IMG/VR virus record: IMGVR_UViG_3300049215_000529
Span: 62,001 to 126,000 of that record
Direction: 5' to 3' (one strand)
Length of the DNA: 64,000 bases
In this document: positions 1-64,000 of the stretch, in pieces
How the letters are laid out: each line of letters opens with the position of its first letter
Position numbering within the stretch: position 1 is the first letter of the stretch
Position numbers and translations under genes: made by a program
The notes under the pieces: generated by a model
What the model was told of the DNA's origin: nothing
The model's database searches: none
The model's input: the letters and a program-made list of their open reading frames with translations, nothing else

Positions 1-28
1 TTGATTTCGTCTACACGCAATCTATAAT
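1..28 (+). promoter_or_regulatory. sigma70-like promoter (TTGATT-N16-TATAAT)
   Basis: TTGATT 1-6, perfect TATAAT 23-28; points against the minus-strand genes; window edge limits context. Confidence 0.4.
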
Positions 29-70
29 ACTTAAATAAACGGGTAATAGGAACCGAGTTAGCGCGACGGA

Positions 71-250
71 TTAAATCTTGGTAGAAGGCTTTTCCTGAAG
101 AAGGCATTGCAAAATCTCCAGCTTCCCCTGGTGTCTCGCCCGAGCTAAAGGATCCGGTTGTATTTGGTAATGGGCACATAATTGTGAATATTTACTAAAA
201 TTATCTTTCTCTTCGGAAATTAATGACAATAGTAGTTCTTTGGTTATCAT
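71..250 (-). CDS. hypothetical protein
   Basis: ORF track 71..361; start moved to ATG 250 (MITKELL) to avoid overlap with 258..770. Confidence 0.5.
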   Translation of the reverse strand: MITKELLLSLISEEKDNFSKYSQLCAHYQIQPDPLARARHQGKLEILQCLLQEKPSTKI

Positions 251-257
251 AGCCAAG

Positions 258-770
258 TTATTCACTCTTTTTATTGGCGTCAAGTGCCTTAGAAATTTCT
301 TTTGAAATCGTTTCGGATAATGTGGCTGGATTTGTTCTTTTTTCCAATTGCAATACTGCATATTCTAACTTATTAATTTTGTCTCGCTGTTTAAAAACAG
401 TTCTCATCAATAAAGTAATCCAGCCCAATGATCCCATGCCTTCCTGCTCTGCTGGATCATTATTGATATCAATTGCAAGCTGGACCATCTTGGTCATGAT
501 TTCTTTTTCCATTTCATTTTGGAAAATATTCTTATTTTCTGGCAGAGTTTTATCTGCTAAGCATTTGTTAAACTGTGTTGCCAAGTCTGCGGCGCGGACT
601 CTGTATCCAGATTTACGCTCTTCACTGTTTTTAACTTTACGATCCAAATCCTCTTGAGTAGGCTTCTTTGGCATAGAATCGAAGATAGACTTCTGGCTGC
701 TAACATTTTTTAGACCAAGCTTCTGCGATTGTACAGAAGGCTGCTCAGTATCTTCTTCGTCAAATGGCAT
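258..770 (-). CDS. hypothetical protein, coiled-coil rich
   Basis: 170-aa ORF, AGG upstream, tightly packed minus-strand run. Confidence 0.7.
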   Translation of the reverse strand: MPFDEEDTEQPSVQSQKLGLKNVSSQKSIFDSMPKKPTQEDLDRKVKNSEERKSGYRVRAADLATQFNKCLADKTLPENKNIFQNEMEKEIMTKMVQLAIDINNDPAEQEGMGSLGWITLLMRTVFKQRDKINKLEYAVLQLEKRTNPATLSETISKEISKALDANKKSE

Positions 771-780
771 GTGACCTCAA

Positions 781-1149
781 TTATTTCTTAGTGAGCGGAG
801 TAACAGCGCGCGAGACAATTAGAAATCTATCTGCTAGCTCCACCACATAAGCTTTACCAACAGCAACTTCCAATGAGGGAAGAACTGCAGTAGAAGTAGC
901 AGTTAAATACAACTTGCTAGGCTCAATGTTTACTGGAGTAGCATGCATATGGACTTTCTGATCTGGAAGGGCAAACATTTCGATGCTCTTATCCTTAATC
1001 TCATTCCAAATAGTACCTGCTTCAGTTCCAGCTAAAGATGTTGCAACTTGCTCCGCTTTAGTTTGATGTGCGGCTTGTGCTTGTTGCGCTAAGGTTGGTT
1101 CTTTTCCAGTCTTCTTCTTACTCATGATATTCTCCAAATTTATGGGCAT
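781..1149 (-). CDS. hypothetical protein
   Basis: 122-aa ORF preceded by CTGATATATA motif 8 nt upstream. Confidence 0.7.
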   Translation of the reverse strand: MPINLENIMSKKKTGKEPTLAQQAQAAHQTKAEQVATSLAGTEAGTIWNEIKDKSIEMFALPDQKVHMHATPVNIEPSKLYLTATSTAVLPSLEVAVGKAYVVELADRFLIVSRAVTPLTKK

Positions 1150-1156
1150 TCAGTTA

Positions 1157-1456
1157 TTATATATCAGCAAATGCGCTCCTCAATGCGCTCGTCATAACCA
1201 AACCATTAATCCTTTTAACTTCTGCTCCATCTACTAAAATCAAAACACTAGGAATTGATTCTATATTGAAGCGACGACATAATCCTTTAAAATGGTCTAC
1301 ATCTATGGCAAAGAATCCAATGTCTTTATGTTTTTCTTCTATCTTTTCAATTATATTAAGCATTTTCTTATGAAAAGGCATCCAGGATGCATAAAAATAG
1401 ATGGATTGCACTTTTTTATTAAAAGTTAAATCGACTTCTTGAGTTAAAAACAACAT
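1157..1456 (-). CDS. thioredoxin-fold protein lacking CXXC
   Basis: FYASW-MPFH in place of WCxxC; IDVD...FNIESIPS...GAEVKRING thioredoxin pattern. Confidence 0.75.
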   Translation of the reverse strand: MLFLTQEVDLTFNKKVQSIYFYASWMPFHKKMLNIIEKIEEKHKDIGFFAIDVDHFKGLCRRFNIESIPSVLILVDGAEVKRINGLVMTSALRSAFADI

Positions 1457-1689
1457 CAGTTATCGGTGCTTTTCTTGTTAAGATTTTTGATAATTTCATC
1501 AATATTACCGGAAACTTGTGCCTTTTCTAAAATAACTCTAGAAAGCTGATCATTCAATTTCTTTATTTCTTGATTAAGGGCGTCTTGTGTAACTACACCG
1601 GCAGCAATTAATACATTTTCAAGCGCTTTAAGTCTAATCAAAGCCTCAGCAACCAACATTTCACTTGGTAATTCTTTTTCTTTTTCCAT
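1456..1689 (-). CDS. hypothetical protein
   Basis: ORF track 1456..1710; GAAGG-preceded ATG at 1689 preferred. Confidence 0.6.
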   Translation of the reverse strand: MEKEKELPSEMLVAEALIRLKALENVLIAAGVVTQDALNQEIKKLNDQLSRVILEKAQVSGNIDEIIKNLNKKSTDN

Positions 1690-2228
1690 TATAATACCTT
1701 CCCGCAACACTTTTTATATTTCTTCCCAGAGCCACAAATGCATGGCTGATTAGGTCCCACCTTGGTTTTATTGATAACGGGCGCGATTTTAGGAATGGCA
1801 CGATCCATAAACAAAGTGGAACTAAGATGATCAATTTCGTGCTGGCATACCACTGCCAATAAGCCAGTTGCTACGAAACTGTACGGCTCTACTAAATTGT
1901 TAGTAACATGTACTTCTTGAAAACGGGTGGTGTCTTCTGTGCGACCAGGAAAAGATAAACATCCCTCCTGTCTAAACATCAGGGGATCATATCCATTTTG
2001 GATTTTAGCATTCACTAAATTTAGGTCCAATCCTTTACCCAGCCTGATAATTGCAATATTTTTAGCAATACCTATTTGTGGCGCCGCTAACCCAATGCCA
2101 CCCTTACCCAATCGGTTGGCTTGATTAAGCTCATTTTCTAGAGTAGCAATTAAGGAACCCACTTCATCAAGTGAAACATCCTCACATTTGACGCGGAGCG
2201 CCTCTTCATTATTCGTAATAATCATCAC
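1689..2228 (-). CDS. def: peptide deformylase with C-terminal SEC-C zinc motif
   Basis: [19 protein letters not shown] motifs; C-terminal [18 protein letters not shown]. Confidence 0.93.
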
Positions 2229-2247
2229 TTACCTATATATCAGTTGC

Positions 2248-2454
2248 CTATTTTCTACCGCCACACCCACAACCTCTGTGTCGGTTCCTCTCCGCAGCAC
2301 TTATTATTCTTTTGAGGCAGGCGGCGCATTGCTTGTTGTTTGCAGAACAAACTTCGCATAGCACAGCTATTGATATAAAAACAGTCTGTTGACAGCGGAC
2401 ACAAGCCTTCTTAGTATTGACAGAAGCGAGCTTAGAACAATTTTCGCATAACAT
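2248..2454 (-). CDS. small Cys-rich zinc-finger protein
   Basis: four CxxC pairs plus C-terminal GCGCG in 68 aa. Confidence 0.65.
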   Translation of the reverse strand: MLCENCSKLASVNTKKACVRCQQTVFISIAVLCEVCSANNKQCAACLKRIISAAERNRHRGCGCGGRK

Positions 2455-2499
2455 AGTGATCCTTATTACTATGCAGGCATATTAACTATGGAGGTTAGC

Positions 2500-2655
2500 A
2501 TGGATATCTTTGACCCTTTGTATGATCCTAAGATCCAACAAAAGAAAGAGTGGGAACCTGAACCTCTATACATCGAACTGGGACCGCCGCCACCAGTAGA
2601 GAAAAAGAAAGACGAAGAGGAAACGCCTCGCGTCATTATCATAGAAATATTATGA
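2500..2655 (+). CDS. small Pro/acidic protein (51 aa; not in ORF track)
   Basis: GGAGG then ATG; MDIFDPLYDPKIQQKKEWEPEPLYIELGPPPPVEKKKDEEETPRVIIIEIL. Confidence 0.6.
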   Translation: MDIFDPLYDPKIQQKKEWEPEPLYIELGPPPPVEKKKDEEETPRVIIIEIL

Positions 2656-2799
2656 TGTGCGCCAGTTTATCTCAAAACTAACCGCATACTTGCCGGGCAC
2701 TTTCCACCATGCAACTCTAAAGAATGCAAATTGGATTTTGTTTACACCTATCCACTTGAATCCGAAACGATTCAGTGTCAATTCAAAATCAACAACCAT
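2650..2799 (-). CDS. small aromatic-rich protein (49 aa; not in ORF track)
   Basis: AAGG then ATG directly after 2805..3050; MVVDFELTLNRFGFKWIG...EINWRTS. Confidence 0.5.
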   Translation of the reverse strand: MVVDFELTLNRFGFKWIGVNKIQFAFFRVAWWKVPGKYAVSFEINWRTS

Positions 2800-2804
2800 T
2801 AACC

Positions 2805-3050
2805 TTATTTCTTTCTAGAATCAAGAATATCTTGTACTTCACCAAATAATTGACGAGTACCAGAAGCTTTCAAATAGCCATTTACGATCTCACGAACCTG
2901 ACGATAGTCTTCGGCTGGATCAGAACTCTCAAGGCATGCTTGGCAAACCTTAAAAGAGGTGACGTTGATTTTAGACAAAGCGACGCTTTCCAGCTCGTCT
3001 GGGTCAAATTCATTGGCACAAATTATGCAGTTACAGCTTACCGAGGTCAT
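2805..3050 (-). CDS. small zinc-binding hypothetical protein
   Basis: CIIC and CQAC pairs; CCGATATATA motif 9 nt upstream. Confidence 0.65.
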   Translation of the reverse strand: MTSVSCNCIICANEFDPDELESVALSKINVTSFKVCQACLESSDPAEDYRQVREIVNGYLKASGTRQLFGEVQDILDSRKK

Positions 3051-3102
3051 GGTCCATCCTATATATCGGGAGACTATATAGTATTCGGTAATATTGCATG
3101 AT

Positions 3103-3137
3103 TGAAGGAGTTAATGTAAGTTACATTAACTCCTTCA
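3103..3137. terminator. 17-bp perfect inverted repeat, probable terminator
   Basis: TGAAGGAGTTAATGTAA-G-TTACATTAACTCCTTCA followed by TTTTT on + strand. Confidence 0.55.
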
Positions 3138-3182
3138 TTTTTGATGCTTTAATCACTATTCCATTAGAAATGGTGAATTTTA

Positions 3183-3695
3183 TTAGGAATTACCCAAGAA
3201 ATCATCCCAATCTGGATGCCAATGCTCTTGTGGGTCAGCAACATAATGCTGTGCAGAAAAAGATGGATGGGTAGGTCTCTTTAGCAATACCATGCTAGCT
3301 TGTTCTGGCGTTCTATCTGCCTTTTTGTTGTTACAAATCTGGCAACAAACTACACAGTTAGTGAAGGACGTGATGCCTCCCTGTGCTCTTGGCAGAACAT
3401 GGTCGATGGTAATTTGGGACGCAGTTAGCTTCTTACCACAGTATTGGCAAGTGCTTCTGTCTCTTTTAACCAAAGCTTTACGGCTGAAATTAGAATTGAA
3501 GTAATTTCTTTTAACGTGATTCTTCAATCTCAAAACAGATGGGTGCTTAATCTTTCCTTGACCCCAAACGATCTTGTCATCCCAATTGGAAATGACTTCA
3601 ACCTTGTCTTTGAACAAAAGTTTGAAGACCTTGCGCTCAGGTATAAATGCGATCACTTCATAAGACGCATTAAGTAATAACGTTTTCTTATTCAT
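3183..3695 (-). CDS. HNH endonuclease (McrA-like)
   Basis: RDRSTCQYCG...TIDHVLPRAQGG...NCVVCCQICNNKK. Confidence 0.9.
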   Translation of the reverse strand: MNKKTLLLNASYEVIAFIPERKVFKLLFKDKVEVISNWDDKIVWGQGKIKHPSVLRLKNHVKRNYFNSNFSRKALVKRDRSTCQYCGKKLTASQITIDHVLPRAQGGITSFTNCVVCCQICNNKKADRTPEQASMVLLKRPTHPSFSAQHYVADPQEHWHPDWDDFLGNS

Positions 3696-4434
3696 CTTCT
3701 ATTGCCATCGATTAGATTTTGCTTTGCTGATAGCGGGCGTAAATTATTCAACGCCCAACACTTTTTGAAATTGTCGTCTTCCATACTTGAATATGGCAAT
3801 GAGGAATGTGGAATTATATGATCTATATTCCAAGTCCATGTTGTAGGAGCATTATCGTCCCAATTTTTACGATCATACTTCCCTTGATTATCCCATGTCA
3901 TCCACGGCTCAAACTGTTTTTCTTTTTCAAGAAACCAAATATGGCGGTAGATAAGTTCATCCTTAATCTAAAGAAAGGATCGGTATCATATCGTAGCTTT
4001 TGATTTTTATTTCTTTCTTCTTTGTGAGAGAGTCGATACTGTTCTCTTGTAGCCCTACACATCTCAAAATTATTTTCGTAATACTCTTTCTGATTTTCAA
4101 GAATGACTTCTTTGTTCTCTTCGTAATACTGTTTTCTATTTTCCTTCAGTTTATCCGCATTTTCAGTAGCATACTCACGAACTCGACTCTTTATTTCTTC
4201 TTTGTTTTCTTGGTAATACTTGGCATTCTTTTCTTTGAAGAGCGGCTTATTAGCTTCATAAATCGGTTTTTTATTGTCCTGATAATACTGTCTATCATAT
4301 TCTTGTTGTTCTGCTTTATGGTCATAACGATATTGTTTATCACAATCTTTACATTGCGATTTTAGATAGCCTTTACCGCCCTTACTAAAACAACTTTCAT
4401 CTTTTGGTAGCCCGCATTTAGAACAAATCTTCAT
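3692..4434 (-). pseudogene. HNH-type endonuclease split by an internal frameshifting deletion
   Basis: N-part 3898..4434 (CSKC, CKDC, YxExN repeats) and C-part 3692..3901 (WNIDHIIP...NLRPL); second frame reads EKQFEPWMTW at the junction; paralog at 23874 has about 25 extra aa here. Confidence 0.8.
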
Positions 4435-4889
4435 TTGATATTTGTTAGATCAATTACCGGCATACAAAACAATTTGCCATGCTTATCTCTGTGGCTTTCT
4501 TCGCCAAAATAAAATTCAATTGTTATTTTAGCTTGTGTTGGCTTTGTATCTGAGAATTTTTTCATTTCTACACTAGGCTCTACCAAACCCATTGATGTTG
4601 GTAGTCCATTTTCATTAAGATTTTCATAATCAAAACCTTCATATGGTATACCATTTGCCTCTTGTTGATAAGCACATGCTTCCAATGCCTTATCTACGAC
4701 ATCATGTACCGCTTTCTTAACTTGCTCTGAATTAATTATTGATTTAGGCATATTATCTAGTCCTTTTCTAATTAGAGTTCTAACCAGAGCAGAAAATGAG
4801 GTATGTTCTTTTTCTGATAATTTGCGAGCTAACTCTTCAATTTCTTGAATTGTCGCCTTATCAATTCTCAATAATTTTGGAATCAACAT
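4431..4889 (-). CDS. hypothetical protein with N-terminal ribbon-helix-helix-like segment
   Basis: LRID...IEELARK...SFSALVRTLIRKGL resembles CopG/RHH. Confidence 0.55.
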   Translation of the reverse strand: MLIPKLLRIDKATIQEIEELARKLSEKEHTSFSALVRTLIRKGLDNMPKSIINSEQVKKAVHDVVDKALEACAYQQEANGIPYEGFDYENLNENGLPTSMGLVEPSVEMKKFSDTKPTQAKITIEFYFGEESHRDKHGKLFCMPVIDLTNIK

Positions 4890-4905
4890 TTTTTCTCCGA
4901 TATAT

Positions 4906-4933
4906 ATTGTATATCGCTTTATTGATATGTCAA
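4906..4933 (-). promoter_or_regulatory. sigma70-like promoter TTGACA-N16-TACAAT with overlapping palindrome
   Basis: -35 at 4933-4928, -10 at 4911-4906; CGATATA-N5-TATATCG at 4898-4916. Confidence 0.65.
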
Positions 4934-5004
4934 ATTAAAAATAATTTGCCTTGACATGACGACACAATAATCCTTGGAAATTGAACGGTCAAGGGATACT
5001 AATA

Positions 5005-5733
5005 TTATAAATTAGCGAGTGAGTCCCTGATATCCTCGCCGTAACAAACCTCATTGCCTAAGCAAGTCCAGTCTGGACGAACACGACGAGCAAATAATTC
5101 AAGCTTATCACTCTTTGGAAACATAATCTCCAATGAATCCTGCAATGTCTCGGGCTTAGCTGAATGTTTCAAATTTTCAGCGAAACATACAGAGCGCTGA
5201 GATTTGTTGGCTAGTTGCTTGTATATCTTGTTATTGCTGGTTCCTATTAAACAAATTTCATGAGTCTGTCTAAATAAACGACCCATTCCAAAAGCTAATA
5301 CATTATCAAGTGATAATTCTTTAAAAGAGTTAATAAAATAATTTTGCCAAACCTTTAACTTATATTTATCACTATTAGAAACACCTGGTCGCTTTTCAAG
5401 TAAATAACCAGTTGATATTATATCTTTTAGGAGTCCTGGCAAAAAAGATTTAAACGATTCTTTTTTATTCTTAACCCAAATATAAGTTTGTTTATGATGG
5501 AAACCCCAAGCACTCATGGTATCTAAACCTTCTTGCAATAGCGAGGATGGAACCCATAAAGCCAAGATGCTACCAGAAGGCGAGATAAAGTCTTTTACTG
5601 GCAACTGCTTAATATCAGAAATTGACATGGTGCTGTAGTTAGCCTTGGCACCACGTTTAACATCTGACATCTTTAAAGAATCAGAAAACGACCACGGCGG
5701 GTCTGCAACTATAACCCCAAATTTCTTACTCAT
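5005..5733 (-). CDS. MT-A70 family N6-adenine methyltransferase
   Basis: VIVADPPWSF, LALWV, HSAKPE, LELFARR. Confidence 0.88.
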   Translation of the reverse strand: MSKKFGVIVADPPWSFSDSLKMSDVKRGAKANYSTMSISDIKQLPVKDFISPSGSILALWVPSSLLQEGLDTMSAWGFHHKQTYIWVKNKKESFKSFLPGLLKDIISTGYLLEKRPGVSNSDKYKLKVWQNYFINSFKELSLDNVLAFGMGRLFRQTHEICLIGTSNNKIYKQLANKSQRSVCFAENLKHSAKPETLQDSLEIMFPKSDKLELFARRVRPDWTCLGNEVCYGEDIRDSLANL

Positions 5734-5746
5734 ATGTAAACCTAAA

Positions 5747-6565
5747 TTATGACTTAATAATCATGACTTGTAACTCCAATGGAGATACGCTGCCATCAAC
5801 TTCAACATCTTGAACTGCTTCAATCTTTTCTTTGGTTAAAGACTCTCGTTTGCGAACAGTGACTCTATATCCGCCAATAGGTAAAGCAGCTTGCCATTTA
5901 CCAGTTCCATTGGTTCTAGTTTTAGAAACCGTCTCTCCACTTGAGTGAGAAACAATCTCTACATCCGCCAAAAACACGGAGTTACCACTTTTATTAACTA
6001 CACGTTGTTGAACTGGAATAGCATTTTGCGCTAAAGCTGGATGTGCTAATTTAGTTTTAGTTGGCGCTGTTTTGTTGGTAGCTTCGGGTGGAACAAAAGC
6101 TTCCGCTTGTGGACCTCTTCCTGGTGGTGCCTTAGGAAGTTGAACTGGATATTTGTGAGTTTCTTCTGGTTCGGATTTTGGTAAATAAGCATTATCGCCC
6201 TCAAAAGTTTCTGGCCTAGAAGTTCTCCTAAATCCTTTTGGAGAATTCTCTAGTGGCAGTTTATTATCTGCAGAAATGGGAACTCGTCTTTCAGGATCAA
6301 ATGGTATGTTAGAACCTTGCTTTTCAGAATCAAGTGGAACGCTCTGGTTTTGATAGCGCCAAGTTTGCGGCGGAACCTGTACAGCCTCTACCGTAATTTT
6401 TGGTGGACCAGCTGATAGTTTTTCCACAATCTGCATTACTTCATTTAACTTATTAGAAACGATCTTAAGACTTAAATCTTGAGAGCGAACAATACCAATT
6501 AGAACCTTAATATCAGATTCTAGTTCTAGCAACACATCAGAAGCTTTTCTTTTTTCGTCGGTCAT
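5747..6565 (-). CDS. hypothetical protein: coiled coil, Pro-rich linker, C-terminal beta-sandwich-like domain
   Basis: 272-aa ORF; C-terminal VVNKSG..LADVEIV..TNGTGKWQAALPIGGYRVTV resembles carboxypeptidase-regulatory-like folds. Confidence 0.65.
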   Translation of the reverse strand: MTDEKRKASDVLLELESDIKVLIGIVRSQDLSLKIVSNKLNEVMQIVEKLSAGPPKITVEAVQVPPQTWRYQNQSVPLDSEKQGSNIPFDPERRVPISADNKLPLENSPKGFRRTSRPETFEGDNAYLPKSEPEETHKYPVQLPKAPPGRGPQAEAFVPPEATNKTAPTKTKLAHPALAQNAIPVQQRVVNKSGNSVFLADVEIVSHSSGETVSKTRTNGTGKWQAALPIGGYRVTVRKRESLTKEKIEAVQDVEVDGSVSPLELQVMIIKS

Positions 6566-6576
6566 AGAAACTCCTA

Positions 6577-7299
6577 TTATTCCAAAAAGAGTCCAATTTT
6601 AAATTTAACTCTTCGTAGGACAGTAATGTCCTCAATTGGCATCGGGTCTCCACCACACAACGGATGCTCTCCAAACACGAGCGCCCTAGTCTGTTCCTGA
6701 ACTGCATCTAAATCACCGGAACAGATGGCTTTGCCATCTACTAGAAGTACAAACTCACCTTCATTTAAGTTCTTTAGAACGGCAGATAAGTACTCTTCAT
6801 GCAATGCATCTTGAAGTTCATTTTCTGTTAAGAAAGTCTTGGCAGGTGGTTGCACCGGAGCATCTTCAACCTCCAAGGGCTCTTCAGAATCGGACTCGCT
6901 AGAAATGCCTAAAGCTGCGTCGCTAACAAAATCATTGTTATCGAGCATCTCTTGGTCAATATCAATATCTTCGGAAAGATCATCAATAATCTCTCCATCT
7001 ACACTGGACCAAGTTTGTTCCATGTTGTTACCAACATTTGGTAATGGTCCTTTACCTCTGCCCACTGGTGATGGCACGGCTTCTGCATAAGGCTGACGCA
7101 TCATAGGTCGTGGGGCACGGGGATTAGTTTTAGGAAGAGGTTGTGGCTTAGTAGCCGCCTCAATACGATAGCTTGCGGATAGCGGACTATTGTATTCCTC
7201 AGGCTCTACGCCCCTCAGTTGATACTGAGGGATGTAGGGCTTTAAGTTGGTCGGTCTATTTCTTTCAGGATTTTTGTAAAGTTTTACTTTTCCAGACAT
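6577..7299 (-). CDS. hypothetical protein, Pro-rich then acidic
   Basis: 240-aa ORF in operon-like run. Confidence 0.7.
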   Translation of the reverse strand: MSGKVKLYKNPERNRPTNLKPYIPQYQLRGVEPEEYNSPLSASYRIEAATKPQPLPKTNPRAPRPMMRQPYAEAVPSPVGRGKGPLPNVGNNMEQTWSSVDGEIIDDLSEDIDIDQEMLDNNDFVSDAALGISSESDSEEPLEVEDAPVQPPAKTFLTENELQDALHEEYLSAVLKNLNEGEFVLLVDGKAICSGDLDAVQEQTRALVFGEHPLCGGDPMPIEDITVLRRVKFKIGLFLE

Positions 7300-7310
7300 A
7301 TTATTTCCAG

Positions 7311-7688
7311 TTATTCTGGAGATACGCTAGACTTGGGGTGGCGCTTGAAAGAAGGCTTATTCTTTCTTTCGTAGAATTGATTTTGACCGGTTGAATCAAT
7401 TTCCAAACGCTTTCTCTTCATCTCGTTACGTTTTCTCCTGTGTTTATCAGATGGCTTCTCGTAAGACTGCTTCTCTTTATAGGTAGAGAGAATGCGTTCT
7501 TTTTGAACGAGGGCTCTAAAGGCGCGGAGGGCTTTGTCAAAATTACCGTGGTAAACTTTGACTTCTAGTGGTTGTGCTTGCACTGGTTGGATATGTGCAA
7601 ATTTGTCGTTGACTTCGACTTGGCTCGATTCACCTCCCCTCGGTGCCTTTTTAAAGTTCTTTCTCGATTTCTTATAATTATCTTTCAT
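7311..7688 (-). CDS. rpsU: ribosomal protein bS21 with N- and C-terminal extensions
   Basis: core VKVYHGNFDKALRAFRALVQKERILSTYKEKQSYEKPSDKHRRKR. Confidence 0.85.
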   Translation of the reverse strand: MKDNYKKSRKNFKKAPRGGESSQVEVNDKFAHIQPVQAQPLEVKVYHGNFDKALRAFRALVQKERILSTYKEKQSYEKPSDKHRRKRNEMKRKRLEIDSTGQNQFYERKNKPSFKRHPKSSVSPE

Positions 7689-7704
7689 TTCTCAATAACC
7701 CGTT

Positions 7705-9021
7705 TTAACCTTTGTTAAAGTATTTGTCCGTGTTAATAGCGTTACCGCTATTTAATATATTTTTATCTTTTACTAAGCGATTAAGTGCATTATCTATATC
7801 TTTTAATGTCGGTGCCTTGCGATTATGAGCCAAAGCCTCGAACATAGATGAGATATACAGCTCTTTCAAATAGGCATAAGAAAACTCATACATCTCTGCA
7901 TACTTAGCAAGCTCTTTACATTTCTTGTTGTCAATGAGATTGCCAAACCATCTCTTTAGATATATATAAGCCATTTTTTGATTTGGTAAGGGAATTTCAA
8001 ATTTTCTATCAAATCGGGATGGTCGTTGGGTAATATTGGCGGTTAGCTTTTTAACTTCATTTGCCGTAGCAATCACCAATAGACCGTTTTTTGTCGAAAT
8101 GCCGTCCATCAAATTTAAGAAGGTTGATTTATCCACTCCCCTCTCAAACAGAGAATCTAGGTCTTCAAAGTACAATAAAGACGGACTTTGTTCTTCGGCA
8201 TATGAAAACGCCTCACGAACCGAGTTGTCATCGGCACCAGGTTCAATTGTAACTGGCTTGAAATTATACTCAGAGATAATGGTGCGAATAATAGAGGTCT
8301 TACCATTACCTGGCTTACCATACAATAGCACGCCACGCTTCCATGGAATCTTCTTTTCCAGATAAAAATCCTTGGATGCCAAGAAATTCTCAACTAAACT
8401 CTTCAAATCATTTTTGATATCGTCGGGCAAGAACATTTGATCCCAAGTAACATCTTTAGTATACGGAATATCATCTCCATCTACTACATGAATGTTAAGA
8501 TTGCTTCTGTCTCTTTGTTGAACCCACTCATCGAACTTATTGCGAAAAACGATATAGTTCTCATAGTCTTTTTCGGACACAAGAACAAAAAAGCTAATCT
8601 CATCTTCATTCTGATTGCCCTTATGAAATAAGGCTGCATGAATAAAATTCACATTTTTTGATGTGATATGGAAAATTCCCTGAACAAAAAACTTTTCATA
8701 ATTGTTCTCAGACTTCCAAGAAATAATAGAGTCTTTCCAAAGACACTCTATCTTCACAGAGTTTTCTTCACAGAACTCTAGGAATTGTCCATCTATGATA
8801 ATTCTGTTATGAACTAACTTCAAAACCGGTTCTTTCAGAACGCCATTAGCAAAATTGTCTTTTGTCCAATTCATCAAGTCTATGAAATTTGCTGGCGGTC
8901 TTGCAGTAATTAAACTAGCAGGACTACATGATGGAGTAAGCGCCTTTAAACGCGATAAAGATAAATGCTCTTGTCTCTCCATATCAACCGGGGTCAAATA
9001 GTCTTTGTTTTTATCTACCAT
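7705..9021 (-). CDS. AAA+ ATPase (Bcs1-like core)
   Basis: KRGVLLYGKPGNGKTS, YFEDLD, ATAN, RPSRFD. Confidence 0.88.
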   Translation of the reverse strand: MVDKNKDYLTPVDMERQEHLSLSRLKALTPSCSPASLITARPPANFIDLMNWTKDNFANGVLKEPVLKLVHNRIIIDGQFLEFCEENSVKIECLWKDSIISWKSENNYEKFFVQGIFHITSKNVNFIHAALFHKGNQNEDEISFFVLVSEKDYENYIVFRNKFDEWVQQRDRSNLNIHVVDGDDIPYTKDVTWDQMFLPDDIKNDLKSLVENFLASKDFYLEKKIPWKRGVLLYGKPGNGKTSIIRTIISEYNFKPVTIEPGADDNSVREAFSYAEEQSPSLLYFEDLDSLFERGVDKSTFLNLMDGISTKNGLLVIATANEVKKLTANITQRPSRFDRKFEIPLPNQKMAYIYLKRWFGNLIDNKKCKELAKYAEMYEFSYAYLKELYISSMFEALAHNRKAPTLKDIDNALNRLVKDKNILNSGNAINTDKYFNKG

Positions 9022-9052
9022 GAAACGATATACTCGTTCTTTCTAAAAATAG

Positions 9053-10834
9053 TTATGCGGCTTTTGTCACTGGTTTAGTATTACGACATTTGGGATATGC
9101 AGAACAAGCTAAAAATTTCTCTTTGCTTTCCTTGGCTTCTCTGACTGCCATCGGGCTTCCACATTTATCACAAAGCGTTCCACCATAACCTACATATGCC
9201 TTGTTTAATTCCTGTTTGAATTCTGGATAAAACTTTTTTAGCATATCGACATGATTAACTTTTCCAGCCTCTATTTCATCTAATTGCTGTTCCATTTTGG
9301 CTGTGTAATTATAGTCCATGAATGTAAAATATTGAGCCAGCACATCAGTAATCTTTTTGCCCAAATCGGTGGCATGAAAAACATTACCCTTCTTCTCAAC
9401 ATAATTGCGAGCAGTAATTTTGCTCAATAACTCAGCATAGGTTGCTGGACGACCAATGTTTTTATTAACCAGCTCTTTGATGAGTTTGTCTTCGGAGTAA
9501 CGTGCAGGTGGTTGAGTTTGTTTCTTTTCCACTCTAACAGGCGGCTTTCCAAGTACAGTAAGCGCATCACCCACATTGAGAGATGGAATTTCAATCTTAC
9601 TTTCTTCCACGCTGCCTAAAATCTCCATGAATCCAAGGCTTCTAAGAGCTTTGCCAGAGGCTTTAACTTCAGCTGATTTATCGTCCTTAACATGAGCAGT
9701 TACCTTTAATGTATCATATACTGCAGGCATCATTTGACTGGCAACAAAACATTTCCAAATAGTTTCATAAACCAGTTTCTCATCTGGGTCGATGATGGCA
9801 TAGTTGGCATTGGGCAACAATGTTAGGTCAGATGGACGAATACACTCATGTGCATCTTGTGCCGCATCTTTGTTCTTGTAAGAATTTGCTTTCTTTGGAA
9901 CTGCATGATTATTTGCAACAAGCCATTGTCTGACTTCTGATAATGCCTCATCACCAACTCGAACAGAATCGGTTCTAATATAAGTACAATAACCAGATTC
10001 ATAAAGAGCCTGAGCTGCCTTCATCGTACGATCAGCACTAAATCCATGTTGCTTAGACATAAGGCGTTGCAAAGTAGAAGTTACTAGAGGGGCTTGCGGA
10101 GCCCTCTTCTCTTCCTCTGCCAAAACCTCTGAAACAACATAATCTTTATGGTTAAGAGAGGTTGTTACATAATTGGCTCTTTTTTGGTCTGTAACTTTCC
10201 CTGGATATTTAGCTTCAAAACTGTCGGCGCCATTAGATAGTTCTACGTGAATAGTCCAATAATCTTCCGGAACAAATGCTTCAATTTCCCTTTCGCGATC
10301 AATGACCATACGAGTAACTACTGACTGAACACGCCCAGCTGATAGCTTGGGTCCGAAAAAATTCATTAGGAAAGGGGAGGCAGTAAATCCGACGAGACGA
10401 TCCAAAATTCTTCTTGCTTCCTGCGAGTGAAAGAGATTCATGTCGATATCGCGAACCTCTTTAGCGGCTTTTTGTAGTTTAGCCTTTTTGATTTCGTTGA
10501 ACACCATTCTTTTGATTGGTTTGCCGGTATCTGCTAGGCGTTCTGCTAGGTGCCAAGCAATAGCCTCGCCTTCTCTATCAGGGTCGCTTGCTACAAAGAT
10601 TTGATCAACCTTCTTAGCAGCTGCCAACAAACTATCCATTATGTCAAGTCTATCGTCCATCAAAACATATCGTGGTTTGAAATTATTGTCGATATCTACT
10701 CCCAAACCAAAGGGACCGCCCTTAGCCAAATCTGTGATGTGACCTTTACTTGCCATCACGATAAAATCTTTACCCAAATACTCTTGAATCTTTTGACCCT
10801 TAGCAGGGGATTCGACTATCACTAATGTTTTCAT
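9053..10834 (-). CDS. topA: DNA topoisomerase I (type IA) with one C-terminal zinc ribbon
   Basis: LVIVESPAK, SDPDREGEAI, SAGRVQS, TYIRTDS catalytic Tyr, GRPATYA, CDKCG...CSAYPKC. Confidence 0.95.
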   Translation of the reverse strand: MKTLVIVESPAKGQKIQEYLGKDFIVMASKGHITDLAKGGPFGLGVDIDNNFKPRYVLMDDRLDIMDSLLAAAKKVDQIFVASDPDREGEAIAWHLAERLADTGKPIKRMVFNEIKKAKLQKAAKEVRDIDMNLFHSQEARRILDRLVGFTASPFLMNFFGPKLSAGRVQSVVTRMVIDREREIEAFVPEDYWTIHVELSNGADSFEAKYPGKVTDQKRANYVTTSLNHKDYVVSEVLAEEEKRAPQAPLVTSTLQRLMSKQHGFSADRTMKAAQALYESGYCTYIRTDSVRVGDEALSEVRQWLVANNHAVPKKANSYKNKDAAQDAHECIRPSDLTLLPNANYAIIDPDEKLVYETIWKCFVASQMMPAVYDTLKVTAHVKDDKSAEVKASGKALRSLGFMEILGSVEESKIEIPSLNVGDALTVLGKPPVRVEKKQTQPPARYSEDKLIKELVNKNIGRPATYAELLSKITARNYVEKKGNVFHATDLGKKITDVLAQYFTFMDYNYTAKMEQQLDEIEAGKVNHVDMLKKFYPEFKQELNKAYVGYGGTLCDKCGSPMAVREAKESKEKFLACSAYPKCRNTKPVTKAA

Positions 10835-10872
10835 TCAGTCACCAATGTCTTTCAATATTTCTGTATTTATAA

Positions 10873-11325
10873 ATGGATACTCTTCACGGAAACATCACAA
10901 ATTTTTTTGAAGAACTTCTAACGGATTTGGATTGCCAATGCGACACCAAAGCATACATTGTTAGTATTTATGGAAAATATAAATCGGCGGAGTTCGATCT
11001 ATCTAAAGATAGTGTCACTTTACTATTTGCGCAAGCCCGATACAATCAAGATTTTTTAACCTATCAAAATTTAGGAGATTGGATATTTTTCTCCAATACT
11101 CTCGCGCCTGAGCATCTTAAATTTGCTAGCAAAGATTATTACGATACAGTAGCCAGGTTGTCCTATTATTCTTGCTACAAATTAATCAATAAACAATGGA
11201 AACTATTTGAAGAGTTATCTGATAACTTTTTGACTCTAGAGTCACAAGTCAAACGCAAATTAAGCGCAATACACCTCAGTAATCAAACTTGTGAGGGTAT
11301 CTATATCGAGCCTTTCTTTGACTAA
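10873..11325 (+). CDS. hypothetical protein
   Basis: 150-aa ORF divergent from topA. Confidence 0.65.
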   Translation: MDTLHGNITNFFEELLTDLDCQCDTKAYIVSIYGKYKSAEFDLSKDSVTLLFAQARYNQDFLTYQNLGDWIFFSNTLAPEHLKFASKDYYDTVARLSYYSCYKLINKQWKLFEELSDNFLTLESQVKRKLSAIHLSNQTCEGIYIEPFFD

Positions 11326-11761
11326 TCTCGGGACGGCGCCTACTACCTTTATTATTGAAAGCCCAGGCAGTCAAACCACACGGACACCATAATGTTTCCT
11401 TGCATTCGCTCTTTTCGTACAATCTACTTCTAAAAGCATGAGAGCTTAAACTTTTATAGCTTGGAGAGTGTTTAAACATAGCTAAACTATTAAATGCAGA
11501 TGGATTAGTATCTAAATAGAAATCATAGCATATCTTTTTATAGACCTTCTTAACAATATTAAAATGCTTACGAACTATGGAATGATCTCTAATGGGATTA
11601 GGACCTTTTTCAACAGAATATTCTGTTGGACCAGATTGACAATATTTACATCTGGCTCTAGCCATGAAAGAGGATGATAAATTAATGTAGATAATTTCAG
11701 GGGTGTACGTAGAGATTTTTTTAGCTTTACTCATCTTTACTGTTTTCCAACAAAATTGCAC
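11276..11761 (-). CDS. hypothetical protein with CxxC/CxC motifs
   Basis: CKYC, WCPCG; start uncertain. Confidence 0.55.
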   Translation of the reverse strand: MQFCWKTVKMSKAKKISTYTPEIIYINLSSSFMARARCKYCQSGPTEYSVEKGPNPIRDHSIVRKHFNIVKKVYKKICYDFYLDTNPSAFNSLAMFKHSPSYKSLSSHAFRSRLYEKSECKETLWCPCGLTAWAFNNKGSRRRPEISQRKARYRYPHKFDY

Positions 11762-13100
11762 GATCTACAATTTTCTTACGAACTCGATTAATGTAAACCA
11801 TACCTCCCATTTGGTAATGAGGGGGTACTCTTAAATGAGTAACTATTACTTTAGTTCCAGGAGTTATGTCTTTTATCTTAATAAGAGAGAAAGTATATTC
11901 TGATACAAGATCAATAATTGGTTCTTTATTGTCTTTTCTAACAACACTCAGAAGCTTACCAATATAATATGGTTTGGTTACCTTAGCTTTTCTGCCACCA
12001 ATATAAAATTCTTGAGTATTATTTTTGATAGTTAATCTTTCATTAACTACTCCATCAAATACACTAATTCCTCCAAATAAAGAAAGATTCTCATCTAACA
12101 GAGATTCCACTTTGTGAAGTTTGTTATGTTTCTTAAATGTGAAGGGAAGAGACTCTTCGAGCAACCTAATATATTCTTGAAATATTTTATGTTGAAATCC
12201 GCCAGAGCGACTTTTATTCAAAAGATAATCTACCATCTCAGTTGGATATTTTGTCAGCAAATTGTCAAAAGCTTGGTAGGCTAAACACTTGTGCTTGACA
12301 GTAAAATCCGAGCTACTGTAGGGAACATTGTTGCTTTGATAGTCTATGACCTCTCGTACTAATGCAACTTTATTTTCTAGCGCTTCACGAATCTCTAACT
12401 GATCTTGGGCGTTCATAACAGCATCTGGCACGTCACCCTTCAAACCCGAACCATTCTTGATGGGCGCGTCCAGTGTAAGAAGTTCTACGTTGCTCTGTGA
12501 GCTTGGATGATGCATTCTTCCAAGACTAGACCATTGTCCAACGAAACAACAATCGAAATAGGGACATGCTACTATTGGAGAGTCATCCAAAGGATGCGGA
12601 ATAAATCTATCGCAATCTTCACAGTGATAACCGTTCTTATTGTGTTTAAAAAAGGTCCTGAAAAAAGCAATCTTTTTTGGATCTATTGTTTGCCTTAACT
12701 CATCCTCGCACTCTTCGCACTTGAAAACTTTGTTAATGATAGTAACCAAATTTTCCTTCTTCAAAAATAAACAGCCGGGACATAGATATTCTGTCTTTTT
12801 CTTGAGCTGAGGGACTGCCTTCTTTTTACAGTAGTCGTTGACGATGTAGAAAAGATATGAGTTAAGACCCTCTAAATCATCATTCTTATTGATGAAGGTC
12901 ACGCTCCCAGTTCTCAACACATCCATCAATTCTGCAACCAAAGCACGAACAGATAGCGGATCGCTGTTATGGAAGAACACACGATGTACAGTGGCAATGC
13001 CACTAGCGTGCTCCCGTAAAAAAGCATCGACAAGAGCATCCACCTCTAACAAATTGTTGGGACGTGATTCTAAAGACATTATTTTCCGAAGTATGAACAC
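11727..13100 (-). CDS. hypothetical protein with Cys-rich central region
   Basis: 457-aa ORF; CPGC, CEEC, CEDC, CPYFDCC. Confidence 0.75.
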   Translation of the reverse strand: MFILRKIMSLESRPNNLLEVDALVDAFLREHASGIATVHRVFFHNSDPLSVRALVAELMDVLRTGSVTFINKNDDLEGLNSYLFYIVNDYCKKKAVPQLKKKTEYLCPGCLFLKKENLVTIINKVFKCEECEDELRQTIDPKKIAFFRTFFKHNKNGYHCEDCDRFIPHPLDDSPIVACPYFDCCFVGQWSSLGRMHHPSSQSNVELLTLDAPIKNGSGLKGDVPDAVMNAQDQLEIREALENKVALVREVIDYQSNNVPYSSSDFTVKHKCLAYQAFDNLLTKYPTEMVDYLLNKSRSGGFQHKIFQEYIRLLEESLPFTFKKHNKLHKVESLLDENLSLFGGISVFDGVVNERLTIKNNTQEFYIGGRKAKVTKPYYIGKLLSVVRKDNKEPIIDLVSEYTFSLIKIKDITPGTKVIVTHLRVPPHYQMGGMVYINRVRKKIVDRAILLENSKDE

Positions 13101-14065
13101 ACTTCTTGTGGAGTAATATATGCCACCTGGAATCGCTCTAGATATCTTGAATTATCTCGGATCAGTGCATCGCCTTTTCCTAGCAAATTTTCTGCTCCGC
13201 TGGAGTCTAAAATTACTTTCGAATCGACGTGACTTGCCACACGACACGCAATACGTGCCGGGAAATTGGCTTTAATAGTGCCGTTGATAATATTTACGGA
13301 TGGTCTTTGAGTTGCAAGCACCAAATGAATGCGAGCGGCGCGACACTTCTGTGCTAAACGACATAGCGCAATGTAAAACTCATCCTCTTTATCTTGCATG
13401 ATGAGATCGGCAAATTCATCGATCATCACGACTATTGGCTTGAGGCTAGTAGCTGGCGCACCTGCACGAAGCCTGTCATATCGATCTTCCATTACTTCTA
13501 GAAGATTGTTAAGTAGGTGCAAAGCGTCATCATACGTATAAAGTACTGGAACACCAAGTTTAGTTTCGTACTCTGCAAATTCGATTCTCTTTGGGTCCAC
13601 TAAATGAAGATCAACATCATTATAATTAAACAAGTTAGCAATTATATTGTGGAGTAGTGTGCTCTTACCGGAGCCAGTTGTGCCAGCTACCAACATATGC
13701 GGATTCTGTGCCAAATCCATCCACATGCAACGTCCATCAACAGTTTGACCTAACAAACAGTTTATCTCTCCCTTGGGAAGATGCTTGTTGGTAAAACCAT
13801 CCAATAATTTGAGTGCCTCTGTGCGTGGCGACGCGAATTCCAAACGAACCACGCCCTCATTATGCAGCACTTTTACACTCGGTTTGCATGGCGTTTTCAA
13901 TGCCAGCGAAATCTCGTCGCTATACTTTTGAATGTCCTTCACTCGGGCGTGAGGATTCAACTTCAAATCGTAGTAGAAATAGCTGTCAACTTTGCTATGA
14001 TTGACGCAAGAAGCTTTGATATTAAAAGACTGGAGAATGTTATTAAATTCTTGAATGAGTTCCAT
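13079..14065 (-). CDS. FtsK/SpoIIIE-family ATPase (motor domain only)
   Basis: PHMLVAGTTGSGKS, DPKRIE, VMIDEFADL, GIHLVLATQRPS-like, AENLLGKGD; no TM or gamma domain. Confidence 0.9.
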   Translation of the reverse strand: MELIQEFNNILQSFNIKASCVNHSKVDSYFYYDLKLNPHARVKDIQKYSDEISLALKTPCKPSVKVLHNEGVVRLEFASPRTEALKLLDGFTNKHLPKGEINCLLGQTVDGRCMWMDLAQNPHMLVAGTTGSGKSTLLHNIIANLFNYNDVDLHLVDPKRIEFAEYETKLGVPVLYTYDDALHLLNNLLEVMEDRYDRLRAGAPATSLKPIVVMIDEFADLIMQDKEDEFYIALCRLAQKCRAARIHLVLATQRPSVNIINGTIKANFPARIACRVASHVDSKVILDSSGAENLLGKGDALIRDNSRYLERFQVAYITPQEVCSYFGK

Positions 14066-14110
14066 CTTGATGACTCTATTGTAATCACGAAAATTTGAGG
14101 GGCAAGGGGC

Positions 14111-14518
14111 TCAAATTTTTACAATTCTGTGGTATTTTTCGGCAATAATCTTTTTTAATTCTTCTTCCGTAGGCTTTACCAAACCGACTCTATGTCCTAA
14201 TTTTATTCCAGAAGAATTGGCTGTTCCATAAGGAAGCTCAATAACCAAATCACTGAAATTATTATCACCAATTGCGGCAGTAGAATAAGGTTCACCTTTG
14301 CAAATTTGCTTGACAATACCCTTCAAACAGAAAACAATATCCAATGGACTCGGAGTATTTTTCATCCAAAATTTATTAATGCGAGCATGTGAATAAATAA
14401 ATGACATAACTGGAGGTGGCCAATCCTGTTCCATTAATCCTTGTGTTTGTTCATCCTCTGAAATCGCAAGAAGAGTTGGAAACACATTGTTATGAATATA
14501 TATGTATCCTTCTTCCAT
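14111..14518 (-). CDS. DUF192 family protein
   Basis: QGLM...FWMKNTPSPLDIVF...VIELPYG. Confidence 0.8.
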   Translation of the reverse strand: MEEGYIYIHNNVFPTLLAISEDEQTQGLMEQDWPPPVMSFIYSHARINKFWMKNTPSPLDIVFCLKGIVKQICKGEPYSTAAIGDNNFSDLVIELPYGTANSSGIKLGHRVGLVKPTEEELKKIIAEKYHRIVKI

Positions 14519-16060
14519 TTAAACTCCAGAATGCTGCAAGGCGCGGGTCATTCCTCTAAGGGAAGTTATTTCTTTATTAACGCTTTTAATTAGTGGATCT
14601 AACTGATCAACATCCATGCCCTTCTCAAGCAAATCCATAATTTGATCTAAACTCTTTCTTATCTCGCCAGCCATCTTATAAATGTCTAGGCGGTAAGAAG
14701 AAGTTGAATCAAACAAGCTAAGTTGGTGCATAGTTTTACCATACCACTTTTTCAAGAAGTCTTGAGCTACTTTGTTTAATTCAGCTGAAGCTGTCTTAGG
14801 TGGTTCTGGTGTTGCTACAGGTGGTGTCACCACTGCTGGTGGAGTGGATGGAACTGGTGCTACCTTAGGTGGAACTGCTTTCACTTTTGCTTTAGCTTTT
14901 TGTTGAGTAGCAATTTCTTTTAAAGAAAGACCAGAGGTACCAAGTTCCGAATTTAATTGGGAAACCAAATGACCATACGTTGTACTCATCTGATTGACTA
15001 TGTTACTCTTATTTTGTTTTGGAGATGTTTTAAATGAATCAATCAAATTTCCAAGCTCCATTAGCTCGGGTGGACCTATTCCAAAATATAATGGAGCATA
15101 GGCTTTATAATCAGATATTATTCTTTTTGCGCTGTCGGCATCCAGGCTTTCTAATAAAACATTAGGAATAGTAGATGATGGCTCAGGTGGCGCTGATGGT
15201 TCTTCATCTCTTGGCGAGCCTGGATCCTTAAGCTCATCAGAAGGCTCAGCTAATGGATTAGAGTAATGCTCACGCTCTTCTCTTTTTTCTTTTGCCTTTT
15301 CATCATCCAACTCAGCTTCTAATTCAGGAGGTAATGCAATCTCTCCACCAGGATCTGCAACTTGTGCTGGCATGCTGCTCTTGTAGATAGTAAATCCTCT
15401 TGCAACTAGAACCCAACTATTCCAAGCCTCATTTAGTTTTTTGAAAGCGGCTGGAATACTAGACTTAGAAGATTTTACAACTTCCACTTGAAGTTTCCCC
15501 AAATCTTTATAGGTACGAGCACAGGCATTAAGCATAGCCATTCTTGCACGACGAACTCTTGCTGCCTCACTAGTTCCCATAGTAGGGGTTAATAGTTTAG
15601 TGAAAAATCTGGAAACGGGATTAGAGCCCTGTGCCACCAATTGATATTTAGTTTCCCAGGCTGCTAATTGTTTAGTTAAATCAGGCGTACCAGGGGCTGG
15701 GGGTGTTGGAGCAGGGGTTGCAGGACCAGCTTCAGGAGCAAGAGCTGCAGGAGCTTTAGGTTGCTTCTTGCGACGAGTTTTAGAATACTCTAATTGTTCA
15801 GCAACTAATGAATTACCACGCTGAGCAATATCTTGAAAATCCGCTGCTAATGATCCAATAATAGTTCCTGGATCTGCAGGCATTGCTTCACCAATACGAG
15901 ATCTTTCTTTGAAAAACTTAGATGGCCAACCATTCATTAGCTTCTTTAAATGGATCAAATCATTAACAAAGGCGGATACATCCTTGTTCCATAGCGCTTT
16001 GTTTTGTCTGAGTTTCTCCTGAGCTGGGTCAGCAGACGGCTTTCTGGCAGTCTTTTCCAT
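14519..16060 (-). CDS. large Pro/Ala-rich hypothetical protein, possibly virion-associated
   Basis: 513 aa; KTA/KVAQ motifs, PAPTPP tracts. Confidence 0.7.
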   Translation of the reverse strand: MEKTARKPSADPAQEKLRQNKALWNKDVSAFVNDLIHLKKLMNGWPSKFFKERSRIGEAMPADPGTIIGSLAADFQDIAQRGNSLVAEQLEYSKTRRKKQPKAPAALAPEAGPATPAPTPPAPGTPDLTKQLAAWETKYQLVAQGSNPVSRFFTKLLTPTMGTSEAARVRRARMAMLNACARTYKDLGKLQVEVVKSSKSSIPAAFKKLNEAWNSWVLVARGFTIYKSSMPAQVADPGGEIALPPELEAELDDEKAKEKREEREHYSNPLAEPSDELKDPGSPRDEEPSAPPEPSSTIPNVLLESLDADSAKRIISDYKAYAPLYFGIGPPELMELGNLIDSFKTSPKQNKSNIVNQMSTTYGHLVSQLNSELGTSGLSLKEIATQQKAKAKVKAVPPKVAPVPSTPPAVVTPPVATPEPPKTASAELNKVAQDFLKKWYGKTMHQLSLFDSTSSYRLDIYKMAGEIRKSLDQIMDLLEKGMDVDQLDPLIKSVNKEITSLRGMTRALQHSGV

Positions 16061-16110
16061 ATCATAGATGAAGTTTTATTGATATTCCTTCTCTTTAGGA
16101 AGTAGAAACA

Positions 16111-16138
16111 ATAATGCCCTGTTTTACCAGGGCATTAT
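16111..16138 (-). terminator. intrinsic terminator-like hairpin after clpP
   Basis: ATAATGCCCTG-N6-CAGGGCATTAT, 11-bp stem. Confidence 0.55.
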
Positions 16139-16161
16139 CGACTCCACAACAAAACTGCAAG

Positions 16162-16752
16162 TTAAGGTACAATATGGTCAACGATTCCGTATTCTAGCGC
16201 CTGTTTGGCGTCTAACCAGACATCATGGAGGCAATCTGCCTTGATTTTTTCCAAGGACTGTCCCGTATGTTGTGCCAGGATTTTCATTATGTTATCGTTG
16301 TTTTCTTTAAGAAAATCGTAATAGTTCTTGGTATTTATAACGTCATGCCCAGGTAATGGGAAGCCGCATTGAATTCCATGAATCATAATATTGGCGTTTC
16401 GGAAAGCATAGCGCTGTCCTTTGGTGCCAGCAGCCAATATAACAGCTCCAGCAGAGTAACATTTGCCAATGCAAATAGTTTTAACGGGCGCCCTAATCAT
16501 TTGCATTACATCGATGATGTTTGCTAAACCTGCAGCATCGCCACCATCCGAATGAATATACAACTCAATCATGGATTCATGATCTTCGTGATCATAATAC
16601 AATAGGAGGGCTGATAGTTGGGCAGCAGATTCTTTAGTAACTATCTCCGACATAAAAATAACGCGATCCTTAGCTAGTCTAATATAAGTTTCCTCATATC
16701 CCATCATCGGACGCATAGCATGTTCATGATCGTGATTGCTTTTCTTGTTCAT
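16162..16752 (-). CDS. clpP: ClpP protease subunit, catalytic triad present
   Basis: YIHSDGG, GKCYSAG (Ser), IMIHG (His), HDVWL (Asp). Confidence 0.9.
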   Translation of the reverse strand: MNKKSNHDHEHAMRPMMGYEETYIRLAKDRVIFMSEIVTKESAAQLSALLLYYDHEDHESMIELYIHSDGGDAAGLANIIDVMQMIRAPVKTICIGKCYSAGAVILAAGTKGQRYAFRNANIMIHGIQCGFPLPGHDVINTKNYYDFLKENNDNIMKILAQHTGQSLEKIKADCLHDVWLDAKQALEYGIVDHIVP

Positions 16753-16761
16753 GAGTTTACC

Positions 16762-17346
16762 TTACTTAGCCGATCCTACAACATGATCAATTAACCCATA
16801 TTTCACAGCTTCAGAAGCATTCATAAACACTCTTCTATCAAAATCTTCCGAAACTTGCTTATAGGTTTTCTTAGTGCTCTTAGCAAAAATATCCATCATT
16901 TTTTTGTTGTCAGCGGTTACTTTTTCTAAAGCTTTTTTCGCGTCGGTCATGTCAGAAAATGATGCCCAATTAGTTACTAGCTGACTTACTGCAATGACAG
17001 AATTTTTCGTAGCTAGTCTCATGCCAGGAGTTCCCGCCGCCAAAATAATTGCGGCTTCATCCATAGCGGATCCAATGCAAACAGTCTCTATTGGAGATTC
17101 AATCATTTTCATCATATCATAAATCATTAAGACATTGCGAATATCGCCGCCATCAGAGTTAATAAATAATGTGATTTTTTTATCAGTATCCTCTGCATCT
17201 TTTAATAGCAACGTAGCCACAATATCAGTTGCCAATTTATCATCGATATTATTACAGATGAATAATATTCGATCATTAGATAGCTTCTGATAAATGTCCA
17301 CGGGCATTTCACCGTGCTCGGTCGATTCAAGTAGAATGGTATTCAA
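16762..17346 (-). CDS. ClpP-family subunit lacking catalytic Ser and His (ClpR-like)
   Basis: DIYQKLSNDRILF, FINSDGG; GSAMDEAA replaces GxAASM; IAVSQ replaces MIHQ. Confidence 0.85.
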   Translation of the reverse strand: MNTILLESTEHGEMPVDIYQKLSNDRILFICNNIDDKLATDIVATLLLKDAEDTDKKITLFINSDGGDIRNVLMIYDMMKMIESPIETVCIGSAMDEAAIILAAGTPGMRLATKNSVIAVSQLVTNWASFSDMTDAKKALEKVTADNKKMMDIFAKSTKKTYKQVSEDFDRRVFMNASEAVKYGLIDHVVGSAK

Positions 17347-17349
17347 AAT

Positions 17350-17700
17350 TTAGAATCTCTTTCTTTGTTTATCCTCTGCCTCACGCTCTTCAGCGCAACC
17401 AACACAGGTTAAAAAATGTGGATTAATCAGCAATCGTTTTTCCGGAATCTGTTCTCCGCAATCTTGGCACAAACCATAAGAAGAATCTTCGATTCTTTTT
17501 AAAGCGTCTTCGATTTGTGTTAACTTTGCACTATTACGTGTATTAAGTTGATTGTGTAAATCAATTAAAATGTGAGCTTGAATTTCGTCAGTTTCATCTC
17601 CATCTGTGTCTATATCGTGACCCTGTGTAGACTGACCAATTAGCTCGTCTCTTTGAGCAAGCAATTTTTCTTTAGTTTTCTTCAAGAAAGCTTTTTTCAT
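17350..17700 (-). CDS. DksA/TraR C4 zinc-finger protein
   Basis: DETD tip, IEDALKRIEDSSYGLCQDCGEQIPEKRL...CVGC. Confidence 0.9.
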   Translation of the reverse strand: MKKAFLKKTKEKLLAQRDELIGQSTQGHDIDTDGDETDEIQAHILIDLHNQLNTRNSAKLTQIEDALKRIEDSSYGLCQDCGEQIPEKRLLINPHFLTCVGCAEEREAEDKQRKRF

Positions 17701-18086
17701 TATATGAACCTCAAGTCGGAAACGGGAACTGTAATAGTTCCCTTGGGAGCGGGCATCTTTTTGTCATCTACCCTTTTGATAAAGACTAAATATGCCTGGT
17801 TTTCCGGCTCTTTCAATATGAACGCGTTAACCGTCCAATCATCATAGATAGCCTTTTTAGTCTCGTTAGAAAATTTAAGATTCCTCGTGTTCTCAATTAC
17901 TTGAGCCCTCTTTTTGTAAAACGGACCCATCACTTCTTTGGGTTGCATTAGAAAAGTTTCAGTAAATATGTTTGATGCTTCCTCGGGCGACGCAGCAGGA
18001 ATTACTTTAGTTAATAATTCTCCGACGCTTCCGAGACCTGCACAAACGAACACGGTGGGGCGGGCGCCTTTTCTACTCATAATCAT
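17700..18086 (-). CDS. hypothetical protein
   Basis: 128-aa ORF, stop/start overlaps with neighbours. Confidence 0.65.
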   Translation of the reverse strand: MIMSRKGARPTVFVCAGLGSVGELLTKVIPAASPEEASNIFTETFLMQPKEVMGPFYKKRAQVIENTRNLKFSNETKKAIYDDWTVNAFILKEPENQAYLVFIKRVDDKKMPAPKGTITVPVSDLRFI

Positions 18087-18408
18087 TCCTCAAAGTTTTG
18101 TCAATGTCTAGATATTCACACAGCTTTTTGCGAAGAGGCGGCGTCAATTTGAATCTTAAAATTCTATAACCTTTAGATAGTACCATCTCTTTACGAACCA
18201 CGTCATGATATAAACGAGGTTTTGTATTCTTAAGTTCTAGAATTCCAAAATTAAATATCTTAATTGGCTTACCACTTTTTAAATCTTTAACTATCTCTTC
18301 AAACAAAATGTCGATTATACTAGCCACGTGATAATGATGAACAAATCTATTTATCTTTTTATTAATGTAACGCCAAAATACTCGACGATTAATGCTGTCA
18401 GGAATCAT
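18073..18408 (-). CDS. HU/IHF-family DNA-binding protein
   Basis: GKPIKIFNFGILELKNTKPR...RFKLTPPLRK. Confidence 0.75.
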   Translation of the reverse strand: MIPDSINRRVFWRYINKKINRFVHHYHVASIIDILFEEIVKDLKSGKPIKIFNFGILELKNTKPRLYHDVVRKEMVLSKGYRILRFKLTPPLRKKLCEYLDIDKTLRNDYE

Positions 18409-18869
18409 TACTTCTCCTGAAATACAAAATTCAAATAATCGTCAAATGCTTCCCCACGCAATAAACAACTACCCATTTTAGTAATAATTTTAAGTTCGAG
18501 TAGTTGTTTAATACAAAATACGATATCTTGATTAGAAAACTTACTATGTAACCAGCTTATATCCATATTTGTCGTTTTAAGATTGTTGCAAATTTCTTTG
18601 CAGATATTAGGGTATTGTATCTTAAAAAATTCTAATGCCTTAATCTCTTTGGAAGAGATAACTTTGGCTGATTCATCAAAAGTACTTATTACATCAAGAA
18701 GTTTAGATCTAACTAGTTTTAGATTTTCTACTTCTTTAATTTTATTATCAATTACAGATATTCTGTTCTTAGCTTCGGATACAATTTCTTCGGCAGTGAA
18801 TTTATTGTTTCCAACACACTCAGCAATAAACTTACTAAGAAATTCGGGGTCTTTTTTCTTACCGCGCAT
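18408..18869 (-). CDS. hypothetical protein
   Basis: 153-aa ORF in coupled run. Confidence 0.65.
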   Translation of the reverse strand: MRGKKKDPEFLSKFIAECVGNNKFTAEEIVSEAKNRISVIDNKIKEVENLKLVRSKLLDVISTFDESAKVISSKEIKALEFFKIQYPNICKEICNNLKTTNMDISWLHSKFSNQDIVFCIKQLLELKIITKMGSCLLRGEAFDDYLNFVFQEK

Positions 18870-19428
18870 CGTCGTCCCTGTAAACTAAATCATGATATCT
18901 AATAAAAGAAAGTAATGCACTATGCTGATCTTTATAATTCGAACACTTGCTCCAAGTCAATCCAACATCCCTAACTTGCTCCATGGCTGCTAGGAAGGTT
19001 GCTTGCAAAAAAGTATTGCATTCCATCCAGTCTTTTCCATTAAGTGAACACGCTATCATTGGTTCTGGATCAATAAATTCTGGTGGCTCAATTTGGGTTG
19101 CAGGATCAAATTGTTCTTGTCCAACCAAGTATAAACCATAGAATGGTAAATTTTTCAACTGAATCACCATTGCCATCTCTGGTAAATTTTTTGTAAGGGA
19201 ACAATCTCCTAACAATACTTTAAGTTCTTGTGTATCAGCCGATAATTGACATCCCCAAATACTATTTTGAGAATCTTCACCTTCTGATTCAAATGTTAAT
19301 TTGTCAGACAAAAGATACTCATTTCTCATTAAAGATTTGCTTTTATTAAAATCTACGTAAAGAGAAGGATATACTGCAAAATTAGAAAAGATATGTTTAA
19401 CTATTTCTTCCAATAGAACACGATTCAT
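18859..19428 (-). CDS. hypothetical protein
   Basis: 189-aa ORF in coupled run. Confidence 0.65.
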   Translation of the reverse strand: MNRVLLEEIVKHIFSNFAVYPSLYVDFNKSKSLMRNEYLLSDKLTFESEGEDSQNSIWGCQLSADTQELKVLLGDCSLTKNLPEMAMVIQLKNLPFYGLYLVGQEQFDPATQIEPPEFIDPEPMIACSLNGKDWMECNTFLQATFLAAMEQVRDVGLTWSKCSNYKDQHSALLSFIRYHDLVYRDDDAR

Positions 19429-19748
19429 TTGTTCAACTTTCTACCGATAGCTTGTTGTAACGCTTCTCGGATGTCAAATACTCCGAAGTTGAGCTTAGGC
19501 AGATCATTGTATGAATTATCAATGTATGTTTCATAATTAAAAACATCACCAGCCAAGCGTCGTTTTGCTAACTCTTCCATACACATGACTGCAATTTCTC
19601 GGTAACAACCAAAATATCTGTCACATACAATCATTTCACATAATTTTTCTGAAGAATAAGATGGTACGTTCTTGCGGACTAATTCTAAATCTAAAGTAGT
19701 CGCCTCAATTTCTTCAGTTGGAAATTCAAATAAATCTTTATCACTCAT
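19425..19748 (-). CDS. hypothetical protein
   Basis: 107-aa ORF, ATGA overlap. Confidence 0.65.
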   Translation of the reverse strand: MSDKDLFEFPTEEIEATTLDLELVRKNVPSYSSEKLCEMIVCDRYFGCYREIAVMCMEELAKRRLAGDVFNYETYIDNSYNDLPKLNFGVFDIREALQQAIGRKLNK

Positions 19749-20088
19749 GGTGCCTCATCGGGGGCGGTGTAGAAACTTTCACTTTTAAAGACGGTAATAT
19801 ATGACCGCCCTTGCGATAGTCAAAGAAATGTAATTTCGTATCAAAAAATAAGTTATTGAAATTCAGAACTTTTCCCAGAATCAACAAATCCCTCATGCTT
19901 TGAAAAACTGCCGTAATTACCTGAGCTACTTCTGCTTTGGAAATTAAAGGATATCTAGCATAAACACGATTAACTAAATCTTCATTGTATTGAAGATTGA
20001 TAGGACTATCTGAATTGAGTTGATCTACCATCTCTTGATGAGATCGATCTTTAAAGAAAAACGGTTTAACTGTCTTAGGCTTCTTCAT
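19741..20088 (-). CDS. second, divergent HU/IHF-like protein
   Basis: ISKAEVAQVITAVFQSMRDLLILGKVLNFNNL helix pattern; start set at MKKPK (track 20130). Confidence 0.55.
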   Translation of the reverse strand: MKKPKTVKPFFFKDRSHQEMVDQLNSDSPINLQYNEDLVNRVYARYPLISKAEVAQVITAVFQSMRDLLILGKVLNFNNLFFDTKLHFFDYRKGGHILPSLKVKVSTPPPMRHHE

Positions 20089-20134
20089 GGTTCCGTAATA
20101 TATAACTACTCCCCCTATAAGATCCCCCATTCAT

Positions 20135-20821
20135 TTGTCGAGATCGAGTTCGCAAACTTTATTAATTTTCGGTGTCGTCCAAGTAGTTATATTCAGATCA
20201 CAAATGACAGCTCGTATCCTGCAAAACCTAACTCATAAAATTCTAGTAGTCGGACCTGTTTACGATCAGTTAAGCAAGCTAGTAAAATTGGAAAGTTTAT
20301 TATCTGATTACTCACATATCATCGTTAATGGAAATCTTTGTTATCCAAATGATAATTTAGATGAGGTTCAAAAAAGAATTGACATTATGTCAGTACTTTG
20401 CAGCAGGGGAGTTATTTACAATTTGGGTAATTTTGATTTAAAACTATTAAGTAAATTAGAAGAATCGGGAGAATATCCCAAAATACAGAAATGGCTTAAA
20501 GAACACAACAATGTAGTAATTGCCCATTACCACGCTCAACCAACATACATAATTACTTCGGGTGGAATTACTCCTGAAATGACCAAAGAAGACATTGTGA
20601 ATGGGCTAGAAACGAGTTTTGTATCAAAGGTCAAAGATGCTCCATGGCATCGATGGTACGGTGGAGGACATGGCTACGTAATTTCCAATATGCCATTGAC
20701 CTTTAGTCCGCCCCAATTTTACAACTTTTCCGCCCAAATTGGAAATGTTTACCATGAAAAGGTAGAAGTTTATGCGCAAGAAGCGGGACCTGGTGGTTTG
20801 GGTCGCACTTTTCCCTTATAA
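20135..20821 (+). CDS. degenerate calcineurin-like metallophosphoesterase
   Basis: VVGPVYD, NGNLCY, GNFD align to GDIHG, GDLIDRG, GNHE; start uncertain. Confidence 0.65.
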   Translation: MSRSSSQTLLIFGVVQVVIFRSQMTARILQNLTHKILVVGPVYDQLSKLVKLESLLSDYSHIIVNGNLCYPNDNLDEVQKRIDIMSVLCSRGVIYNLGNFDLKLLSKLEESGEYPKIQKWLKEHNNVVIAHYHAQPTYIITSGGITPEMTKEDIVNGLETSFVSKVKDAPWHRWYGGGHGYVISNMPLTFSPPQFYNFSAQIGNVYHEKVEVYAQEAGPGGLGRTFPL

Positions 20822-20880
20822 AGATACTAATAAAAGCATATCTTTGTGGAATTCCCTCCACCGTTATAAACAGGTAATCA

Positions 20881-21321
20881 ATGGATAAGTGCAGCAAAGT
20901 CGCGGCTTTATATATAGCTACTCTTAAAGCCATCGCTCTAATTCATCAGAATAGTCACTGGACTACCAAAGGCGAACCATTTTATGGGGATCATTTGTTA
21001 TTTGAAAGACTGTATAATTCTGCATTAGAAGACCTAGACGTTGCGGCTGAGAAATTTGTGGGGCTATTTGGTAGTGAAGTGTTAAATTATGATCTTCAGG
21101 CTGACCTGCTACATAAAGTTCTTTTGAAGTATAGCGGCTTGGAGGGTTCACCCACGGAAATGTCCTTGGCAATCGAGAAAGAATTTCTTAAATTCTCTAG
21201 GAGCGCCTACGATTGCTTTGAGGAAGAGGGTCGCGCTTCTCAGGGATTAGAAGATATGATGCCTGCAATTGCAAGTTCCCGCGAAACGTCAGTCTATTTA
21301 CTACAACAAAAACTCAAGTAA
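20881..21321 (+). CDS. Dps/ferritin-like protein
   Basis: HQNSHWTTKGEPFYGDHLLFERLY...DVAAEK. Confidence 0.7.
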   Translation: MDKCSKVAALYIATLKAIALIHQNSHWTTKGEPFYGDHLLFERLYNSALEDLDVAAEKFVGLFGSEVLNYDLQADLLHKVLLKYSGLEGSPTEMSLAIEKEFLKFSRSAYDCFEEEGRASQGLEDMMPAIASSRETSVYLLQQKLK

Positions 21322-21341
21322 GAAGAAACTAGGAGATACTT

Positions 21342-21689
21342 ATGGATCAGAAGAAGGTTAATGAATTGTTACTAAAGATTGCTTCCAATCAACAAAAGAT
21401 CATCAACAAGCTTGCTCAGCAACACTTGGGTGATCCATCTGCCCCACCTCCACAAAGCCTACCAGCTCCAGCTCATCCAGAGCTTCAGCCAGGCAAAGTG
21501 GTTATGAATGCGTTACCACCAACAGCAAAGCCTGCTGTCAAGGACATTCAAGCTAAGGGCAATGTATTAGAAGTGAGCTTCAATCAACCAAGCCAAGCAG
21601 CTCTTGACGCAGTTACCCAAACTGTACAGAAGCTACTTAACGCAAAACCACCTCTACTACCATTCGCTTACACTGTCAAAGCAGTCTAA
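21342..21689 (+). CDS. hypothetical protein (KIAS/KLAQ motif, Pro-rich)
   Basis: AGGAG then ATG; 115 aa. Confidence 0.7.
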   Translation: MDQKKVNELLLKIASNQQKIINKLAQQHLGDPSAPPPQSLPAPAHPELQPGKVVMNALPPTAKPAVKDIQAKGNVLEVSFNQPSQAALDAVTQTVQKLLNAKPPLLPFAYTVKAV

Positions 21690-21690
21690 G

Positions 21691-21990
21691 TTAAGTAGTT
21701 GAATACTTTTGGCTGTAGTGTTCAACGCTACGGTATTGTAAAGCGATGCTCAAAGCTTCGAATACGTTAATGTTGTCTTTTAAAGACAATCCGGTTAACG
21801 TCAATAAAATCTCGCCCATTGCGCGAGATTTTAGCTTTTGGCGTTCGTCTTCGGGAACTTCTGTCTTTTGATCAATCACTTTGTAAAGATTGACCTTCAT
21901 CATTAGCTCGTCCATAAGTGACGCTTCGCCTTGGGTTTCTTGATGCAGCTTTTCGCATCTTTCCCATAGCTCTTCAAAGTGCATTGGCAT
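21691..21990 (-). CDS. MazG-like helical protein, degenerate
   Basis: MGEILLTLTGLSLKDNINVFEAL resembles ExGDxL...IDLEEAL. Confidence 0.5.
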   Translation of the reverse strand: MPMHFEELWERCEKLHQETQGEASLMDELMMKVNLYKVIDQKTEVPEDERQKLKSRAMGEILLTLTGLSLKDNINVFEALSIALQYRSVEHYSQKYSTT

Positions 21991-21991
21991 G

Positions 21992-22186
21992 TTAATCCTC
22001 GACGTCTTTGTTATCCATCAAAGCGATTTGAAGTTGTTCATCACCTTTGTCAGAAATGAACACCAAAAAGACAGCGCCCTTCTCACAATCAATCAAAACC
22101 GGAGCCTTGACCTTACCGACATAAAAAATCATTCCGTCTTTGTCAGTACGAGCCTTCAAATCAATAGTAATATTCTTGTTAGACAT
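21992..22186 (-). CDS. hypothetical protein
   Basis: 64 aa, GGAG upstream. Confidence 0.6.
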   Translation of the reverse strand: MSNKNITIDLKARTDKDGMIFYVGKVKAPVLIDCEKGAVFLVFISDKGDEQLQIALMDNKDVED

Positions 22187-22197
22187 AAAATCTCCAA

Positions 22198-23103
22198 TTA
22201 TAAATTCTTAACGTATTTAGCCATACAATCTGCTAGAGCTTGTTTAGCTGGTGTCATAGTGAATCCTGCTGCTGCCAATTTATCACTGTTAATAATACAG
22301 TTAGAACGCTTAGCAGTTGTTAATCCATCTAGTTGCTGTTCGCTAATTATTTCGAAAGAATGCGATGGCACATATTTTTGATACTCTCTCATAACTTGAG
22401 CTGCCGTTAAAGGCTCTGGATTGGTCACGTGGAATATTCCAGTTTTTTCATTTTGAATCGCCCAATCTACACATCGAGCCAAGTCATCCATAAAAGTAAC
22501 TGAGTTAGGAATATCAATCACTTGTTTATAGCCTCGCAATTTGTTAATCAAGTTGCGTGAGGTGTTTCGGGTGGAGATTGGCATGCGAATGCGCAAAGTG
22601 GTTACATGGCTCATGCTACCAATCATTAAATCGCAAGCATACTTACTCTTTGAGTAAAATGACTTTGGATTAGCAAAGTCCGTTTCCATCCAGCCATCAT
22701 CTATTTTTTTAGCTGGCAATGTCACGGTGTGTGGCATATTCCAGCTAACATCTGGCATAGGCTTACCATCAGCTTGCACATAATGAAAATTAGGAGACTC
22801 GCCAAAGTAAATGCAGCCGGAACCAATCTGCACAAGACGAACAGAATGCTTGGCACAAACTTCAGCCAACACGATTGGTAGAACTACGTTCGCAGATGCA
22901 GTTTCTTCTTTGTGGGTTTCGCACCAGTCCACATTAGGACGACCAGTCTTGCCAATGCAATTAACTATCACATCTGGTTTGTATTGCTCAATAATACTTT
23001 GCATCTGCCCAATACTATTAGCAACAACTCTTTCATTGCCGCCCAAAATTTCATGTGGTAGATGTTCGGCTACAAATCCATTACCAATCGTCAATACTTT
23101 CAT
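22198..23103 (-). CDS. NDP-4-keto-6-deoxyglucose 3,5-epimerase/4-reductase (NRS/ER, UER1 type)
   Basis: GKTGRPNVDWCETHKEET, SFYSKSK, TLRIRMPIS, IDIPNS, AKRSN. Confidence 0.85.
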   Translation of the reverse strand: MKVLTIGNGFVAEHLPHEILGGNERVVANSIGQMQSIIEQYKPDVIVNCIGKTGRPNVDWCETHKEETASANVVLPIVLAEVCAKHSVRLVQIGSGCIYFGESPNFHYVQADGKPMPDVSWNMPHTVTLPAKKIDDGWMETDFANPKSFYSKSKYACDLMIGSMSHVTTLRIRMPISTRNTSRNLINKLRGYKQVIDIPNSVTFMDDLARCVDWAIQNEKTGIFHVTNPEPLTAAQVMREYQKYVPSHSFEIISEQQLDGLTTAKRSNCIINSDKLAAAGFTMTPAKQALADCMAKYVKNL

Positions 23104-23142
23104 GATACCTCAAATAGGAAATAACAATCAACAACTATTATA

Positions 23143-23892
23143 TCACATCTGAGTGATTCCGTGTTCCTTTTGATAGAAAAAATGATTGACATAGCTTATA
23201 GATTCATGAGTTCCAGCATCGCTCCATAAACCATTAACCATACTGTAATGAAGATTATCAGCCTCTAGATATTTTCTAATAATATCTGTAATTTCATATT
23301 CACCACGTGCACTAGGCTTTAGTTCTTTGAAGTACTCAAAGAAAACTGGAGTAAACAAATAACATCCAGAGATTGCCATGTTAGTAAATTGCGGGTCTAA
23401 TGACTTAGGCTTTTCTTCAATTTTGACAATTTTATTATTATCATCTATGGAGGCAACACCAAAGCGCGTTAAAGAGGGATGATTTGCCAGCATAATTTGG
23501 GCACGCGGATGAGTTTTCCAGTTAGGATTATTCCAACGTGGAGCCTTCTCAAACACATTGTCTCCCAAGATGACGGAAAAATCAACATCATCTCTAACGA
23601 ATCTTTCGCACAAGCTGATTGCGTGAGCGATTCCCTTGGGCTCAGGCTGGTAAACGTAATTAAAATTCATTCCATAACGACTACCATCGCCAAGATAACC
23701 CACTACTTGGGAGAAGTGATTGCCACCCAAAATAACGGTAACGTCTTGACAACCCAATTGTTTCAGGGTATCAATAGGATAATCTATAATGAACTTTCCA
23801 TTAAGATCTAATAGATGTTTATTAACTACACTAGTGAGTGGGGCTAGACGAGAGCCAGTTCCGCCTGCGAGAATTATACCATTTTTTGCCAT
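23143..23892 (-). CDS. rmlA: glucose-1-phosphate thymidylyltransferase
   Basis: GIILAGGTGSRLAPLT, QPEPKGIAHA, ILGDN, SARGEYEITD, WSDAGT. Confidence 0.9.
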   Translation of the reverse strand: MAKNGIILAGGTGSRLAPLTSVVNKHLLDLNGKFIIDYPIDTLKQLGCQDVTVILGGNHFSQVVGYLGDGSRYGMNFNYVYQPEPKGIAHAISLCERFVRDDVDFSVILGDNVFEKAPRWNNPNWKTHPRAQIMLANHPSLTRFGVASIDDNNKIVKIEEKPKSLDPQFTNMAISGCYLFTPVFFEYFKELKPSARGEYEITDIIRKYLEADNLHYSMVNGLWSDAGTHESISYVNHFFYQKEHGITQM

Positions 23893-24598
23893 CCAACAAC
23901 CTTCCTATCTCCTTCTATAACATTGAGTTTTGCGGAGTAAGGTCGAAGGTTAGATAATTCCCAGCACTTCTTAATTTCTTCAGGTTTAGAAAAATCAAAA
24001 GAACTCTGTGGAATGATATGATCTAACTGCCAAGTCCAAGTAGAAATGTCATCATCTTTCCAAATTTCTACCTGATACTTTCCTTGGTTGTTCCAACTCA
24101 TCCAAGGTTCAAATTGTTTTTCAATATGAGTAATAAGCTCTTGAATAGAAAAAGAAATATAATCCATACAGCTATTCATTTTATTCAATCCGACTTTAGA
24201 TAGATAAAAATTGATTGATCTGGAGATATTCTTTCTCAATCTGTAAGATGGATCATTTTGCCTGCGGTCAGTTTCGTATTTACGATCTTTCTTTCTGATT
24301 TTCTCTTTATTGTTTGCCCTATAATTTTTACCATACTCTTGATTATAAAGTTTAACTTTTTCTGGGTTCTTTTCTCTATACTTTTTAGTATACTGGCGTT
24401 CAACAGAATTTTTCTTGATCTGCTCTTTATTTTCTTCGTAGTAACTGCGTCGATATTCTAATTTTTCTTCTTTATGAGAAGAATAAAATTGTTTATCTCT
24501 TTCTCTCAAGAGAGGTAGGTTATCCTGTCTATACTCTTTTTTCAAGCGTAAGATTGATGCTTTATTAGCTTGGTAATATTCTCTCTTACACTCTTTAC
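23874..24598 (-). pseudogene. HNH-type endonuclease, 3' part, disrupted by IS605
   Basis: WQLDHIIP...NLRPY; joins in frame to 26191..26273 once the IS is removed (SQFT-CKEC-KREYY). Confidence 0.85.
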
Positions 24599-24725
24599 GA
24601 TCTCCAAAGCAGAAAGCCAACCACTTCAGTGGTTGGATGAATGCGTTAGCAGTTATTTGTCAGATAGATATTATTTTTATTTGAATATATACAGCTTCTG
24701 ATATATACATGTCAGAAGGTAATGT

Positions 24726-25124
24726 ATGAGCGCACGATGGACACATAGCAATAAGGCAATCTATAACATTGGATACCATATTATTTGGTGTCCAAAGTAT
24801 CGTCGTAAAGTCTTAGTAGATCAGATTGAAGTTAGGCTAAAAGAACTTCTTATTGAGATTAGTTCTTCAATTGATTGTCAGATTGAAACTATGGAAATTA
24901 TGCCTGATCATGTTCATATCTTCATTAAATGCTCTCCAGTTCATTCTCCGCACTATGTAGTTCAGCAATTGAAAGGCAAATCATCTCATATATTGAGAGA
25001 AGAGTTTCCATTATTGAAAACTAGATTGCCAACTCTTTGGACAAGAAGTTATTATTGCGAAAGCGTGGGACATATCTCTGCTGCCACAGTTGAAAAATAT
25101 ATCTTGGAACAGAAGGCACGATGA
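24726..25124 (+). CDS. tnpA: Y1 HuH transposase
   Basis: YHIIWCPKYRR, MPDHVHIF, LKGKSS, WTRSYY, VEKYILEQ. Confidence 0.95.
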   Translation: MSARWTHSNKAIYNIGYHIIWCPKYRRKVLVDQIEVRLKELLIEISSSIDCQIETMEIMPDHVHIFIKCSPVHSPHYVVQQLKGKSSHILREEFPLLKTRLPTLWTRSYYCESVGHISAATVEKYILEQKAR

Positions 25125-26137
25125 GTATATTAGTTATCAAAATCAAACATAATGCCGATCTAACAGAACATTTGCGGAAGGCGGCGTTGGTAGCTAACTA
25201 TGCGATCAAAAATCGCATGAAATTATCATCAGTTAATGTCTCTAATATTGGTCTGCCTTCAGCAATTAGCAATCAAATTCTCCGCAAGTATGGCAAGAAC
25301 AAGAAGTGCAAGCGCATCAATCCAACGAAGATCAAGTTAGTAGCACCGGCACAGTCGATCAAGGTAGAAAGCTCTAAAATAAGAGTAGTACCTCTAAAAT
25401 TAACGCTAAACAATGAGAGTAAATATCAGATCGTAAAGGTCAAGCAGATTGAATTAGATGCTACTTATGCTTATGTTGCATTCGAGCAACAAGATCAGCC
25501 TATGCAACAATTGGAAAATTTTATTGGAGTTGATCTGAATGCAACATCTCATTGTGCGGTAGCTGCCGAACCTATTAGTGGTAAAGTTATTAAGCTTGGT
25601 AAGCAAGCACCTCATATACATAAGAAGTATAAGGCATTAAGAAGTAGTTTGCATAAGCAAAAATTATATAAGAAGTTGAAAGAAACAAAAGGTAAAGAAA
25701 CCAGAAAAGTAAAGTATCTTAATCATAAGATTAGCAAACAGATTGTTCAGTTTGCTAAAGACAACAATTGTGGTATCAAGTTAGAACAACTAACAGGTAT
25801 TCTCAATAGTAAAAAGAATAGTAAATCATTCCGTTATATTCTGAACTCTTGGAGCTACTATCAATTAGGCACAATGATCGCCTACAAAGCTCTACTTGCA
25901 GGTATTCCAGTATTGCATATTCGTCCAGCATACACCAGCCAAAACTGTAGTAAATGTGGCGAACTTGGAAAACGAAATGGTAAGAGGTTTAGCTGTTGTC
26001 ATTGCAAACACAGCGATCATGCGGATGTTAATGCGGCTTTCAATATCGCAAAGTCATCTGCCTTGATCACTTCCAAACAGACAGAGTTGTTTGGAAATGG
26101 TGCTACTGAAGCGCCTATGAGGCAATTCAATGTCTGA
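25121..26137 (+). CDS. tnpB: RNA-guided nuclease TnpB, compact (338 aa), RuvC D-E-D intact
   Basis: IGVDLN, IKLEQL, YTSQNCSKCG...CCHC, HADVNAAFNI. Confidence 0.93.
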   Translation: MSILVIKIKHNADLTEHLRKAALVANYAIKNRMKLSSVNVSNIGLPSAISNQILRKYGKNKKCKRINPTKIKLVAPAQSIKVESSKIRVVPLKLTLNNESKYQIVKVKQIELDATYAYVAFEQQDQPMQQLENFIGVDLNATSHCAVAAEPISGKVIKLGKQAPHIHKKYKALRSSLHKQKLYKKLKETKGKETRKVKYLNHKISKQIVQFAKDNNCGIKLEQLTGILNSKKNSKSFRYILNSWSYYQLGTMIAYKALLAGIPVLHIRPAYTSQNCSKCGELGKRNGKRFSCCHCKHSDHADVNAAFNIAKSSALITSKQTELFGNGATEAPMRQFNV

Positions 26138-26210
26138 AGCAAGACTTTTGAAACCTCAGAACCCAACGACTTTAGTCGTTGGTTATTCAGAAGTGAATTG
26201 AGAGGTGCCA
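26066..26210 (+). ncRNA. predicted omegaRNA of TnpB (scaffold to 26190, guide from 26191)
   Basis: overlaps tnpB 3' end and right end; stems 26071-26096 and 26163-26182; guide AAGTGAATTGAGAGGTGCCA; 5' end approximate. Confidence 0.7.
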
Positions 26211-26273
26211 TTGGCATTCTTGTATTCAGTTTTTTTCGCAACCATGTTTGGAGCAAATTGTTCCGTTCTTCAT
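26191..26273 (-). pseudogene. 5' fragment of the IS-disrupted HNH gene
   Basis: MKNGTICSKHGCEK/TEYKNANGTSQFT with a +1 frameshift in an A7 run (T7 at 26230-26236 on +). Confidence 0.7.
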
Positions 26274-26303
26274 AATAAGAATGATCAATTATTGGCAGAT
26301 TTG

Positions 26304-26378
26304 TGGTCTCCCCGGCAGGATTCGAACCTGCGGCATTCAGTTTAGGAAACTGACGTTCTGTCCGCTGAACTACGGGGA
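26304..26378 (-). tRNA. tRNA-Arg(CCT)
   Basis: D arm GTTC/GAAC, anticodon arm TCAGT-TTCCTAA-ACTGA, T arm GCAGG-TTCGAAT-CCTGC, CCA; 3' acceptor strand 1 nt short. Confidence 0.85.
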
Positions 26379-26386
26379 GATACCAA

Positions 26387-26923
26387 TTATGCCTTTTGTT
26401 TAGTAGGCATAACTATCATACTCATAAATTTACCTTCCAAGGAAGTTGAGGGCGCAGGGGCAATCAAGCCAGCTAACTGCTGCAAAATCCAGTCCATCTT
26501 ATCCCTGCCTACTTGAGGATGGGTAATCTCACGACCACGGAAGCGAATAGTAAACTTAACTTTATGTCCCTCTGCCAAAAATTCTTTGGCTTGCTGAAGC
26601 TTGTGGTTCAAGTCATTCTCATCAGTATTGGGACGGAAAGTGAGTTCTTTCAATTCCTGAAGCCTTTGATTTTTCTTGGCTTCAGCCATTTTCTTTTTTT
26701 CTTCGTACTTATACTTACCGTAATCCATAATCTTACAGACAGGCGGAACAGCTCTTGGATTAATTTCTACCAAATCTAGGACTTGATCTTGAGCCATCTT
26801 AAGTGCATCACGTGTTGCCATGACGCCAGCATTGGTTCCATCGCTTAAAACCACACGAATTTGTGGGATGCGGATTTGATTGTTAATACGAATTCTTTGA
26901 TTAGTTGTTTGTGCGTTACTCAC
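26387..26923 (-). CDS. infC: translation initiation factor IF-3
   Basis: RINNQIR, DLVEINP..PPVCKIMDYGKYKYE, KELTFRPNTDENDL, GHKVKFTIRFRGRE. Confidence 0.95.
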   Translation of the reverse strand: MSNAQTTNQRIRINNQIRIPQIRVVLSDGTNAGVMATRDALKMAQDQVLDLVEINPRAVPPVCKIMDYGKYKYEEKKKMAEAKKNQRLQELKELTFRPNTDENDLNHKLQQAKEFLAEGHKVKFTIRFRGREITHPQVGRDKMDWILQQLAGLIAPAPSTSLEGKFMSMIVMPTKQKA

Positions 26924-27279
26924 TCAGTTTCCTCTTGTTTTTCTTTAAGAACTTCAATGGCAGCTTCTAGCAAATCTTCTTTACGATTTGTAGTATAGAA
27001 TTGTCCCTCTATACCTCGGGTATTGTAAACCTTGTAACCTTGTTTGGTTAGTTCGGTAAAAACTTTGTCATGAGAAGGGTCTACCATGGTTTTGTCCAGC
27101 TCTAAGGCTACTGCTAGGGGACAAAACTTCCCATCCTCATAATTATAGGTATCTAGTACCATCTCTTCTGGATAAGTAATCACTCTTTGCAATTGTGCAA
27201 TAGTCAATTGTCGTAATCCATTTTTTAATCCAGTTTTACGAGGATCTTCATTTTTTAATTTTATTGACGTCAATCCCAT
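26920..27279 (-). CDS. hypothetical protein
   Basis: track 26920..27363; start set at MGLTSIK. Confidence 0.6.
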   Translation of the reverse strand: MGLTSIKLKNEDPRKTGLKNGLRQLTIAQLQRVITYPEEMVLDTYNYEDGKFCPLAVALELDKTMVDPSHDKVFTELTKQGYKVYNTRGIEGQFYTTNRKEDLLEAAIEVLKEKQEETE

Positions 27280-27659
27280 ACTCTTCCAGGCAAGATATAT
27301 CCAAAGTCCATTGTTTACGGCTGCGCATAACCCAAGTCCAAAAAGAGCCTTTAACATAAACATCAGCTTCTGGGCGCTTCATTTTATTGACTTTCATCAA
27401 ATGCTGAAGAGCCGCTTCGCCTTTACCTCGGGTTTGGGCGAGACCTATATGTTTAACCATGTGACAGTCGGGACACAAGGCAATCATACCTTCCAATTTT
27501 TGAATTAAATTCTTGTCGTCATAATTCCAAATTTCATGACATTCTACCGGATGCTTTGGACCGACTTCACCACAAATTTCACAAGTATGCCACGCTTTGC
27601 CATATACTTGAGATTTTACTGCATCCCATTGTTTCTGCGTTAATACAGAGCGAACATTG
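27248..27659 (-). pseudogene. 5'-truncated HNH-like protein abutting the orphan IS right end
   Basis: open frame NVRSVLTQKQWDAVK...CEICG...HPVECHEIW...LCPDCHMVKH begins at the right-end junction with no start codon. Confidence 0.75.
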
Positions 27660-27784
27660 CTGAATAACCAACGACTAAAGTCGTTGGGTTCCGAGGTTCA
27701 AAAAGCTTTTCTTCAAGCATTTGATTGCCTCATAAGCGTTTCAGTACCACTATTCCATATAGGCTTTTGCTATATGGAGTGAAT
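27660..27784 (-). mobile_element. orphan IS605 right end / omegaRNA scaffold, no tnpB or left end
   Basis: last 32 nt identical to 26159-26190; similarity extends about 120 nt; upstream stem has different but paired sequence. Confidence 0.85.
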
Positions 27785-27879
27785 AATTTTCTCAAATTAT
27801 TCAATGTCGAAAACCTGCTTTTATGAGCAGTTGTAAAAATATTACCACAGCTCCCACATTTTAGTTCAATTATTTTCAT
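27730..27879 (-). CDS. 49-aa CxxC ORF running into the orphan scaffold (not in track)
   Basis: MKIIELKCGSCGNIFTTAHKSR...KRL. Confidence 0.35.
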   Translation of the reverse strand: MKIIELKCGSCGNIFTTAHKSRFSTLNNLRKLFTPYSKSLYGIVVLKRL

Positions 27880-27920
27880 GTAATCACATATAACACGATG
27901 TGTGGAGGTGTTCAGTAATT

Positions 27921-28277
27921 TGGTGGAGATGTAGGGTACTGCCCCCTAGTCCGCGATATGCCCTTATCAAAACTCGTTCACAAACTTAGTCAATATCAAC
28001 GTCATTGACAACGTTGCTAGATTGTCGCTCTAGCGGGTTATTTACTGTTTATTTCAAATCCACAATCCGTAGCCGAATGTGGACTCTATCTTTAGTGGGT
28101 TGAATGTCCTTTGATTACCAAAGCTATCTCATCTGGGACATATCATCATGCGGCTAGCGCAAATGATTCAAATGCATTATCGTTTGCATTTATACGTCGA
28201 TTACTTTTGGAGGGGCAATCATCCTCTGTTTGCGTCATTCTGATAATTCGTTATCCCGTCGAATCTATGTCATCCCC
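27921..28277 (-). ncRNA. ssrA: tmRNA, complete; tag ANDNAFESFALAA
   Basis: GGGGATG/CATCTCC-A-CCA with G3:U70, TTCGAC, pk1, tag 28187-28149 then TGATGA, T arm TAGGG-GGCAGTA-CCCTA. Confidence 0.93.
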
Positions 28278-28451
28278 ATTTTTAGTTTTAAGCCATTCTA
28301 TTAAGTCAACAAAGAAATCAGAAACCTTCTGTGCAGCTTCTTTCTCTTCTAAGCCTAACCCATATTTTTTATCCTGCAACCAATAAGATAGTTGAGGCGA
28401 GCCAGGACATTTAGGAAATTTCTGTCTACGAAAACTCTGATACTCTTCCAT
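28251..28451 (-). CDS. hypothetical protein between the two tmRNAs
   Basis: 66-aa ORF; last 9 codons lie inside the tmRNA 5' end. Confidence 0.5.
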   Translation of the reverse strand: MEEYQSFRRQKFPKCPGSPQLSYWLQDKKYGLGLEEKEAAQKVSDFFVDLIEWLKTKNGDDIDSTG

Positions 28452-28466
28452 GAGATCAATCGAGAT

Positions 28467-28746
28467 ACTTAGTCATTGGCAACAAAGACAGATAATCGCT
28501 CCATCGAGCTATCTACTGTTAATCTTATTATCATACATCGTAGCCCTATATGATAACCAGCTTTGTGGGTTGACGTTCTTTTGATTACTCAAGCAGTCTT
28601 ATCTCAGAACGTATGGGCCTTACTCAGGCAGCCATAGCATATGCATTATCGTTTGCATTTATTACGTTGATTACTTTGGTAGGTGTAATCGCCTCTGTCT
28701 GAATCATTTTGTCAATTCTTTACCACGTCGAAACCCGTGCATGCCC
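28467..28746 (-). ncRNA. ssrA: second tmRNA, 3'-truncated; tag ANDNAYAMAA
   Basis: GGGCATG..TTTCGACG, intact pk1, tag 28656-28627; colinear with the complete copy up to GACTAAGT, then no T arm or acceptor end. Confidence 0.85.
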
Positions 28747-28754
28747 TTAAATAA

Positions 28755-28773
28755 AACCCGCATTGTGCGGGTT
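28755..28773 (-). terminator. hairpin plus U-rich tail after tRNA-Thr(CGT)
   Basis: AACCCGCA-CAA-TGCGGGTT-TTATTT. Confidence 0.55.
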
Positions 28774-28847
28774 GGAGCTGATGATCGGTACTGCCCCGAT
28801 GCTATCTCGTTACGAGTGAGATGTTCTGCTATTTAAACTACATCAGC
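28773..28847 (-). tRNA. tRNA-Thr(CGT) with non-canonical GGCAGTA T-loop
   Basis: GCTGATG/CATCAGC-T-CCA, loop CT-CGT-AA, T arm ATCGG-GGCAGTA-CCGAT. Confidence 0.85.
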
Positions 28848-29477
28848 TTTTATAGCGGCTATAACTTCTTTTTCAATCTTATAGCGTTTAGCCCTTTCAA
28901 ATCTACCATTACCTTTATTACGACCTGCAAAAGTAGGTGTTTGAGCGTCACAATTATGGCAGATTAATCGTAGATTACATATGCTGCTATCATGTGGGTT
29001 ACCATCAATATGATCCATAACTAAAGGAACGGGTTTGTTCATCCATTCTGTGATAAAGCAAATTTCACATCGAACGCCTCTTGTTTCTAAGAGAAAATTT
29101 TTTAACCTGCGTACCGATACATTTCTATTATCAGAAGATAATAATTCTTCTTTACTAGACTTCCACTCAAAATCTTTTTGACAAGAATTGCTACAAAATT
29201 TACGATTAGCTCTAGCTGCCTTTTTACCACAAGCTAAACAATTAGAAGCTTCTTGACCGTGCCTTCTAACACCTTTATTGTTGAAAGCGGCACCACATGA
29301 TTGGTTGCAAAAATCATTATATCTTTTCTCATAAGAGATAGGTGCATTGCAAAACTTGCATAATTTTGGATTGGCATTCCAATCATCGATGCGATTTTGT
29401 TTTCGCATAGCTGCTGTTTTTGCAGCTTCAATTCCGCCTAATTTACCAGCTTCACTGGTGGTCAGCCCTTGTCTCAT
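28833..29477 (-). CDS. free-standing HNH homing endonuclease
   Basis: CKFC, FCNQSC, CLACG, FCSNSC, CEIC, MDHIDGN..NLRLICHNC; start at 29477 because the track extension crosses a tRNA. Confidence 0.85.
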   Translation of the reverse strand: MRQGLTTSEAGKLGGIEAAKTAAMRKQNRIDDWNANPKLCKFCNAPISYEKRYNDFCNQSCGAAFNNKGVRRHGQEASNCLACGKKAARANRKFCSNSCQKDFEWKSSKEELLSSDNRNVSVRRLKNFLLETRGVRCEICFITEWMNKPVPLVMDHIDGNPHDSSICNLRLICHNCDAQTPTFAGRNKGNGRFERAKRYKIEKEVIAAIKADVV

Positions 29478-29518
29478 ATGAATGAATATATCAGCTAATT
29501 TTAGGATTCGAACTTTAT

Positions 29519-29593
29519 TGGAGCTGTAGGTGGGGATCGAACCCACGACCACTACTTTACCAAAGTAGTATTCTACCACTGAACTACTACAGC
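29519..29593 (-). tRNA. tRNA-Thr(GGT)
   Basis: GCTGTAG/CTACAGC-T-CCA, CTACT-TTGGTAA-AGTAG, GTGGG-TTCGATC-CCCAC. Confidence 0.93.
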
Positions 29594-29653
29594 TTATTCG
29601 GTTTCAGCTTGTTTCGTACCCAGTATATTCACCGAAAACTTTAACCTGGGACT

Positions 29654-29728
29654 TGGAGCTGGTGCCGAGAATCGAACTCGGGTCTCTGCGTTACAAGGGC
29701 AGGGTCTTACCATTAGGACGAAACCAGC
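29654..29728 (-). tRNA. tRNA-Thr(TGT)
   Basis: GCTGGTT/CACCAGC-T-CCA (one mismatch), loop CT-TGT-AA, CCGAG-TTCGATT-CTCGG. Confidence 0.88.
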
Positions 29729-29740
29729 TTACGTGTACAT

Positions 29741-29768
29741 ATTATAACACTTTATTCCCATGTGTCAA
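29741..29768 (-). promoter_or_regulatory. consensus sigma70 promoter TTGACA-N16-TATAAT for the tRNA/tmRNA run
   Basis: perfect hexamers, -10 ends 12 nt before the first tRNA. Confidence 0.8.
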
Positions 29769-29786
29769 CCGCCCCAAATTAAAAAA

Positions 29787-30572
29787 TTATTGTGGGGCTC
29801 GGAAAATATCGGATCCATGTTTAAAAATATTCGATAAAAAGGATTGGTCCTTGGTGAAAATAGGCAGGTCCGGACTGACCATCCATTTATTCTTCATGGT
29901 ACCATCTTCCATTATCTTAGGCGCCTTATAACAAGCAGCACCTCTCCTAAAAGCCATGGGGCAGTTATTAAAATCAATGTTGGCTTCCTGATTCAATAAA
30001 TCAATCTTTTCATCAACACTCATTCCACTCAACATGTCTTTGATGGTATTTTTATCGTACTTCTTTAATAGTTCATAGAAGCAAGCAGATTGAATAGAAG
30101 TATGAAAATTATTCTGCTGCTTATGTACTAAAGTATTGATGGCTTCCATAATATTCGGTACGGCAAATACTTGAGAGGTGAAGATTGCATCTCCCATTAG
30201 ATTCAAGTCTATAGCGCTGGCACACTTATTGAAGTGCAGAGTAGCGATGGCAGCAGTAACCGAGGCAATCTTTTGGACGCGATTGTCATACCATGGAGTC
30301 GTTTCCTGACTTTGATCATTGCGGGCGATGATTACAATTTCATCATTGTGTTGGTAAGCAAAAAGGGCGCCTTCAACCTCGGTGCAAAGTTTCAACATGG
30401 TTGACATGATGCATTCTGAAAACTTGGGACAGTATGGCTTATCCAATAGCGAAGTCAGCTTAGAGAACGCCCTTCCATTGACACAAATGACAATGGGTAG
30501 ACGAGCTAGAAGCTTGGTGTCTGACGATTCCCGATAGGAATCGATTCTGTCTTTCAGTTTTAGATTTGACAT
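29787..30572 (-). CDS. Thg1/TLP-family protein, first catalytic Asp replaced by Asn
   Basis: VICVNGRAF (normally RxDGxxF), YQHNDEI, WYDNRVQKIASV, FRRGAAC. Confidence 0.85.
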   Translation of the reverse strand: MSNLKLKDRIDSYRESSDTKLLARLPIVICVNGRAFSKLTSLLDKPYCPKFSECIMSTMLKLCTEVEGALFAYQHNDEIVIIARNDQSQETTPWYDNRVQKIASVTAAIATLHFNKCASAIDLNLMGDAIFTSQVFAVPNIMEAINTLVHKQQNNFHTSIQSACFYELLKKYDKNTIKDMLSGMSVDEKIDLLNQEANIDFNNCPMAFRRGAACYKAPKIMEDGTMKNKWMVSPDLPIFTKDQSFLSNIFKHGSDIFRAPQ

Positions 30573-30587
30573 GATAATGAATATAAC

Positions 30588-31121
30588 TTAACGCAATACT
30601 GTCGGGTTATTACTTTTAATACTATTTAGGGTTTGCATCAATCTATCTTGCAAATTATATCCCAATTTTGAGGAAATATTTGGATTAAGCCCAGTTAATG
30701 CTCTAAATTGACCATTGCCCAACATAGCGTCTGCCCAAGTATGAATTTCATTAGGGGTAACTTTCCTTCCATACAAAGAGCCCTTATTCAAAAAAGTATC
30801 ATAAAACATTTGAGCAACAGTGCTGACATTCTTTTGGTCACCAGTGCTAGTACGATCGAGAACTCGGTCTATTATTTTTTGAAAGTTATCTTTGCCTTGG
30901 CTAGCGAAGTGCATAGCATCATTGAGCATTTTGGTCAATGTCCCAAATAGATTAACAGTGGGACCATTATATTCCCTTTTCCTATTAACCAATAACATGC
31001 CAGGTACAGCTGGAGGTGGTGGCAAAGCAGGAACAGTAGCCGCAGGTTGAGCAGGCTGCGTCGTAGGCGGAGTTGCCTGCGCTACCTTCTCTAATAGCTT
31101 AATTCTTAGTTTCCTGTTCAT
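30588..31121 (-). CDS. hypothetical protein (KVAQ motif, Pro-rich N-terminus)
   Basis: 177-aa ORF. Confidence 0.7.
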   Translation of the reverse strand: MNRKLRIKLLEKVAQATPPTTQPAQPAATVPALPPPPAVPGMLLVNRKREYNGPTVNLFGTLTKMLNDAMHFASQGKDNFQKIIDRVLDRTSTGDQKNVSTVAQMFYDTFLNKGSLYGRKVTPNEIHTWADAMLGNGQFRALTGLNPNISSKLGYNLQDRLMQTLNSIKSNNPTVLR

Positions 31122-31209
31122 CTAGTACTTTATGCCGAAAATATAGTAGACCCAGGATTAGGAGCCACATAATTCCATACAATATCCAGCCACCATCAAG
31201 ATCTATCAT
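31099..31209 (-). CDS. 36-aa single-TM peptide (not in track)
   Basis: AAAGGT upstream; MIDLDGGWILYGIMWLLILGLLYFRHKVLDEQETKN. Confidence 0.45.
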   Translation of the reverse strand: MIDLDGGWILYGIMWLLILGLLYFRHKVLDEQETKN

Positions 31210-31249
31210 AATTTACTACCTTTGCGATTCCTATATACCAAAAAGGGGC

Positions 31250-32065
31250 GTGAGCGATATATTCCTGTTAGAAGAATTGTCGGAGAAATTAATGACCACA
31301 TCCATAATGTTTGTAACCTACAACAGATTAGATTTGACAAAAAGAATGTTGGATAGCTTAGTCAAAAATACAAACTCCCCGTACCGACTAATTATTGTAG
31401 ATAATGCATCTACAGATGGTACGGCAGAGTGGCTTATAAAATTGAAGCGCTCCTACCTTAATTATCTGTCTGATTCTACGCATTGTCAAGGCTTAGACAT
31501 TCATATTAACGATAAAAATCTTGGTATCGGTCCTGGTAGAAACAAAGGTTTAGAAATCGCCGCCCAATACAAAGACCCATGGCTTTCCACGCTGGATAAT
31601 GATGTGGAGCTGAATCCTGGTTGGTTAAAAGAATGTATTGAAATTATGGAAGTGAATCCTAGATTGGCATTAGGTCTCAACATGGAAAATGTTGCATACC
31701 CTTTGGTAACTAGGGGCGGTAAGACTTTTCAGGTCAAACCAGCTGGAAATTTAGGAACTGCTTGTACGGTTTTTCATCGTGATTTGCACGATCGCATTGG
31801 ATTCTTTAATACTGAATATGGGCTATATGGTGAGGAAGATGCCGACTTCTTTTTTCGAGCCCGTTTAGTTGGCTGGGATCTTGGTTATTTAAAAGATATG
31901 GGAGTTCACTTTGGTCAAGGTGAATTAGATACGGGTGAGTATAGAGAATTTAAAGATTCTTGTCGCGGAAAAAATCTTGTCAAATTTAGGCAAAACTGTA
32001 GGGATTATGCTGCTGGGCAAAAACCATATTACATTCCGTTGCCCAAATCCGCCAATAATTCATAA
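31250..32065 (+). CDS. glycosyltransferase family 2
   Basis: FVTYNR, IIVDNASTDGT, NKG, LDNDVE, YGEEDAD. Confidence 0.88.
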   Translation: MSDIFLLEELSEKLMTTSIMFVTYNRLDLTKRMLDSLVKNTNSPYRLIIVDNASTDGTAEWLIKLKRSYLNYLSDSTHCQGLDIHINDKNLGIGPGRNKGLEIAAQYKDPWLSTLDNDVELNPGWLKECIEIMEVNPRLALGLNMENVAYPLVTRGGKTFQVKPAGNLGTACTVFHRDLHDRIGFFNTEYGLYGEEDADFFFRARLVGWDLGYLKDMGVHFGQGELDTGEYREFKDSCRGKNLVKFRQNCRDYAAGQKPYYIPLPKSANNS

Positions 32066-32105
32066 TATATAGTGGTAGTCTGATTAAGAATGGAAGAGGT
32101 CAGTT

Positions 32106-34511
32106 TTGTTTGACGGAAAATACCTAGAGTGGAATCAGAAGCGTATTAAGGGAATCCTTGAATTTTATGGCGGACATAAGTTTTGGTACTTCAAAAAAGT
32201 ATTAGATTTAGGTTGTGGTCAAGGCGATATTATTGGAGCCTTGTATCGCTTGGGAGCAGATGTTTTAGCATTAGATGCTAGACAAGAACATTTACAAACA
32301 GCTGGAAAGAAATTCCCCGGATTAAAAACAATCAAAGCCGATTTGGATAGAGATTGGCCTTTTCCTAATAAGAAATTTGATGTTATTTTAGATTTGGGAT
32401 TGCTTTGTCACGTAAGAGACTATGAAGCTCATTTGAGGGCAGTATGTGCATCTACAACTCACTTGATATTGGAAACAGCTGTCTGTGACTCAGATGATCC
32501 AAATAAATGTATTATTTCTTCTGAAAATAAAAACATTTTTGATTTGTCAGTTAATGGTGTTAGTTCAAGACCAACAGCGGCAGCAATTGAAAGAGTGTTA
32601 ACCGAATGCAGTATGAACTTCAAACGTGTCGATAATGCTAAGTTCAATGCTGGTAATTTTACATATGATTGGCAAGTTCAAAATACTGGAGATACTAGTA
32701 TTTTAAGAAGAAGAATTTGGTTTGCAGTTAAAAATAGCAGCCCAATTCAATTTGCTAAGCCAGCGGTACAAAGTACTTATACTCCTCCTCCAATGGCGCC
32801 TCCTCCGATAATGTTTTCTCATCCTGCTTTTAGCGGCAATAATCATGCGCCAAGACTCGCTCAAATTCCAAATATTAATGACACTTTGCCACATAACAGA
32901 CAGATTAGTCAGGCGGGCGCAATTGTTGGAATTTGGAAGAGAGATGGTGCAAATTGGATTTGGGATAACGGCGCCGCCCCAAGTACATCAACAATTCCAC
33001 CACCCACACCAGCATCGAATGGAGTTCCAAATTGGGATAGTCCAATTAAGAAATTCGTAATTGTAATTCCAAGTTATAATAATAGTAAATGGTGTGTTCA
33101 AAATATTAATTCTGCATTAAGTCAAAACTATGATCAATTTAGAATTATATTTACTGACGACTGTTCCAGTGATGATACTTTTACTAAAGTAAGTGAGGCA
33201 GTTAATGCTTCACCTCGCGCCGACAAGGTTACACTAATTAAAAATGTGAACCGTATCGGCGCACTAGCAAATTTGTATAATATGATTCATAGCTGTGATG
33301 ACGATGAAATCATTCTTACACTAGATGGTGATGATTGGTTTCCAGATGACAATGTGTTGAATCGTCTAAAACAGATTTATTCTAGCCGCGACATTTGGAT
33401 GACTTACGGACAATATAAGAATAGTACGGATGGTAGCACTGGTGTGGCTGCACCTTATCCGCCTCACATCGTAAATACTGGAGCATTCAGACATACAACT
33501 TGGGGAGCTTCTCACTTAAGAACTTTCTATGCATGGCTATTCAAGAAGATCAACAAAGAAGACTTGCAGCAGAATGGCAATTTCTTCCAAATGACTTGGG
33601 ACTTTGCTATCATGTTCCCAATGCTAGAAATGTCTGGAGATCATTCTCAATTCTTGTCTGATATTCTATACGTTTACAATCTTGATAATCCAATTAACGA
33701 TCATAAAGTCAGTCGTCAATTGCAACAAAGTCTGGATTCGTACATTAGGAACATGCCGAAGTACGCCAAAACAGAGAGACCACCACCACCAAAGATTGCG
33801 GTTGGATTGTTGCTTATTGCAACCAATAAGTATCAAAAATTTATTCAAGGACTCATCTCTTCGGCAGATAAGTATTTCTTAAATGATAGATTCCAAGTTA
33901 CTTACTATGTATTTAGTGATACTAATAATCAAATTGAAACCAATAGAAATGTAGTACAAATACATATTGATCATAAGCCTTTCCCACATGCCAGCATGGA
34001 TAGATTCAAGCATTTTACAAATTACGCTAGCCAATTTAGCAAACAAGATTTCTTATACTACGTGGACGTAGACTGTTTGTTTGTTGACAACATATCTACC
34101 GAAATTCTTGGCAACTTGGTTGGAGTAAGACACTGCGGATACTTTAGCTCTCAAGGTCCATATGAGCATAATCCACAATCATCTCTTTACGTGCCAGTTG
34201 AATATCCTAAACGTTACAAATACTACTTCGGTGGTGGTTTCAGTGGTGGACAACGCGACAGTTATCTAAACTTATCCCGCTGGTGTAGTGAGATGATTGA
34301 CAAAGACTTAGCCAATGGAATAACTCCAGTTTGGCATGATGAAACGGCTATCAATAGGTATTTCTTGGACAATGAACCAGATATAGTATTGTCTCCAAGT
34401 TATCACTACCCTCAATCAAATATAGAGTATTATCGAAGACAGTGGGGTTCCAATAACTTTCATCCTAAAATCTTGCTCTTAGATAAAAATCACCAGGATA
34501 TACGCGGATGA
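32106..34511 (+). CDS. fusion: class I methyltransferase + Pro-rich linker + GT2 + GT6
   Basis: LDLGCGQG; IPSYN, TDDCS, LDGDDW; LLLIATNKY, YVDVD, YYFGGGFSGG, WHDETAINRYF. Confidence 0.85.
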   Translation: MFDGKYLEWNQKRIKGILEFYGGHKFWYFKKVLDLGCGQGDIIGALYRLGADVLALDARQEHLQTAGKKFPGLKTIKADLDRDWPFPNKKFDVILDLGLLCHVRDYEAHLRAVCASTTHLILETAVCDSDDPNKCIISSENKNIFDLSVNGVSSRPTAAAIERVLTECSMNFKRVDNAKFNAGNFTYDWQVQNTGDTSILRRRIWFAVKNSSPIQFAKPAVQSTYTPPPMAPPPIMFSHPAFSGNNHAPRLAQIPNINDTLPHNRQISQAGAIVGIWKRDGANWIWDNGAAPSTSTIPPPTPASNGVPNWDSPIKKFVIVIPSYNNSKWCVQNINSALSQNYDQFRIIFTDDCSSDDTFTKVSEAVNASPRADKVTLIKNVNRIGALANLYNMIHSCDDDEIILTLDGDDWFPDDNVLNRLKQIYSSRDIWMTYGQYKNSTDGSTGVAAPYPPHIVNTGAFRHTTWGASHLRTFYAWLFKKINKEDLQQNGNFFQMTWDFAIMFPMLEMSGDHSQFLSDILYVYNLDNPINDHKVSRQLQQSLDSYIRNMPKYAKTERPPPPKIAVGLLLIATNKYQKFIQGLISSADKYFLNDRFQVTYYVFSDTNNQIETNRNVVQIHIDHKPFPHASMDRFKHFTNYASQFSKQDFLYYVDVDCLFVDNISTEILGNLVGVRHCGYFSSQGPYEHNPQSSLYVPVEYPKRYKYYFGGGFSGGQRDSYLNLSRWCSEMIDKDLANGITPVWHDETAINRYFLDNEPDIVLSPSYHYPQSNIEYYRRQWGSNNFHPKILLLDKNHQDIRG

Positions 34512-35221
34512 TTTCGTTCAAAAACTTAGGAAATATGGGAAGGTTGGGAAACCAATTATTTCAAATAGCTACAACAATATCGTTGGCTGTTGAAAATAAT
34601 GAAGAATATATGTTCCCAGAATGGGAATATTCTTCCTATTTTAGCTTAACTCGTTGTTTTTCCAACAACATTCCTAATTTAGAGACATATAAAGAATCGG
34701 GTTTCGTGTACACCCCGATTCCTTATCGACCCAACTTAAATTTGGAAGGATTTTTTCAATCCGAAAAGTATTTTATTAGGTCTCAAGATATAATACAAAA
34801 TTTACTAACTCCTAAAGTAGGTGGACCTATTCAATGGGATCATACTGCAGTACATATTAGGCGTGGTGATTACTTAAATCTTAAACAGGAGTATGTTCAG
34901 TTGGGTATGGATTATTACTCAAAAGCTATGCAAATGACAGCAACTAAGAATTATATTATATTTTCTGATGATATGGCTTGGTGTAAAGCAAATTTTCAAG
35001 GTGATAACATTACATTTTCAGAAGGCAAGTCACCAGTAGAAGATTTGGCATTGATGTTGAGCTGTGAACACACAATTATAGCTAATAGCAGTTTTTCTTG
35101 GTGGGGAGCTTACTTAAATAAGAATCCCTCTAAAATTGTAATTGCACCTCAAAGATGGTTTGGACCGAATTTGCCACATGATACGAGAGATTTGTTGCCT
35201 TCCCAATGGACAAAATTATGA
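34508..35221 (+). CDS. glycosyltransferase family 11 (alpha-1,2-fucosyltransferase type)
   Basis: GRLGNQLFQ, VHIRRGDY, IANSSFSWWGAYL. Confidence 0.92.
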   Translation: MISFKNLGNMGRLGNQLFQIATTISLAVENNEEYMFPEWEYSSYFSLTRCFSNNIPNLETYKESGFVYTPIPYRPNLNLEGFFQSEKYFIRSQDIIQNLLTPKVGGPIQWDHTAVHIRRGDYLNLKQEYVQLGMDYYSKAMQMTATKNYIIFSDDMAWCKANFQGDNITFSEGKSPVEDLALMLSCEHTIIANSSFSWWGAYLNKNPSKIVIAPQRWFGPNLPHDTRDLLPSQWTKL

Positions 35222-35886
35222 CGATATACGAGAAAACCAGCAACTTCTATAATCAAAAAATAAATATTTCTAATATTAGAGAGTGGAGATTTGAATTCTT
35301 CGCAAAAACATGTCTTGGAAAGAGGGTTCTACATATAGGTTGCGCCGATTCGATGGTGTATGATCCCGAATCTAATCTTCATATTTATCTATCAAAAATA
35401 TATCAAAATAGCGACGAGTCACCCGCTCCCACTACCGTCTTGCACGGATTAGATATTGATGTTGAAACTACCAAAAAACTTTTAGAGGCATGTCCTGGAA
35501 CCTATTTTACATCATATGAGGATGTAAAAGAGGAATATGATATAGTTTTAGTTCCAGAAGTAATAGAACACGTTCCAAATGTTAATTCTTTTCTTAAAGA
35601 CATATTTTCAGTTAAATCTAAAGAATATTTAATTACTGTACCTAATATGAGTGTTGCTCAAATATTTTGTGATGATGAATATGCATTAGAGATGGTTCAT
35701 CCTGATCATAAATATTGGTTTTCACCTTATACACTATATAATACAGTAATACCTTTCCTTCCAGAAAATTTCAAAATGAAAATGTACTATCTAGAAAGAA
35801 AAGCTCAAATAGGAATACATTTCCAAAAGAAAACTGATTGTGAACTACACCTAGAGCAAAAAGAACAAGAGAAGGCGGCAGTATGA
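35206..35886 (+). CDS. class I SAM methyltransferase-like protein
   Basis: VLHIGC, HGLDID, EVIEHVPN, ITVPN. Confidence 0.7.
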   Translation: MDKIMTIYEKTSNFYNQKINISNIREWRFEFFAKTCLGKRVLHIGCADSMVYDPESNLHIYLSKIYQNSDESPAPTTVLHGLDIDVETTKKLLEACPGTYFTSYEDVKEEYDIVLVPEVIEHVPNVNSFLKDIFSVKSKEYLITVPNMSVAQIFCDDEYALEMVHPDHKYWFSPYTLYNTVIPFLPENFKMKMYYLERKAQIGIHFQKKTDCELHLEQKEQEKAAV

Positions 35887-36476
35887 CAACTTGGTGGAAT
35901 AAAAATGTAGTAAATAGAATGTCTGACTTTGAGGGTTGGATTGGAGATTTTGATCAACCAACAAAACTATTTTGTAGAAAATATGTTGCTGCCACAGGTT
36001 ACAAATCAATTATTGATTGTGGTTGTGGACTTGCGACAGAATATTTTGGATATAAAAATGATCAGTATGATGTGGATTATACTGGATTAGATAGCTGTAC
36101 ATACTTAGTTGACAAGAACAAAAATCTTGGTATCAAGATGGTAGAGGCTGAGCTTGAAGTAAACTTGCCACTGAAAGACAGCTCTTATGAATGTGTATAT
36201 TGTCGTGGAGTTATAGAACACCTTTCCTATTATGAAAAAACTATTAATGAATTCATCAGAGCTGCTAAAAAGGAAGTTTTAATTGGTTGGTTTATTAAAC
36301 CAGATAATGCAGATGATAAAATAGATTATTGGGTCGAGGAAGATTTGTATCATAATAAATATAATAAAGACAAGTTAGAAAAATTCATTATGAGCAACCC
36401 TAAAGTTGATAGAATTTTTTGGGATGAAATTGATGAAAAAGAAAACGTTCTGCACATCATGATAAAGGAAGTATGA
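35883..36476 (+). CDS. class I SAM methyltransferase
   Basis: IDCGCG, YTGLD, GVIEHL. Confidence 0.8.
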   Translation: MTTWWNKNVVNRMSDFEGWIGDFDQPTKLFCRKYVAATGYKSIIDCGCGLATEYFGYKNDQYDVDYTGLDSCTYLVDKNKNLGIKMVEAELEVNLPLKDSSYECVYCRGVIEHLSYYEKTINEFIRAAKKEVLIGWFIKPDNADDKIDYWVEEDLYHNKYNKDKLEKFIMSNPKVDRIFWDEIDEKENVLHIMIKEV

Positions 36477-37543
36477 GATTTTTTAATATAGATCAACACG
36501 TTTCAGTAATTGCCGACCTTGCTCATATCTTTAAAGATTTTGGGCATGAGACGGATGACTGGACGCTATCTGGGCACAACTGGGTTTTGAATAAACCAAA
36601 AAATACAATTAGGCTAGGCACCAGTGCTCTCACATGTTCTGGTGTTTGCTCAGAAGAAGTTTGTGATATTTTTTATGAAACTTATAAAGAAGAGTTCAAA
36701 AAATACGACGCTTTTATTGCTTGTTATCCAGCAGAATTTGCAATGCTTTATGAAAGATGGAACAAGCCCATTATTGTAATCAACTGCATTAGATATCAGC
36801 ATCCCAATACTTTTGATAACCCACATCTAGTAAAAAGATTAGAAGATTTTATGGCTAGAAAAACTGCTGATGGAACATTATATTGGGTATGTAGTAATAG
36901 AGGCGATCAGTGGTATACAGAATATCATACTGGTATTAAGGGAACATTTATTCCTCATTGGGGAACTTACACGAATCTAAAATATACAGGAACAAAAGAT
37001 AAATATATAATAGCTAATAGAACTGAAATATCAGTCTCTGGCGATTTAGCTATTCCTCTTTCTTCAATAAGAGATTCTAATTGGAGATATACTTGGGAAA
37101 ATTTATATAGTTATAAGGGAGTAATTCATATCCCATATGCAAATTCCACGTCATCAATGCATGAACAGTATACTGCAAACGTTCCACAATTTTTTCCATC
37201 TAAACAATATTGTAAAGAGATTTACCATCAAGGTAAAGCATTAGAAGAATTAACATTCTATAAAATAAACAAAAAACAAGAGCCAGATGATATTAATAAT
37301 CCCAACAGTCTTCGCAATCCTGCCATTTTAGAAAAGTGGTTAGACACTTCAGACTATTATGATCCAAAAGGTTTTTTGAAATATATTCAGTATTATGATT
37401 CGCCTGCCCATCTAGATCATTTATTAAGAACAGTCAACGCACGTGAAATTAGTAATGATATGTCATTTGCTAATATTGCAAAAAAAGAATACGCATATTC
37501 TGAATGGAAAAAAATACTTGACAGTATTAAAAATAAAACCTAA
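36473..37543 (+). CDS. putative glycosyltransferase-like protein
   Basis: island context; YKGVIHIPY..SSMHEQYTANVPQFFPS resembles GT-B C-terminal lobes. Confidence 0.5.
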   Translation: MRFFNIDQHVSVIADLAHIFKDFGHETDDWTLSGHNWVLNKPKNTIRLGTSALTCSGVCSEEVCDIFYETYKEEFKKYDAFIACYPAEFAMLYERWNKPIIVINCIRYQHPNTFDNPHLVKRLEDFMARKTADGTLYWVCSNRGDQWYTEYHTGIKGTFIPHWGTYTNLKYTGTKDKYIIANRTEISVSGDLAIPLSSIRDSNWRYTWENLYSYKGVIHIPYANSTSSMHEQYTANVPQFFPSKQYCKEIYHQGKALEELTFYKINKKQEPDDINNPNSLRNPAILEKWLDTSDYYDPKGFLKYIQYYDSPAHLDHLLRTVNAREISNDMSFANIAKKEYAYSEWKKILDSIKNKT

Positions 37544-37557
37544 TTAATGGAACTAAT

Positions 37558-38334
37558 ATGAAAATCTCTTTATTTTCTTTTGCCGTAAATGAAAAATTTC
37601 CAATTGATATTGCACACAGGCAATTCAAAAAATATATGAAGGAAGATTTTGAGTTTATTTTATTTAATGATGCCATGGATGTTCAATCAGAACAAAATAT
37701 TAATATGATTTGTTCATATAACAATATAAAATGTGTAAGGGTACCTCAACATATTCATAGAGTACAAAATCCTTCGGAGGGATATGCTGCAACATTGAAT
37801 TGGGCAGTCCATGAGTACGCCCCACAAAATGGCTGCGAAATAATTGTTCTCCTTCATACGGACGTATTTCCAATTTGTGATGTTGTAGTTTCTGACATTA
37901 TTGGAGAGAACATTGTAGCAAGTACTAGTGAATTTAGAATTATGGATGGCAAAGGAGTTAATTATTTTTATCCAGCTTTAACAATGGTTAATATGAAGCG
38001 TCTTGCAAACCCTCATGAATTAGATTTTGGATTAGCTCCTGGATTAGATTGTGGTGGAAAAACTAAAGATTTTATCAAGTCCCATGAATCAGCAGTAAAA
38101 TTTTTGAACAATCATCAAATTTCGTACATGATTGCTATACTGACAGGGCAACCAATTGCAGAATATTTTTCGAATGATTTAGCAATTTGCAGATCACACG
38201 GTTTAAGTGCAGGTTGGGTTGCCGATGGATTTTATCACTATATGGCGGGCTCACAATGGAACAATGCAGAAAATCCAACTTTCGCTGCTGGACACAAATT
38301 AAGAATGGATCTGTTCTTAAATTATTTCTATTGA
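37558..38334 (+). CDS. putative GT-A fold glycosyltransferase-like protein
   Basis: FILFND, LLHTDVFP, LDCGG, FYHYMAGSQW. Confidence 0.5.
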   Translation: MKISLFSFAVNEKFPIDIAHRQFKKYMKEDFEFILFNDAMDVQSEQNINMICSYNNIKCVRVPQHIHRVQNPSEGYAATLNWAVHEYAPQNGCEIIVLLHTDVFPICDVVVSDIIGENIVASTSEFRIMDGKGVNYFYPALTMVNMKRLANPHELDFGLAPGLDCGGKTKDFIKSHESAVKFLNNHQISYMIAILTGQPIAEYFSNDLAICRSHGLSAGWVADGFYHYMAGSQWNNAENPTFAAGHKLRMDLFLNYFY

Positions 38335-38337
38335 TAT

Positions 38338-38915
38338 TTATTTCTTCAATAAATGGGCTAATCCGGTAGTAGCATTAATAACATCAACAATTTCCCAGCC
38401 GTCAAAGCTTTTCTTTTCCAGATATTGCTTGACAAATGTTCCGCGCCCGCCATCAACGGTCCAATCATGCAATAGAACATTAGTTCCAGGCTTTACTTTT
38501 GCCTCTAAGATTTTAAATGATTGTAAGTTTTCAGAAATATCTGGATACAGTTCTGCAGGAAATGGCAGCTTTGCATCCCATGTTTCATCTCCCCATCTAA
38601 AAATATTACAACACTATTATCTTCAAAGTTGTATCTCTTAGTAGCATTGATAAAATCTTCGTTAAATAATGAAATGTATGGTTTGTATACTGACTGCTCA
38701 TAAAAATTATTTGCACACTCCCAGTATGGAGTATAAGTTTCATAGGTGTGAAGTTGCCCTGCTTTATTTTCAAATAGAGCTTTTACTAAAAATAAAGTGC
38801 TTCCGCCACCCTGCCAAGTTCCACTTTCTATAACTAAATTTGGCTTTAAAGAAACGACCAAATTAAATAGATAGTCTCTTTCAACATTGCTGAGTTGCCC
38901 GTCTGGTATTTGCAT
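38338..38915 (-). pseudogene. class I methyltransferase (Methyltransf_24-like) with 1-nt frameshift
   Basis: VIESGTWQGGGST...FLDG; one extra G in the G4 run (38591-38594) gives GDETW...VLLHDW...LLKK stop. Confidence 0.75.
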
Positions 38916-38926
38916 AAATATCTCCT

Positions 38927-39739
38927 TTAAATCCCTGGGGCATCCAAAACAATTCCCTTTTCGCGAGCGTAGTTTCTTACTACTTCTAGGGCTCGCGGCG
39001 GAATGTGTTCTGTAATTCCTCCAATAAGAACTGGATGGGTTTGTCTGCAGTGAGCACAATGGAAAGCATTCATTGAATTAGCCTCTCTAAAAGAAAGACC
39101 TGGAACTGGTTCATCCCACTCTTGATAGGAAGGTATGGGGGCACGATGACCGTCCTCACCAAAATAACCATTAACTAATAGTTGTCCCTGATTATTATAT
39201 TGAGGATTTCCAAAATGAACTAGTAAATTATGCGTAACATTTGGATAGATCTTTTCAGCTAAAAATCCCTGATCATATGTGCCGGTTTTGCAGAATTCTT
39301 CCACCAAATCTTTCATCTCTGGAAGCATATAATTTCGAACGCCCCACATGCCGCCCATTATTTTTTGGCTGTGATAGCAATGATCTCTGATGATATGGAA
39401 ACTTCTATCACCTTCGAGCCACTGATCAACACACACTTTCTCTCTGACAGAAACCCAAGAGTCTGCATCTCTAGAGATCATAACTGTGTCGTATTCAGAA
39501 GCTGGCAAGAATCTCCATAGCATAGCCTCACTTCCACGATGATGCGGCATAACTACAACTTCAACATGTTCAAATGTTCTAAGAAGTTGTTCTATGCTTG
39601 GTGGTACAGTATCATCAATGTAAAATCTGGCAACCCAGCCGGGATAAATTTGTGGAATTAAAAGGCAGTTAATAATTGCGTTGATGCAATCTTTCGGACG
39701 GTTATTGTACAGCGAGTAGCTTACTATCTTCTTCATCAT
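38927..39739 (-). CDS. putative glycosyltransferase-like protein
   Basis: KKIVSYSLY, IYPGWVARFY, WRFL, SRDADS, RDH, IMGGMWG, DQGFL. Confidence 0.65.
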   Translation of the reverse strand: MMKKIVSYSLYNNRPKDCINAIINCLLIPQIYPGWVARFYIDDTVPPSIEQLLRTFEHVEVVVMPHHRGSEAMLWRFLPASEYDTVMISRDADSWVSVREKVCVDQWLEGDRSFHIIRDHCYHSQKIMGGMWGVRNYMLPEMKDLVEEFCKTGTYDQGFLAEKIYPNVTHNLLVHFGNPQYNNQGQLLVNGYFGEDGHRAPIPSYQEWDEPVPGLSFREANSMNAFHCAHCRQTHPVLIGGITEHIPPRALEVVRNYAREKGIVLDAPGI

Positions 39740-39773
39740 ACTAATAAGGTTATATTGATATGGTGAGGCATAA

Positions 39774-40673
39774 ATGAGCAAGGGAAAAATTGGTATTTTT
39801 TGTGGTGAACAGCATGGTGATATTGGACTCTGTACAGCTGTTTTAAAATATAAAGATGTGTTGTGGCCAGATAAAGATATCGTATGGTTTGCCAATTTAG
39901 CTCCTGAAAAAGCTACTTATGTAGACATGCTTAAATTCAATGATGCAATTTCTGAAATTAGACAACAACCTCCAATTTGGTTTAGAGATATAATCGATAG
40001 GGACGGGCATCTTCTTCCAGAAAAAATGACAGATTTCGAGCAAACAAAAGACTTAGATGCAGGCTATTATCCAGCCCCATGGGCAGTGTTACCTAATCCA
40101 AAATTAGATAGTGTAAACTATTCAAACATACCTAGAATGGTTTGTGGAGCCGATCCTTCGTGGGAATGGCATTCATATTTAGGATTTTCTGATGAAGAAA
40201 GAGAAATGGCTAAAGATTTTTATGCCAGTTTGCCTCACGCAAAAACAGTTATGCTGGAAACCGAGTTAAGATCGGCTGGCAATTTTCAATTATTTGAAGA
40301 TTCAACTAGAAATATAATTCACCAATGTCGAAGCAAATTTGGCAAATGCAACTTCATTTTTGCTAGCAAAGTTGATCATACAAAGTTTGCAGATGACATA
40401 GGCGTTGTTTCTGGATCACAATTTACAGTTAGACAAACTGCACTGTTACATGCTCAATGTGATTTGTTCATCGGAGTAAGTAGCGGCATCACAGTTGCTG
40501 CAAATTGCTGGGGCAATAAGCCAGTTCCTAGGGTTGAATTTTGTGGATCTACTATCGTAAGCTCAATAATGGCTCATGGTCCAGTTAACAGCTTCATTTG
40601 TGACAACCTTACCGTAGAACAAAAGAAGGCAGGGCTAGAGCGCACCTTGGCGGATACCTTAAGTAGAATTTAA
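39774..40673 (+). CDS. putative GT-B (GT9-like) protein
   Basis: HGDIGLC, CDLFIGVSSG. Confidence 0.5.
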   Translation: MSKGKIGIFCGEQHGDIGLCTAVLKYKDVLWPDKDIVWFANLAPEKATYVDMLKFNDAISEIRQQPPIWFRDIIDRDGHLLPEKMTDFEQTKDLDAGYYPAPWAVLPNPKLDSVNYSNIPRMVCGADPSWEWHSYLGFSDEEREMAKDFYASLPHAKTVMLETELRSAGNFQLFEDSTRNIIHQCRSKFGKCNFIFASKVDHTKFADDIGVVSGSQFTVRQTALLHAQCDLFIGVSSGITVAANCWGNKPVPRVEFCGSTIVSSIMAHGPVNSFICDNLTVEQKKAGLERTLADTLSRI

Positions 40674-40682
40674 GGAATTCTT

Positions 40683-41300
40683 ATGGTTAAGACTATTTGT
40701 ATATTTGGTGCAGGCGGTTTTGCTAGAGAAGTCTTTTGGCTCGCTAATCAGTGCGGCTGTGAGGTAGACGCTTTTATCGATGTGCAGGCAGGCAAAGACT
40801 ATTGTGGAGTAAAAGTAGAGGACGAGAATTATTTTGATCCCAACAAACATTTAGCTGTAGTTGCTGTTGGTAATCCGCGTATCCGCGAAATTATTGTAAA
40901 AAAAATTATTGACCACCATGGAGATAGTGTCTTCAAAACACTTATTCATCCCCGAGCTATTTTAATGGATCCCAATATTAGTATTGGCTCTGGTTCAGTT
41001 ATTTGTGCCAACTGTCTATTAACATGTGATATACAATTGGGGGCATTCTCACAGCTCAATTTAGCCACAACTATTGGTCACGATACTGTTACTGGAGATT
41101 TTTTTACTACCGCCCCAGGTGTTCACGTTAGTGGTCATGTGAAGACTGGTAACAGAGTGTATCTAGGCACCAACTCTTCAACCGTTGAAGATATTGCGAT
41201 CTGTAGCGATGTAACTATTGGTGCGGGCGCATGTGTGGTAAAAGATATTGCAGAAAGTGGAACTTATGTAGGTATACCTGCTAAGAAATTAAAGACATGA
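40683..41300 (+). CDS. NeuD/PglD-family sugar acetyltransferase
   Basis: IFGAGGFARE, VAVGNP, TLIHP, IGHD, hexapeptide repeats. Confidence 0.9.
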   Translation: MVKTICIFGAGGFAREVFWLANQCGCEVDAFIDVQAGKDYCGVKVEDENYFDPNKHLAVVAVGNPRIREIIVKKIIDHHGDSVFKTLIHPRAILMDPNISIGSGSVICANCLLTCDIQLGAFSQLNLATTIGHDTVTGDFFTTAPGVHVSGHVKTGNRVYLGTNSSTVEDIAICSDVTIGAGACVVKDIAESGTYVGIPAKKLKT

Positions 41301-42409
41301 TTCCAATTTATAAGCCATACTTGCCAAAATCTTCTTTAGCATATGCACATGAAGCCCTGGATTCTACCTGGATTTCTTCGCAAGGAAAATACATACAACT
41401 AGCACAAGAAGCGTTACAGGAGCTGCTTAATGCGCCTTATGTTATTTTATTAAATAATGGCACTAGTGCCTGCCATCTAGTGGCTAAGTGTTTAGCAACC
41501 AAACAAAATAAGAATGAAATTATAGTTCCAAACAACGTCTATGTGGCAGCTTGGAATGCCTTTTTATTTGATAGAGATTACAAAATCTTCACTGTGGATG
41601 CCGACCTCAACACTTGGAATTACAATCTAGATGAACTAGATAAATCCATTATCGCTCATCCAAATGCTGCAGTCCTAATAGTACATAATATTGGAAATAT
41701 TATTAATGTGCCTAAATTAAAAAGAAAATATCCTAATACATTATTTGTTGAAGATAATTGTGAAGGATTTTTAGGAACTTATGAAAATGTCTTTACCGGC
41801 ACTGCCTCTTATGCTTCTAGCATTTCTTTTTTTGGAAATAAAAACATAACTAGTGGTGAAGGTGGCGCCTTCATTACTAACGATGAAGATGTATGTCTTT
41901 TTGCAAAGTGTGTGCAAGGTCAAGGACAATCTGCTAAACGATTCATTCACGATGAGTTGGGTTATAACTACCGCATGACCAATATTCAAGCGGCTATTTT
42001 GTATGGACAGCTTGAAATTTTACCAACTATCTTAGACCTGAAACACAAGATATTTGATAGATATCGCACCGAATTTCAAGACCGCTCAGACATTTTTATT
42101 CAAAAGAATGCAGATAATACAAAAAATGCTAATTGGCATTTTGGCGTTAGAGTGCCGGGGCAAACAAGCTATGAAGTGGCTGAGTCATTTTTCAAACAAC
42201 GCAGCATTGAAATTAGACCAATGTTTTACCCTATGCATGCACACAAATATATTAGTGACATGGATTGCATACAACAAGAAGATTCGACTAATGCCGTTCT
42301 TCTTAACAAAGAGTGTTTTCTTCTTCCAAGTTATCCAGAATTAAAATCGGATGAACAGGACTATATATTAAAATCTGTTAACGATTATCTAAATTCTGGT
42401 AAAAGATAA
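41297..42409 (+). CDS. DegT/DnrJ/EryC1/StrS aminotransferase (perosamine-synthase-like)
   Basis: EDNCE, SFFGNKNITSGEGG, GYNYRMTNIQAA. Confidence 0.9.
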   Translation: MIPIYKPYLPKSSLAYAHEALDSTWISSQGKYIQLAQEALQELLNAPYVILLNNGTSACHLVAKCLATKQNKNEIIVPNNVYVAAWNAFLFDRDYKIFTVDADLNTWNYNLDELDKSIIAHPNAAVLIVHNIGNIINVPKLKRKYPNTLFVEDNCEGFLGTYENVFTGTASYASSISFFGNKNITSGEGGAFITNDEDVCLFAKCVQGQGQSAKRFIHDELGYNYRMTNIQAAILYGQLEILPTILDLKHKIFDRYRTEFQDRSDIFIQKNADNTKNANWHFGVRVPGQTSYEVAESFFKQRSIEIRPMFYPMHAHKYISDMDCIQQEDSTNAVLLNKECFLLPSYPELKSDEQDYILKSVNDYLNSGKR

Positions 42410-43023
42410 GTGTCAGCCCTCTTTTTCAACATCTCAACTATTTCATCAGGATATTGATTTGCTGCAGATATGCTGTTTATTTTGTTCATATCAAAAGCGG
42501 CAGGATCTATCCACCAATCTTCAAATGGAAGATTGGGACCCATACCACAACCAAGTGGCGCACATACGTCAGGAAATACTCGTACATAGCCATAGCTGTC
42601 CAAAATAGCGCGCTCCGCAATTCTAGCAGCGTCACCAATTCTATAAGCATCATGCTCTATAGTAATAGTAGTGAATCTGTAATCAGCTAGCGGTAATTGT
42701 TTAAGTGCATCTACACTGCTATCATCACAATCTAATGAAAGATAATCTATTCTAGACGGATATCCTAAAGATTGAAATACTTCTTTATAATTAACTTTAG
42801 TTGCATCCTCATTTACAAAGTGACATGTTCTTTCCTTATATTGTTCTGCATATTGTGGACCTATTTCTACACAAATACCTTTCCAATTATATAGGTGTTC
42901 TAGAAGCCAAGAATTATTTAGATTCTTAGCATCATTGCTGCCAATATCCAAATAGGTTCCATCTCGCTTAAAGCTTAACATATTCCAAACAAAACTCTCT
43001 TGCCATGCCTGTGATCCGCCCAT
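42385..43023 (-). CDS. FkbM-like methyltransferase
   Basis: SQAWQE, YLDIGS, NNSWLLE, IDYLSLD, TIEHD, EDWW. Confidence 0.75.
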   Translation of the reverse strand: MGGSQAWQESFVWNMLSFKRDGTYLDIGSNDAKNLNNSWLLEHLYNWKGICVEIGPQYAEQYKERTCHFVNEDATKVNYKEVFQSLGYPSRIDYLSLDCDDSSVDALKQLPLADYRFTTITIEHDAYRIGDAARIAERAILDSYGYVRVFPDVCAPLGCGMGPNLPFEDWWIDPAAFDMNKINSISAANQYPDEIVEMLKKRADTYLLPEFR

Positions 43024-43033
43024 GTGTTTTTCC

Positions 43034-44251
43034 TTATATTCCAATAATTTCAAACTGAGGACATGGTACAATGAATTTACCACCTGCCCTCAAAAAATCT
43101 ATTTCGCGCGCCACAAATTCATTAATAAAATGCCACGGTAATACCAGTAAATAGTCTGGTTTATTTTTTCGCATATCTTCTTCCGAATAAATCGGAATAT
43201 TGGTTCCGACAGTATGCAAGCCAAATTTGTATGGACTACGTTCTGCCACACCATCAATTACAGTATGATCTAATCCAAAATATTGGAGCAGTGTATTGCC
43301 CTTAGTCGAGGCACCATACGCCCATATAGTTTTACCTTTGGCTTTTTCAGATTTGACAAAATCAACCGTTTGTTCGCGGAGCGCATTAATTCTATCATAA
43401 AAATGCTTCCAAGTTAAAATAGAGTCTAGGTGCAAAGTATCTTCAAACGCAAGAAGTGAATTAACTCTAAATTCACAAACATCACGATATGGCTGTGTCG
43501 CAAAATGTTTAGGATTGGAGCCTTGCTTCATAATGTAAACACGAAATGAACCGCCGTTTATATCATTCAATTGACAGTCCATTATTTTAAAACCATGCTT
43601 TTCTAGTAAAGATTTTAAATTAAATAACGAGTAATAGTAAATATGTTCGTGGCAAATGTTGTCGAAAGCGAGCTGCTGCAACATAAGAGGAGTATAGCTT
43701 AGTTGCATTACCCAAAGACCATCGCAATCCAATACGTCATAAATATCTTCAATAAAAGCATCCGGATGTTCTAAATCATAGAACATAGCAATAGAGGTGA
43801 TTACCTTGGCTTTTTTATCACCAAATTTTGATTGTTTAAAAACGTCAGCACTAAAATAGTCTTGAATAATTAGATCGGCACGTTTTTCTGACTCTGCCTT
43901 GTAGGTATCATCGGCTGGATCAATTCCCACTTTGACAACATTTGGCAGAATAAAACTAAGAAGCGTACCATCATTACAGGCAATATCTATCCAAAGATCA
44001 TTATTTTGCAAACTTATTACGCCAGTAATGGACTCGACAATGCCTTTAAGTTCATTGGTCATGGTAGCATTGATGCCAGAGCGATACCAATATCTGCCAT
44101 ACATTGCCTCTTTAGGAGCCTGTTTTTCTAGGCGAACAGCCCCGTTATCATCGAGCAAAAGTTTCATTTCTACCTTATCAGCACGAGGAGAATCCTCTGC
44201 TTTTAAGAAGTCAGAAACATATAGCTCGCCCAAAGAAAACAATTCTTTCAT
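43034..44251 (-). CDS. NDP-sugar C-methyltransferase
   Basis: YWYRSGIN, DIACNDG, CHEHIYYYS, YGASTKGNTLLQY, LPWHF. Confidence 0.88.
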   Translation of the reverse strand: MKELFSLGELYVSDFLKAEDSPRADKVEMKLLLDDNGAVRLEKQAPKEAMYGRYWYRSGINATMTNELKGIVESITGVISLQNNDLWIDIACNDGTLLSFILPNVVKVGIDPADDTYKAESEKRADLIIQDYFSADVFKQSKFGDKKAKVITSIAMFYDLEHPDAFIEDIYDVLDCDGLWVMQLSYTPLMLQQLAFDNICHEHIYYYSLFNLKSLLEKHGFKIMDCQLNDINGGSFRVYIMKQGSNPKHFATQPYRDVCEFRVNSLLAFEDTLHLDSILTWKHFYDRINALREQTVDFVKSEKAKGKTIWAYGASTKGNTLLQYFGLDHTVIDGVAERSPYKFGLHTVGTNIPIYSEEDMRKNKPDYLLVLPWHFINEFVAREIDFLRAGGKFIVPCPQFEIIGI

Positions 44252-44511
44252 TATTTTTCCTTGCCATACATCTTATTTTTTCCCTGACCATATAGCTTTT
44301 GAACGGTTCCATTCTTTACCATATCATTTAGACATTCATCAATCTCCTGTATTAAATCATTTCTTTGTTGATTTGCTACATTAGTAAGGCGAGTTGCATC
44401 AGCAATTTGTTTATCAGTAGCATTTGGATCACGTTTAATATCTTCTGCCATCCAAATTCTAATATTTACAATGGTCAATTGGTCAATTAGGTTGCCTATG
44501 GTAACTTTCAT
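44251..44511 (-). CDS. small helical hypothetical protein
   Basis: TIGNLIDQLTIVNIRIW..ED...NQQRNDLIQEID. Confidence 0.7.
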   Translation of the reverse strand: MKVTIGNLIDQLTIVNIRIWMAEDIKRDPNATDKQIADATRLTNVANQQRNDLIQEIDECLNDMVKNGTVQKLYGQGKNKMYGKEK

Positions 44512-44579
44512 GTTATGTCCTTTACATCGAAAATGTGGATATATACATAGATAGCAAGCTATTGAAATTGAGGCATTAA

Positions 44580-45497
44580 ATGAGTATTTGTTTAGTTACT
44601 GGTGGAGCGGGATTCATTGGTAGTCATATTGTTGACTCTCTCATTGATAAGGGTCATCAGGTAGTAATTATAGACAATCTTGTTACTGGAAATATCAAGA
44701 ATCTTAATCCTAGAGCTACCTTTTACCAGCAAAACGTCATCAATCCTCTAAATTATATTTTCGATAAATTCAAATTTGATTATGTTTTTCATTTAGCTGC
44801 ACAAATTAATCTAAGACATTCCATCAAAGAACCGGCTGAAGACGCTCTAGCCAATGTAGTTGGCAGCCTCAACATCCTTGAAAATTGCGCGCGCGCTAAT
44901 GTAAAACGAGTCATCTTTTCTTCCACGGGCGGAGCCATCTATTCGCCCCATGAAATTTTACCATTTACCGAACAATCCCTGGCATATCCGGAGTCGCCTT
45001 ATGGCTTAGCAAAACAAACAGTAGAGAAGTATTTGGAAATTTTTCAAAAACTATATGGTCTACAATATACGGTATTAAGATACAGCAATGTTTTTGGTCC
45101 CCGTCAAGATAGCAAGGGTGAAGCTGGCGTCATCGCTATTTTCATCCAAAGAGCGCTTGCGGACGAAGATTTGACCATCTTTGGAGATGGAAAGCAGACC
45201 AGAGACTTTGTTTATGTGCAAGATGTAGTTCAGGCGAATATGTTAGCATTAGAGCAAGAACTGAATGGTACTTTTAATGTCAGCTCTAATTTACAATACA
45301 GTGTGAATGATGTTGCTCAAAAGATAGTTCAATATATTCCGACATCCTCTAAAATTGTTCATACAGCGCCTATTGTTGGAGAATTACTGTACACTCAATT
45401 AAGTGCCGAAAAATTAAAAGCCAGAGGGTGGAATAATTTCTGGTCTCTAGATAATGGAATAGTTGAAACGATCAAGTATTTTGATGATTTGATATAA
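44580..45497 (+). CDS. NAD-dependent epimerase/dehydratase (GalE-like SDR)
   Basis: VTGGAGFIGSH, HLAAQ, SSTGGAIY, YGLAK, LRYSNVFGPRQ. Confidence 0.9.
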   Translation: MSICLVTGGAGFIGSHIVDSLIDKGHQVVIIDNLVTGNIKNLNPRATFYQQNVINPLNYIFDKFKFDYVFHLAAQINLRHSIKEPAEDALANVVGSLNILENCARANVKRVIFSSTGGAIYSPHEILPFTEQSLAYPESPYGLAKQTVEKYLEIFQKLYGLQYTVLRYSNVFGPRQDSKGEAGVIAIFIQRALADEDLTIFGDGKQTRDFVYVQDVVQANMLALEQELNGTFNVSSNLQYSVNDVAQKIVQYIPTSSKIVHTAPIVGELLYTQLSAEKLKARGWNNFWSLDNGIVETIKYFDDLI

Positions 45498-45517
45498 TCA
45501 AGATAAAGGAATATTAA

Positions 45518-46519
45518 ATGGCACCTACGGCTTGCATTACTGGAATTACTGGACAAACTGGATCATATTTATGTGAATTACTCTTAGAAAAGGGATATCA
45601 GATATACGGTCTTAAAAGACGCAGCTCTTCATTTAATACAGAAAGATTAAATCATGTATATGAAGATCCACATGCTGATAGTAAACTAAAATTGGTTTAT
45701 GGTGATTTGTCTGACTTCTCTTCTTTATCTAGTTTAGTTGCTGAGGTGAAGCCTGATTTATTTTTTAATCTTGCAGCTCAAAGTCACGTGCGTGTTAGCT
45801 TTGATATTCCAGAGTATACGATGGATGTTACCGGAACTGGCGTAATAAGAGCGCTTGAAGCTATTCATAAGCACAGCCCTCAAACCAAATTTTTAACGGC
45901 ATCAAGCTCTGAAATGTTTGGTTCCACTCCTCCACCCCAAAGCGAGACCACACCATTTCATCCTCGCTCTCCATACGGAGTCGCCAAAGTGGCAGGCTTT
46001 TGGGCAACCACCAATTACCGCGAATCTTATGGAATGCATGCCTGTAATGCTATTTCTTTCAATCATGAATCTGGCAGGCGCGGAGAGACCTTCGTTACCC
46101 GTAAAATTACTATGGCAGCGACCAGAATCAAGCTTGGTTTACAAGACAAGCTCTATTTAGGAAATTTGGAAGCTAAGCGAGACTGGTCTCACGCCGCCGA
46201 TGTGGCTGATGCAATGTTTAAAATTATCACAGCGCCAGAGCCAGATGATTATGTGGTAGCCAGTGGCGAGATGCATTCAGTGCGCGAGTTTGCTGAAATG
46301 GTCTTCAACAAGCTTGATTTGGATTATTCTAAATATGTAGAATTTGACGCAAGATATTTGAGACCAGCCGAAGTTGATGCTTTGTGCGGGGATCCTACCA
46401 AATTAAAAACTAAATTAGGATGGCAGCCAAAGTATACCTTTGAACAGCTCGTCGATGAGATGATTGCTTCTGATATGGAACTGGCTCGTCAAGAAAAGAT
46501 CTTAAAGGACAACAAATGA
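45518..46519 (+). CDS. gmd: GDP-mannose 4,6-dehydratase
   Basis: [48 protein letters not shown]. Confidence 0.95.
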
Positions 46520-47457
46520 AAATCTTGGTCACGGGTGGCACTGGTTTTCTTGGAAAGCACGTAGTACCAAAATTAAAAGAGCAGCATGAGGTTTGGGCAC
46601 CTTCAAGCAAAGAAGTAAATGTACTAGACTTCTACGCACTTAATCATGCTGTAGTGCAGTCTGGTCCAGATGTAATTTTACATATGGCTGCCAAATGTGC
46701 GGGTATCCTTGGTAACCGCATCAATCCAGCTGACTTTTTAAGAGATAATACTCAAATGGGTCTCAATGTTTATGAAGTTGCCCGTATTTTAAAAATAGAG
46801 ACAGTTTATACTTTGGGTTCAGTATGTGCTTATCCAAAATTTTGTCCAGCCCCATTCAAAGAGGAAAACATTTGGAATGGTGCAGCAGAGGAAACAAACT
46901 TCCCATATGGTCAAGCCAAAAGAACGCTAATGATGTTAGGGCAAACTTATCGCCAACAATACGGCATGAAAGGCGCTCACCTTATTCCTGTAAATATGTA
47001 TGGAGAGTATGACACATTCGATCCAACTTACAGTCATGTTATTCCGGCACTTATTCGTAAATTTGAAGAGGCGATCCGCAATGATAGCGGAGTTGTTAAA
47101 TGCTGGGGAACTGGTGAAGCTACCAGAGAATTCTTGTACGCTGGCGACTGCTCTGAAGCCATTTTAAAAGCCGTAAACGACGGACTCGATACCGATTTAC
47201 CAATTAATCTTGGAGTTGGCAAGGATATTTCTATTAAAGATCTGGCTCATTTGGTCGGGCATCTGACTGGATTTCAAGGAGAAATCGTCTTCACGAATGA
47301 GGTGTCAGATGGGCAGCCTAAGAGAATGTTAGATGTTTCCCGCGCTAAAGAAATGCTTGGCTGGGCAGCAAAGACAGACTTTAAAGACGGACTACTTCGT
47401 GTCATTCAATGGTATCGAGATAATAGAGACCGGGTTATTGCGCAGGACGTTTCTTAA
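46516..47457 (+). CDS. fcl: GDP-L-fucose synthase
   Basis: [53 protein letters not shown]. Confidence 0.9.
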
Positions 47458-47602
47458 TTATTACGACTTCAGGCTCTTTTTTATCAGTAGCATCAGCATT
47501 GGTAAAGCCACACTGATTACACTTTACTTTTTTATTAATGGCACGATCATTGCCAACTATTTCCACTTCGCCACGACAGTATTTGCATCTAAGTAATTTC
47601 AT
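47435..47602 (-). CDS. 55-aa zinc-ribbon protein (not in track)
   Basis: GGAAG upstream; CKYC...CNQCG. Confidence 0.6.
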   Translation of the reverse strand: MKLLRCKYCRGEVEIVGNDRAINKKVKCNQCGFTNADATDKKEPEVVIIKKRPAQ

Positions 47603-47610
47603 ATCTTCCT

Positions 47611-48090
47611 TTATACAAATAACAAAAGTTTTTGTAATCTGGGTTCCATATACTTTTTATCTAAAGATATGCCAGGGTGCTCTTTGATAAAATTCATAAT
47701 TTCTGTTCTACACGTATTAAACATCTTCTCACTAAAATTACGCTGTTTGAAATTAGCCATCATTTTGGAAAATCTAATAATTCTCCTGTAATTTCCCGCC
47801 TCAAAAGTATGATCAACATAAACTAGTTTATTACGGCGTGGCGTAGAGAAAATCTTTACTGTTTCTGATTTATTATTGTGAGTGAATTCTAAATTAAAAT
47901 AAGGGCTCACATACAACATTTTATTCCAAGTTTCGAATTCAAAATCAGTGTAGTTTTGATTAACTGTTTTGGAAGAAAATTCTCCCATCCAATTAACAGT
48001 AGTGTCAGGAAACTTATCTTTCACCGCATTATGTTTGGCTAAATCTAATTCTAGATGTTCTATTCGTTGTTTGATTTTCTCGGTCGGCAT
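47611..48090 (-). CDS. hypothetical protein
   Basis: 159-aa ORF. Confidence 0.65.
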   Translation of the reverse strand: MPTEKIKQRIEHLELDLAKHNAVKDKFPDTTVNWMGEFSSKTVNQNYTDFEFETWNKMLYVSPYFNLEFTHNNKSETVKIFSTPRRNKLVYVDHTFEAGNYRRIIRFSKMMANFKQRNFSEKMFNTCRTEIMNFIKEHPGISLDKKYMEPRLQKLLLFV

Positions 48091-48099
48091 AATTCGCTC

Positions 48100-48270
48100 T
48101 TAATAATGAACAACATTAAAGGCTTTATCAGTAGCATACTGAACTGCAGTTAGAACTACTGCTGCCACAATTCCGATTATCCAGCTTCCAGATAAGCCCC
48201 AACCAAATACTACCCACATAGCAAATAATGCTGCTTCGCTAATAAACCATATTGCTTTTCTTTTATTCAT
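48100..48270 (-). CDS. small two-TM membrane protein
   Basis: GAGGA upstream of MNKRK; two hydrophobic stretches. Confidence 0.6.
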   Translation of the reverse strand: MNKRKAIWFISEAALFAMWVVFGWGLSGSWIIGIVAAVVLTAVQYATDKAFNVVHY

Positions 48271-48271
48271 A

Positions 48272-48787
48272 TCATTCCTCATGATCAAACGAAACAATGG
48301 TAAATCTATCGCCCAAGATTGGAGCAATAACTGGCTTCACTTCCGCCCAAGTCAATCCCCCGATCCCTACGCCAGGTCTCGGCAGGATTATTTGCTTAAG
48401 ATCAAATTGTTCGGCGTAGTCCGCCATAATCGTTGCAGATTGTTTAATTAATTGAATATTGGATTCCTTTCCCAAATTATTAATAGTTGGGAAGCTAAAG
48501 ATTAAACACTTATATTTATGATCCTTAATCATCTTTGGTGTCATATCTAAATGATTTCCTTGAGCATCAACAGCGCCAATAACAAAAGGAATGTTATTAT
48601 GATACTGCTTAAGTAGCTTTCCTAATCTTTTAGGAACTTCTGGCCAACGTCTTGCAGCTACACCAGCACATCCACCACCCATGCAAGCTAATCCGCCAAC
48701 AGTATAGTTTCCATTGGTAGTGACACAAATAGCATCTACACCATCATCAGCGATACACTCGAAAAGATCTTTCTTAATTTCTTTCAT
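48272..48787 (-). CDS. macro domain protein
   Basis: DAICVTTNG, MGGGCA, FPT, LPRPGVGIGGLTW. Confidence 0.8.
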   Translation of the reverse strand: MKEIKKDLFECIADDGVDAICVTTNGNYTVGGLACMGGGCAGVAARRWPEVPKRLGKLLKQYHNNIPFVIGAVDAQGNHLDMTPKMIKDHKYKCLIFSFPTINNLGKESNIQLIKQSATIMADYAEQFDLKQIILPRPGVGIGGLTWAEVKPVIAPILGDRFTIVSFDHEE

Positions 48788-49137
48788 TTGATTATCTCAA
48801 AATCTGCTACCACACCCTTAGCATACTCTCTTAGAGTTGGTGAAGGATCATTGGTAGCCAATGCCTTTAATCTATCCAATATATCTTGAGGCGGCTTTCT
48901 ATCCAAATAAAAAGTAGAAACTCCAATAGCAGCACCTTCTCTAACAATGGCGTTCACATGTTTGAGAAGCTGTCTAAATACAGGGACGACCAACATTTCA
49001 TCAGTTACTTCGCCTCCTAAAATTTCAGCCCCAGAAGCCAACAATCTCATGTCGGCATTGGGGCTGGTTAAAATTCGTACTAACTCTTTAGGATTTGCTT
49101 TTGCTAGACTGATTAGTTGGGCGTCTGAATATTTCAT
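48784..49137 (-). CDS. HEAT-repeat-like protein
   Basis: LLKHVNAIVREGAA, NDPSPTLRE. Confidence 0.65.
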   Translation of the reverse strand: MKYSDAQLISLAKANPKELVRILTSPNADMRLLASGAEILGGEVTDEMLVVPVFRQLLKHVNAIVREGAAIGVSTFYLDRKPPQDILDRLKALATNDPSPTLREYAKGVVADFEIIK

Positions 49138-49859
49138 TTTATTTCGAAGTCTGACTTGTAGTATGTCCGCTTTGCTTGAACCTGAACAATTTCCTTAGTC
49201 TCTAAGATTAAGGCTGTTAGCCTGCCGCCAAAGCAGCCGCCAGTATCCAAACCATAACACATCACACCCGGTACCACCTCTTCAATAAGCGGATCTTCAT
49301 ATGAATGTACGTTGTGCCCATACACTACTGATTCTGGACCATCCCAGAACTCAGTCCAAAAGTGCGCGCCCGTTGCTTCTATTCCAAGCTTGCTAATTTT
49401 CTTCAAGCTAATAAATTTGTTATCATGATCCATGTACCTAATGTAGTACAGATCATCTTTCTTTTGATCTTGTAATTTGATGCCTGCTCTTAGTCCAGCA
49501 TGAACCACAATAGTATTAAATTCTTCCAATACAATGTAAGAAGACATACGAGCAATATAATTCACATCCTCATCTGAGAATTGTGTGTAGTGAGGGTGTC
49601 GATCATAAACTGCGTTCTGAGAGCCAAAGCTTTTGTACCACTTCATGAAGTTGTATTCATGGTTGCCCATAACACATTCCAAATTCATTTCTCTAGCACG
49701 TTTAACCATGCCAACAGAATCAGGACCACGATCAATCAAGTCACCTAACAAAATGAGCCTATCTGACTCTTTGTCATAGTTAAGCTTCTTAATTAGCTCA
49801 TCAAACTCATCCACACAGCCGTGGATGTCTCCAACTATAATAGTTCTCTTAATTCCCAT
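49134..49859 (-). CDS. calcineurin-like metallophosphoesterase (ApaH/PrpE-like)
   Basis: GDIHG, GDLIDRG, GNHE, VHAG, YGH, LDTG. Confidence 0.92.
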   Translation of the reverse strand: MGIKRTIIVGDIHGCVDEFDELIKKLNYDKESDRLILLGDLIDRGPDSVGMVKRAREMNLECVMGNHEYNFMKWYKSFGSQNAVYDRHPHYTQFSDEDVNYIARMSSYIVLEEFNTIVVHAGLRAGIKLQDQKKDDLYYIRYMDHDNKFISLKKISKLGIEATGAHFWTEFWDGPESVVYGHNVHSYEDPLIEEVVPGVMCYGLDTGGCFGGRLTALILETKEIVQVQAKRTYYKSDFEIK

Positions 49860-50103
49860 TCCTCTTTAATTCTTCTTTCTTTGATGGGTCAGGATCATCG
49901 AACACAATTTTGGTTCTACCCTCATGTCCATGAATAAATTGAACGTCTGCGAGACTGTTGTATAGGTTGGTGCTTGAATGCGCTCCAAACCATTCCAAGG
50001 CAACTTTGCCATCGGAGAATACACAACCCTCAGCAACAACTCCACAACCACTTACTCCAGACGCATCTTCCAGTCTTTCAAAATGAAATCTACGCATTCC
50101 CAT
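49849..50103 (-). CDS. hypothetical protein
   Basis: 84 aa, overlaps neighbour start. Confidence 0.65.
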   Translation of the reverse strand: MGMRRFHFERLEDASGVSGCGVVAEGCVFSDGKVALEWFGAHSSTNLYNSLADVQFIHGHEGRTKIVFDDPDPSKKEELKRNGN

Positions 50104-50172
50104 TTTATTATCCTTGTTCCCCCTCGCCTCAATATCTCAATATTCACATAATAAGCACGAGGCGTCCGGTAG

Positions 50173-50847
50173 TCAAGATGGCTTGAGTTTATTCTTAATG
50201 ATTTCCTGGTCTTTCCAATGATCTGAAGTTTGTACATGATTAGCTCTAACACACTTCATAACCGATTTGGAGAAATCCTCATCACTAAAATGACTTGCGA
50301 CCCTGACCACTACGCCCTCCCTTATACCACCGCATAAGGAAGGTTGAATCATAAAAGATTCGACTAATTCTTTCAATTCCTTTTCCGAATGGACTATTCC
50401 TTTGAATAAGACTGGGACGGTAGGAACACCAAGCTCCTCTGCCCAAAGCTCAACTTCTTCCCAGCTTTGCCATAGAGGCTTTTCCTCATCATATGGTTCC
50501 AAATCACGCACATTAAACAAAAGGAAATAGCCAGGAAGCTCTTGATAAGCAATAGAGTGTAAAGCAAAGCACCATTCCCCAAACAGTTGTATACCTTCAG
50601 GAATGCTGTATTTAAGAGAAGCATGAAGCGCCTTCAATCCATCAAAAGAGGTGTGGCTAGGAGGTCCTGAGTGAGTTCTGGCAAAACAGCCACCAGATTC
50701 TAGGGAAGTGTTGCTGCCATCTATTTTCTCGGTAATTACAATTTGTACATTGAGAAGGCTGTCTACAGACGCAGCTATTTTGTCATCGTTGGTACACCCA
50801 GGTGACCACGGAAAATGCGGCGTTCGATTATATTTTGGAGAATCCAT
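50173..50847 (-). CDS. ATP-dependent RNA ligase family protein
   Basis: KYNRTPHFPWSPG, TEKIDGSN, FGEW, REGVVVR. Confidence 0.85.
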   Translation of the reverse strand: MDSPKYNRTPHFPWSPGCTNDDKIAASVDSLLNVQIVITEKIDGSNTSLESGGCFARTHSGPPSHTSFDGLKALHASLKYSIPEGIQLFGEWCFALHSIAYQELPGYFLLFNVRDLEPYDEEKPLWQSWEEVELWAEELGVPTVPVLFKGIVHSEKELKELVESFMIQPSLCGGIREGVVVRVASHFSDEDFSKSVMKCVRANHVQTSDHWKDQEIIKNKLKPS

Positions 50848-50895
50848 GATTCATTCCTTACTGCCAATAATAGCGGATATAGTATACAGGATAGC

Positions 50896-51495
50896 ATGAA
50901 AATTCAAAATCTTCTTCTAATTTTCACCCATATTGTAAGTATTTTAAGTCTAGGTATACTTTTTAATTTCGTAGTAGAAATTTACGATCCAACCTATCCT
51001 AATGTGGTTCATAAGACTTTATACATAGAAAGAAATTTTAATCAAGATGAAGTGGCTATGATTACTAATGCAGCAATCGCATGGACTCAAGCAACTCATC
51101 ATATTGCTGAAATTAATGTTGTTACTTTGCCTACATCTGAAAAGATGGATTTAATAAATGGCATTGTAGTGCTTAAAGAAACCTCTGACTTTCCAGAAAT
51201 TATCGTTTTAGACGGCGCCAATGAGAATTCTACAGTTGGGTATTGCAACAAACACGGAGTTATCCCATACATCGCATTAGTGTCTGACAGATTAAAGGAT
51301 GACGACGATGAATTTCAAACGGTAATTATACATGAACTGGGGCATGCACTCGGTCTACAGCACACCCACGGAATAGCTGGTATGAATTCAGTTATGTATC
51401 CAAATGTACTGGTGAGTGCCGACCACATTACTTCGTTAGATTTGGAACAGTTTTGCTCATTATATCATTGCGACGCTAACAAGTTAAAGAACTAA
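50896..51495 (+). CDS. matrixin-like (metzincin) metalloprotease with N-terminal TM/signal
   Basis: HELGHALGLQH and SVMYP Met-turn. Confidence 0.85.
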   Translation: MKIQNLLLIFTHIVSILSLGILFNFVVEIYDPTYPNVVHKTLYIERNFNQDEVAMITNAAIAWTQATHHIAEINVVTLPTSEKMDLINGIVVLKETSDFPEIIVLDGANENSTVGYCNKHGVIPYIALVSDRLKDDDDEFQTVIIHELGHALGLQHTHGIAGMNSVMYPNVLVSADHITSLDLEQFCSLYHCDANKLKN

Positions 51496-52197
51496 AAAGA
51501 ACTTCTTCATCTTAGAACGCCTAACATATTTTGCAAATTTTTTGATCTCATTTATATTATCAGAATCCAAAACTACTTGCTCTATTTTTTCTACATTAGC
51601 TAGCTTGATCTTTTCAGCAAATAACTTCATGTAAGTGAATGAACCTGATTCAATAATAAGATTTTCTATCTGTTCAATATCTTTTGGATTAGTCAAATGC
51701 TTGGCGAGTTCAAATAAATATCTTGGTTTCTTGGACGAGATTATAATATCTTTAAATTTGTTGACGCTAGATCCCCTAACATGCTTTAGAAACATGTGAG
51801 CATATTTGACATTCTTAGATTTAAGAATGATAGATTCGAGTGGTTTACGATCCGCATTCTTCACAAAACAAGCAAATCTACAAATATACTTTGTCTTTTT
51901 AGACTCAACTACAACATGCCGCAATGCTTTGACATCACAATTGCGAATGTTTTGGGCAAACAATAGAGCATACTTGGCATTCTTATTATCTAAGATTACT
52001 TTCTGCATTCGATGAGGTTTGAAGCCATATTCAAATGCAAAAAAATAAGCCAGGGCTGAATCATTGTTTCTTATGATTTCTTCTTGAACCTTGTCCAATA
52101 CTTCATCTAAATTGTTATGGGCAGTAATCTTTTCACATTTCTGCGCCCATCTTAAAGAATCAGCACTATAGTCCCTTTCAAATAAGTATTTACTCAT
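51484..52197 (-). CDS. helical-repeat hypothetical protein
   Basis: repeated Y(A/I)xxFA units; CTGATATATA 7 nt upstream. Confidence 0.7.
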   Translation of the reverse strand: MSKYLFERDYSADSLRWAQKCEKITAHNNLDEVLDKVQEEIIRNNDSALAYFFAFEYGFKPHRMQKVILDNKNAKYALLFAQNIRNCDVKALRHVVVESKKTKYICRFACFVKNADRKPLESIILKSKNVKYAHMFLKHVRGSSVNKFKDIIISSKKPRYLFELAKHLTNPKDIEQIENLIIESGSFTYMKLFAEKIKLANVEKIEQVVLDSDNINEIKKFAKYVRRSKMKKFFLVL

Positions 52198-52220
52198 ACC
52201 TATTTATATATCAGGGGCTA

Positions 52221-52772
52221 TTATTCTAATCCAATCCAGTCTTTCATAAAGAGTAAGCCAGCTTTATGATTAGATTGATAAAAATGTCCGCCTTTCAAAT
52301 GATAAGACATTCCTTTAAAATGTTGGTTTAAACAGTGTGAGTGGTCTTTAGGTGGAACGATAAAATCATACTTGCCCTCAAAAGTTAGGGCTTTGTGGGG
52401 ACCAATAAGGTTAGGATTGGGCGTTTTACGTGGAGGATAATGTCGCTTTGTCGCGTTGAAAATAGGATAGTCGGTAGTGTCACCTAGTGGTGTCCAAAAG
52501 ACTAGCTTACTAATATTTGCATTGGGGCTGCAAGCTAGATTAGCTGCCCACCAGGCACCAAGCGAGTGCCCCGCCAGAATAGCATCTGGAAACAAATTAA
52601 CTAAATGACAAAGCTTATCTAACTCCCTATCAACCATAGAGTCAGACAATGGAGTTTTGCTAGGAAGATAAATACGACGATAATATTTCCACAGAGAATC
52701 GTTCCACACAAACCTGCTTTTGGCAAGCCATTTGGGAACCATAAATCCTGATATGAAAATAATTGTACGCAT
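52221..52772 (-). CDS. alpha/beta hydrolase
   Basis: GHSLG, YDFIVP, GGHF. Confidence 0.8.
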   Translation of the reverse strand: MRTIIFISGFMVPKWLAKSRFVWNDSLWKYYRRIYLPSKTPLSDSMVDRELDKLCHLVNLFPDAILAGHSLGAWWAANLACSPNANISKLVFWTPLGDTTDYPIFNATKRHYPPRKTPNPNLIGPHKALTFEGKYDFIVPPKDHSHCLNQHFKGMSYHLKGGHFYQSNHKAGLLFMKDWIGLE

Positions 52773-52841
52773 GGTTTAAATCAAAATGCTCAGTTCATTT
52801 TAGTCTCGTACTTTATTGTAGGCATAATCTGATATGAAATT

Positions 52842-53630
52842 ATGCCCTATTTTATCTATGTTCTGCAAAATAAACTCGATAATAAATTGTATGTTGGTTA
52901 TACGTCCAATTCAAAGAGAAGGCGTAGAGAGCACTTCAAATTTGGATATAGACCGATGCTAAACAAACATCTTTACAACGCTATGAAGAAGTGTGGTTCC
53001 GACAATTTTATTTTCACAATTTTAGAAGAATTTGATAATTCTTTAGATGCTTTCGAGGCAGAAGTTTTTTGGATTGAATATTTTCGCTCTTGGGATCACG
53101 ATTTTGGTTATAACGATAGTCGAGGCGGTGAAAGCGGCAGTAAAGGAAGAAAACATAGCCCAGAAACTAAAAAGCGTTATAGTGAGGAACGCAAAGGAAG
53201 CCTCAACAAATTTGCCTCTCTTAACGAAGAGATAGTCTTATCAATCAGACAAAACTATTCTATAACTGATGATCCACTATTTGTTATTAGGACTGCTGAA
53301 CAGTATCGAGTATCTCAAGCCTGTATCTACCAGGTTTTACAAGGTAGAAGCTGGAAGCACGTCCCAATGGTCGAACGAACCAAACCCATAATTAGGCAAC
53401 AAATTAGTAAAGAAAATATAAGTAAAAGTAAGAAAGGACATACCACTAGCATTGGTTCTAAAAATTCAAGGGCGCAGTTTACAGAGGATCAAGTAAGAGA
53501 AATGAGAGAGCTATTTGCTATGAGTAATAAATCGGTAGAAACCAAGAAAAAATTGGCACTACAATTCAATATCACTTACAAAAATCTCTCTCAAATACTC
53601 TCTGGTCGCAGATGGAAACACGTCAAATAA
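52842..53630 (+). CDS. GIY-YIG homing endonuclease with NUMOD-like repeats
   Basis: FIY..YVG..RRREH, EVFWIE, GYN, KHSPETKKR. Confidence 0.88.
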   Translation: MPYFIYVLQNKLDNKLYVGYTSNSKRRRREHFKFGYRPMLNKHLYNAMKKCGSDNFIFTILEEFDNSLDAFEAEVFWIEYFRSWDHDFGYNDSRGGESGSKGRKHSPETKKRYSEERKGSLNKFASLNEEIVLSIRQNYSITDDPLFVIRTAEQYRVSQACIYQVLQGRSWKHVPMVERTKPIIRQQISKENISKSKKGHTTSIGSKNSRAQFTEDQVREMRELFAMSNKSVETKKKLALQFNITYKNLSQILSGRRWKHVK

Positions 53631-54852
53631 CTGATAAAATCTTATCAAGAAAACTATTTGACCACGTTCCGTCTTTACGATTTTTCTCAATGAAGTTTTT
53701 TATCGAACCTGCTTTATCATCATAAATAGCAAACAGTGCCGATGGTAAAGCTGGCTGATATTTTTGCACCGTCAAAGCAAACGTCTTCTTGTCGGGCGCA
53801 ATGGATTTTGCTTCATTTGAGATCACTTGGACTAAATCTTCTTGGGTTTTCAGCCATATCACAAATTTCTCTTTCAAAGAAACAAGATTTGCTTGTATTT
53901 CTTGTGGCAAAAAAGATGCTGCATCATCATCTTTACCCAACAAGATAAGCTCCAAACAATTTCGGGGAGAAGTAGCTAAAGACTCCCTATTTTTGGACGC
54001 TGCAACGTAGGCTGCGTTCTTGACCTTAATTCGGTTGAACTTCGAGTCTCGAACCACTACACCTTCGTGCTCCATTGGATTCAATGAAGAAACCCAATCA
54101 ACAAGTTCGTTCACAGACGTGTACGTATGTGCCTGAACAACTGGAACTCCAATAACGGACACCAGTCCAAGACCTGCCGGATTTTCTTCTTGCATAGTCT
54201 TCATATTGCGAGCAGCCAACAAAGTTATTCTGTTGTTTGGGTAAGCGACCACGATACGATTGTATAGGGTAGTTAACTCAAAGCAATAAGTATATGACTT
54301 GTCCAAATAAGAAGAAAGATCGTTGAAGGTAAACTTGCAAGTCTCTTCTAATGCCTTCTCGAACAAAGTTCGGAAAGTGAACAGTCCGTTATCCATTATC
54401 AAGTCAGCTTCTGGCACTGAACGAGTAGCTACGCACCACCCATTCACACCCGTAGGGTCCTTGAATGGATCCCAATAGACGATGCATAAGGTTCCATCTA
54501 ACTTTTCCAAAACAGCCAACTTTGGATCAGACCAATCGATATTAGCTGCGGAACCTTGACCATGATTGAAGAAGCGCTTCATTGGATAAGCAAGAACAGT
54601 GGTCTTGCCTGGGATCATGTTATCTCTGATGATTTTTCCATCTTTCATTTCGCCAAAAACTGGGCGTCCATCTTCACAAGATAAGACTAATCCACGGCAT
54701 TCTTGTGCTAATGGATCAGATTCCTTAGCTTCAATCTGATCATAGTTCAAAGAAAACTTGTGTCCAGACTTGGAAAAGGACGCATAAACGCCGTGCTCTT
54801 TTACTAAATCACCAAACGTCTTGTTTTCTAAAAACTTTTGCACCAACAACAT
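53623..54852 (-). CDS. T4 Rnl1-like RNA ligase
   Basis: ECRGLV, KRFFN, LEKLDGTL, CFEL, EGVVVRD, RIKVKN. Confidence 0.85.
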   Translation of the reverse strand: MLLVQKFLENKTFGDLVKEHGVYASFSKSGHKFSLNYDQIEAKESDPLAQECRGLVLSCEDGRPVFGEMKDGKIIRDNMIPGKTTVLAYPMKRFFNHGQGSAANIDWSDPKLAVLEKLDGTLCIVYWDPFKDPTGVNGWCVATRSVPEADLIMDNGLFTFRTLFEKALEETCKFTFNDLSSYLDKSYTYCFELTTLYNRIVVAYPNNRITLLAARNMKTMQEENPAGLGLVSVIGVPVVQAHTYTSVNELVDWVSSLNPMEHEGVVVRDSKFNRIKVKNAAYVAASKNRESLATSPRNCLELILLGKDDDAASFLPQEIQANLVSLKEKFVIWLKTQEDLVQVISNEAKSIAPDKKTFALTVQKYQPALPSALFAIYDDKAGSIKNFIEKNRKDGTWSNSFLDKILSVI

Positions 54853-54862
54853 AACACACCTA

Positions 54863-55303
54863 TTACTTAAATCTTAAACCTGGGTCAATATGAAATGAAG
54901 GAGTATTCTTCAGATATTGTTCACGAGCTTCGGCTCCTTCTTTCAAAGCTTGGTCGATTGCCGCATCAGACATCGAATCCATTTTCTTAACTCTACCGAA
55001 CTCTTCATCAGTAATGCTTATGAGCATCCAATTCTTACCGTATTTGGCTTTCATGTAAGCAGTGAAGTGCTCATCTGTCATAGCGTCTAGTTCGTTCTTC
55101 AAAAGAACTCTAGCCAAAAGTGTATCAGAAATGAGATCTCCAATTATCTTACCTAGATTAGCGCCAAGTGTACGAAGCTCGTTCTCTGACATACTTTTTA
55201 CAGCCTCCTGCATAAAAGTGACAGCTAAACCAAAATTAAAATCTTCAACAAGTTTTTTACCTTCTTCTGACAAAAAACCATTATCCGTAAAATACTTATT
55301 CAT
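54863..55303 (-). CDS. hypothetical protein
   Basis: 146-aa ORF. Confidence 0.65.
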   Translation of the reverse strand: MNKYFTDNGFLSEEGKKLVEDFNFGLAVTFMQEAVKSMSENELRTLGANLGKIIGDLISDTLLARVLLKNELDAMTDEHFTAYMKAKYGKNWMLISITDEEFGRVKKMDSMSDAAIDQALKEGAEAREQYLKNTPSFHIDPGLRFK

Positions 55304-55304
55304 G

Positions 55305-55544
55305 TTATTCCCTTGTGTGAGCCAATGCCAACAGCACTACAACCGTTGGAATAATAGACGCCCAACTAAATGATTGTCCTGAAAATGTTAAAGGGCAATG
55401 ATGCAACATGGGAACAGAACTGAGAAACCAGTACATCCCCAACCAACCAAAGACACCTAATGTTAACTTCCAAAGCGCTCCCTTAATCAAAAGCACCCAT
55501 AGAAGATATATCGCGATTAATAAGCAAACGCCAAATACCATCAT
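55305..55544 (-). CDS. small membrane protein
   Basis: three hydrophobic segments in 79 aa. Confidence 0.65.
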   Translation of the reverse strand: MMVFGVCLLIAIYLLWVLLIKGALWKLTLGVFGWLGMYWFLSSVPMLHHCPLTFSGQSFSWASIIPTVVVLLALAHTRE

Positions 55545-55545
55545 G

Positions 55546-56301
55546 TTAATATTTCGCTTCCTCCAAATTGTTATAGACAGGAACCCTATCTATTAAATGA
55601 CTACCTGAATTCAAAATCTTCTGAAGAAAATCATACCTAACATATTTGTATCTATTAAGTACTTGAAAATCATCTTCATGTTTAATGTATAAACCTTCCA
55701 TCATTCCAGACTCATCAGTCTCCGATAATACCTTGATGAAAGGAAACCCATACATATTACACTTATCTTGCAACTTGTTTTGCCAAAATGCTGACTGATA
55801 CTTAGACCGTCCAACCAAGCCCGTGATTTGCCACATAGCGGATGGCTTAAAGGCAGATATTACTGGAACTCGTTGAATATACTTGTGTTTGGACAGCAAG
55901 CTATTACGAGCGCTGGTAGATAACCAAATTCCCTTATCTTTATCATAGACGTCTGACTCTAGGAAGTATGCCGGAAGCTTATCATAGAAAATGGTATGTT
56001 TATGGTACATCCATTCACCAAATAGCACATAACGCTCGCCCAATAGGTCTAATAGGTCTTCCCAATGGTTTTCTGCCCATTCGTGGAGTAATCGGTACTC
56101 CTTGCCGGTGGCGGGGCTGCCACGATGGTCAATCTGGAGGTCCCAGTGGGTGTCTAGGCTGATGGAGACACCGCTGCCATCTACCTTCTCCTCGATAACC
56201 AGGAACTCCCCACACAATTTACTAAATTGTATTGCGTCGGGATCGGTCTGTCCCTCGGCGAGACGGGATCCTTCAATGTGTAGAGTTCTGGGCAGTTTCA
56301 T
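55546..56301 (-). CDS. ATP-dependent RNA ligase family protein (second type)
   Basis: KLPRTLHIEGSR, EEKVDGS, FGEWM, EGLYIK. Confidence 0.85.
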   Translation of the reverse strand: MKLPRTLHIEGSRLAEGQTDPDAIQFSKLCGEFLVIEEKVDGSGVSISLDTHWDLQIDHRGSPATGKEYRLLHEWAENHWEDLLDLLGERYVLFGEWMYHKHTIFYDKLPAYFLESDVYDKDKGIWLSTSARNSLLSKHKYIQRVPVISAFKPSAMWQITGLVGRSKYQSAFWQNKLQDKCNMYGFPFIKVLSETDESGMMEGLYIKHEDDFQVLNRYKYVRYDFLQKILNSGSHLIDRVPVYNNLEEAKY

Positions 56302-56312
56302 GGTACACCTGT

Positions 56313-56340
56313 AGCATAATCATTGGAAATTGGGTGTCAA
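56313..56340 (-). promoter_or_regulatory. sigma70-like promoter TTGACA-N16-TATGCT
   Basis: 12 nt upstream of ligase ATG; CTTGACACCCAATTT shared with 59115-59129. Confidence 0.6.
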
Positions 56341-56357
56341 GCCGTTAATTTTATAAT

Positions 56358-56627
56358 TTAGACGCCCTCCACATGAGAATCAATGATAGACACCACTTCG
56401 GCATCAATCAGTCCCTTATTGAGTTTCTCCCAGACTATTTCTGGGAACTCAATAAGAACTTCTTTGCTCTCTGGATATTCTTTTAGAATCTTGACAGTCT
56501 TGGTTTCAAAGAAGGAGTTTAGCTGTTCTTTGAATTGCTTAATAGCGTCATCAAATACTTCTTGATGCCTAGCTTGTCCCTCTGATTTCTTCAGCCATTC
56601 AACTTTTAGTATTATCAGTCTTTTCAT
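56358..56627 (-). CDS. hypothetical protein
   Basis: 89-aa ORF. Confidence 0.6.
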   Translation of the reverse strand: MKRLIILKVEWLKKSEGQARHQEVFDDAIKQFKEQLNSFFETKTVKILKEYPESKEVLIEFPEIVWEKLNKGLIDAEVVSIIDSHVEGV

Positions 56628-57066
56628 TAGTCACCGATAATTGTGAGGCGCTTTCAGAACCATTATTTGATTCTATTTTCACTTTTGTATGAAATTTGGC
56701 AAAGAAATTTTTAAATTCTTCTGCGTCTTTTTCATTGGCACGTGAGATACCAGCATCGGTAGCTTTTTTATGAGCTAACAATTTGTCTTTTAAAGAAGTT
56801 CCAAACAATCTATCTACTAGTCCACAAACCTTTTCTTTTGTATCAAAATCATTGGGTGTACGCCATACTTTATCTTTTTTCATCCAAGACCCATCAAGGA
56901 GTTTTATCTCCTTAATGAAGACTTCGTTGTATGGCACTTCCACATTGATCGAGTGAGAGTGTCTAGTTCCATGAAGTCGAGTATAAATATAAATTCCTTT
57001 ACTCTCGTCTTTTAATAGAGATTTGTGTTTATCATAGGTCTGACCACATTTAAGTTTTTTAGACAT
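56599..57066 (-). CDS. hypothetical protein
   Basis: GAGGGG upstream of MSKKLK. Confidence 0.6.
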   Translation of the reverse strand: MSKKLKCGQTYDKHKSLLKDESKGIYIYTRLHGTRHSHSINVEVPYNEVFIKEIKLLDGSWMKKDKVWRTPNDFDTKEKVCGLVDRLFGTSLKDKLLAHKKATDAGISRANEKDAEEFKNFFAKFHTKVKIESNNGSESASQLSVTNEKTDNTKS

Positions 57067-57074
57067 AATACCCC

Positions 57075-58064
57075 TCAAAAATTACCGGGCGCCACTTGGA
57101 AGCAAGTCAAGCCCTTTTCACGCCAGAACTGGACAACAGAATTTCGATCGTCTAATACGCAAAGCACATTATACTTACCTTCGATTTGACCTTGGTAAAT
57201 CTCTTCCTTGATGATGGCGTCCTTACGGAAATCATCAGTCTTGCGCATGAAGAGTTGGTATGGGATTGGTGCTGTGACCATTTCTGCACCCAATACATCT
57301 GGATTGCTTGCCCACTTATCATACTCATATGTGCAGTGCTTTTCAATAAAGCGAATTGTCTCTGGTCGATATTTATCTTCACGCCCGGAGCAGAAAATGA
57401 TCTTTCGACCTGCTGCATGGTGAGCTTTAATGGTCTCGATAACTGGAACATTTGGAAGATCCTTAATATCACAGTCAGAGGCATCGTATGGGCTTCGACC
57501 ATGAATCAAAGCTAGCGTACCATCCAAGTCACAGATGATCGCTTCTGGAGCGCCCAGTACATGAGCAGGAGCTTCCACTGCAACATTGTTGCCTCTGTGT
57601 TCAGTAAAGATTTCTACACGTGGGTGATAGAACTTGAACTGCTTTCCGCCCGAGTCCTTCCACCATTTGCGAATTACTTCTTCCCCGACCTTAGCCTTAC
57701 CTTCACGCTTTGAATCGCGAGCGATTGCTTCATCCAATTCAATGTAAAAAGCCTTCTCGAACACTTGAATGTCAGAGTTGACCGACTTAGCGATCTTGCA
57801 AACATCATCGAAGTGACGACGATTAAGATTTAGGTTGTCGATAACAACGTTCTTACCACGCTTGAGAGCGTCTCGGATCAAATAGTTACGAGCATCCGTA
57901 ATCATCTTTTCATAGTCCGCTGACCAGACAGATCCATTCATCATAGCACGAAGGTCGTCATTGTTGACGCGAACCCAGTTGTTTGGATCTTTGGAAACTA
58001 ATTGCTTTGCATACGTGGACTTTCCTGAAGCAGGCAATCCCACCAACATTTCTACTCTAATCAT
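57075..58064 (-). CDS. pseT: polynucleotide 5'-kinase/3'-phosphatase (T4 PseT-like)
   Basis: GLPASGKST, VNNDDLR, IDNLN, DLDGT, SGR, DDR. Confidence 0.92.
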   Translation of the reverse strand: MIRVEMLVGLPASGKSTYAKQLVSKDPNNWVRVNNDDLRAMMNGSVWSADYEKMITDARNYLIRDALKRGKNVVIDNLNLNRRHFDDVCKIAKSVNSDIQVFEKAFYIELDEAIARDSKREGKAKVGEEVIRKWWKDSGGKQFKFYHPRVEIFTEHRGNNVAVEAPAHVLGAPEAIICDLDGTLALIHGRSPYDASDCDIKDLPNVPVIETIKAHHAAGRKIIFCSGREDKYRPETIRFIEKHCTYEYDKWASNPDVLGAEMVTAPIPYQLFMRKTDDFRKDAIIKEEIYQGQIEGKYNVLCVLDDRNSVVQFWREKGLTCFQVAPGNF

Positions 58065-58420
58065 AGCTTTATATCCTTGGAAATAACTTTCATTGCGGCT
58101 ATAACGACACGATCTGCATCATCTATGCCTTTATCATCTTTATTTATTCCGTTACCATCTTTGGCTGCACTAATAGAATCATCCATGCATTTAAACTGAG
58201 CTAACAACTCATCTTCGGGCAAAGCATAAACCGCATTTACTATGTCATCTACTAAAACATCACCGTGATTTGGATAATCTGACTTAATCCAATTAAGTGT
58301 TTTCTCTTTATCAAAATGACCCCATATAGCCAACTTAGCCATAAAGATACAGTGCTTTCTAGTCAGAACTTTCATCGACTTATCCTGTGTGAAAAGAAGC
58401 GCAGATGATACCTTTTTCAA
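58061..58420 (-). CDS. hypothetical protein
   Basis: 119-aa ORF, coupled. Confidence 0.6.
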   Translation of the reverse strand: MKKVSSALLFTQDKSMKVLTRKHCIFMAKLAIWGHFDKEKTLNWIKSDYPNHGDVLVDDIVNAVYALPEDELLAQFKCMDDSISAAKDGNGINKDDKGIDDADRVVIAAMKVISKDIKL

Positions 58421-58689
58421 GGTGCTCTGCCGCTTCGCCTAAATACTTCTAAAGCTTCTTCATACAATGCTTCATAAATTTTATCAGCTTCTTTGCTGGT
58501 CTTCTCAGCTTCCTTGTTCAAGCGAGCTGCTTCAAGCGCTAGGCGAGCTTGCTCTACTCTTTGCTTAGCCTCTGTTAGGGCATCTTTTCTTTTGGGGCGG
58601 AGATCACGTATCATTTTAAATAAAGGGATGCCAATAAAAATTGTAGTGGTCCCTGCCAATATTAGCAATATCAAAGTTTCAAATAACAT
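58417..58689 (-). CDS. membrane-anchored coiled-coil protein
   Basis: N-terminal TM then EAK/EAAR coiled coil. Confidence 0.6.
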   Translation of the reverse strand: MLFETLILLILAGTTTIFIGIPLFKMIRDLRPKRKDALTEAKQRVEQARLALEAARLNKEAEKTSKEADKIYEALYEEALEVFRRSGRAP

Positions 58690-58706
58690 AATGTCACCCA
58701 ATAAAA

Positions 58707-58727
58707 AAGCCAGCATATAGCTGGCTT
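58707..58727 (-). terminator. intrinsic terminator after trxA
   Basis: AAGCCAGC-TATAT-GCTGGCTT-TTTTATT. Confidence 0.65.
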
Positions 58728-58753
58728 AGAATTACAAGTAGTACGATAATTAC

Positions 58754-59074
58754 TTACGCACCAAAAGCTATCTTCCTCAAAGTATCTAATGTAGTTAATC
58801 CAACTTGAGAAGCCTTCTTCTCACCATGTTGGAAGACTAACATTGTAGGAACTCCCTTAATGCCAAACTTAGATGCAATGGCTGGAGATTCATCAACATC
58901 AATCTTACAGACTTTAACCTTATTCAGGTTCTCAGTTGCAAACTTTTCTACAATAGGCATTTGCCTTTGGCATGGTCCGCACCATGTCGCACTAAAATCA
59001 ACTAATACGGGCATTTCCGACTTTAGGACTTCAGTTTCAAAATTATTCTCGTCAACGTATACTACATCGCTCAT
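58754..59074 (-). CDS. trxA: thioredoxin
   Basis: VLVDFSATWCGPC, IDVD, GVPT. Confidence 0.95.
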   Translation of the reverse strand: MSDVVYVDENNFETEVLKSEMPVLVDFSATWCGPCQRQMPIVEKFATENLNKVKVCKIDVDESPAIASKFGIKGVPTMLVFQHGEKKASQVGLTTLDTLRKIAFGA

Positions 59075-59100
59075 GGATGCCTCGCTTATTATGTGTGGGT

Positions 59101-59128
59101 AAAGTAAATCTTACAAATTGGGTGTCAA
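59101..59128 (-). promoter_or_regulatory. sigma70-like promoter TTGACA-N16-TACTTT
   Basis: upstream of trxA. Confidence 0.5.
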
Positions 59129-59138
59129 GGACGGGGCA

Positions 59139-60251
59139 TCACTTCTTTAGCGTAACGTTTTCATTAAGCTTATTGAAGTGTTCGAAGAAAGCTTTACAAG
59201 AATATAATTTATGCTTGGTTATCATATCAAAATCAAAGGAATTATAAAATCCCATGACTTGAACCTCGTGCTCCACACTATAGTCTGTAAGAAATTTACA
59301 TAAGTGTTCTAGATATACAAACCTATTCTTAGATTTTGCAGCTTCTGAAAAAACTTTTTGCTTGGCAAAATAGCAAGCAGAAACTACGAAAACAACCTTC
59401 TCACTTGGAGCTAATGACTGGAAGTCAAACTTCATCGTTCCAGATTCAATTAGGGAATGAATAAATGGTTCAAATTTACGATAATGCTCATACCAAATTT
59501 TGAATCTTAGCCCCGCCTCATTTCCAACAAAGCCGGAAATGATTTGAGTGACGGTCTCTATATCAACAATCTTTAGGTCTTTAGCCTTAATCAAAGCATC
59601 AGAGGCTTGAATCCAACCTCTTGGAGAAGGGCTGGCATAGCAAGAGTCTTCAATGCTTCCACAAGCAAAAGAGGGATCACTTCTTAAGAACCCCAAAATC
59701 AAATCATGAACCTGATTGGCTTTCGCCCAATCTACCCACCTTTCAAAATTAAAAGATAGGATATACTTGGATCCTCTATCCAATAACGCACTGCTAATCT
59801 GATTGGAGTATGCTCCTTCATTGGAAAGATTTCCAGTTAGAATGCAAGAGGCAGCGTTGATAGGAATCCCGTTAATAGATTTGAATTGCAAAATTTCAAG
59901 TAATGGTGCCGTAACTTCTGATGGCGCCTTATCTACTTCATCGAAAAGAATAACACTATCGGGTTCTTTTCCCTTCTCTAATCGCGGCAAAAAGGATGGT
60001 GATTTGAATGTAATAACTTCACCAGGAGCATTTATATTAGGGTATCCGGCTAAGTCGGGTCGTTCAATTACACTTAAGTTAATGTAATTGACTTTCATCT
60101 TGCACTCTTGTGCTGCCTGAATTACTATATGAGTTTTACCAACGCCCCTTCTTCCGAAGAGGAATAAATTTTGTTGTGCCCTGATAGAAAACTTACTAAG
60201 ATTGAACGCCTGCTCTTGGTCTATTTCCGGCAAGTTGAGTGAATTGGTCAT
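59139..60251 (-). CDS. MoxR-like AAA+ ATPase
   Basis: GRRGVGKT, DLAGYP, FDEVDKA, TGN, SALLDR, SPRGW. Confidence 0.82.
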   Translation of the reverse strand: MTNSLNLPEIDQEQAFNLSKFSIRAQQNLFLFGRRGVGKTHIVIQAAQECKMKVNYINLSVIERPDLAGYPNINAPGEVITFKSPSFLPRLEKGKEPDSVILFDEVDKAPSEVTAPLLEILQFKSINGIPINAASCILTGNLSNEGAYSNQISSALLDRGSKYILSFNFERWVDWAKANQVHDLILGFLRSDPSFACGSIEDSCYASPSPRGWIQASDALIKAKDLKIVDIETVTQIISGFVGNEAGLRFKIWYEHYRKFEPFIHSLIESGTMKFDFQSLAPSEKVVFVVSACYFAKQKVFSEAAKSKNRFVYLEHLCKFLTDYSVEHEVQVMGFYNSFDFDMITKHKLYSCKAFFEHFNKLNENVTLKK

Positions 60252-60301
60252 GCTTTTCTCTGAGATATCATATGACTATATATCTCAGCCCCAATCACAC
60301 A

Positions 60302-61309
60302 TTACAGCAAAGGCAATAAAGATTTGTACTCTGGAAAATTTTTAATGAATTCTACCAACCATTTTTCACTCTTAAGTTCAATTAATTTTCGTAAAATCTT
60401 CCTCTTTTTACTAAAGGAAACTTCTATCGCATATTTTACAATATGATCTGGGTCGGCATTATCTAAAAAGGAATCTTCAAATTCTTCCACTTTATCTGGA
60501 TAATGATCCTTTAAATAAAGACAAAAGTGTTTTACTAATTTTGTATTGAAGGTAAGTCCATTAATAATCTGTGACCACAAAGCTGCCTGACATTTCCACT
60601 TATTATCATCTATGAGGGAACGAGTAAACTTATCGGTTATTGAAATAATCTCAACAATAATAGATAAATAATGTTCTAGTCCATTATCGTAATGTTGTAT
60701 AAGGGTTGGAATTATATGATTTTCTAGAGTCTCGGGCTCATTTGCTATAACTTCAGAAATATAGCGCTTAACTGAGAAATTCCAGGACCTGTCTAGTTTA
60801 GTAACCAATAATTTTTTAAGAAAGTAACTTGGATCCTTATCAATAAGCCGAAGAAACTTATTTATGACTTTTATCTGAGCCTCTCGGTTCAAATAGATAA
60901 GTTCAATAAAAATTGTCTCAGAGCTATCTGTATTGATACCTCTAGCAATTTTTTCTTCCAAAAATACAAAAAAGTGATCTGGATGATTGTGTTTGGCTAA
61001 ATGAGTCTCAAGCTGTTCAATCAATTCATTGTCGCCCAAATCTAAAATAACTCTGATTAATTTTCTGTAAGATAGAAAACGAGACATATCGTGGGGCTTA
61101 ATGATCTTCGATGCCTCGCAGACCTTATCATATAGAACATCAATAATAAATTGTTTTAGATCAACATAAGCCATAAAAGTTTTTACCGTTTCAGTAAAAA
61201 CAACTATATCTTCGTCTGAGAAATTATAATATATTAATTGATGGATTACAAAATCTAATTTCTCAGCAAATTCAATTTCTAATTGAGTTCGTTCTTCTAA
61301 ATCAGTCAT
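60302..61309 (-). CDS. hypothetical all-helical protein
   Basis: 335-aa ORF. Confidence 0.7.
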   Translation of the reverse strand: MTDLEERTQLEIEFAEKLDFVIHQLIYYNFSDEDIVVFTETVKTFMAYVDLKQFIIDVLYDKVCEASKIIKPHDMSRFLSYRKLIRVILDLGDNELIEQLETHLAKHNHPDHFFVFLEEKIARGINTDSSETIFIELIYLNREAQIKVINKFLRLIDKDPSYFLKKLLVTKLDRSWNFSVKRYISEVIANEPETLENHIIPTLIQHYDNGLEHYLSIIVEIISITDKFTRSLIDDNKWKCQAALWSQIINGLTFNTKLVKHFCLYLKDHYPDKVEEFEDSFLDNADPDHIVKYAIEVSFSKKRKILRKLIELKSEKWLVEFIKNFPEYKSLLPLL

Positions 61310-61312
61310 AAT

Positions 61313-61537
61313 TTAATTATATAGTACTTTTTGCTCTTTTATATCGTGCAATATTTCTGGAATGAAGAATGGAGAATCATACACTTGAACAGCAACTTCT
61401 GCTTGGTCATTGCCTTCCTTTTTTGCTTGTTTGAGAAACTCGGTCAAATCATGATTGGCAGCTTCCTGAGAGATAGCCAATGATACCAAGTGCCACGCTG
61501 CTTTCGGTCTGCTCTTCAAATAGATCCCATGAATCAT
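61313..61537 (-). CDS. hypothetical protein
   Basis: AAGGA upstream; 74 aa. Confidence 0.6.
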   Translation of the reverse strand: MIHGIYLKSRPKAAWHLVSLAISQEAANHDLTEFLKQAKKEGNDQAEVAVQVYDSPFFIPEILHDIKEQKVLYN

Positions 61538-61545
61538 ATCATTCC

Positions 61546-61887
61546 TTATACGCTAAAAGAGTGTCCACATCCACACTGGCTTTTAACATTAGGATTCAAG
61601 AACTTAAATCCCTGATTCATTAGAGATTGTTCCCAATCTAATGTACAGCCATCCAAATACAGAATGCTTTTGCGATCCACTATTAAGTGAATGCCTTCTA
61701 CTTCAAAAACTAAATCTTTAGATTTAGAAGCATCCTCATATTGTAAAACATATGAGAAGCCAGAGCAGCCTCCACCCTTAACACCTAACCTTACACATGC
61801 ATTAGGAGTTCCTCGGGCAACAAGTTGCTTAGTAATTTGTTCAGCAGCTAGGGCTGAAACAAAGACTTGGTACTTCTCTACTTCCAT
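61546..61887 (-). CDS. iscA: A-type Fe-S carrier (IscA/SufA/HesB)
   Basis: VRLGVKGGGCSGFSY, GFKFLNPN, CGCGHSF. Confidence 0.92.
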   Translation of the reverse strand: MEVEKYQVFVSALAAEQITKQLVARGTPNACVRLGVKGGGCSGFSYVLQYEDASKSKDLVFEVEGIHLIVDRKSILYLDGCTLDWEQSLMNQGFKFLNPNVKSQCGCGHSFSV

Positions 61888-61905
61888 CTTATTAATGCAA
61901 CTTTA

Positions 61906-62268
61906 TTATCTTTTTGCCTTCTTAGGGGCTTCTTCCTGAGCTGCCACCATATTTGGAATGGCATCGATACGAGTCTTCAAATTATCTTCAAAGATTGCTT
62001 TGTCAGCATGAAGAAACTCAATACGCTCTACTAACTTTTGGACCATCTCATCAGATAGGTTGTGGGCATTGTCGGTTATGAACTTTTCAATGTCCTTAGC
62101 GCTATCTGATGTGAGTTTGACTCTGGCAATCTTATCAGAATCAGAAATGTCACTCTTGCGTTTGCGAAAAGATTTCCATCTATCCGAAAGAGAGTCTGAG
62201 ATGAAAACATCCCACATTAAGATGGCAGCGCCGACTCCGAAAACTATTTCAATAATATGTTCCAACAT
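61906..62268 (-). CDS. membrane-anchored hypothetical protein
   Basis: N-terminal TM, soluble tail. Confidence 0.6.
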   Translation of the reverse strand: MLEHIIEIVFGVGAAILMWDVFISDSLSDRWKSFRKRKSDISDSDKIARVKLTSDSAKDIEKFITDNAHNLSDEMVQKLVERIEFLHADKAIFEDNLKTRIDAIPNMVAAQEEAPKKAKR

Positions 62269-62269
62269 G

Positions 62270-63424
62270 TTACCCTACTAATCGATTAATCATTTTTTGT
62301 ACGTTATACCAAGAGTACTTCGATAGAGATTTCTCTACCAGTTCAATGCACAGCTTATCTAGCTTCTCTTTGTCAGGAGTCTTAGGTAGAACATTAGTGC
62401 TGTTGTATAATGAGTTGAGTTCTTTATCTTCTCTCTCAGCAAATTCAATTAACTGATCATAACTCCAAGCACCATTACGAATGGATAGTAGTTCCTCGCG
62501 GTCGGGACGTTTGACGACTACTTTTCCAGTGGTCAGAACCTCACGACACATACGAATCAATCGAACCAAATGATAGGCATGCTTGGTGTCATAGCCATAT
62601 TTCTCTTCTAAGGCAGAGCGGGTTGGGTTACGAGTCTTCTTCCAGTTTTGATACTGATCCCACTCACGCTTAGCGTTGGTATACATACGCTCGCGCTGCA
62701 TGAGTTCAATGAAATTGTCATCGAGACCAATCTTACGAGCCGCACTCATCCAGTGCTGATCGGCAGTAATCTTCAGCTCTGCTAACATTTCGGTGACTGT
62801 AGTTCGGATACCAATCTTCTGAGATTCTTCGAGTCCTTCCATAAAATCGAACTGGAATCGGTCTAACTCCTTCTGGATCTCCGCGCTAGCAGCTGCAAGC
62901 TGACCCGCATCAATTAGAGTGGTTTCCGGTAATCCAAAGCCAGTTCGTGTCGGCTCATCGACCGGAGGAGTCATAATCCATCGTTTGTGGGTCTTAATTC
63001 TCTTTAGCTGTGAAACAGAGTAGCCAAGGAAGGTATGCTTGATTTTCTTTGATAGGAAGTCATCTTTATGTTCCAGAATAACTTCACCAATGGAATCAAC
63101 GACGAAGTGGTCGCTAGGATCTGTATGTAGAACCTCTACAATATTTGGATTGCTATCTGCTGCCAAGTTAAAAAATTTTCGTATATCGTAAATTACTGCA
63201 TCCGGATCTGGTGCTTTTAACTCTGCTTGTTCAAATCTTTTGGTATAACCAAAAAAATATTCTTTGGTAGGAATACAAACACCTTTAAAATCCTCATCAG
63301 AGGTAGCGACATTAGTTCCATATGCATGGCTACCATGCCTCACTAAGAGGCAGGTGCCTTTAGTAATCCACGATAAATGTGGAGAATTTTTCACAATAGT
63401 ATCTAAAACGGGATGATTTTGCAT
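62270..63424 (-). CDS. Pol-beta superfamily nucleotidyltransferase (RlaP/PF10127-like)
   Basis: HGSHAYGTNVATSDEDFKGV, NPNIVEVL, YDTKHAYHLVRL. Confidence 0.85.
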   Translation of the reverse strand: MQNHPVLDTIVKNSPHLSWITKGTCLLVRHGSHAYGTNVATSDEDFKGVCIPTKEYFFGYTKRFEQAELKAPDPDAVIYDIRKFFNLAADSNPNIVEVLHTDPSDHFVVDSIGEVILEHKDDFLSKKIKHTFLGYSVSQLKRIKTHKRWIMTPPVDEPTRTGFGLPETTLIDAGQLAAASAEIQKELDRFQFDFMEGLEESQKIGIRTTVTEMLAELKITADQHWMSAARKIGLDDNFIELMQRERMYTNAKREWDQYQNWKKTRNPTRSALEEKYGYDTKHAYHLVRLIRMCREVLTTGKVVVKRPDREELLSIRNGAWSYDQLIEFAEREDKELNSLYNSTNVLPKTPDKEKLDKLCIELVEKSLSKYSWYNVQKMINRLVG

Positions 63425-63471
63425 TATTCTATCAATTCTAACCCATGCTATATATCGCTAGGGTTGCAATC

Positions 63472-64000
63472 ATGAAACAGTGTAATACGTGCAAAGAAAA
63501 CAAAAAGCTAGGTGATTTTCACAAAAAGAGTTGTGTGCCTGATGGTCATAGCAATAAATGTAAAACGTGCCAAAAGAAATATCAGCAAAGTCATTACTTG
63601 CGAAACAAAGACAGAATTTACCAAAACAATCTTTCTAAAAGAAAATACCTTGCTCAAGAAGTGGATAAACTAAAAGATTATCCTTGCAAAGATTGTGGCA
63701 AAAAGTATGAACCATTCTGTATGGACTTTGACCACTTATCAGATAAGATCATGGCTGTATCAAAAATGGTTCACGAAACTTTTTCTTTGGAGAAGATTAA
63801 AGAAGAAATTACCAAATGTGAATTGGTTTGCGTCCTCTGTCATAAAAATAGAACCTACCAAAGATTACAAGAAATAGAAAAGAAGAAACTATATCCTTGT
63901 TATGATAGGAATCGAGAAATTATCAAACTTGCCAAAAATCAACCATGTGCCGTTTGCAATATTCAGTACCAGTCATGGCAAATGGAATTTGATCACATTG
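63472..64000 (+). CDS. HNH endonuclease with tandem HNH modules, partial at window end (not in track)
   Basis: CNTC..CKTC; PCKDCG..MDFDH..CELVCVLCH; second PCAVC..MEFDH. Confidence 0.8.
   Translation, partial: MKQCNTCKENKKLGDFHKKSCVPDGHSNKCKTCQKKYQQSHYLRNKDRIYQNNLSKRKYLAQEVDKLKDYPCKDCGKKYEPFCMDFDHLSDKIMAVSKMVHETFSLEKIKEEITKCELVCVLCHKNRTYQRLQEIEKKKLYPCYDRNREIIKLAKNQPCAVCNIQYQSWQMEFDHI

What the first reader, a model, noticed from the sequence alone, without database searches (positions are those of the whole stretch)
27921..28746. Tandem tmRNA genes with different tags; the upstream one lacks its tRNA-like 3' end
Seen: complete copy (ANDNAFESFALAA) and upstream copy (ANDNAYAMAA) are colinear but diverged; both keep pk1 pairing and an open tag. 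The upstream copy stops at the shared GACTAAGT and is followed by a 66-aa ORF. It cannot be alanylated alone. Inference: remnant of a replacement event, or a decoy for SmpB, ribosomes or tmRNA-cleaving toxins, or a piece pairing with the other copy's 3' end (6 of 7 acceptor pairs possible).
Basis: partly seen in the sequence, partly recalled or inferred. Interest (0 to 1): 0.75.

Follow-up and report, generated by a model that had tools for sequence, protein, structure and literature searches.

The report
Truncated tmRNA remnant beside phage tmRNA
A huge phage from a moss metagenome carries one complete ribosome-rescue RNA (tmRNA) gene and, just upstream, the first four-fifths of a second, different tmRNA allele; this is most likely a still-transcribed scar of recombination, not a new kind of RNA machine.

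Summary
On the minus strand lie a complete tmRNA (27921-28277, Rfam 96 bits, tag ANDNAFESFALAA) and an upstream 280-nt copy (28467-28746, 41 bits, tag ANDNAYAMAA). The upstream copy stops inside pseudoknot 4. It lacks the P2 3' strand, the T-arm and the acceptor 3' strand.

Logan contigs from two DNA runs cross the junction without a difference, and a 100%-identical IMG/VR contig holds the same arrangement.

The window is part of a 204-kb fragment of a huge phage. All 14 related loci examined carry a single complete tmRNA in the same tRNA-Thr/tmRNA operon, and five relatives' whole records hold only one.

The two copies are different alleles of a mosaic gene family. They differ in D-loop/T-loop class and in which relatives each segment resembles.

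The truncated copy keeps the ancestral upstream flank and the complete copy keeps the ancestral downstream flank. A unique 189-nt spacer, open as an orphan 66-aa ORF, separates them.

One metatranscriptome holds the truncated copy as RNA at about one fifth of the complete copy's depth, while neighbouring genes are silent.

The best reading is a transcribed 5' gene remnant left by illegitimate recombination. Pairing with the other copy's 3' end and a two-piece tmRNA are not supported. A decoy role is untested. Interest is modest.

The parts
29741..29768 (-). Sigma-70-type promoter-like site (TTGACA, 16 nt, TG-TATAAT; 12 of 12) ahead of the tRNA/tmRNA operon
29657..29728 (-). tRNA, Thr(UGU)-like, standard T-loop
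29519..29593 (-). tRNA-Thr(GGU)
28833..29474 (-). HNH endonuclease gene between two tRNA genes. Its stop codon lies inside the next tRNA gene.
28776..28847 (-). tRNA-Thr(CGU)-like with an unusual elbow (D-loop AG instead of GG, T-loop GGCAGUA). It is found by Rfam (44 bits) and missed by ARAGORN.
28755..28773 (-). GC-rich hairpin followed by a T-run, directly upstream of the truncated copy. The same tRNA-Thr(CGU)/hairpin/tmRNA layout occurs in relatives L010, L013, L016, L017 and L018.
28467..28746 (-). Truncated tmRNA (allele A). It holds the acceptor 5' strand GGGCAUG, a standard GG D-loop analogue, the P2 5' strand, PK1, the tag ANDNAYAMAA (28624-28656), PK2, PK3 and the 5' half of PK4. It lacks the rest of PK4, the P2 3' strand, the T-arm and the acceptor 3' strand with CCA.
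   Evidence: RNA contig 28482-28668
28278..28466 (-). Unique spacer with no similarity to tmRNA 3' ends or to any related locus. One frame is open across its whole length.
28251..28451 (-). orf66, an orphan 66-aa ORF. Its last 9 codons are the 5' end of the complete tmRNA read as protein. No homologue exists beyond the identical twin contig, and no RNA contig covers it.
27921..28277 (-). Complete tmRNA (allele B). It has the acceptor stem GGGGAUG/CAUCUCC with a G3-U pair and an encoded CCA, a variant elbow (D-loop UAG, T-loop GGCAGUA) and the tag ANDNAFESFALAA (28146-28187).
27730..27879 (-). p49, a small Cys-rich ORF. Together with the 40 nt after the tmRNA it forms the conserved downstream flank, shared with L017, L030, L011 and L014.
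27248..27496 (-). C-terminal part of a second HNH endonuclease (PHROG 5200, profile positions 71-151 of 154)

Best explanation
The upstream element is the 5' 280 nt of a second tmRNA allele (A). An illegitimate recombination event in the phage's tRNA-Thr/tmRNA operon left it behind.

Inferred history: the ancestral locus read tRNA-Thr(CGU), hairpin, one tmRNA, p49. A DNA segment from a related co-infecting phage carried the tail of an ORF (now the spacer and orf66) followed by a different tmRNA allele (B). It was joined into the resident gene inside PK4. This removed the 3' fifth of allele A and placed allele B next to the old downstream flank.

Allele B is the working tmRNA. Allele A cannot form an acceptor stem, a T-arm or P2. 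It therefore cannot be cut by RNase P, charged by AlaRS or bound by SmpB, and does not take part in trans-translation.

Because allele A lies inside the same transcription unit, it is still transcribed. Its pseudoknotted body survives as RNA at a lower level than the complete tmRNA.

Shown: the anatomy, the junction, the single-copy state in relatives, the allele differences, the flank synteny and the presence in RNA. Inferred: the direction and mechanism of the event, co-transcription and the lack of function.
For: - **Truncation is real.** The copy is cut cleanly, and the following 189 nt resemble no tmRNA 3' end.
- **Junction is verified.** Two DNA assemblies and an identical IMG/VR contig hold it.
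- **Relatives have one copy.** All 14 related loci have one complete tmRNA (13 by Rfam; L187 by nhmmer and ARAGORN). Five relatives' whole records, one of them 100% complete at 480 kb, hold only one.
- **Flanks are split between the copies.** The truncated copy follows the conserved tRNA-Thr(CGU) plus hairpin. The complete copy precedes the conserved downstream flank.
- **The copies are not recent duplicates.** Allele A has the standard GG D-loop, which in every relative goes with a UUCGA T-loop. Allele B has the UAG/GGCAGUA class.
- **Segment identities differ.** B is 94-95% identical to L017 in both TLD halves and PK1, but 54-61% from the tag end through PK3. A is 78-81% identical to L017 and L030 from the tag end through PK3, 70% in the 5' TLD, and resembles L015/L012 in PK4.
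- **The family is mosaic.** A metagenome tmRNA (L187) shares only the tag module with A.
- **The spacer looks like a coding fragment.** It is open in one frame from the junction to the tmRNA, and several relatives have an ORF ending right at the tmRNA 5' end.
- **HNH endonuclease genes flank the locus**.
- **No separate promoter was found** for either copy.
- **RNA evidence.** Contigs cover the complete copy at depths 16.9 and 12.7 and the truncated copy at 3.1. There is no RNA on the spacer, the HNH gene, Thg1 or IF3.
Against: - The retained part shows no decay. It has 39 of 43 conserved nested pairs, against 34-42 in complete relatives. The tag frame is open and ends in AA-stop.
- It is present as RNA while neighbouring mRNAs are not detected.
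- Both points could mean selection, but also fit a recent event and a stable fold.
- No donor carrying the spacer sequence was found, so the source and direction of the event are inferred.
- No relative closer than 66-74% Thg1 identity exists in the collections, so retention or decay over time cannot be judged.
Confidence: 0.6

Rival explanations
1. The TLD-less RNA is kept because it does something. As a stable pseudoknot- and tag-bearing RNA it could titrate a factor that binds the mRNA-like domain of tmRNA, such as ribosomal protein S1, RNase R, or a host nuclease or sensor aimed at tmRNA. That would protect or tune the phage's working tmRNA.
For: The copy is present in an RNA library at about one fifth of the complete tmRNA while neighbouring genes are silent. 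A second, separately filed record of the same size holds the same share of its words, and a wetland metatranscriptome holds 31% of them. Its helices and tag are intact. There is a precedent for a partial phage tmRNA with an effect: the TLD-only molecule of mycobacteriophage DS6A inhibits tmRNA (PMC4131195 and PMC11915505).
Against: None of the 14 related loci keeps such a copy. It has no promoter of its own. Stability is expected for any pseudoknotted RNA. No partner is known for a tmRNA without its tRNA-like domain. The partial word matches in other runs may come from relatives' complete tmRNAs that share a module.
Confidence: 0.15
2. It is the coding piece of a two-piece tmRNA. The break lies about where permuted tmRNA genes are split. 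An acceptor piece encoded elsewhere, in the missing half of the phage genome or by a host with two-piece tmRNA, would pair with it and be alanylated.
For: The truncation point (after PK3 and within PK4, before the P2 3' strand) matches the split of two-piece tmRNAs. RF04321 (permuted tmRNA) scores 46.0 bits on the upstream tRNA plus the truncated copy, just under its cut-off of 47. The resume-codon context is shared exactly with genuine alpha- and beta-proteobacterial permuted tmRNAs in viral contigs.
Against: The RF04321 hit is an artefact of a tRNA lying next to a tmRNA 5' end. The same model scores 47.8-60.4 bits on relatives L017, L010 and L019, which have ordinary complete tmRNAs. Genuine permuted genes score 87-153 bits. 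The upstream tRNA has its own perfect acceptor stem and pairs only 4 of 7 with GGGCAUG (sequence). No tRNA-like CAUG(U/C)CC-N-CCA acceptor end occurs in the 204-kb record (the single pattern match has no T-arm before it), and none occurs in the 130-kb twin. Only about half of the genome is held, so absence is not proven.
Confidence: 0.05
3. An in-situ tandem duplication of the phage's own tmRNA, followed by divergence of the copies and deletion of the first copy's 3' end, rather than acquisition of a foreign allele.
For: The genome holds several tandem pairs of same-anticodon tRNAs (Arg-UCU, Glu-UUC, His-GUG, Val-UAC, Gly). The copies are colinear and 86% identical from PK1 to the tag start.
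Against: The copies belong to different D-loop/T-loop classes and differ in which relatives each segment resembles. They are only 53-62% identical from the tag end through PK3. The spacer is unrelated to tmRNA or to the conserved flanks. No relative shows an intermediate tandem state.
Confidence: 0.1
4. The truncated copy's 5' strands pair with the 3' end of the downstream copy, in one long precursor or in trans, giving an alternative tmRNA with the second tag.
For: Six of seven acceptor pairs are possible, including the G3-U pair (sequence).
Against: The predicted duplex gain is -4.8 kcal/mol, against -18.0 for the cognate 5' strand. This is weaker than for most unrelated relatives' 5' ends. 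The D-loop classes do not match. No RNA contig covers the spacer and no joint was reported.
Confidence: 0.03
5. An assembly chimera at 28467 that joins two strains' tmRNA alleles.
For: The family is mosaic. A 171-nt stretch downstream (27662-27832) has about threefold DNA depth, and contigs break there.
Against: Single Logan contigs from two runs bridge 27803-31200 with no difference. No joint and none of the listed loose ends lies at 28467, though 11 loose ends were not shown. An independent IMG/VR contig is identical across it.
Confidence: 0.02

Closest known systems
[quoted passage not shown]
   Same: A partial ssrA copy lies next to or near an intact one, is produced by DNA rearrangement at the tmRNA gene, and lacks one terminus needed for the tRNA-like domain.
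   Different: Here it sits in a huge phage, not a bacterial chromosome. No integrase or genomic island is involved. It is the 5' part that is left, whereas island integration usually displaces a 3' fragment. The remnant is a different allele from the intact copy and is detectable as RNA.
Phage-encoded tmRNAs (mycobacteriophage Bxz1 group, Bacillus phage G, huge phages; PMC4131195, PMC7162821, PMC12484599)
   Same: The complete copy is a one-piece tmRNA in a large phage that also encodes many tRNAs and translation factors. No phage SmpB was found here, so host SmpB would be used.
   Different: The complete copy and five relatives have a non-canonical elbow (D-loop AG or T-loop with G at position 55) and are missed by ARAGORN, the program used in those surveys. 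A tandem arrangement with a truncated second allele is not mentioned in the four tmRNA papers read here, which were searched by term only.
TLD-only tmRNA of mycobacteriophage DS6A (PMC4131195, PMC11915505)
   Same: A phage carries only part of a tmRNA.
   Different: DS6A keeps the tRNA-like domain and can titrate SmpB. The element here is the opposite part: the mRNA-like domain and pseudoknots without a tRNA-like domain.
Two-piece (circularly permuted) tmRNA, Rfam RF04321, RF01849, RF01850
   Same: The truncated copy ends close to where two-piece tmRNAs are split, so it resembles a coding piece.
   Different: There is no acceptor piece, no permuted gene order and a sub-threshold score that controls show to be an artefact.

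Membership tests
tmRNA (RF00023): complete copy 27921-28277 | Covariance-model score at or above the gathering threshold over the full model | tested here: met
   96.1 bits against 47, model positions 1-374
tmRNA (RF00023): complete copy 27921-28277 | Acceptor stem with a G3-U pair and a 3' CCA; T-arm | tested here: met
   GGGGAUG pairs with CAUCUCC with G3-U, and ACCA is encoded. The T-stem has 5 bp. The T-loop is non-canonical (GGCAGUA) and covaries with the D-loop UAG in four related tmRNAs (L030 with a related loop, UGCAAUG).
tmRNA (RF00023): complete copy 27921-28277 | Tag reading frame with a GCA resume codon, ending in hydrophobic residues plus AA and a stop | tested here: met
   ANDNAFESFALAA*
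tmRNA (RF00023): complete copy 27921-28277 | SmpB partner | tested here: not met
   No PF01668 match in the 204-kb record, the twin or three relatives, one of them 100% complete. Host SmpB is presumed; the host is unknown.
tmRNA (RF00023): truncated copy 28467-28746 | Covariance-model score at or above the gathering threshold | tested here: not met
   41.2 bits against 47
tmRNA (RF00023): truncated copy 28467-28746 | tRNA-like domain: acceptor 3' strand with CCA, T-arm, P2 3' strand | tested here: not met
   These parts are unaligned in the model. The downstream 189 nt are no more similar to 14 tmRNA 3' ends than shuffles.
tmRNA (RF00023): truncated copy 28467-28746 | PK1, tag frame, PK2 and PK3 | tested here: met
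   The tag is ANDNAYAMAA*. It forms 39 of 43 conserved nested pairs, within the range of complete relatives. PK1 stem 2 has 6 bp and stem 1 has 3 of 4 bp (read from the sequence). PK4 is cut.
Two-piece / permuted tmRNA (RF04321) | Acceptor piece upstream of the coding piece, pairing with its 5' strand; score at or above the threshold | tested here: not met
   46.0 bits against 47. The 'acceptor piece' is a complete tRNA with its own stem and pairs 4 of 7 with GGGCAUG. The same model scores 47.8-60.4 on relatives with ordinary tmRNAs and 87-153 on genuine permuted genes.
Two-piece / permuted tmRNA (RF04321) | A separately encoded acceptor piece anywhere in the genome | tested here: inconclusive
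   None was found in 204 kb plus the twin's extra sequence, but CheckV completeness is only 47%.
tmRNA pseudogene / gene remnant | A partial ssrA missing one terminus, an intact copy present, and absence from relatives | tested here: met
tmRNA pseudogene / gene remnant | Lack of function (no charging, no tagging) | not testable with these tools
   This needs aminoacylation assays or tag detection.

The most novel reading that the evidence does not exclude
The TLD-less tmRNA is a retained, functional phage RNA. It would act either as a free 'coding piece' that borrows an acceptor piece (from the unsequenced half of the phage or from a host with two-piece tmRNA) to add a second tag, or as a decoy that shields the phage's working tmRNA from a host factor.
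Probability: 0.12. Interest if true: 0.7.

Novelty: new member of a known kind. Interest (0 to 1): 0.35.

Why it matters
As a recombination scar it matters mainly as a marker. It shows that the tmRNA genes of this group of huge phages are swapped module by module (TLD class, tag, individual pseudoknots) between co-infecting relatives, within an operon flanked by HNH endonuclease genes.

It also exposes an annotation gap. The complete copy and five relatives carry a covarying non-canonical D-loop/T-loop pair and are invisible to ARAGORN, so surveys that rely on that program undercount phage tmRNAs.

If the remnant were instead functional, it would be the first tmRNA body known to work without its own tRNA-like domain.

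Tried and rejected
- **Two-piece tmRNA using the upstream tRNA.** Rejected by controls on relatives and on genuine permuted genes and by base-pair counting.
- **Acceptor piece elsewhere.** No tRNA-like match to CATG[CT]CC-N-CCA or to G-U-tolerant versions in the genome (the one pattern match has no T-arm) or the twin. A viral-collection scan for a T-loop plus CATGYCCACCA gave only unrelated tRNAs and tmRNAs.
- **Hidden, decayed 3' end in the spacer.** An ATGTCC hexamer could pair 6 of 7 with the 5' end, but there is no T-arm before it, and local alignments to 14 tmRNA 3' ends do not exceed shuffles (folding shows nothing).
- **Pairing with the complete copy's 3' end.** It is energetically weak.
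- **orf66 as a conserved gene or a fragment of a known one.** No hit in Pfam, PHROGs, the 5.8-billion-protein search, IMG/VR, GenBank phages or the related loci beyond the tmRNA-derived last residues. The ESM Atlas result was uninformative.
- **A full-length version of allele A.** A pattern for its 5' end found only unrelated loci. A pattern for its tag found L187, which shares only the tag module.
- **Host inference from the phage IF3.** Best matches are at most 52% identical and spread over many phyla.
- **A link between the HNH gene and the variant T-loop class.** HNH homologues occur with both classes, so I make no claim.

Full report
**What is there**

All features lie on the minus strand.
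- Rfam finds a complete tmRNA at 27921-28277 (96.1 bits, gathering score 47).
- With a relaxed threshold it finds a second tmRNA-like stretch at 28446-28738 (41.2 bits). Its acceptor 3' strand, T-arm and P2 3' strand are not aligned.
- ARAGORN reports neither copy.
- The two stretches align colinearly (mean column identity 77%, which counts unpaired overhangs as identical) up to GACTAAGT, which ends at 28467.
- The 189 nt between the copies are no more similar to the 3' end of any of 14 tmRNAs than shuffled sequence is. The truncation is therefore clean, not a decayed 3' end.
- Alignment with relatives L015 and L012 shows that the terminal GACTAAGT of the short copy corresponds to a GACTAAGT inside pseudoknot 4. 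The copy thus ends within PK4.
- A 66-codon ORF (28251-28451) fills the spacer and runs 27 nt into the complete tmRNA.

**Is the junction real?**

The window is part of a 204-kb IMG/VR virus record with CheckV completeness 47%.
- A second IMG/VR contig of 130 kb is 100% identical over 14,184 nt including both copies.
- Logan contigs of two moss-metagenome DNA runs (10.6 and 45.6 kb) cover 27803-31200 without a single difference.
- No joint lies at 28467, and none of the listed loose ends does.
- These samples may be the source of the window, so this checks the assembly only. A misassembly is very unlikely.

**Context**

The genome fragment encodes at least 32 tRNAs, all on one strand and all with an encoded CCA. 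Next to the locus lie IF-3 (26387-26923) and a Thg1-like enzyme (29787-30572).

The local order on the minus strand is:
1. A perfect sigma-70-type promoter-like site (29768-29741).
2. Two tRNA-Thr genes.
3. An HNH endonuclease gene (28833-29474).
4. A tRNA-Thr(CGU)-like gene (28776-28847).
5. A hairpin with a T-run (28773-28755).
6. The truncated tmRNA.
7. The spacer and orf66.
8. The complete tmRNA.
9. A small Cys-rich ORF, p49.
10. The C-terminal part of a second HNH endonuclease (27248-27496).

No SmpB gene was found in this record, in the twin or in three relatives, one of which is a 100%-complete 480-kb genome.

**Relatives**

The Thg1-like protein retrieved 12 loci from IMG/VR. One is the identical twin; the rest are 66-74% identical. 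A tag-start pattern retrieved more loci.
- Every one of 13 distinct related loci has exactly one complete tmRNA downstream of the same tRNA-Thr cluster.
- A 14th, the metagenome contig L187, also has one complete tmRNA.
- The whole records of five relatives hold one tmRNA each.
- Only the identical twin has the tandem arrangement, so the truncated copy is specific to this lineage.
- In L010, L013, L016, L017 and L018 the tmRNA is immediately preceded by tRNA-Thr(CGU) and a hairpin with a T-run. This is exactly the upstream flank of the truncated copy.
- The 90 nt after the complete copy are homologous to the sequence after the tmRNA of L017, L030, L011 and L014.
- Each copy therefore keeps one ancestral flank. 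This is the signature of an insertion or recombination inside a formerly single gene.

**The copies are different alleles of a mosaic family**

Across the related tmRNAs the D-loop analogue and the T-loop covary.
- GG before (U/A)UUCGAC goes with a UUCGA T-loop in ten tmRNAs.
- UAG goes with a GGCAGU(A/G) T-loop in the complete copy, L017, L011 and L012, and with UGCAAUG in L030.
- L019 does not fit either class: it has GG in the D-loop but another non-canonical T-loop.
- The truncated copy has the GG form, so its lost 3' end was of the standard class. Its 5' strand GGGCAUG also does not match the complete copy's CAUCUCC.

Segment identities point to different relatives for each copy.

| Segment | Complete copy | Truncated copy |
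|---|---|---|
| 5' TLD + P2 | 94% to L017 | 70% to L017 and L030; best 80% to L013 |
| PK1 to tag start | 95% to L017, 98% to L030 | 88% to L030, 81% to L017 |
| Tag end, PK2, PK3 | 54-61% to L017 | 78-81% to L017 and L030 |
| PK4 | 71% to L017; best 80% to L010 and L013 | 41% to L017; best 58% to L012, 54% to L015 |
| 3' P2 + TLD | 95% to L017 | absent |

A metagenome tmRNA (L187) shares only the tag module with the truncated copy. The family is thus shuffled module by module, and the two window copies are not recent duplicates of each other.

**State of the truncated copy**

In 43 conserved nested base pairs of the mRNA-like and pseudoknot region it forms 39 standard pairs. Complete relatives form 34-42. 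The tag frame is intact. There is no sign of decay, which fits either a recent event or continued constraint.

**Expression**

In two metatranscriptome runs, RNA contigs cover the complete tmRNA:
- 28027-28268 at depth 16.9 in one run.
- 28035-28217 at depth 12.7 in the other.

In one of these runs a 187-nt contig covers 28482-28668 of the truncated copy at depth 3.1 with no mismatch and no unlike extension. Nothing covers the spacer, the HNH gene, Thg1 or IF-3, so DNA carry-over is unlikely.

A second search found the same share of the truncated copy's words in a separately filed record of equal size, which is probably the same data. A wetland metatranscriptome holds 31% of the words, which may come from a relative's module.

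Contigs show presence only. They do not give RNA ends or levels.

No separate promoter was found for either copy. The hairpin abuts the truncated copy's first base. I therefore infer that both copies come from the operon transcript. The complete copy would be stabilised by its tRNA-like domain and SmpB, and the truncated one only by its pseudoknots.

**Interpretations tested**

- *Pairing with the other copy's 3' end.* The predicted gain is -4.8 kcal/mol, against -18.0 for the cognate strand and -2.8 to -12.4 for most non-cognate relatives (L017, with a near-identical TLD, gives -18.9). Not supported.
- *Two-piece tmRNA.* The permuted-tmRNA model scores 46.0 bits on the upstream tRNA plus the truncated copy. 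It also scores 47.8-60.4 on relatives with ordinary tmRNAs and 87-153 on genuine permuted genes. The hit therefore reflects only a tRNA lying next to a tmRNA 5' end.
- *A separate acceptor piece.* No tRNA-like acceptor end complementary to GGGCAUG exists in the available 204 kb (the one pattern match has no T-arm) or in the twin. Half of the genome is missing, so this is not conclusive.
- *SmpB decoy.* This is unlikely because SmpB binds the tRNA-like domain (established knowledge). Other decoy roles could not be tested.

**orf66**

It has no homologue in Pfam, PHROGs, 5.8 billion proteins, IMG/VR or GenBank phages. Its only matches in related loci are the tmRNA 5' end read as protein.

Its frame is open from a TGA inside the terminal AATGACTAAGT to the tmRNA, that is, across the entire spacer. 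Several relatives have an ORF ending at the tmRNA's first base.

I read the spacer as the tail of such a donor ORF, brought in together with allele B. This is an inference.

**Comparison with what is known**

- Phage tmRNAs are known from the Bxz1 group, phage G and huge phages.
- The TLD-only molecule of phage DS6A is the mirror image of this element.

The finding is therefore a new member of a known kind: a tmRNA gene remnant, here in a huge phage, of a different allele from its intact neighbour and still present as RNA.

**Verdict**

- A retained function is not excluded (about 0.2 across the decoy and two-piece rivals; the combined novel reading is scored 0.12).
- Interest is modest (0.35).

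Noticed in passing
window 27921-27960 and 28263-28277 (complete tmRNA); 28776-28847 (tRNA); loci L017, L011, L012, L030, L018:7581-7652, L014:6115-6187, L019:8762-8832: A non-canonical tRNA elbow recurs in this phage group. The D-loop has AG where G18-G19 is expected, and the T-loop has G at position 55 (GGCAGUA, GGCAGUG, UGCAAUG, UGCAAGU). It occurs in five tmRNAs and in several tRNAs. In the tmRNAs the two changes always occur together, which suggests a compensated A18/G55 tertiary pair.
   Followed up: partly
window 27921-28277; loci L011, L012, L017, L019, L030: ARAGORN finds all nine related tmRNAs with a standard T-loop. It misses all five with a non-canonical T-loop, and the window's complete copy as well. 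Phage surveys that rely on ARAGORN will undercount such tmRNAs.
   Followed up: yes
window 27660-27754 and 26096-26190: A 95-nt inverted repeat (85% identity) brackets the IF-3, p147 and HNH-fragment block. The twin contig ends exactly there. The stretch 27662-27832 has about threefold DNA depth, with loose ends leading into other sequence, and it is present in RNA contigs of two runs.
   Followed up: partly
window 28833-28847 and 28251-28277: Two ORFs end inside the next RNA gene. The HNH endonuclease ORF stops 15 nt into tRNA-Thr(CGU), and orf66 stops 27 nt into the tmRNA. Cutting out the RNA would leave such a message without its stop codon.
   Followed up: no
G000:C1:199329-199420 (outside the window): A long-arm tRNA with anticodon CUA (ARAGORN labels it Pyl, but it is Ser-like in shape) lies among the tRNA-Ser genes. 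It may be an amber suppressor. I did not check whether the phage recodes TAG.
   Followed up: no
G000:C1:136025-136842, 185444-185899, 188370-188526 (outside the window): There are several tandem pairs of tRNAs with the same anticodon but clearly different sequences: Arg-UCU, Glu-UUC, His-GUG, Gly-UCC and Gly-GCC, Val-UAC. Allele stacking in RNA gene arrays may be a general habit of this genome.
   Followed up: no
loci L010, L013, L016, L017, L018; window 28755-28773: A GC-rich hairpin followed by a T-run sits directly between tRNA-Thr(CGU) and the first base of the tmRNA in many relatives. It looks like a terminator yet lies inside what must be one transcription unit. Its role (attenuation or processing) is unknown.
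   Followed up: no
loci L024, L044, L047, L048, L021, L022, L026, L031: Viral contigs that share the exact resume-codon context TAAATGCAAACGATAATGCAT carry genuine permuted (two-piece) alpha- or beta-proteobacterial-type tmRNA genes (RF04321 at 87-153 bits). This hints that the hosts of these phages are Proteobacteria.
   Followed up: partly

What the first reader, a model, noticed from the sequence alone, without database searches (positions are those of the whole stretch)
33792..47457. GT6 + GT11 + GDP-fucose synthesis: a histo-blood-group-like pathway
Seen: GT6 domain directly followed by GT11 (ATGA overlap), with gmd, fcl and a GalE-like epimerase in the same island. Established: GT11 makes Fuc-alpha1,2-Gal (H) and GT6 adds alpha1,3-Gal/GalNAc (B/A), as WbnK/WbnI do in E. 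coli O86; most bacterial GT6 have NXN whereas this one has DVD (34065-34073) like vertebrate enzymes. Inference: an A/B-like epitope built with self-supplied donors.
Basis: partly seen in the sequence, partly recalled or inferred. Interest (0 to 1): 0.7.

Follow-up and report, generated by a model that had tools for sequence, protein, structure and literature searches.

The report
Megaphage blood-group-A-like glycan gene island
A roughly 430-kb bacteriophage from a moss metagenome carries a 16-kb sugar-building island whose conserved core looks built to make a blood-group-A-like sugar cap. That core is a GT2, a GT11 fucosyltransferase and a metal-type GT6, with two of the three fused into one 801-residue enzyme. 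It is an interesting variant of phage and bacterial systems that are already known, not a new kind of system.

Summary
A GT6 domain with DVD at 34065-34073 is followed by GT11 through an ATGA overlap, and a GalE-like epimerase, gmd and fcl lie 10 kb downstream.

- The window lies in a 204-kb IMG/VR phage record, estimated about 47% complete. Relatives reach 428 kb with terminal repeats.
- The GT6 is the C-terminal domain of one 801-aa protein: SAM-methyltransferase, then GT2, then GT6.
- The island runs from 31250 to 47457. It holds about 7 glycosyltransferase domains, about 6 methyltransferases and a second amino-sugar route. It has no membrane, initiation or export genes.

DXD is not special. 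147 of the 150 nearest GT6 clusters and all 57 aligned phage and MAG copies have it, and this was published for cyanophage P-SSM2 and Parachlamydia.

Residue-level tests fit an A-synthase. The positions that mark fucosylated-acceptor use are His, Gly and Leu. The donor triplet is Gly-Gly-Gly, the GalNAc type.

In relatives, this GT2 plus GT11 is the invariant pair and GT6 is optional. I read that as "H-type" versus "A-type" phages. The same three genes cluster in Chlamydiota and Dependentiae MAGs. A fold model with controls supports GT11 docking on the GT6 domain.

The target is unresolved: host LPS or an O-unit, or phage virion proteins.

Verdict: a new variant of a known kind, of moderate interest.

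The parts
31250..32065 (+). Stand-alone GT2 glycosyltransferase upstream of the fusion gene. The listed ORF starts at GTG, so the true start may be a little downstream.
   Evidence: PF00535 69.9 bits. Homologues of 45-69% identity lie upstream of the module in phage relatives of types A, B and D.
32106..34511 (+). One 801-aa protein with three domains. SAM-methyltransferase is residues 1-215 (32106-32750). A Pro-rich variable linker follows. The GT2 domain is residues 306-560 (33021-33785). The GT6 domain is residues 563-801 (33792-34508).
   Evidence: Pfam finds all three domains in one ORF. The TTG start aligns with Met in relatives, and catalytic motifs are invariant in 27 sequences. More than 100 full-length homologue clusters exist. 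An identical protein comes from a second assembly, L006.
34065..34073 (+). DVD (D654-V655-D656), the DXD metal and UDP-binding motif of the GT6 domain.
   Evidence: Read directly from the sequence. Aligned with the NAN motif of BoGT6a. Invariant in alignment A1.
34131..34139 (+). H676-C677-G678. These are the acceptor-discriminating positions, equivalent to BoGT6a His122 and Gly124.
   Evidence: alpha3GalT, which uses non-fucosylated acceptors, has Gln and Trp here (PMC3516806).
34230..34238 (+). G709-G710-G711, the donor-specificity triplet. It corresponds to L266-G-G268 in GTA and A155-G-G in BoGT6a.
   Evidence: Small residues mark the GalNAc-type donor pocket. That rule is my knowledge of GTA versus GTB, plus BoGT6a and PaGT6 being GalNAc transferases (PMC3516806).
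34341..34343 (+). E746 in the WHDE motif, the catalytic Glu. It is equivalent to Glu192 of BoGT6a.
   Evidence: It is Glu in 149 of the 150 nearest clusters.
34508..35221 (+). GT11 glycosyltransferase of 237 aa, a predicted alpha1,2-fucosyltransferase. It overlaps the stop of the fusion gene by ATGA.
   Evidence: PF01531 110 bits. Full-length match to phrog_2644. The HIRRGD motif is present. It is adjacent to the module in relatives. It is predicted to bind the GT6 domain.
35206..35886 (+). Putative methyltransferase of 226 aa. The evidence is weak.
   Evidence: PF13489 19.3 bits, below the cut-off. L002 has an 80% identical homologue.
35883..36476 (+). SAM-dependent methyltransferase of 197 aa.
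   Evidence: PF08241 38.2 bits.
36473..37543 (+). Phage-specific putative GT-B glycosyltransferase of 356 aa. This is a lead only.
   Evidence: Its nearest Atlas clusters are named glycosyltransferase. Their models match GT1/GT4 folds at TM 0.6-0.66. No Pfam or PHROG hit.
37558..38334 (+). Unknown protein of 258 aa.
   Evidence: No Pfam or PHROG hit. L002 has a 66% identical homologue.
38505..38915 (-). Small ORF with weak Methyltransf_24 similarity. It may be truncated.
   Evidence: PF13578 22.5 bits, below the cut-off. Translation.
38927..39739 (-). Putative GT-A (GT8-like) hexosyltransferase of 270 aa, counted from the internal Met.
   Evidence: Translation shows an RDADS motif. Atlas neighbours include clusters named 'Hexosyltransferase' and GT8-like. 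L002 has a 77% identical homologue. This is a lead only.
39774..40673 (+). GT9-like (heptosyltransferase-fold) GT-B glycosyltransferase of 299 aa.
   Evidence: Atlas structure matches to GT9 clusters at TM 0.76-0.78. AlphaFold2 model with pLDDT 70.8; the top Foldseek PDB hits are GT9 3TOV (E 9.5e-10), WaaF 1PSW and WaaC, with TM only 0.35-0.47. Conserved at 45-67% identity in L002-4, L015, L016, L018 and L019.
40683..41300 (+). Sugar N-acetyltransferase of the NeuD/PglB/VioB family.
   Evidence: TIGR03570 168.7 bits against a 160.8 cut-off. PglD_N plus hexapeptide repeats.
41297..42409 (+). DegT/LegC/PseC-type sugar aminotransferase.
   Evidence: PF01041 219 bits. Best NCBIfam match is the LegC family at 204 bits, below its cut-off.
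42385..43083 (-). FkbM-like methyltransferase of 232 aa. The evidence is weak.
   Evidence: PF05050 14.6 bits, below the cut-off. The L002 homologue carries a faint Methyltransf_21 hit. 44-60% identical in L002 and L003.
43034..44251 (-). Sugar C-methyltransferase (Methyltransf_14 C-terminal domain).
   Evidence: PF08484 154 bits. 73-86% identical in L002-4. Present in only 4 of 16 IMG/VR relatives.
44251..44511 (-). DUF4254 protein of 86 aa, paired with the C-methyltransferase.
   Evidence: PF14063 48 bits. The same pairing is seen in L002 and L003.
44580..45497 (+). GalE-like UDP-hexose 4-epimerase. It would supply UDP-Gal and/or UDP-GalNAc.
   Evidence: PDB 4ZRM (T. maritima GalE) 288 bits over the full length. 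TIGR01179 174.8 bits, below its cut-off.
45518..46519 (+). GDP-mannose 4,6-dehydratase (gmd).
   Evidence: TIGR01472 447.8 bits against a 415 cut-off.
46516..47457 (+). GDP-L-fucose synthase (fcl, also called GMER).
   Evidence: 1BWS 190 bits over residues 2-306, with all five catalytic residues kept. NF047922 250 bits, below its 500 cut-off.

Best explanation
**What it is.** This is the glycan-synthesis island (31250-47457) of a phage of about 0.43 Mb.

**The core module.** Three enzymes are kept together in phages and bacteria: a particular GT2, a GT11 and a DXD-type GT6. Here the GT2 and GT6 are fused behind a SAM-methyltransferase into one 801-aa soluble protein. GT11 is translationally coupled to it and probably docks on its GT6 domain.

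**Inferred order of steps.**
1. The GT2 domain adds a beta-linked Gal-like residue.
2. GT11 adds alpha1,2-fucose from GDP-fucose made by the phage gmd and fcl.
3. The GT6 domain, which is metal-dependent, adds alpha1,3-GalNAc (possibly Gal) from a UDP-sugar supplied through the GalE-like epimerase. This gives a blood-group-A-like cap.
4. The N-terminal methyltransferase and the other methyltransferases O-methylate the glycan.

Four further GTs, an amino-sugar route and a C-methyl-sugar route build the rest of the oligosaccharide.

**Target.** The phage has no initiating, flipping or polymerising enzymes. The glycan is therefore most likely assembled at the cytoplasmic face on a host acceptor (LPS core or an undecaprenyl-linked unit) and exported by host machinery. 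That would change the surface of the infected cell, for example to exclude competing phages.

**Shown versus inferred.** Shown: domain identities, conserved motifs, gene linkage and the absence of export genes. Inferred: sugar identities, order of steps and target.
For: - **Domains and motifs:**
- **Phage identity:** IMG/VR record of 204,190 bp, CheckV 47%. PHROG hits. A relative, G010, is 428,320 bp with direct terminal repeats and rated 100% complete. The fusion protein occurs on contigs of 420-480 kb.
- **GT6 acceptor and donor residues:** H676/G678/L791 and GGG 709-711 are invariant in the aligned megaphage family. The rule comes from PMC3516806, which also shows that the DXD enzyme PaGT6 transfers GalNAc to H antigen, needs metal and rejects LacNAc.
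- **Linkage of the module:** GT11 is present in 15 of 16 related records. It abuts the GT6-bearing ORF in most and lies 0.8-2.8 kb away in three.
- **Independent fusions:** GT2-GT11 in L021, GT2-GT6 in L029 and GT6-GT2 in L104.
- **Same genes in bacteria:** the same three genes, often with gmd and fcl, cluster in Chlamydiota, Dependentiae and Verrucomicrobiota MAGs.
- **gmd and fcl in relatives:** gmd in 13 of 16 related records, fcl-like in 9 of 16.
- **Complex model:** ipSAE 0.62 against a best control of 0.16. That mark was reached by 51 of 78 solved complexes and 2 of 108 mismatched pairs. The interface is on the GT6 domain.
- **No export machinery:** no transmembrane protein in the island and no large multi-pass ORF in the 204 kb. 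No PF02397, PF00953, PF01943 or PF04932 in the own record, in the complete relative or in three other large relatives, with positive controls.
- **Literature:** glycan clusters of jumbo cyanophages are read as surface modification against superinfection (PMC7824862, PMC13282480).
Against: - No biochemistry exists for any protein of this family.
- The GT2 domain has no specific equivalog, so its sugar is a guess.
- The BoGT6a Thr134 equivalent is Pro here. It is Pro or Thr across the family.
- The all-Gly donor triplet is roomier than in any characterised GT6, so the donor could be a larger N-acyl hexosamine.
- Fcl is missing from 7 of 16 related records, including a complete 200-kb phage that has GT6, GT11 and a gmd-like gene.
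- gmd product is also the likely substrate of the aminotransferase and the C-methyltransferase, so GT11 might transfer another GDP-6-deoxyhexose.
- Nothing identifies the host or shows that the glycan reaches the cell surface.
- The complex model is only the predictor's own confidence.
Confidence: 0.45

Rival explanations
1. The chemistry is the same but the target differs. The soluble enzymes glycosylate the phage's own virion proteins (capsid decoration, tail or fibres) in the cytoplasm. This would give a methylated, A-like glycan coat on the particle, as giant viruses and some mycobacteriophages do.
For: - All island proteins are soluble, and there are no initiation or export genes in the own record, one complete relative and three other large relatives.
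- The 299-aa GT-B protein is GT9-like, and the protein O-heptosyltransferase TibC appears among its structural matches at rank 33.
- Fusions of GT and methyltransferase domains in one viral protein recall chlorovirus A064R (my knowledge).
- Capsid glycosylation by phage GTs is suggested for mycobacteriophages (PMC11256854).
Against: - The island is not next to structural genes. It is flanked by tRNA, tmRNA, Thg1 and RNA-repair genes.
- The same three-gene module sits in non-viral Chlamydiota, Dependentiae and Verrucomicrobiota genomes. In one of them it lies beside an SDR epimerase and a PfkB-family kinase that may belong to heptose/LPS-core synthesis.
- No acceptor protein has been identified.
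Confidence: 0.25
2. The module is not blood-group-like in product. GT11 transfers another GDP-6-deoxyhexose, such as a C-methylated, rhamnose-, talose- or colitose-type sugar. GT6 then adds a hexosamine to that different branch, so the epitope is unrelated to H or A.
For: - In the window, L002, L003 and L004, a C-methyltransferase with its DUF4254 partner lies in the same island as GT11.
- Fcl is absent in 7 of 16 related records while gmd is present in 13 of 16.
- G005 has gmd flanked by other SDRs and no fcl.
Against: - In this window fcl is intact with all catalytic residues and overlaps gmd.
- The GT6 positions that recognise the fucosylated acceptor are of the A/B type and invariant in the aligned family.
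- The C-methyltransferase is found in only 4 of 16 IMG/VR relatives, so it is not tied to GT11.
- PaGT6, of the sister DXD clade, strictly needs the fucosylated acceptor (PMC3516806).
Confidence: 0.2
3. The island is bacterial, not viral. It would be a mis-binned or chimeric piece of a Chlamydiota- or Dependentiae-like genome, or a provirus flank.
For: - Homologous modules occur in many bacterial MAGs of similar GC content, 0.32-0.46.
- One relative, G014, is flagged as a provirus by IMG/VR.
Against: - The island is embedded in 204 kb with phage hallmarks on both sides.
- The same synteny (Thg1, GT2, fusion gene, GT11) occurs in 420-470 kb contigs from independent samples and in a 428-kb genome with terminal repeats.
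- Megaphage GT6 domains form their own clade with 100% SH-aLRT support, next to cyanophage GT6 and apart from the cellular clade.
Confidence: 0.03

Closest known systems
DXD clade of GT6: cyanophage P-SSM2 GT6 (PSSM2_268) and Parachlamydia acanthamoebae PaGT6
   Same: - Minimal catalytic domain with a DXD motif and no C-terminal membrane-binding domain.
- About 35% identity to P-SSM2 GT6.
- It groups with cyanophage GT6 in the tree.
- PaGT6 makes A antigen from UDP-GalNAc and H antigen and needs Mg/Mn (PMC3516806).
- GT11 and other GTs are nearby in P-SSM2, and GT11 is directly adjacent in Synechococcus phages B23, B3 and S-8S55.
   Different: - Here the domain is the C-terminus of a three-domain 801-aa protein.
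- The donor triplet is GGG, not AGG.
- The carrier is a phage of about 430 kb from a moss metagenome, not a T4-like cyanophage.
E. coli O86 O-antigen enzymes WbnJ (GT2 beta1,3-GalT), WbnK (GT11 alpha1,2-FucT) and WbnI (GT6 alpha1,3-GalT)
   Same: GDP-fucose genes are in the cluster.
   Different: - WbnI is an NXN, metal-independent, Gal-transferring enzyme (B-like).
- The O86 cluster relies on an initiating transferase and includes wzx and wzy. None of these is found in the phage.
- The O86 enzymes are separate proteins.
- I did not test sequence similarity between the phage GT2 domain and WbnJ.
LPS and capsule modification gene clusters of jumbo cyanophages (Iyer et al. 2021, PMC7824862)
   Same: - NDP-sugar synthesis genes together with several GT families.
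- Sporadic presence and polymorphism between related phages.
- Proposed role in changing the host surface against superinfection.
   Different: - A different phage lineage with a much larger genome.
- Heavy methyltransferase content.
- The fused MTase-GT2-GT6 enzyme and the presence/absence pattern of GT6 are not described there.
Bacteroides ovatus BoGT6a (PDB 4AYJ, 4AYL)
   Same: - Best solved-structure match, 133 bits.
- The same acceptor-binding His, Gly, Tyr, Trp and Glu residues, and a small donor triplet.
- It is an A-antigen synthase.
   Different: BoGT6a has NXN and is metal-independent. It is a stand-alone protein with a C-terminal membrane-binding segment (PMC3516806).
Chlorovirus PBCV-1 A064R (multi-domain glycosyltransferase-methyltransferase)
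   Same: A single soluble virus-encoded polypeptide combines two glycosyltransferase domains with a sugar methyltransferase domain (my knowledge, not tested here).
   Different: Different GT families, domain order and sugars (rhamnose). It comes from a eukaryotic virus and its target is the capsid protein N-glycan.

Membership tests
CAZy GT6 / Pfam PF03414 | Sequence match to the family model above the curated cut-off | tested here: met
   PF03414 133.3 bits against a cut-off of 25. PDB GT6 chains match at E 1e-37 to 1e-22. phrog_3317 matches over its full length. The NCBIfam subfamily NF041524 scores 168.7 against a cut-off of 250, so that bacterial subfamily model is not reached.
CAZy GT6 / Pfam PF03414 | DXD motif (metal-dependent clade) or NXN motif (metal-independent clade) after beta-strand 4 | tested here: met
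   DVD at residues 654-656, aligned with the NAN motif of BoGT6a. Invariant in 27 relatives. Actual metal dependence was not assayed.
CAZy GT6 / Pfam PF03414 | Catalytic Glu in WHDE and the C-terminal Lys/Arg lid | tested here: met
   E746, K794 and R800 are invariant. Their roles are described in PMC3961637.
Histo-blood-group A/B synthase subtype of GT6 (fucosylated acceptor) | His, Gly and an aliphatic residue at the BoGT6a 122, 124 and 228 positions (alpha3GalT has Gln, Trp, Trp) | tested here: met
   H676, G678 and L791. The rule is from PMC3516806. The Thr134 equivalent is Pro.
Histo-blood-group A/B synthase subtype of GT6 (fucosylated acceptor) | Transfer of alpha1,3-GalNAc or Gal to Fuc-alpha1,2-Gal | not testable with these tools
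   Needs an enzyme assay. The donor triplet GGG suggests GalNAc.
CAZy GT11 / Pfam PF01531 alpha1,2-fucosyltransferase | Family model above cut-off, HxRRxD motif, full-length catalytic domain | tested here: met
   PF01531 110.2 bits against a cut-off of 23.9. HIRRGD is in the translation. It covers phrog_2644 positions 1-265 of 265. Use of GDP-fucose as donor was not assayed.
De novo GDP-L-fucose pathway (Gmd + Fcl) | Gmd equivalog | tested here: met
   TIGR01472 447.8 bits against a cut-off of 415.
De novo GDP-L-fucose pathway (Gmd + Fcl) | Fcl equivalog with epimerase and reductase catalytic residues | tested here: inconclusive
   NF047922 scores 250 bits, below the curated 500. Against that, it is the best family match, the alignment to E. 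coli GMER is end to end, and S107, C109, Y136, K140 and H179 are all conserved.
Wzx/Wzy-dependent O-antigen cluster (E. coli O86 type) | Initiating phosphoglycosyltransferase, Wzx flippase and Wzy polymerase encoded with the GTs | tested here: not met
   No PF02397, PF00953, PF01943 or PF04932 in the own 204-kb record, in the complete 428-kb relative or in three other large relatives, with controls positive. No multi-pass membrane ORF over 170 aa in the own record. The host could supply these functions.
Jumbo-phage surface-glycan (LPS/capsule) modification clusters | Phage-borne NDP-sugar genes plus several GT families, polymorphic among related phages | tested here: met
   The island content is shown. 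Variable gene content and four module architectures among relatives are shown. The description of the kind is in PMC7824862.

The most novel reading that the evidence does not exclude
Related megaphages carry an ABO-like polymorphism. All keep the GT2 plus GT11 'H' module, and only some add the GT6 'A' cap. GT6 was gained or lost at least twice, once by fusing GT11 in its place. The same cassette is shared with obligate intracellular bacteria of protists (Chlamydiota, Dependentiae). If the glycan is displayed on infected cells or virions, it may be a diversifying recognition tag read by lectins of protist grazers or hosts, or by competing phages. A phage would then re-type the 'blood group' of its bacterium and change who can eat or infect it. 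The fused enzyme with docked GT11 would act as a soluble four-activity assembly line.
Probability: 0.15. Interest if true: 0.8.

Novelty: new variant of a known kind. Interest (0 to 1): 0.5.

Why it matters
**Evolution of GT6.** GT6 enzymes define the human ABO and alpha-Gal antigens. Their origin by transfer from DXD-type prokaryotic or phage enzymes has been argued since 2010 (PMC3516806).
- This locus shows that the DXD form is the common environmental form.
- It travels as a three-enzyme module (GT2, GT11, GT6) through huge phages and protist-associated bacteria.
- GT6 is an optional add-on to that module.

**Practical use.** The soluble fusion enzyme, with its coupled fucosyltransferase and nucleotide-sugar genes, is a candidate one-pot catalyst for A/H-type or methylated glycans.

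**Phage biology.** It adds a well-delimited, testable case to the question of what the large glycan islands of jumbo phages are for.

Tried and rejected
- **Near-identical GenBank phages.** A megablast of the island against GenBank phages found nothing. Only protein-level GT6 hits to cyanophages and two phages of about 640 kb appeared.
- **GT11 structure.** GT11 has no relative with a solved structure by sequence.
- **GT2 and methyltransferase specificity.** The GT2 domain and the N-terminal methyltransferase gave only generic PDB and NCBIfam matches, so no sugar specificity could be assigned.
- **Unknown ORFs.** PHROG and Pfam gave nothing for the ORFs of 226, 356, 258, 270, 299 and 232 aa. 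Atlas and fold searches gave leads only.
- **Expression.** No RNA run was listed for the locus.
- **Host.** The host could not be identified. The only environmental clue is that four moss-metagenome runs hold the DNA.
- **Metagenome relatives.** The whole contigs behind L002-L004 are not held, so gmd and fcl co-occurrence there rests only on matching contig lengths.
- **Epimerase specificity.** I tried to decide whether the GalE-like enzyme handles UDP-GlcNAc. The literature I could read gives the three-group scheme but not the group of its closest structure, so this is left open.
- **Small Methyltransf_24-like ORF.** I looked for a frameshifted remainder and found none.
- **Ideas rejected.** (a) That DVD signals a vertebrate-like oddity. 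(b) That the 237-aa GT11 is truncated; it is full length for phage GT11. (c) That the C-methyltransferase and GT9-like gene belong to the invariant core.

Full report
**1.
The ORF 32106-34511 (+) encodes 801 residues. The codons GAC GTA GAC at 34065-34073 give D654-V655-D656. In a phmmer alignment to Bacteroides ovatus BoGT6a (4AYJ, E 1e-37) they sit exactly on its Asn-Ala-Asn motif. The stop TGA at 34509-34511 overlaps the ATG at 34508 of a 237-aa GT11 ORF (PF01531, 110 bits).

Ten kilobases downstream lie three nucleotide-sugar genes:
- A GalE-like epimerase (44580-45497). Its best solved relative is T. maritima UDP-glucose 4-epimerase 4ZRM, 288 bits.
- gmd (45518-46519). TIGR01472 scores 447.8 against a cut-off of 415.
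- fcl (46516-47457). It aligns end to end with E. coli GDP-fucose synthetase, and Ser107, Cys109, Tyr136, Lys140 and His179 are conserved. It scores 250 bits against a curated 500-bit cut-off.

**2.
The window is bases 62001-126000 of a 204,190-bp IMG/VR virus record that CheckV rates 47% complete.
- Neighbouring genes hit phage families: an FtsK-like ATPase, a T4-type RNA ligase, a polynucleotide kinase and a nucleotidyltransferase.
- A tmRNA and tRNAs lie just upstream of the island.
- Full-length homologues of the 801-aa protein (46-80% identical, more than 100 clusters at 90% identity) sit on contigs of 420-480 kb.
- One relative, IMGVR_UViG_3300014208_000023, is 428,320 bp with direct terminal repeats and is rated complete.
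- The DNA is held in four moss-metagenome runs.
- An identical copy of the protein occurs on an independent 130-kb assembly (L006), so the fusion is not an assembly artefact.

**3. Anatomy of the island (31250-47457).**
The 801-aa protein has three domains:
- A SAM-methyltransferase (residues 8-125 by Pfam).
- A proline-rich linker of variable length.
- A GT2 domain (residues 317-484 by Pfam; conserved to about residue 560).
- The GT6 domain.

In an alignment of 27 relatives the TTG start aligns with Met. The catalytic signatures of all three domains are conserved or invariant: the LDLGCG SAM motif, the GT2 DD and DGDD motifs, and the GT6 motifs described in section 4.

Around this gene lie:
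- An upstream GT2 (31250-32065).
- GT11.
- Two methyltransferase ORFs (35206-36476).
- A phage-specific GT-B-like protein (36473-37543; Atlas lead).
- An unknown protein (37558-38334).
- A GT8-like GT-A protein on the minus strand (38927-39739).
- A GT9-like GT-B protein (39774-40673). Atlas gives TM 0.76-0.78 to GT9 clusters. The AlphaFold2 model has pLDDT 70.8. The top Foldseek PDB hits are GT9 3TOV, WaaF and WaaC at E 1e-9 to 1e-6, but with TM only 0.35-0.47.
- A NeuD/PglD-family N-acetyltransferase and a DegT-type aminotransferase.
- An FkbM-like methyltransferase, a sugar C-methyltransferase and a DUF4254 protein on the minus strand.
- The epimerase, gmd and fcl.

This adds up to about seven GT catalytic domains and about six methyltransferases. 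None of these proteins has a convincing transmembrane segment, and the whole 204 kb has no large multi-pass membrane ORF.

**4. Residue-level tests of the GT6 domain.**
PMC3516806 gives a rule for acceptor type. Enzymes that use fucosylated acceptors (GTA, GTB, BoGT6a) have His, Gly and an aliphatic residue at BoGT6a positions 122, 124 and 228. alpha3GalT, which uses unfucosylated acceptors, has Gln, Trp and Trp.
- **Acceptor positions.** This protein has H676, G678 and L791. H676 and G678 are invariant in the alignment of 27 relatives. L791 is Leu in all aligned megaphage copies where that position is covered.
- **Other acceptor contacts.** Tyr153, Trp189 and Glu192 equivalents are kept. The Thr134 equivalent is Pro (Pro or Thr in the family).
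- **Donor triplet.** It is Leu-Gly-Gly in human GTA, Ala-Gly-Gly in BoGT6a (both GalNAc transferases), and bulkier in the Gal transferases (my knowledge). Here it is Gly-Gly-Gly, invariant in the alignment of 27 relatives.
- **C-terminal lid.** Lys and Arg, whose roles are described in PMC3961637, are present as K794 and R800.

These features predict a metal-dependent alpha1,3-GalNAc transferase acting on a fucosylated galactose. That is the activity measured for the DXD enzyme of Parachlamydia (PMC3516806).

**5. DXD is ordinary for this clade.**
- An exhaustive search finds 2262 GT6 clusters at 50% identity.
- Of the 150 nearest, 147 have DxD and one has NxN.
- All 57 megaphage, cyanophage-like and MAG copies that I aligned have DxD.
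- The existence of a DXD clade in cyanophage P-SSM2, marine metagenomes and Parachlamydia, and its metal dependence, were published in 2012-2014 (PMC3516806, PMC3961637).
- GT6 fused to other domains is also common: 62 of the 150 nearest clusters.

**6. The comparative result: a three-enzyme module with an optional GT6.**
In 16 IMG/VR records related through the GT2 or GT6 domain, GT11 is present in 15. The exception is a locus that ends at the contig edge. I found four architectures:
- **A.** MTase-GT2-GT6 followed by GT11. This is the window, L002-4, L011-13 and L019.
- **B.** An unknown N-terminus of about 400 aa, then GT2-GT6 (870-928 aa), followed by GT11.
- **C.** One 875-aa protein in which GT11 takes the place of GT6 behind the GT2 domain (L021).
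- **D.** A stand-alone GT2 of 252-268 aa followed by GT11: directly in four records, 2 kb downstream in a fifth. No GT6 is found anywhere in records of up to 336 kb.

On a GT2+GT11 tree, type D is one side of a branch (92/92 support) and type C is nested among type A. GT6 presence therefore changed at least twice. My reading is that this GT2 plus GT11 is the invariant 'H-like' unit and GT6 is an optional 'A-like' cap.

For the nucleotide-sugar genes, gmd is present in 13 of 16 records and is missing only from fragments of 40-55 kb. An fcl-like gene (186 bits or more) is present in 9 of 16. The C-methyltransferase is present in only 4 of 16, so it is part of the variable shell.

**7. The same module in bacteria.**
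A scan of one genome per species found this GT2 together with GT6, often with GT11, gmd and fcl within 6 kb. The carriers are MAGs of Chlamydiota (Parachlamydiaceae, Rhabdochlamydiaceae, Simkaniaceae), Dependentiae/TM6/Babeliales, Verrucomicrobiota and low-GC MAGs labelled 'Pseudomonadota'.
- The genes are usually separate.
- The order GT2-GT11-GT6-gmd-fcl occurs in a Parachlamydiaceae MAG (L068).
- Independent fusions occur: GT2-GT6 in L029 and GT6-GT2 in L104.
- High-GC Binataceae, delta-proteobacterial and Acidobacteriaceae MAGs have the GT2 alone.

In a GT6 tree, the 14 megaphage domains form one clade (100% SH-aLRT). They group with cyanophage GT6 (81%) and stand apart from the cellular clade (89%). 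GenBank cyanophages also pair the genes: GT11 lies directly upstream of GT6 in Synechococcus phages B23, B3 and S-8S55, and three genes away in P-SSM2. Two phages of about 640 kb carry a GT2-GT6 match without the methyltransferase.

**8. Physical coupling.**
A fold model of residues 300-801 with GT11 scored ipSAE 0.62 (three runs: 0.67, 0.62, 0.61) against a best control of 0.16. In the tool's calibration that mark was reached by 51 of 78 solved complexes and 2 of 108 mismatched pairs. The confident contacts lie on the GT6 domain (residues 661-666, 675, 680-681, 760-766, 777-786), close to the DXD and acceptor residues. This supports binding but does not show it. It agrees with the translational coupling and with the GT2-GT11 fusion in L021.

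**9. How it most likely works.**
- **Shown:** the identities, motifs, linkage and lack of export genes.
- **Inferred:** the GT2 domain lays down a beta-linked Gal-like residue. GT11 adds alpha1,2-Fuc from phage-made GDP-fucose. GT6 adds alpha1,3-GalNAc from a UDP-sugar equilibrated by the GalE-like enzyme. The methyltransferases O-methylate the product. The other GTs, the amino-sugar route and the C-methyl-sugar route build the rest of the glycan.

No WbaP- or WecA-type initiating transferase, Wzx, Wzy/WaaL or GmhA is encoded in the own record, the complete 428-kb relative or three other large relatives, while the controls were positive. The glycan must therefore be built on a host acceptor and exported by the host, or be put on proteins in the cytoplasm.

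I favour host envelope remodelling, for these reasons:
- The GT9-like fold suggests LPS core chemistry.
- The module occurs in cellular genomes. In a Verrucomicrobia MAG it lies next to an SDR epimerase and a PfkB-family kinase that may belong to heptose/LPS-core synthesis.
- Published readings of jumbo-phage clusters point the same way (PMC7824862, PMC13282480).

Virion glycosylation remains a serious rival.

**10. Novelty.**
- **Already known:** GT6 with DXD in phages, GT6 with GT11 in cyanophage islands, and jumbo-phage glycan clusters.
- **Not found in the searched library:** the MTase-GT2-GT6 fusion enzyme and its megaphage family; the invariant GT2+GT11 unit with optional GT6; the wide sharing of the cassette with Chlamydiota and Dependentiae; and the predicted GT11-GT6 complex.

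This makes it a new variant of a known kind.

**11. Limits.**
- There is no biochemistry, no host, no expression data (no RNA run was listed) and no rooted tree with vertebrate sequences.
- The GT annotations of three ORFs are leads from predicted structures.
- Absences in incomplete viral records are weak evidence.

Noticed in passing
window 27921-28277 (-): A phage-encoded tmRNA. Rfam RF00023 scores 96 bits against a gathering score of 47. ARAGORN did not call it.
   Followed up: no
window 26304-26379, 28776-28847, 29519-29593, 29657-29728 (all -): A tRNA cluster just upstream of the island. It holds tRNA-Arg(CCT) and tRNA-Thr(GGT), plus two weaker tRNA hits found only by Rfam (44 and 41 bits) and not by ARAGORN.
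   Followed up: no
window 29787-30572 (-): A Thg1-like tRNA-His guanylyltransferase (Pfam 64.8 bits). It keeps this position next to the island in relatives L002 and L003, and those loci also carry IF3 and PTH2 genes upstream.
   Followed up: partly
window 53623-54852, 57075-58064, 62270-63424 (all -): A T4-style RNA-repair set: an Rnl1-like RNA ligase, a polynucleotide kinase and a nucleotidyltransferase.
   Followed up: no
L003 20816-22003; L004 14913-16379: The glycan islands of relatives hold a RuBisCO-large-subunit-like gene and a PRK plus class II aldolase fusion, next to NTP-transferases. These are unexplained. They might belong to an unusual sugar-nucleotide route.
   Followed up: no
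L021 8909-11536; L029 about 6001-7470; L104 about 947-2400: Independent gene fusions among the module's enzymes: X-GT2-GT11 (875 aa, phage), GT2-GT6 (539 aa, bacterial MAG) and GT6-GT2 (526 aa, MAG).
   Followed up: partly
L014-L018, L020 (N-terminal ~380-440 aa of the 870-928-aa proteins): In type-B relatives the methyltransferase is replaced by a domain of about 400 aa with no Pfam match.
   Followed up: no
window 38505-38915 (-): A short ORF with weak Methyltransf_24 similarity whose C-terminus looks off-family, so it may be a truncated gene. A search for a frameshifted remainder found nothing.
   Followed up: partly
window 35000-38000: A GC trough of 0.31-0.34 against 0.395 for the whole record. 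It covers the methyltransferase and GT-B genes that vary between relatives.
   Followed up: no
L068 9631-10179: A Parachlamydiaceae MAG carries a second, partial GT6 ORF (profile positions 158-312) right after its full GT6 gene.
   Followed up: no
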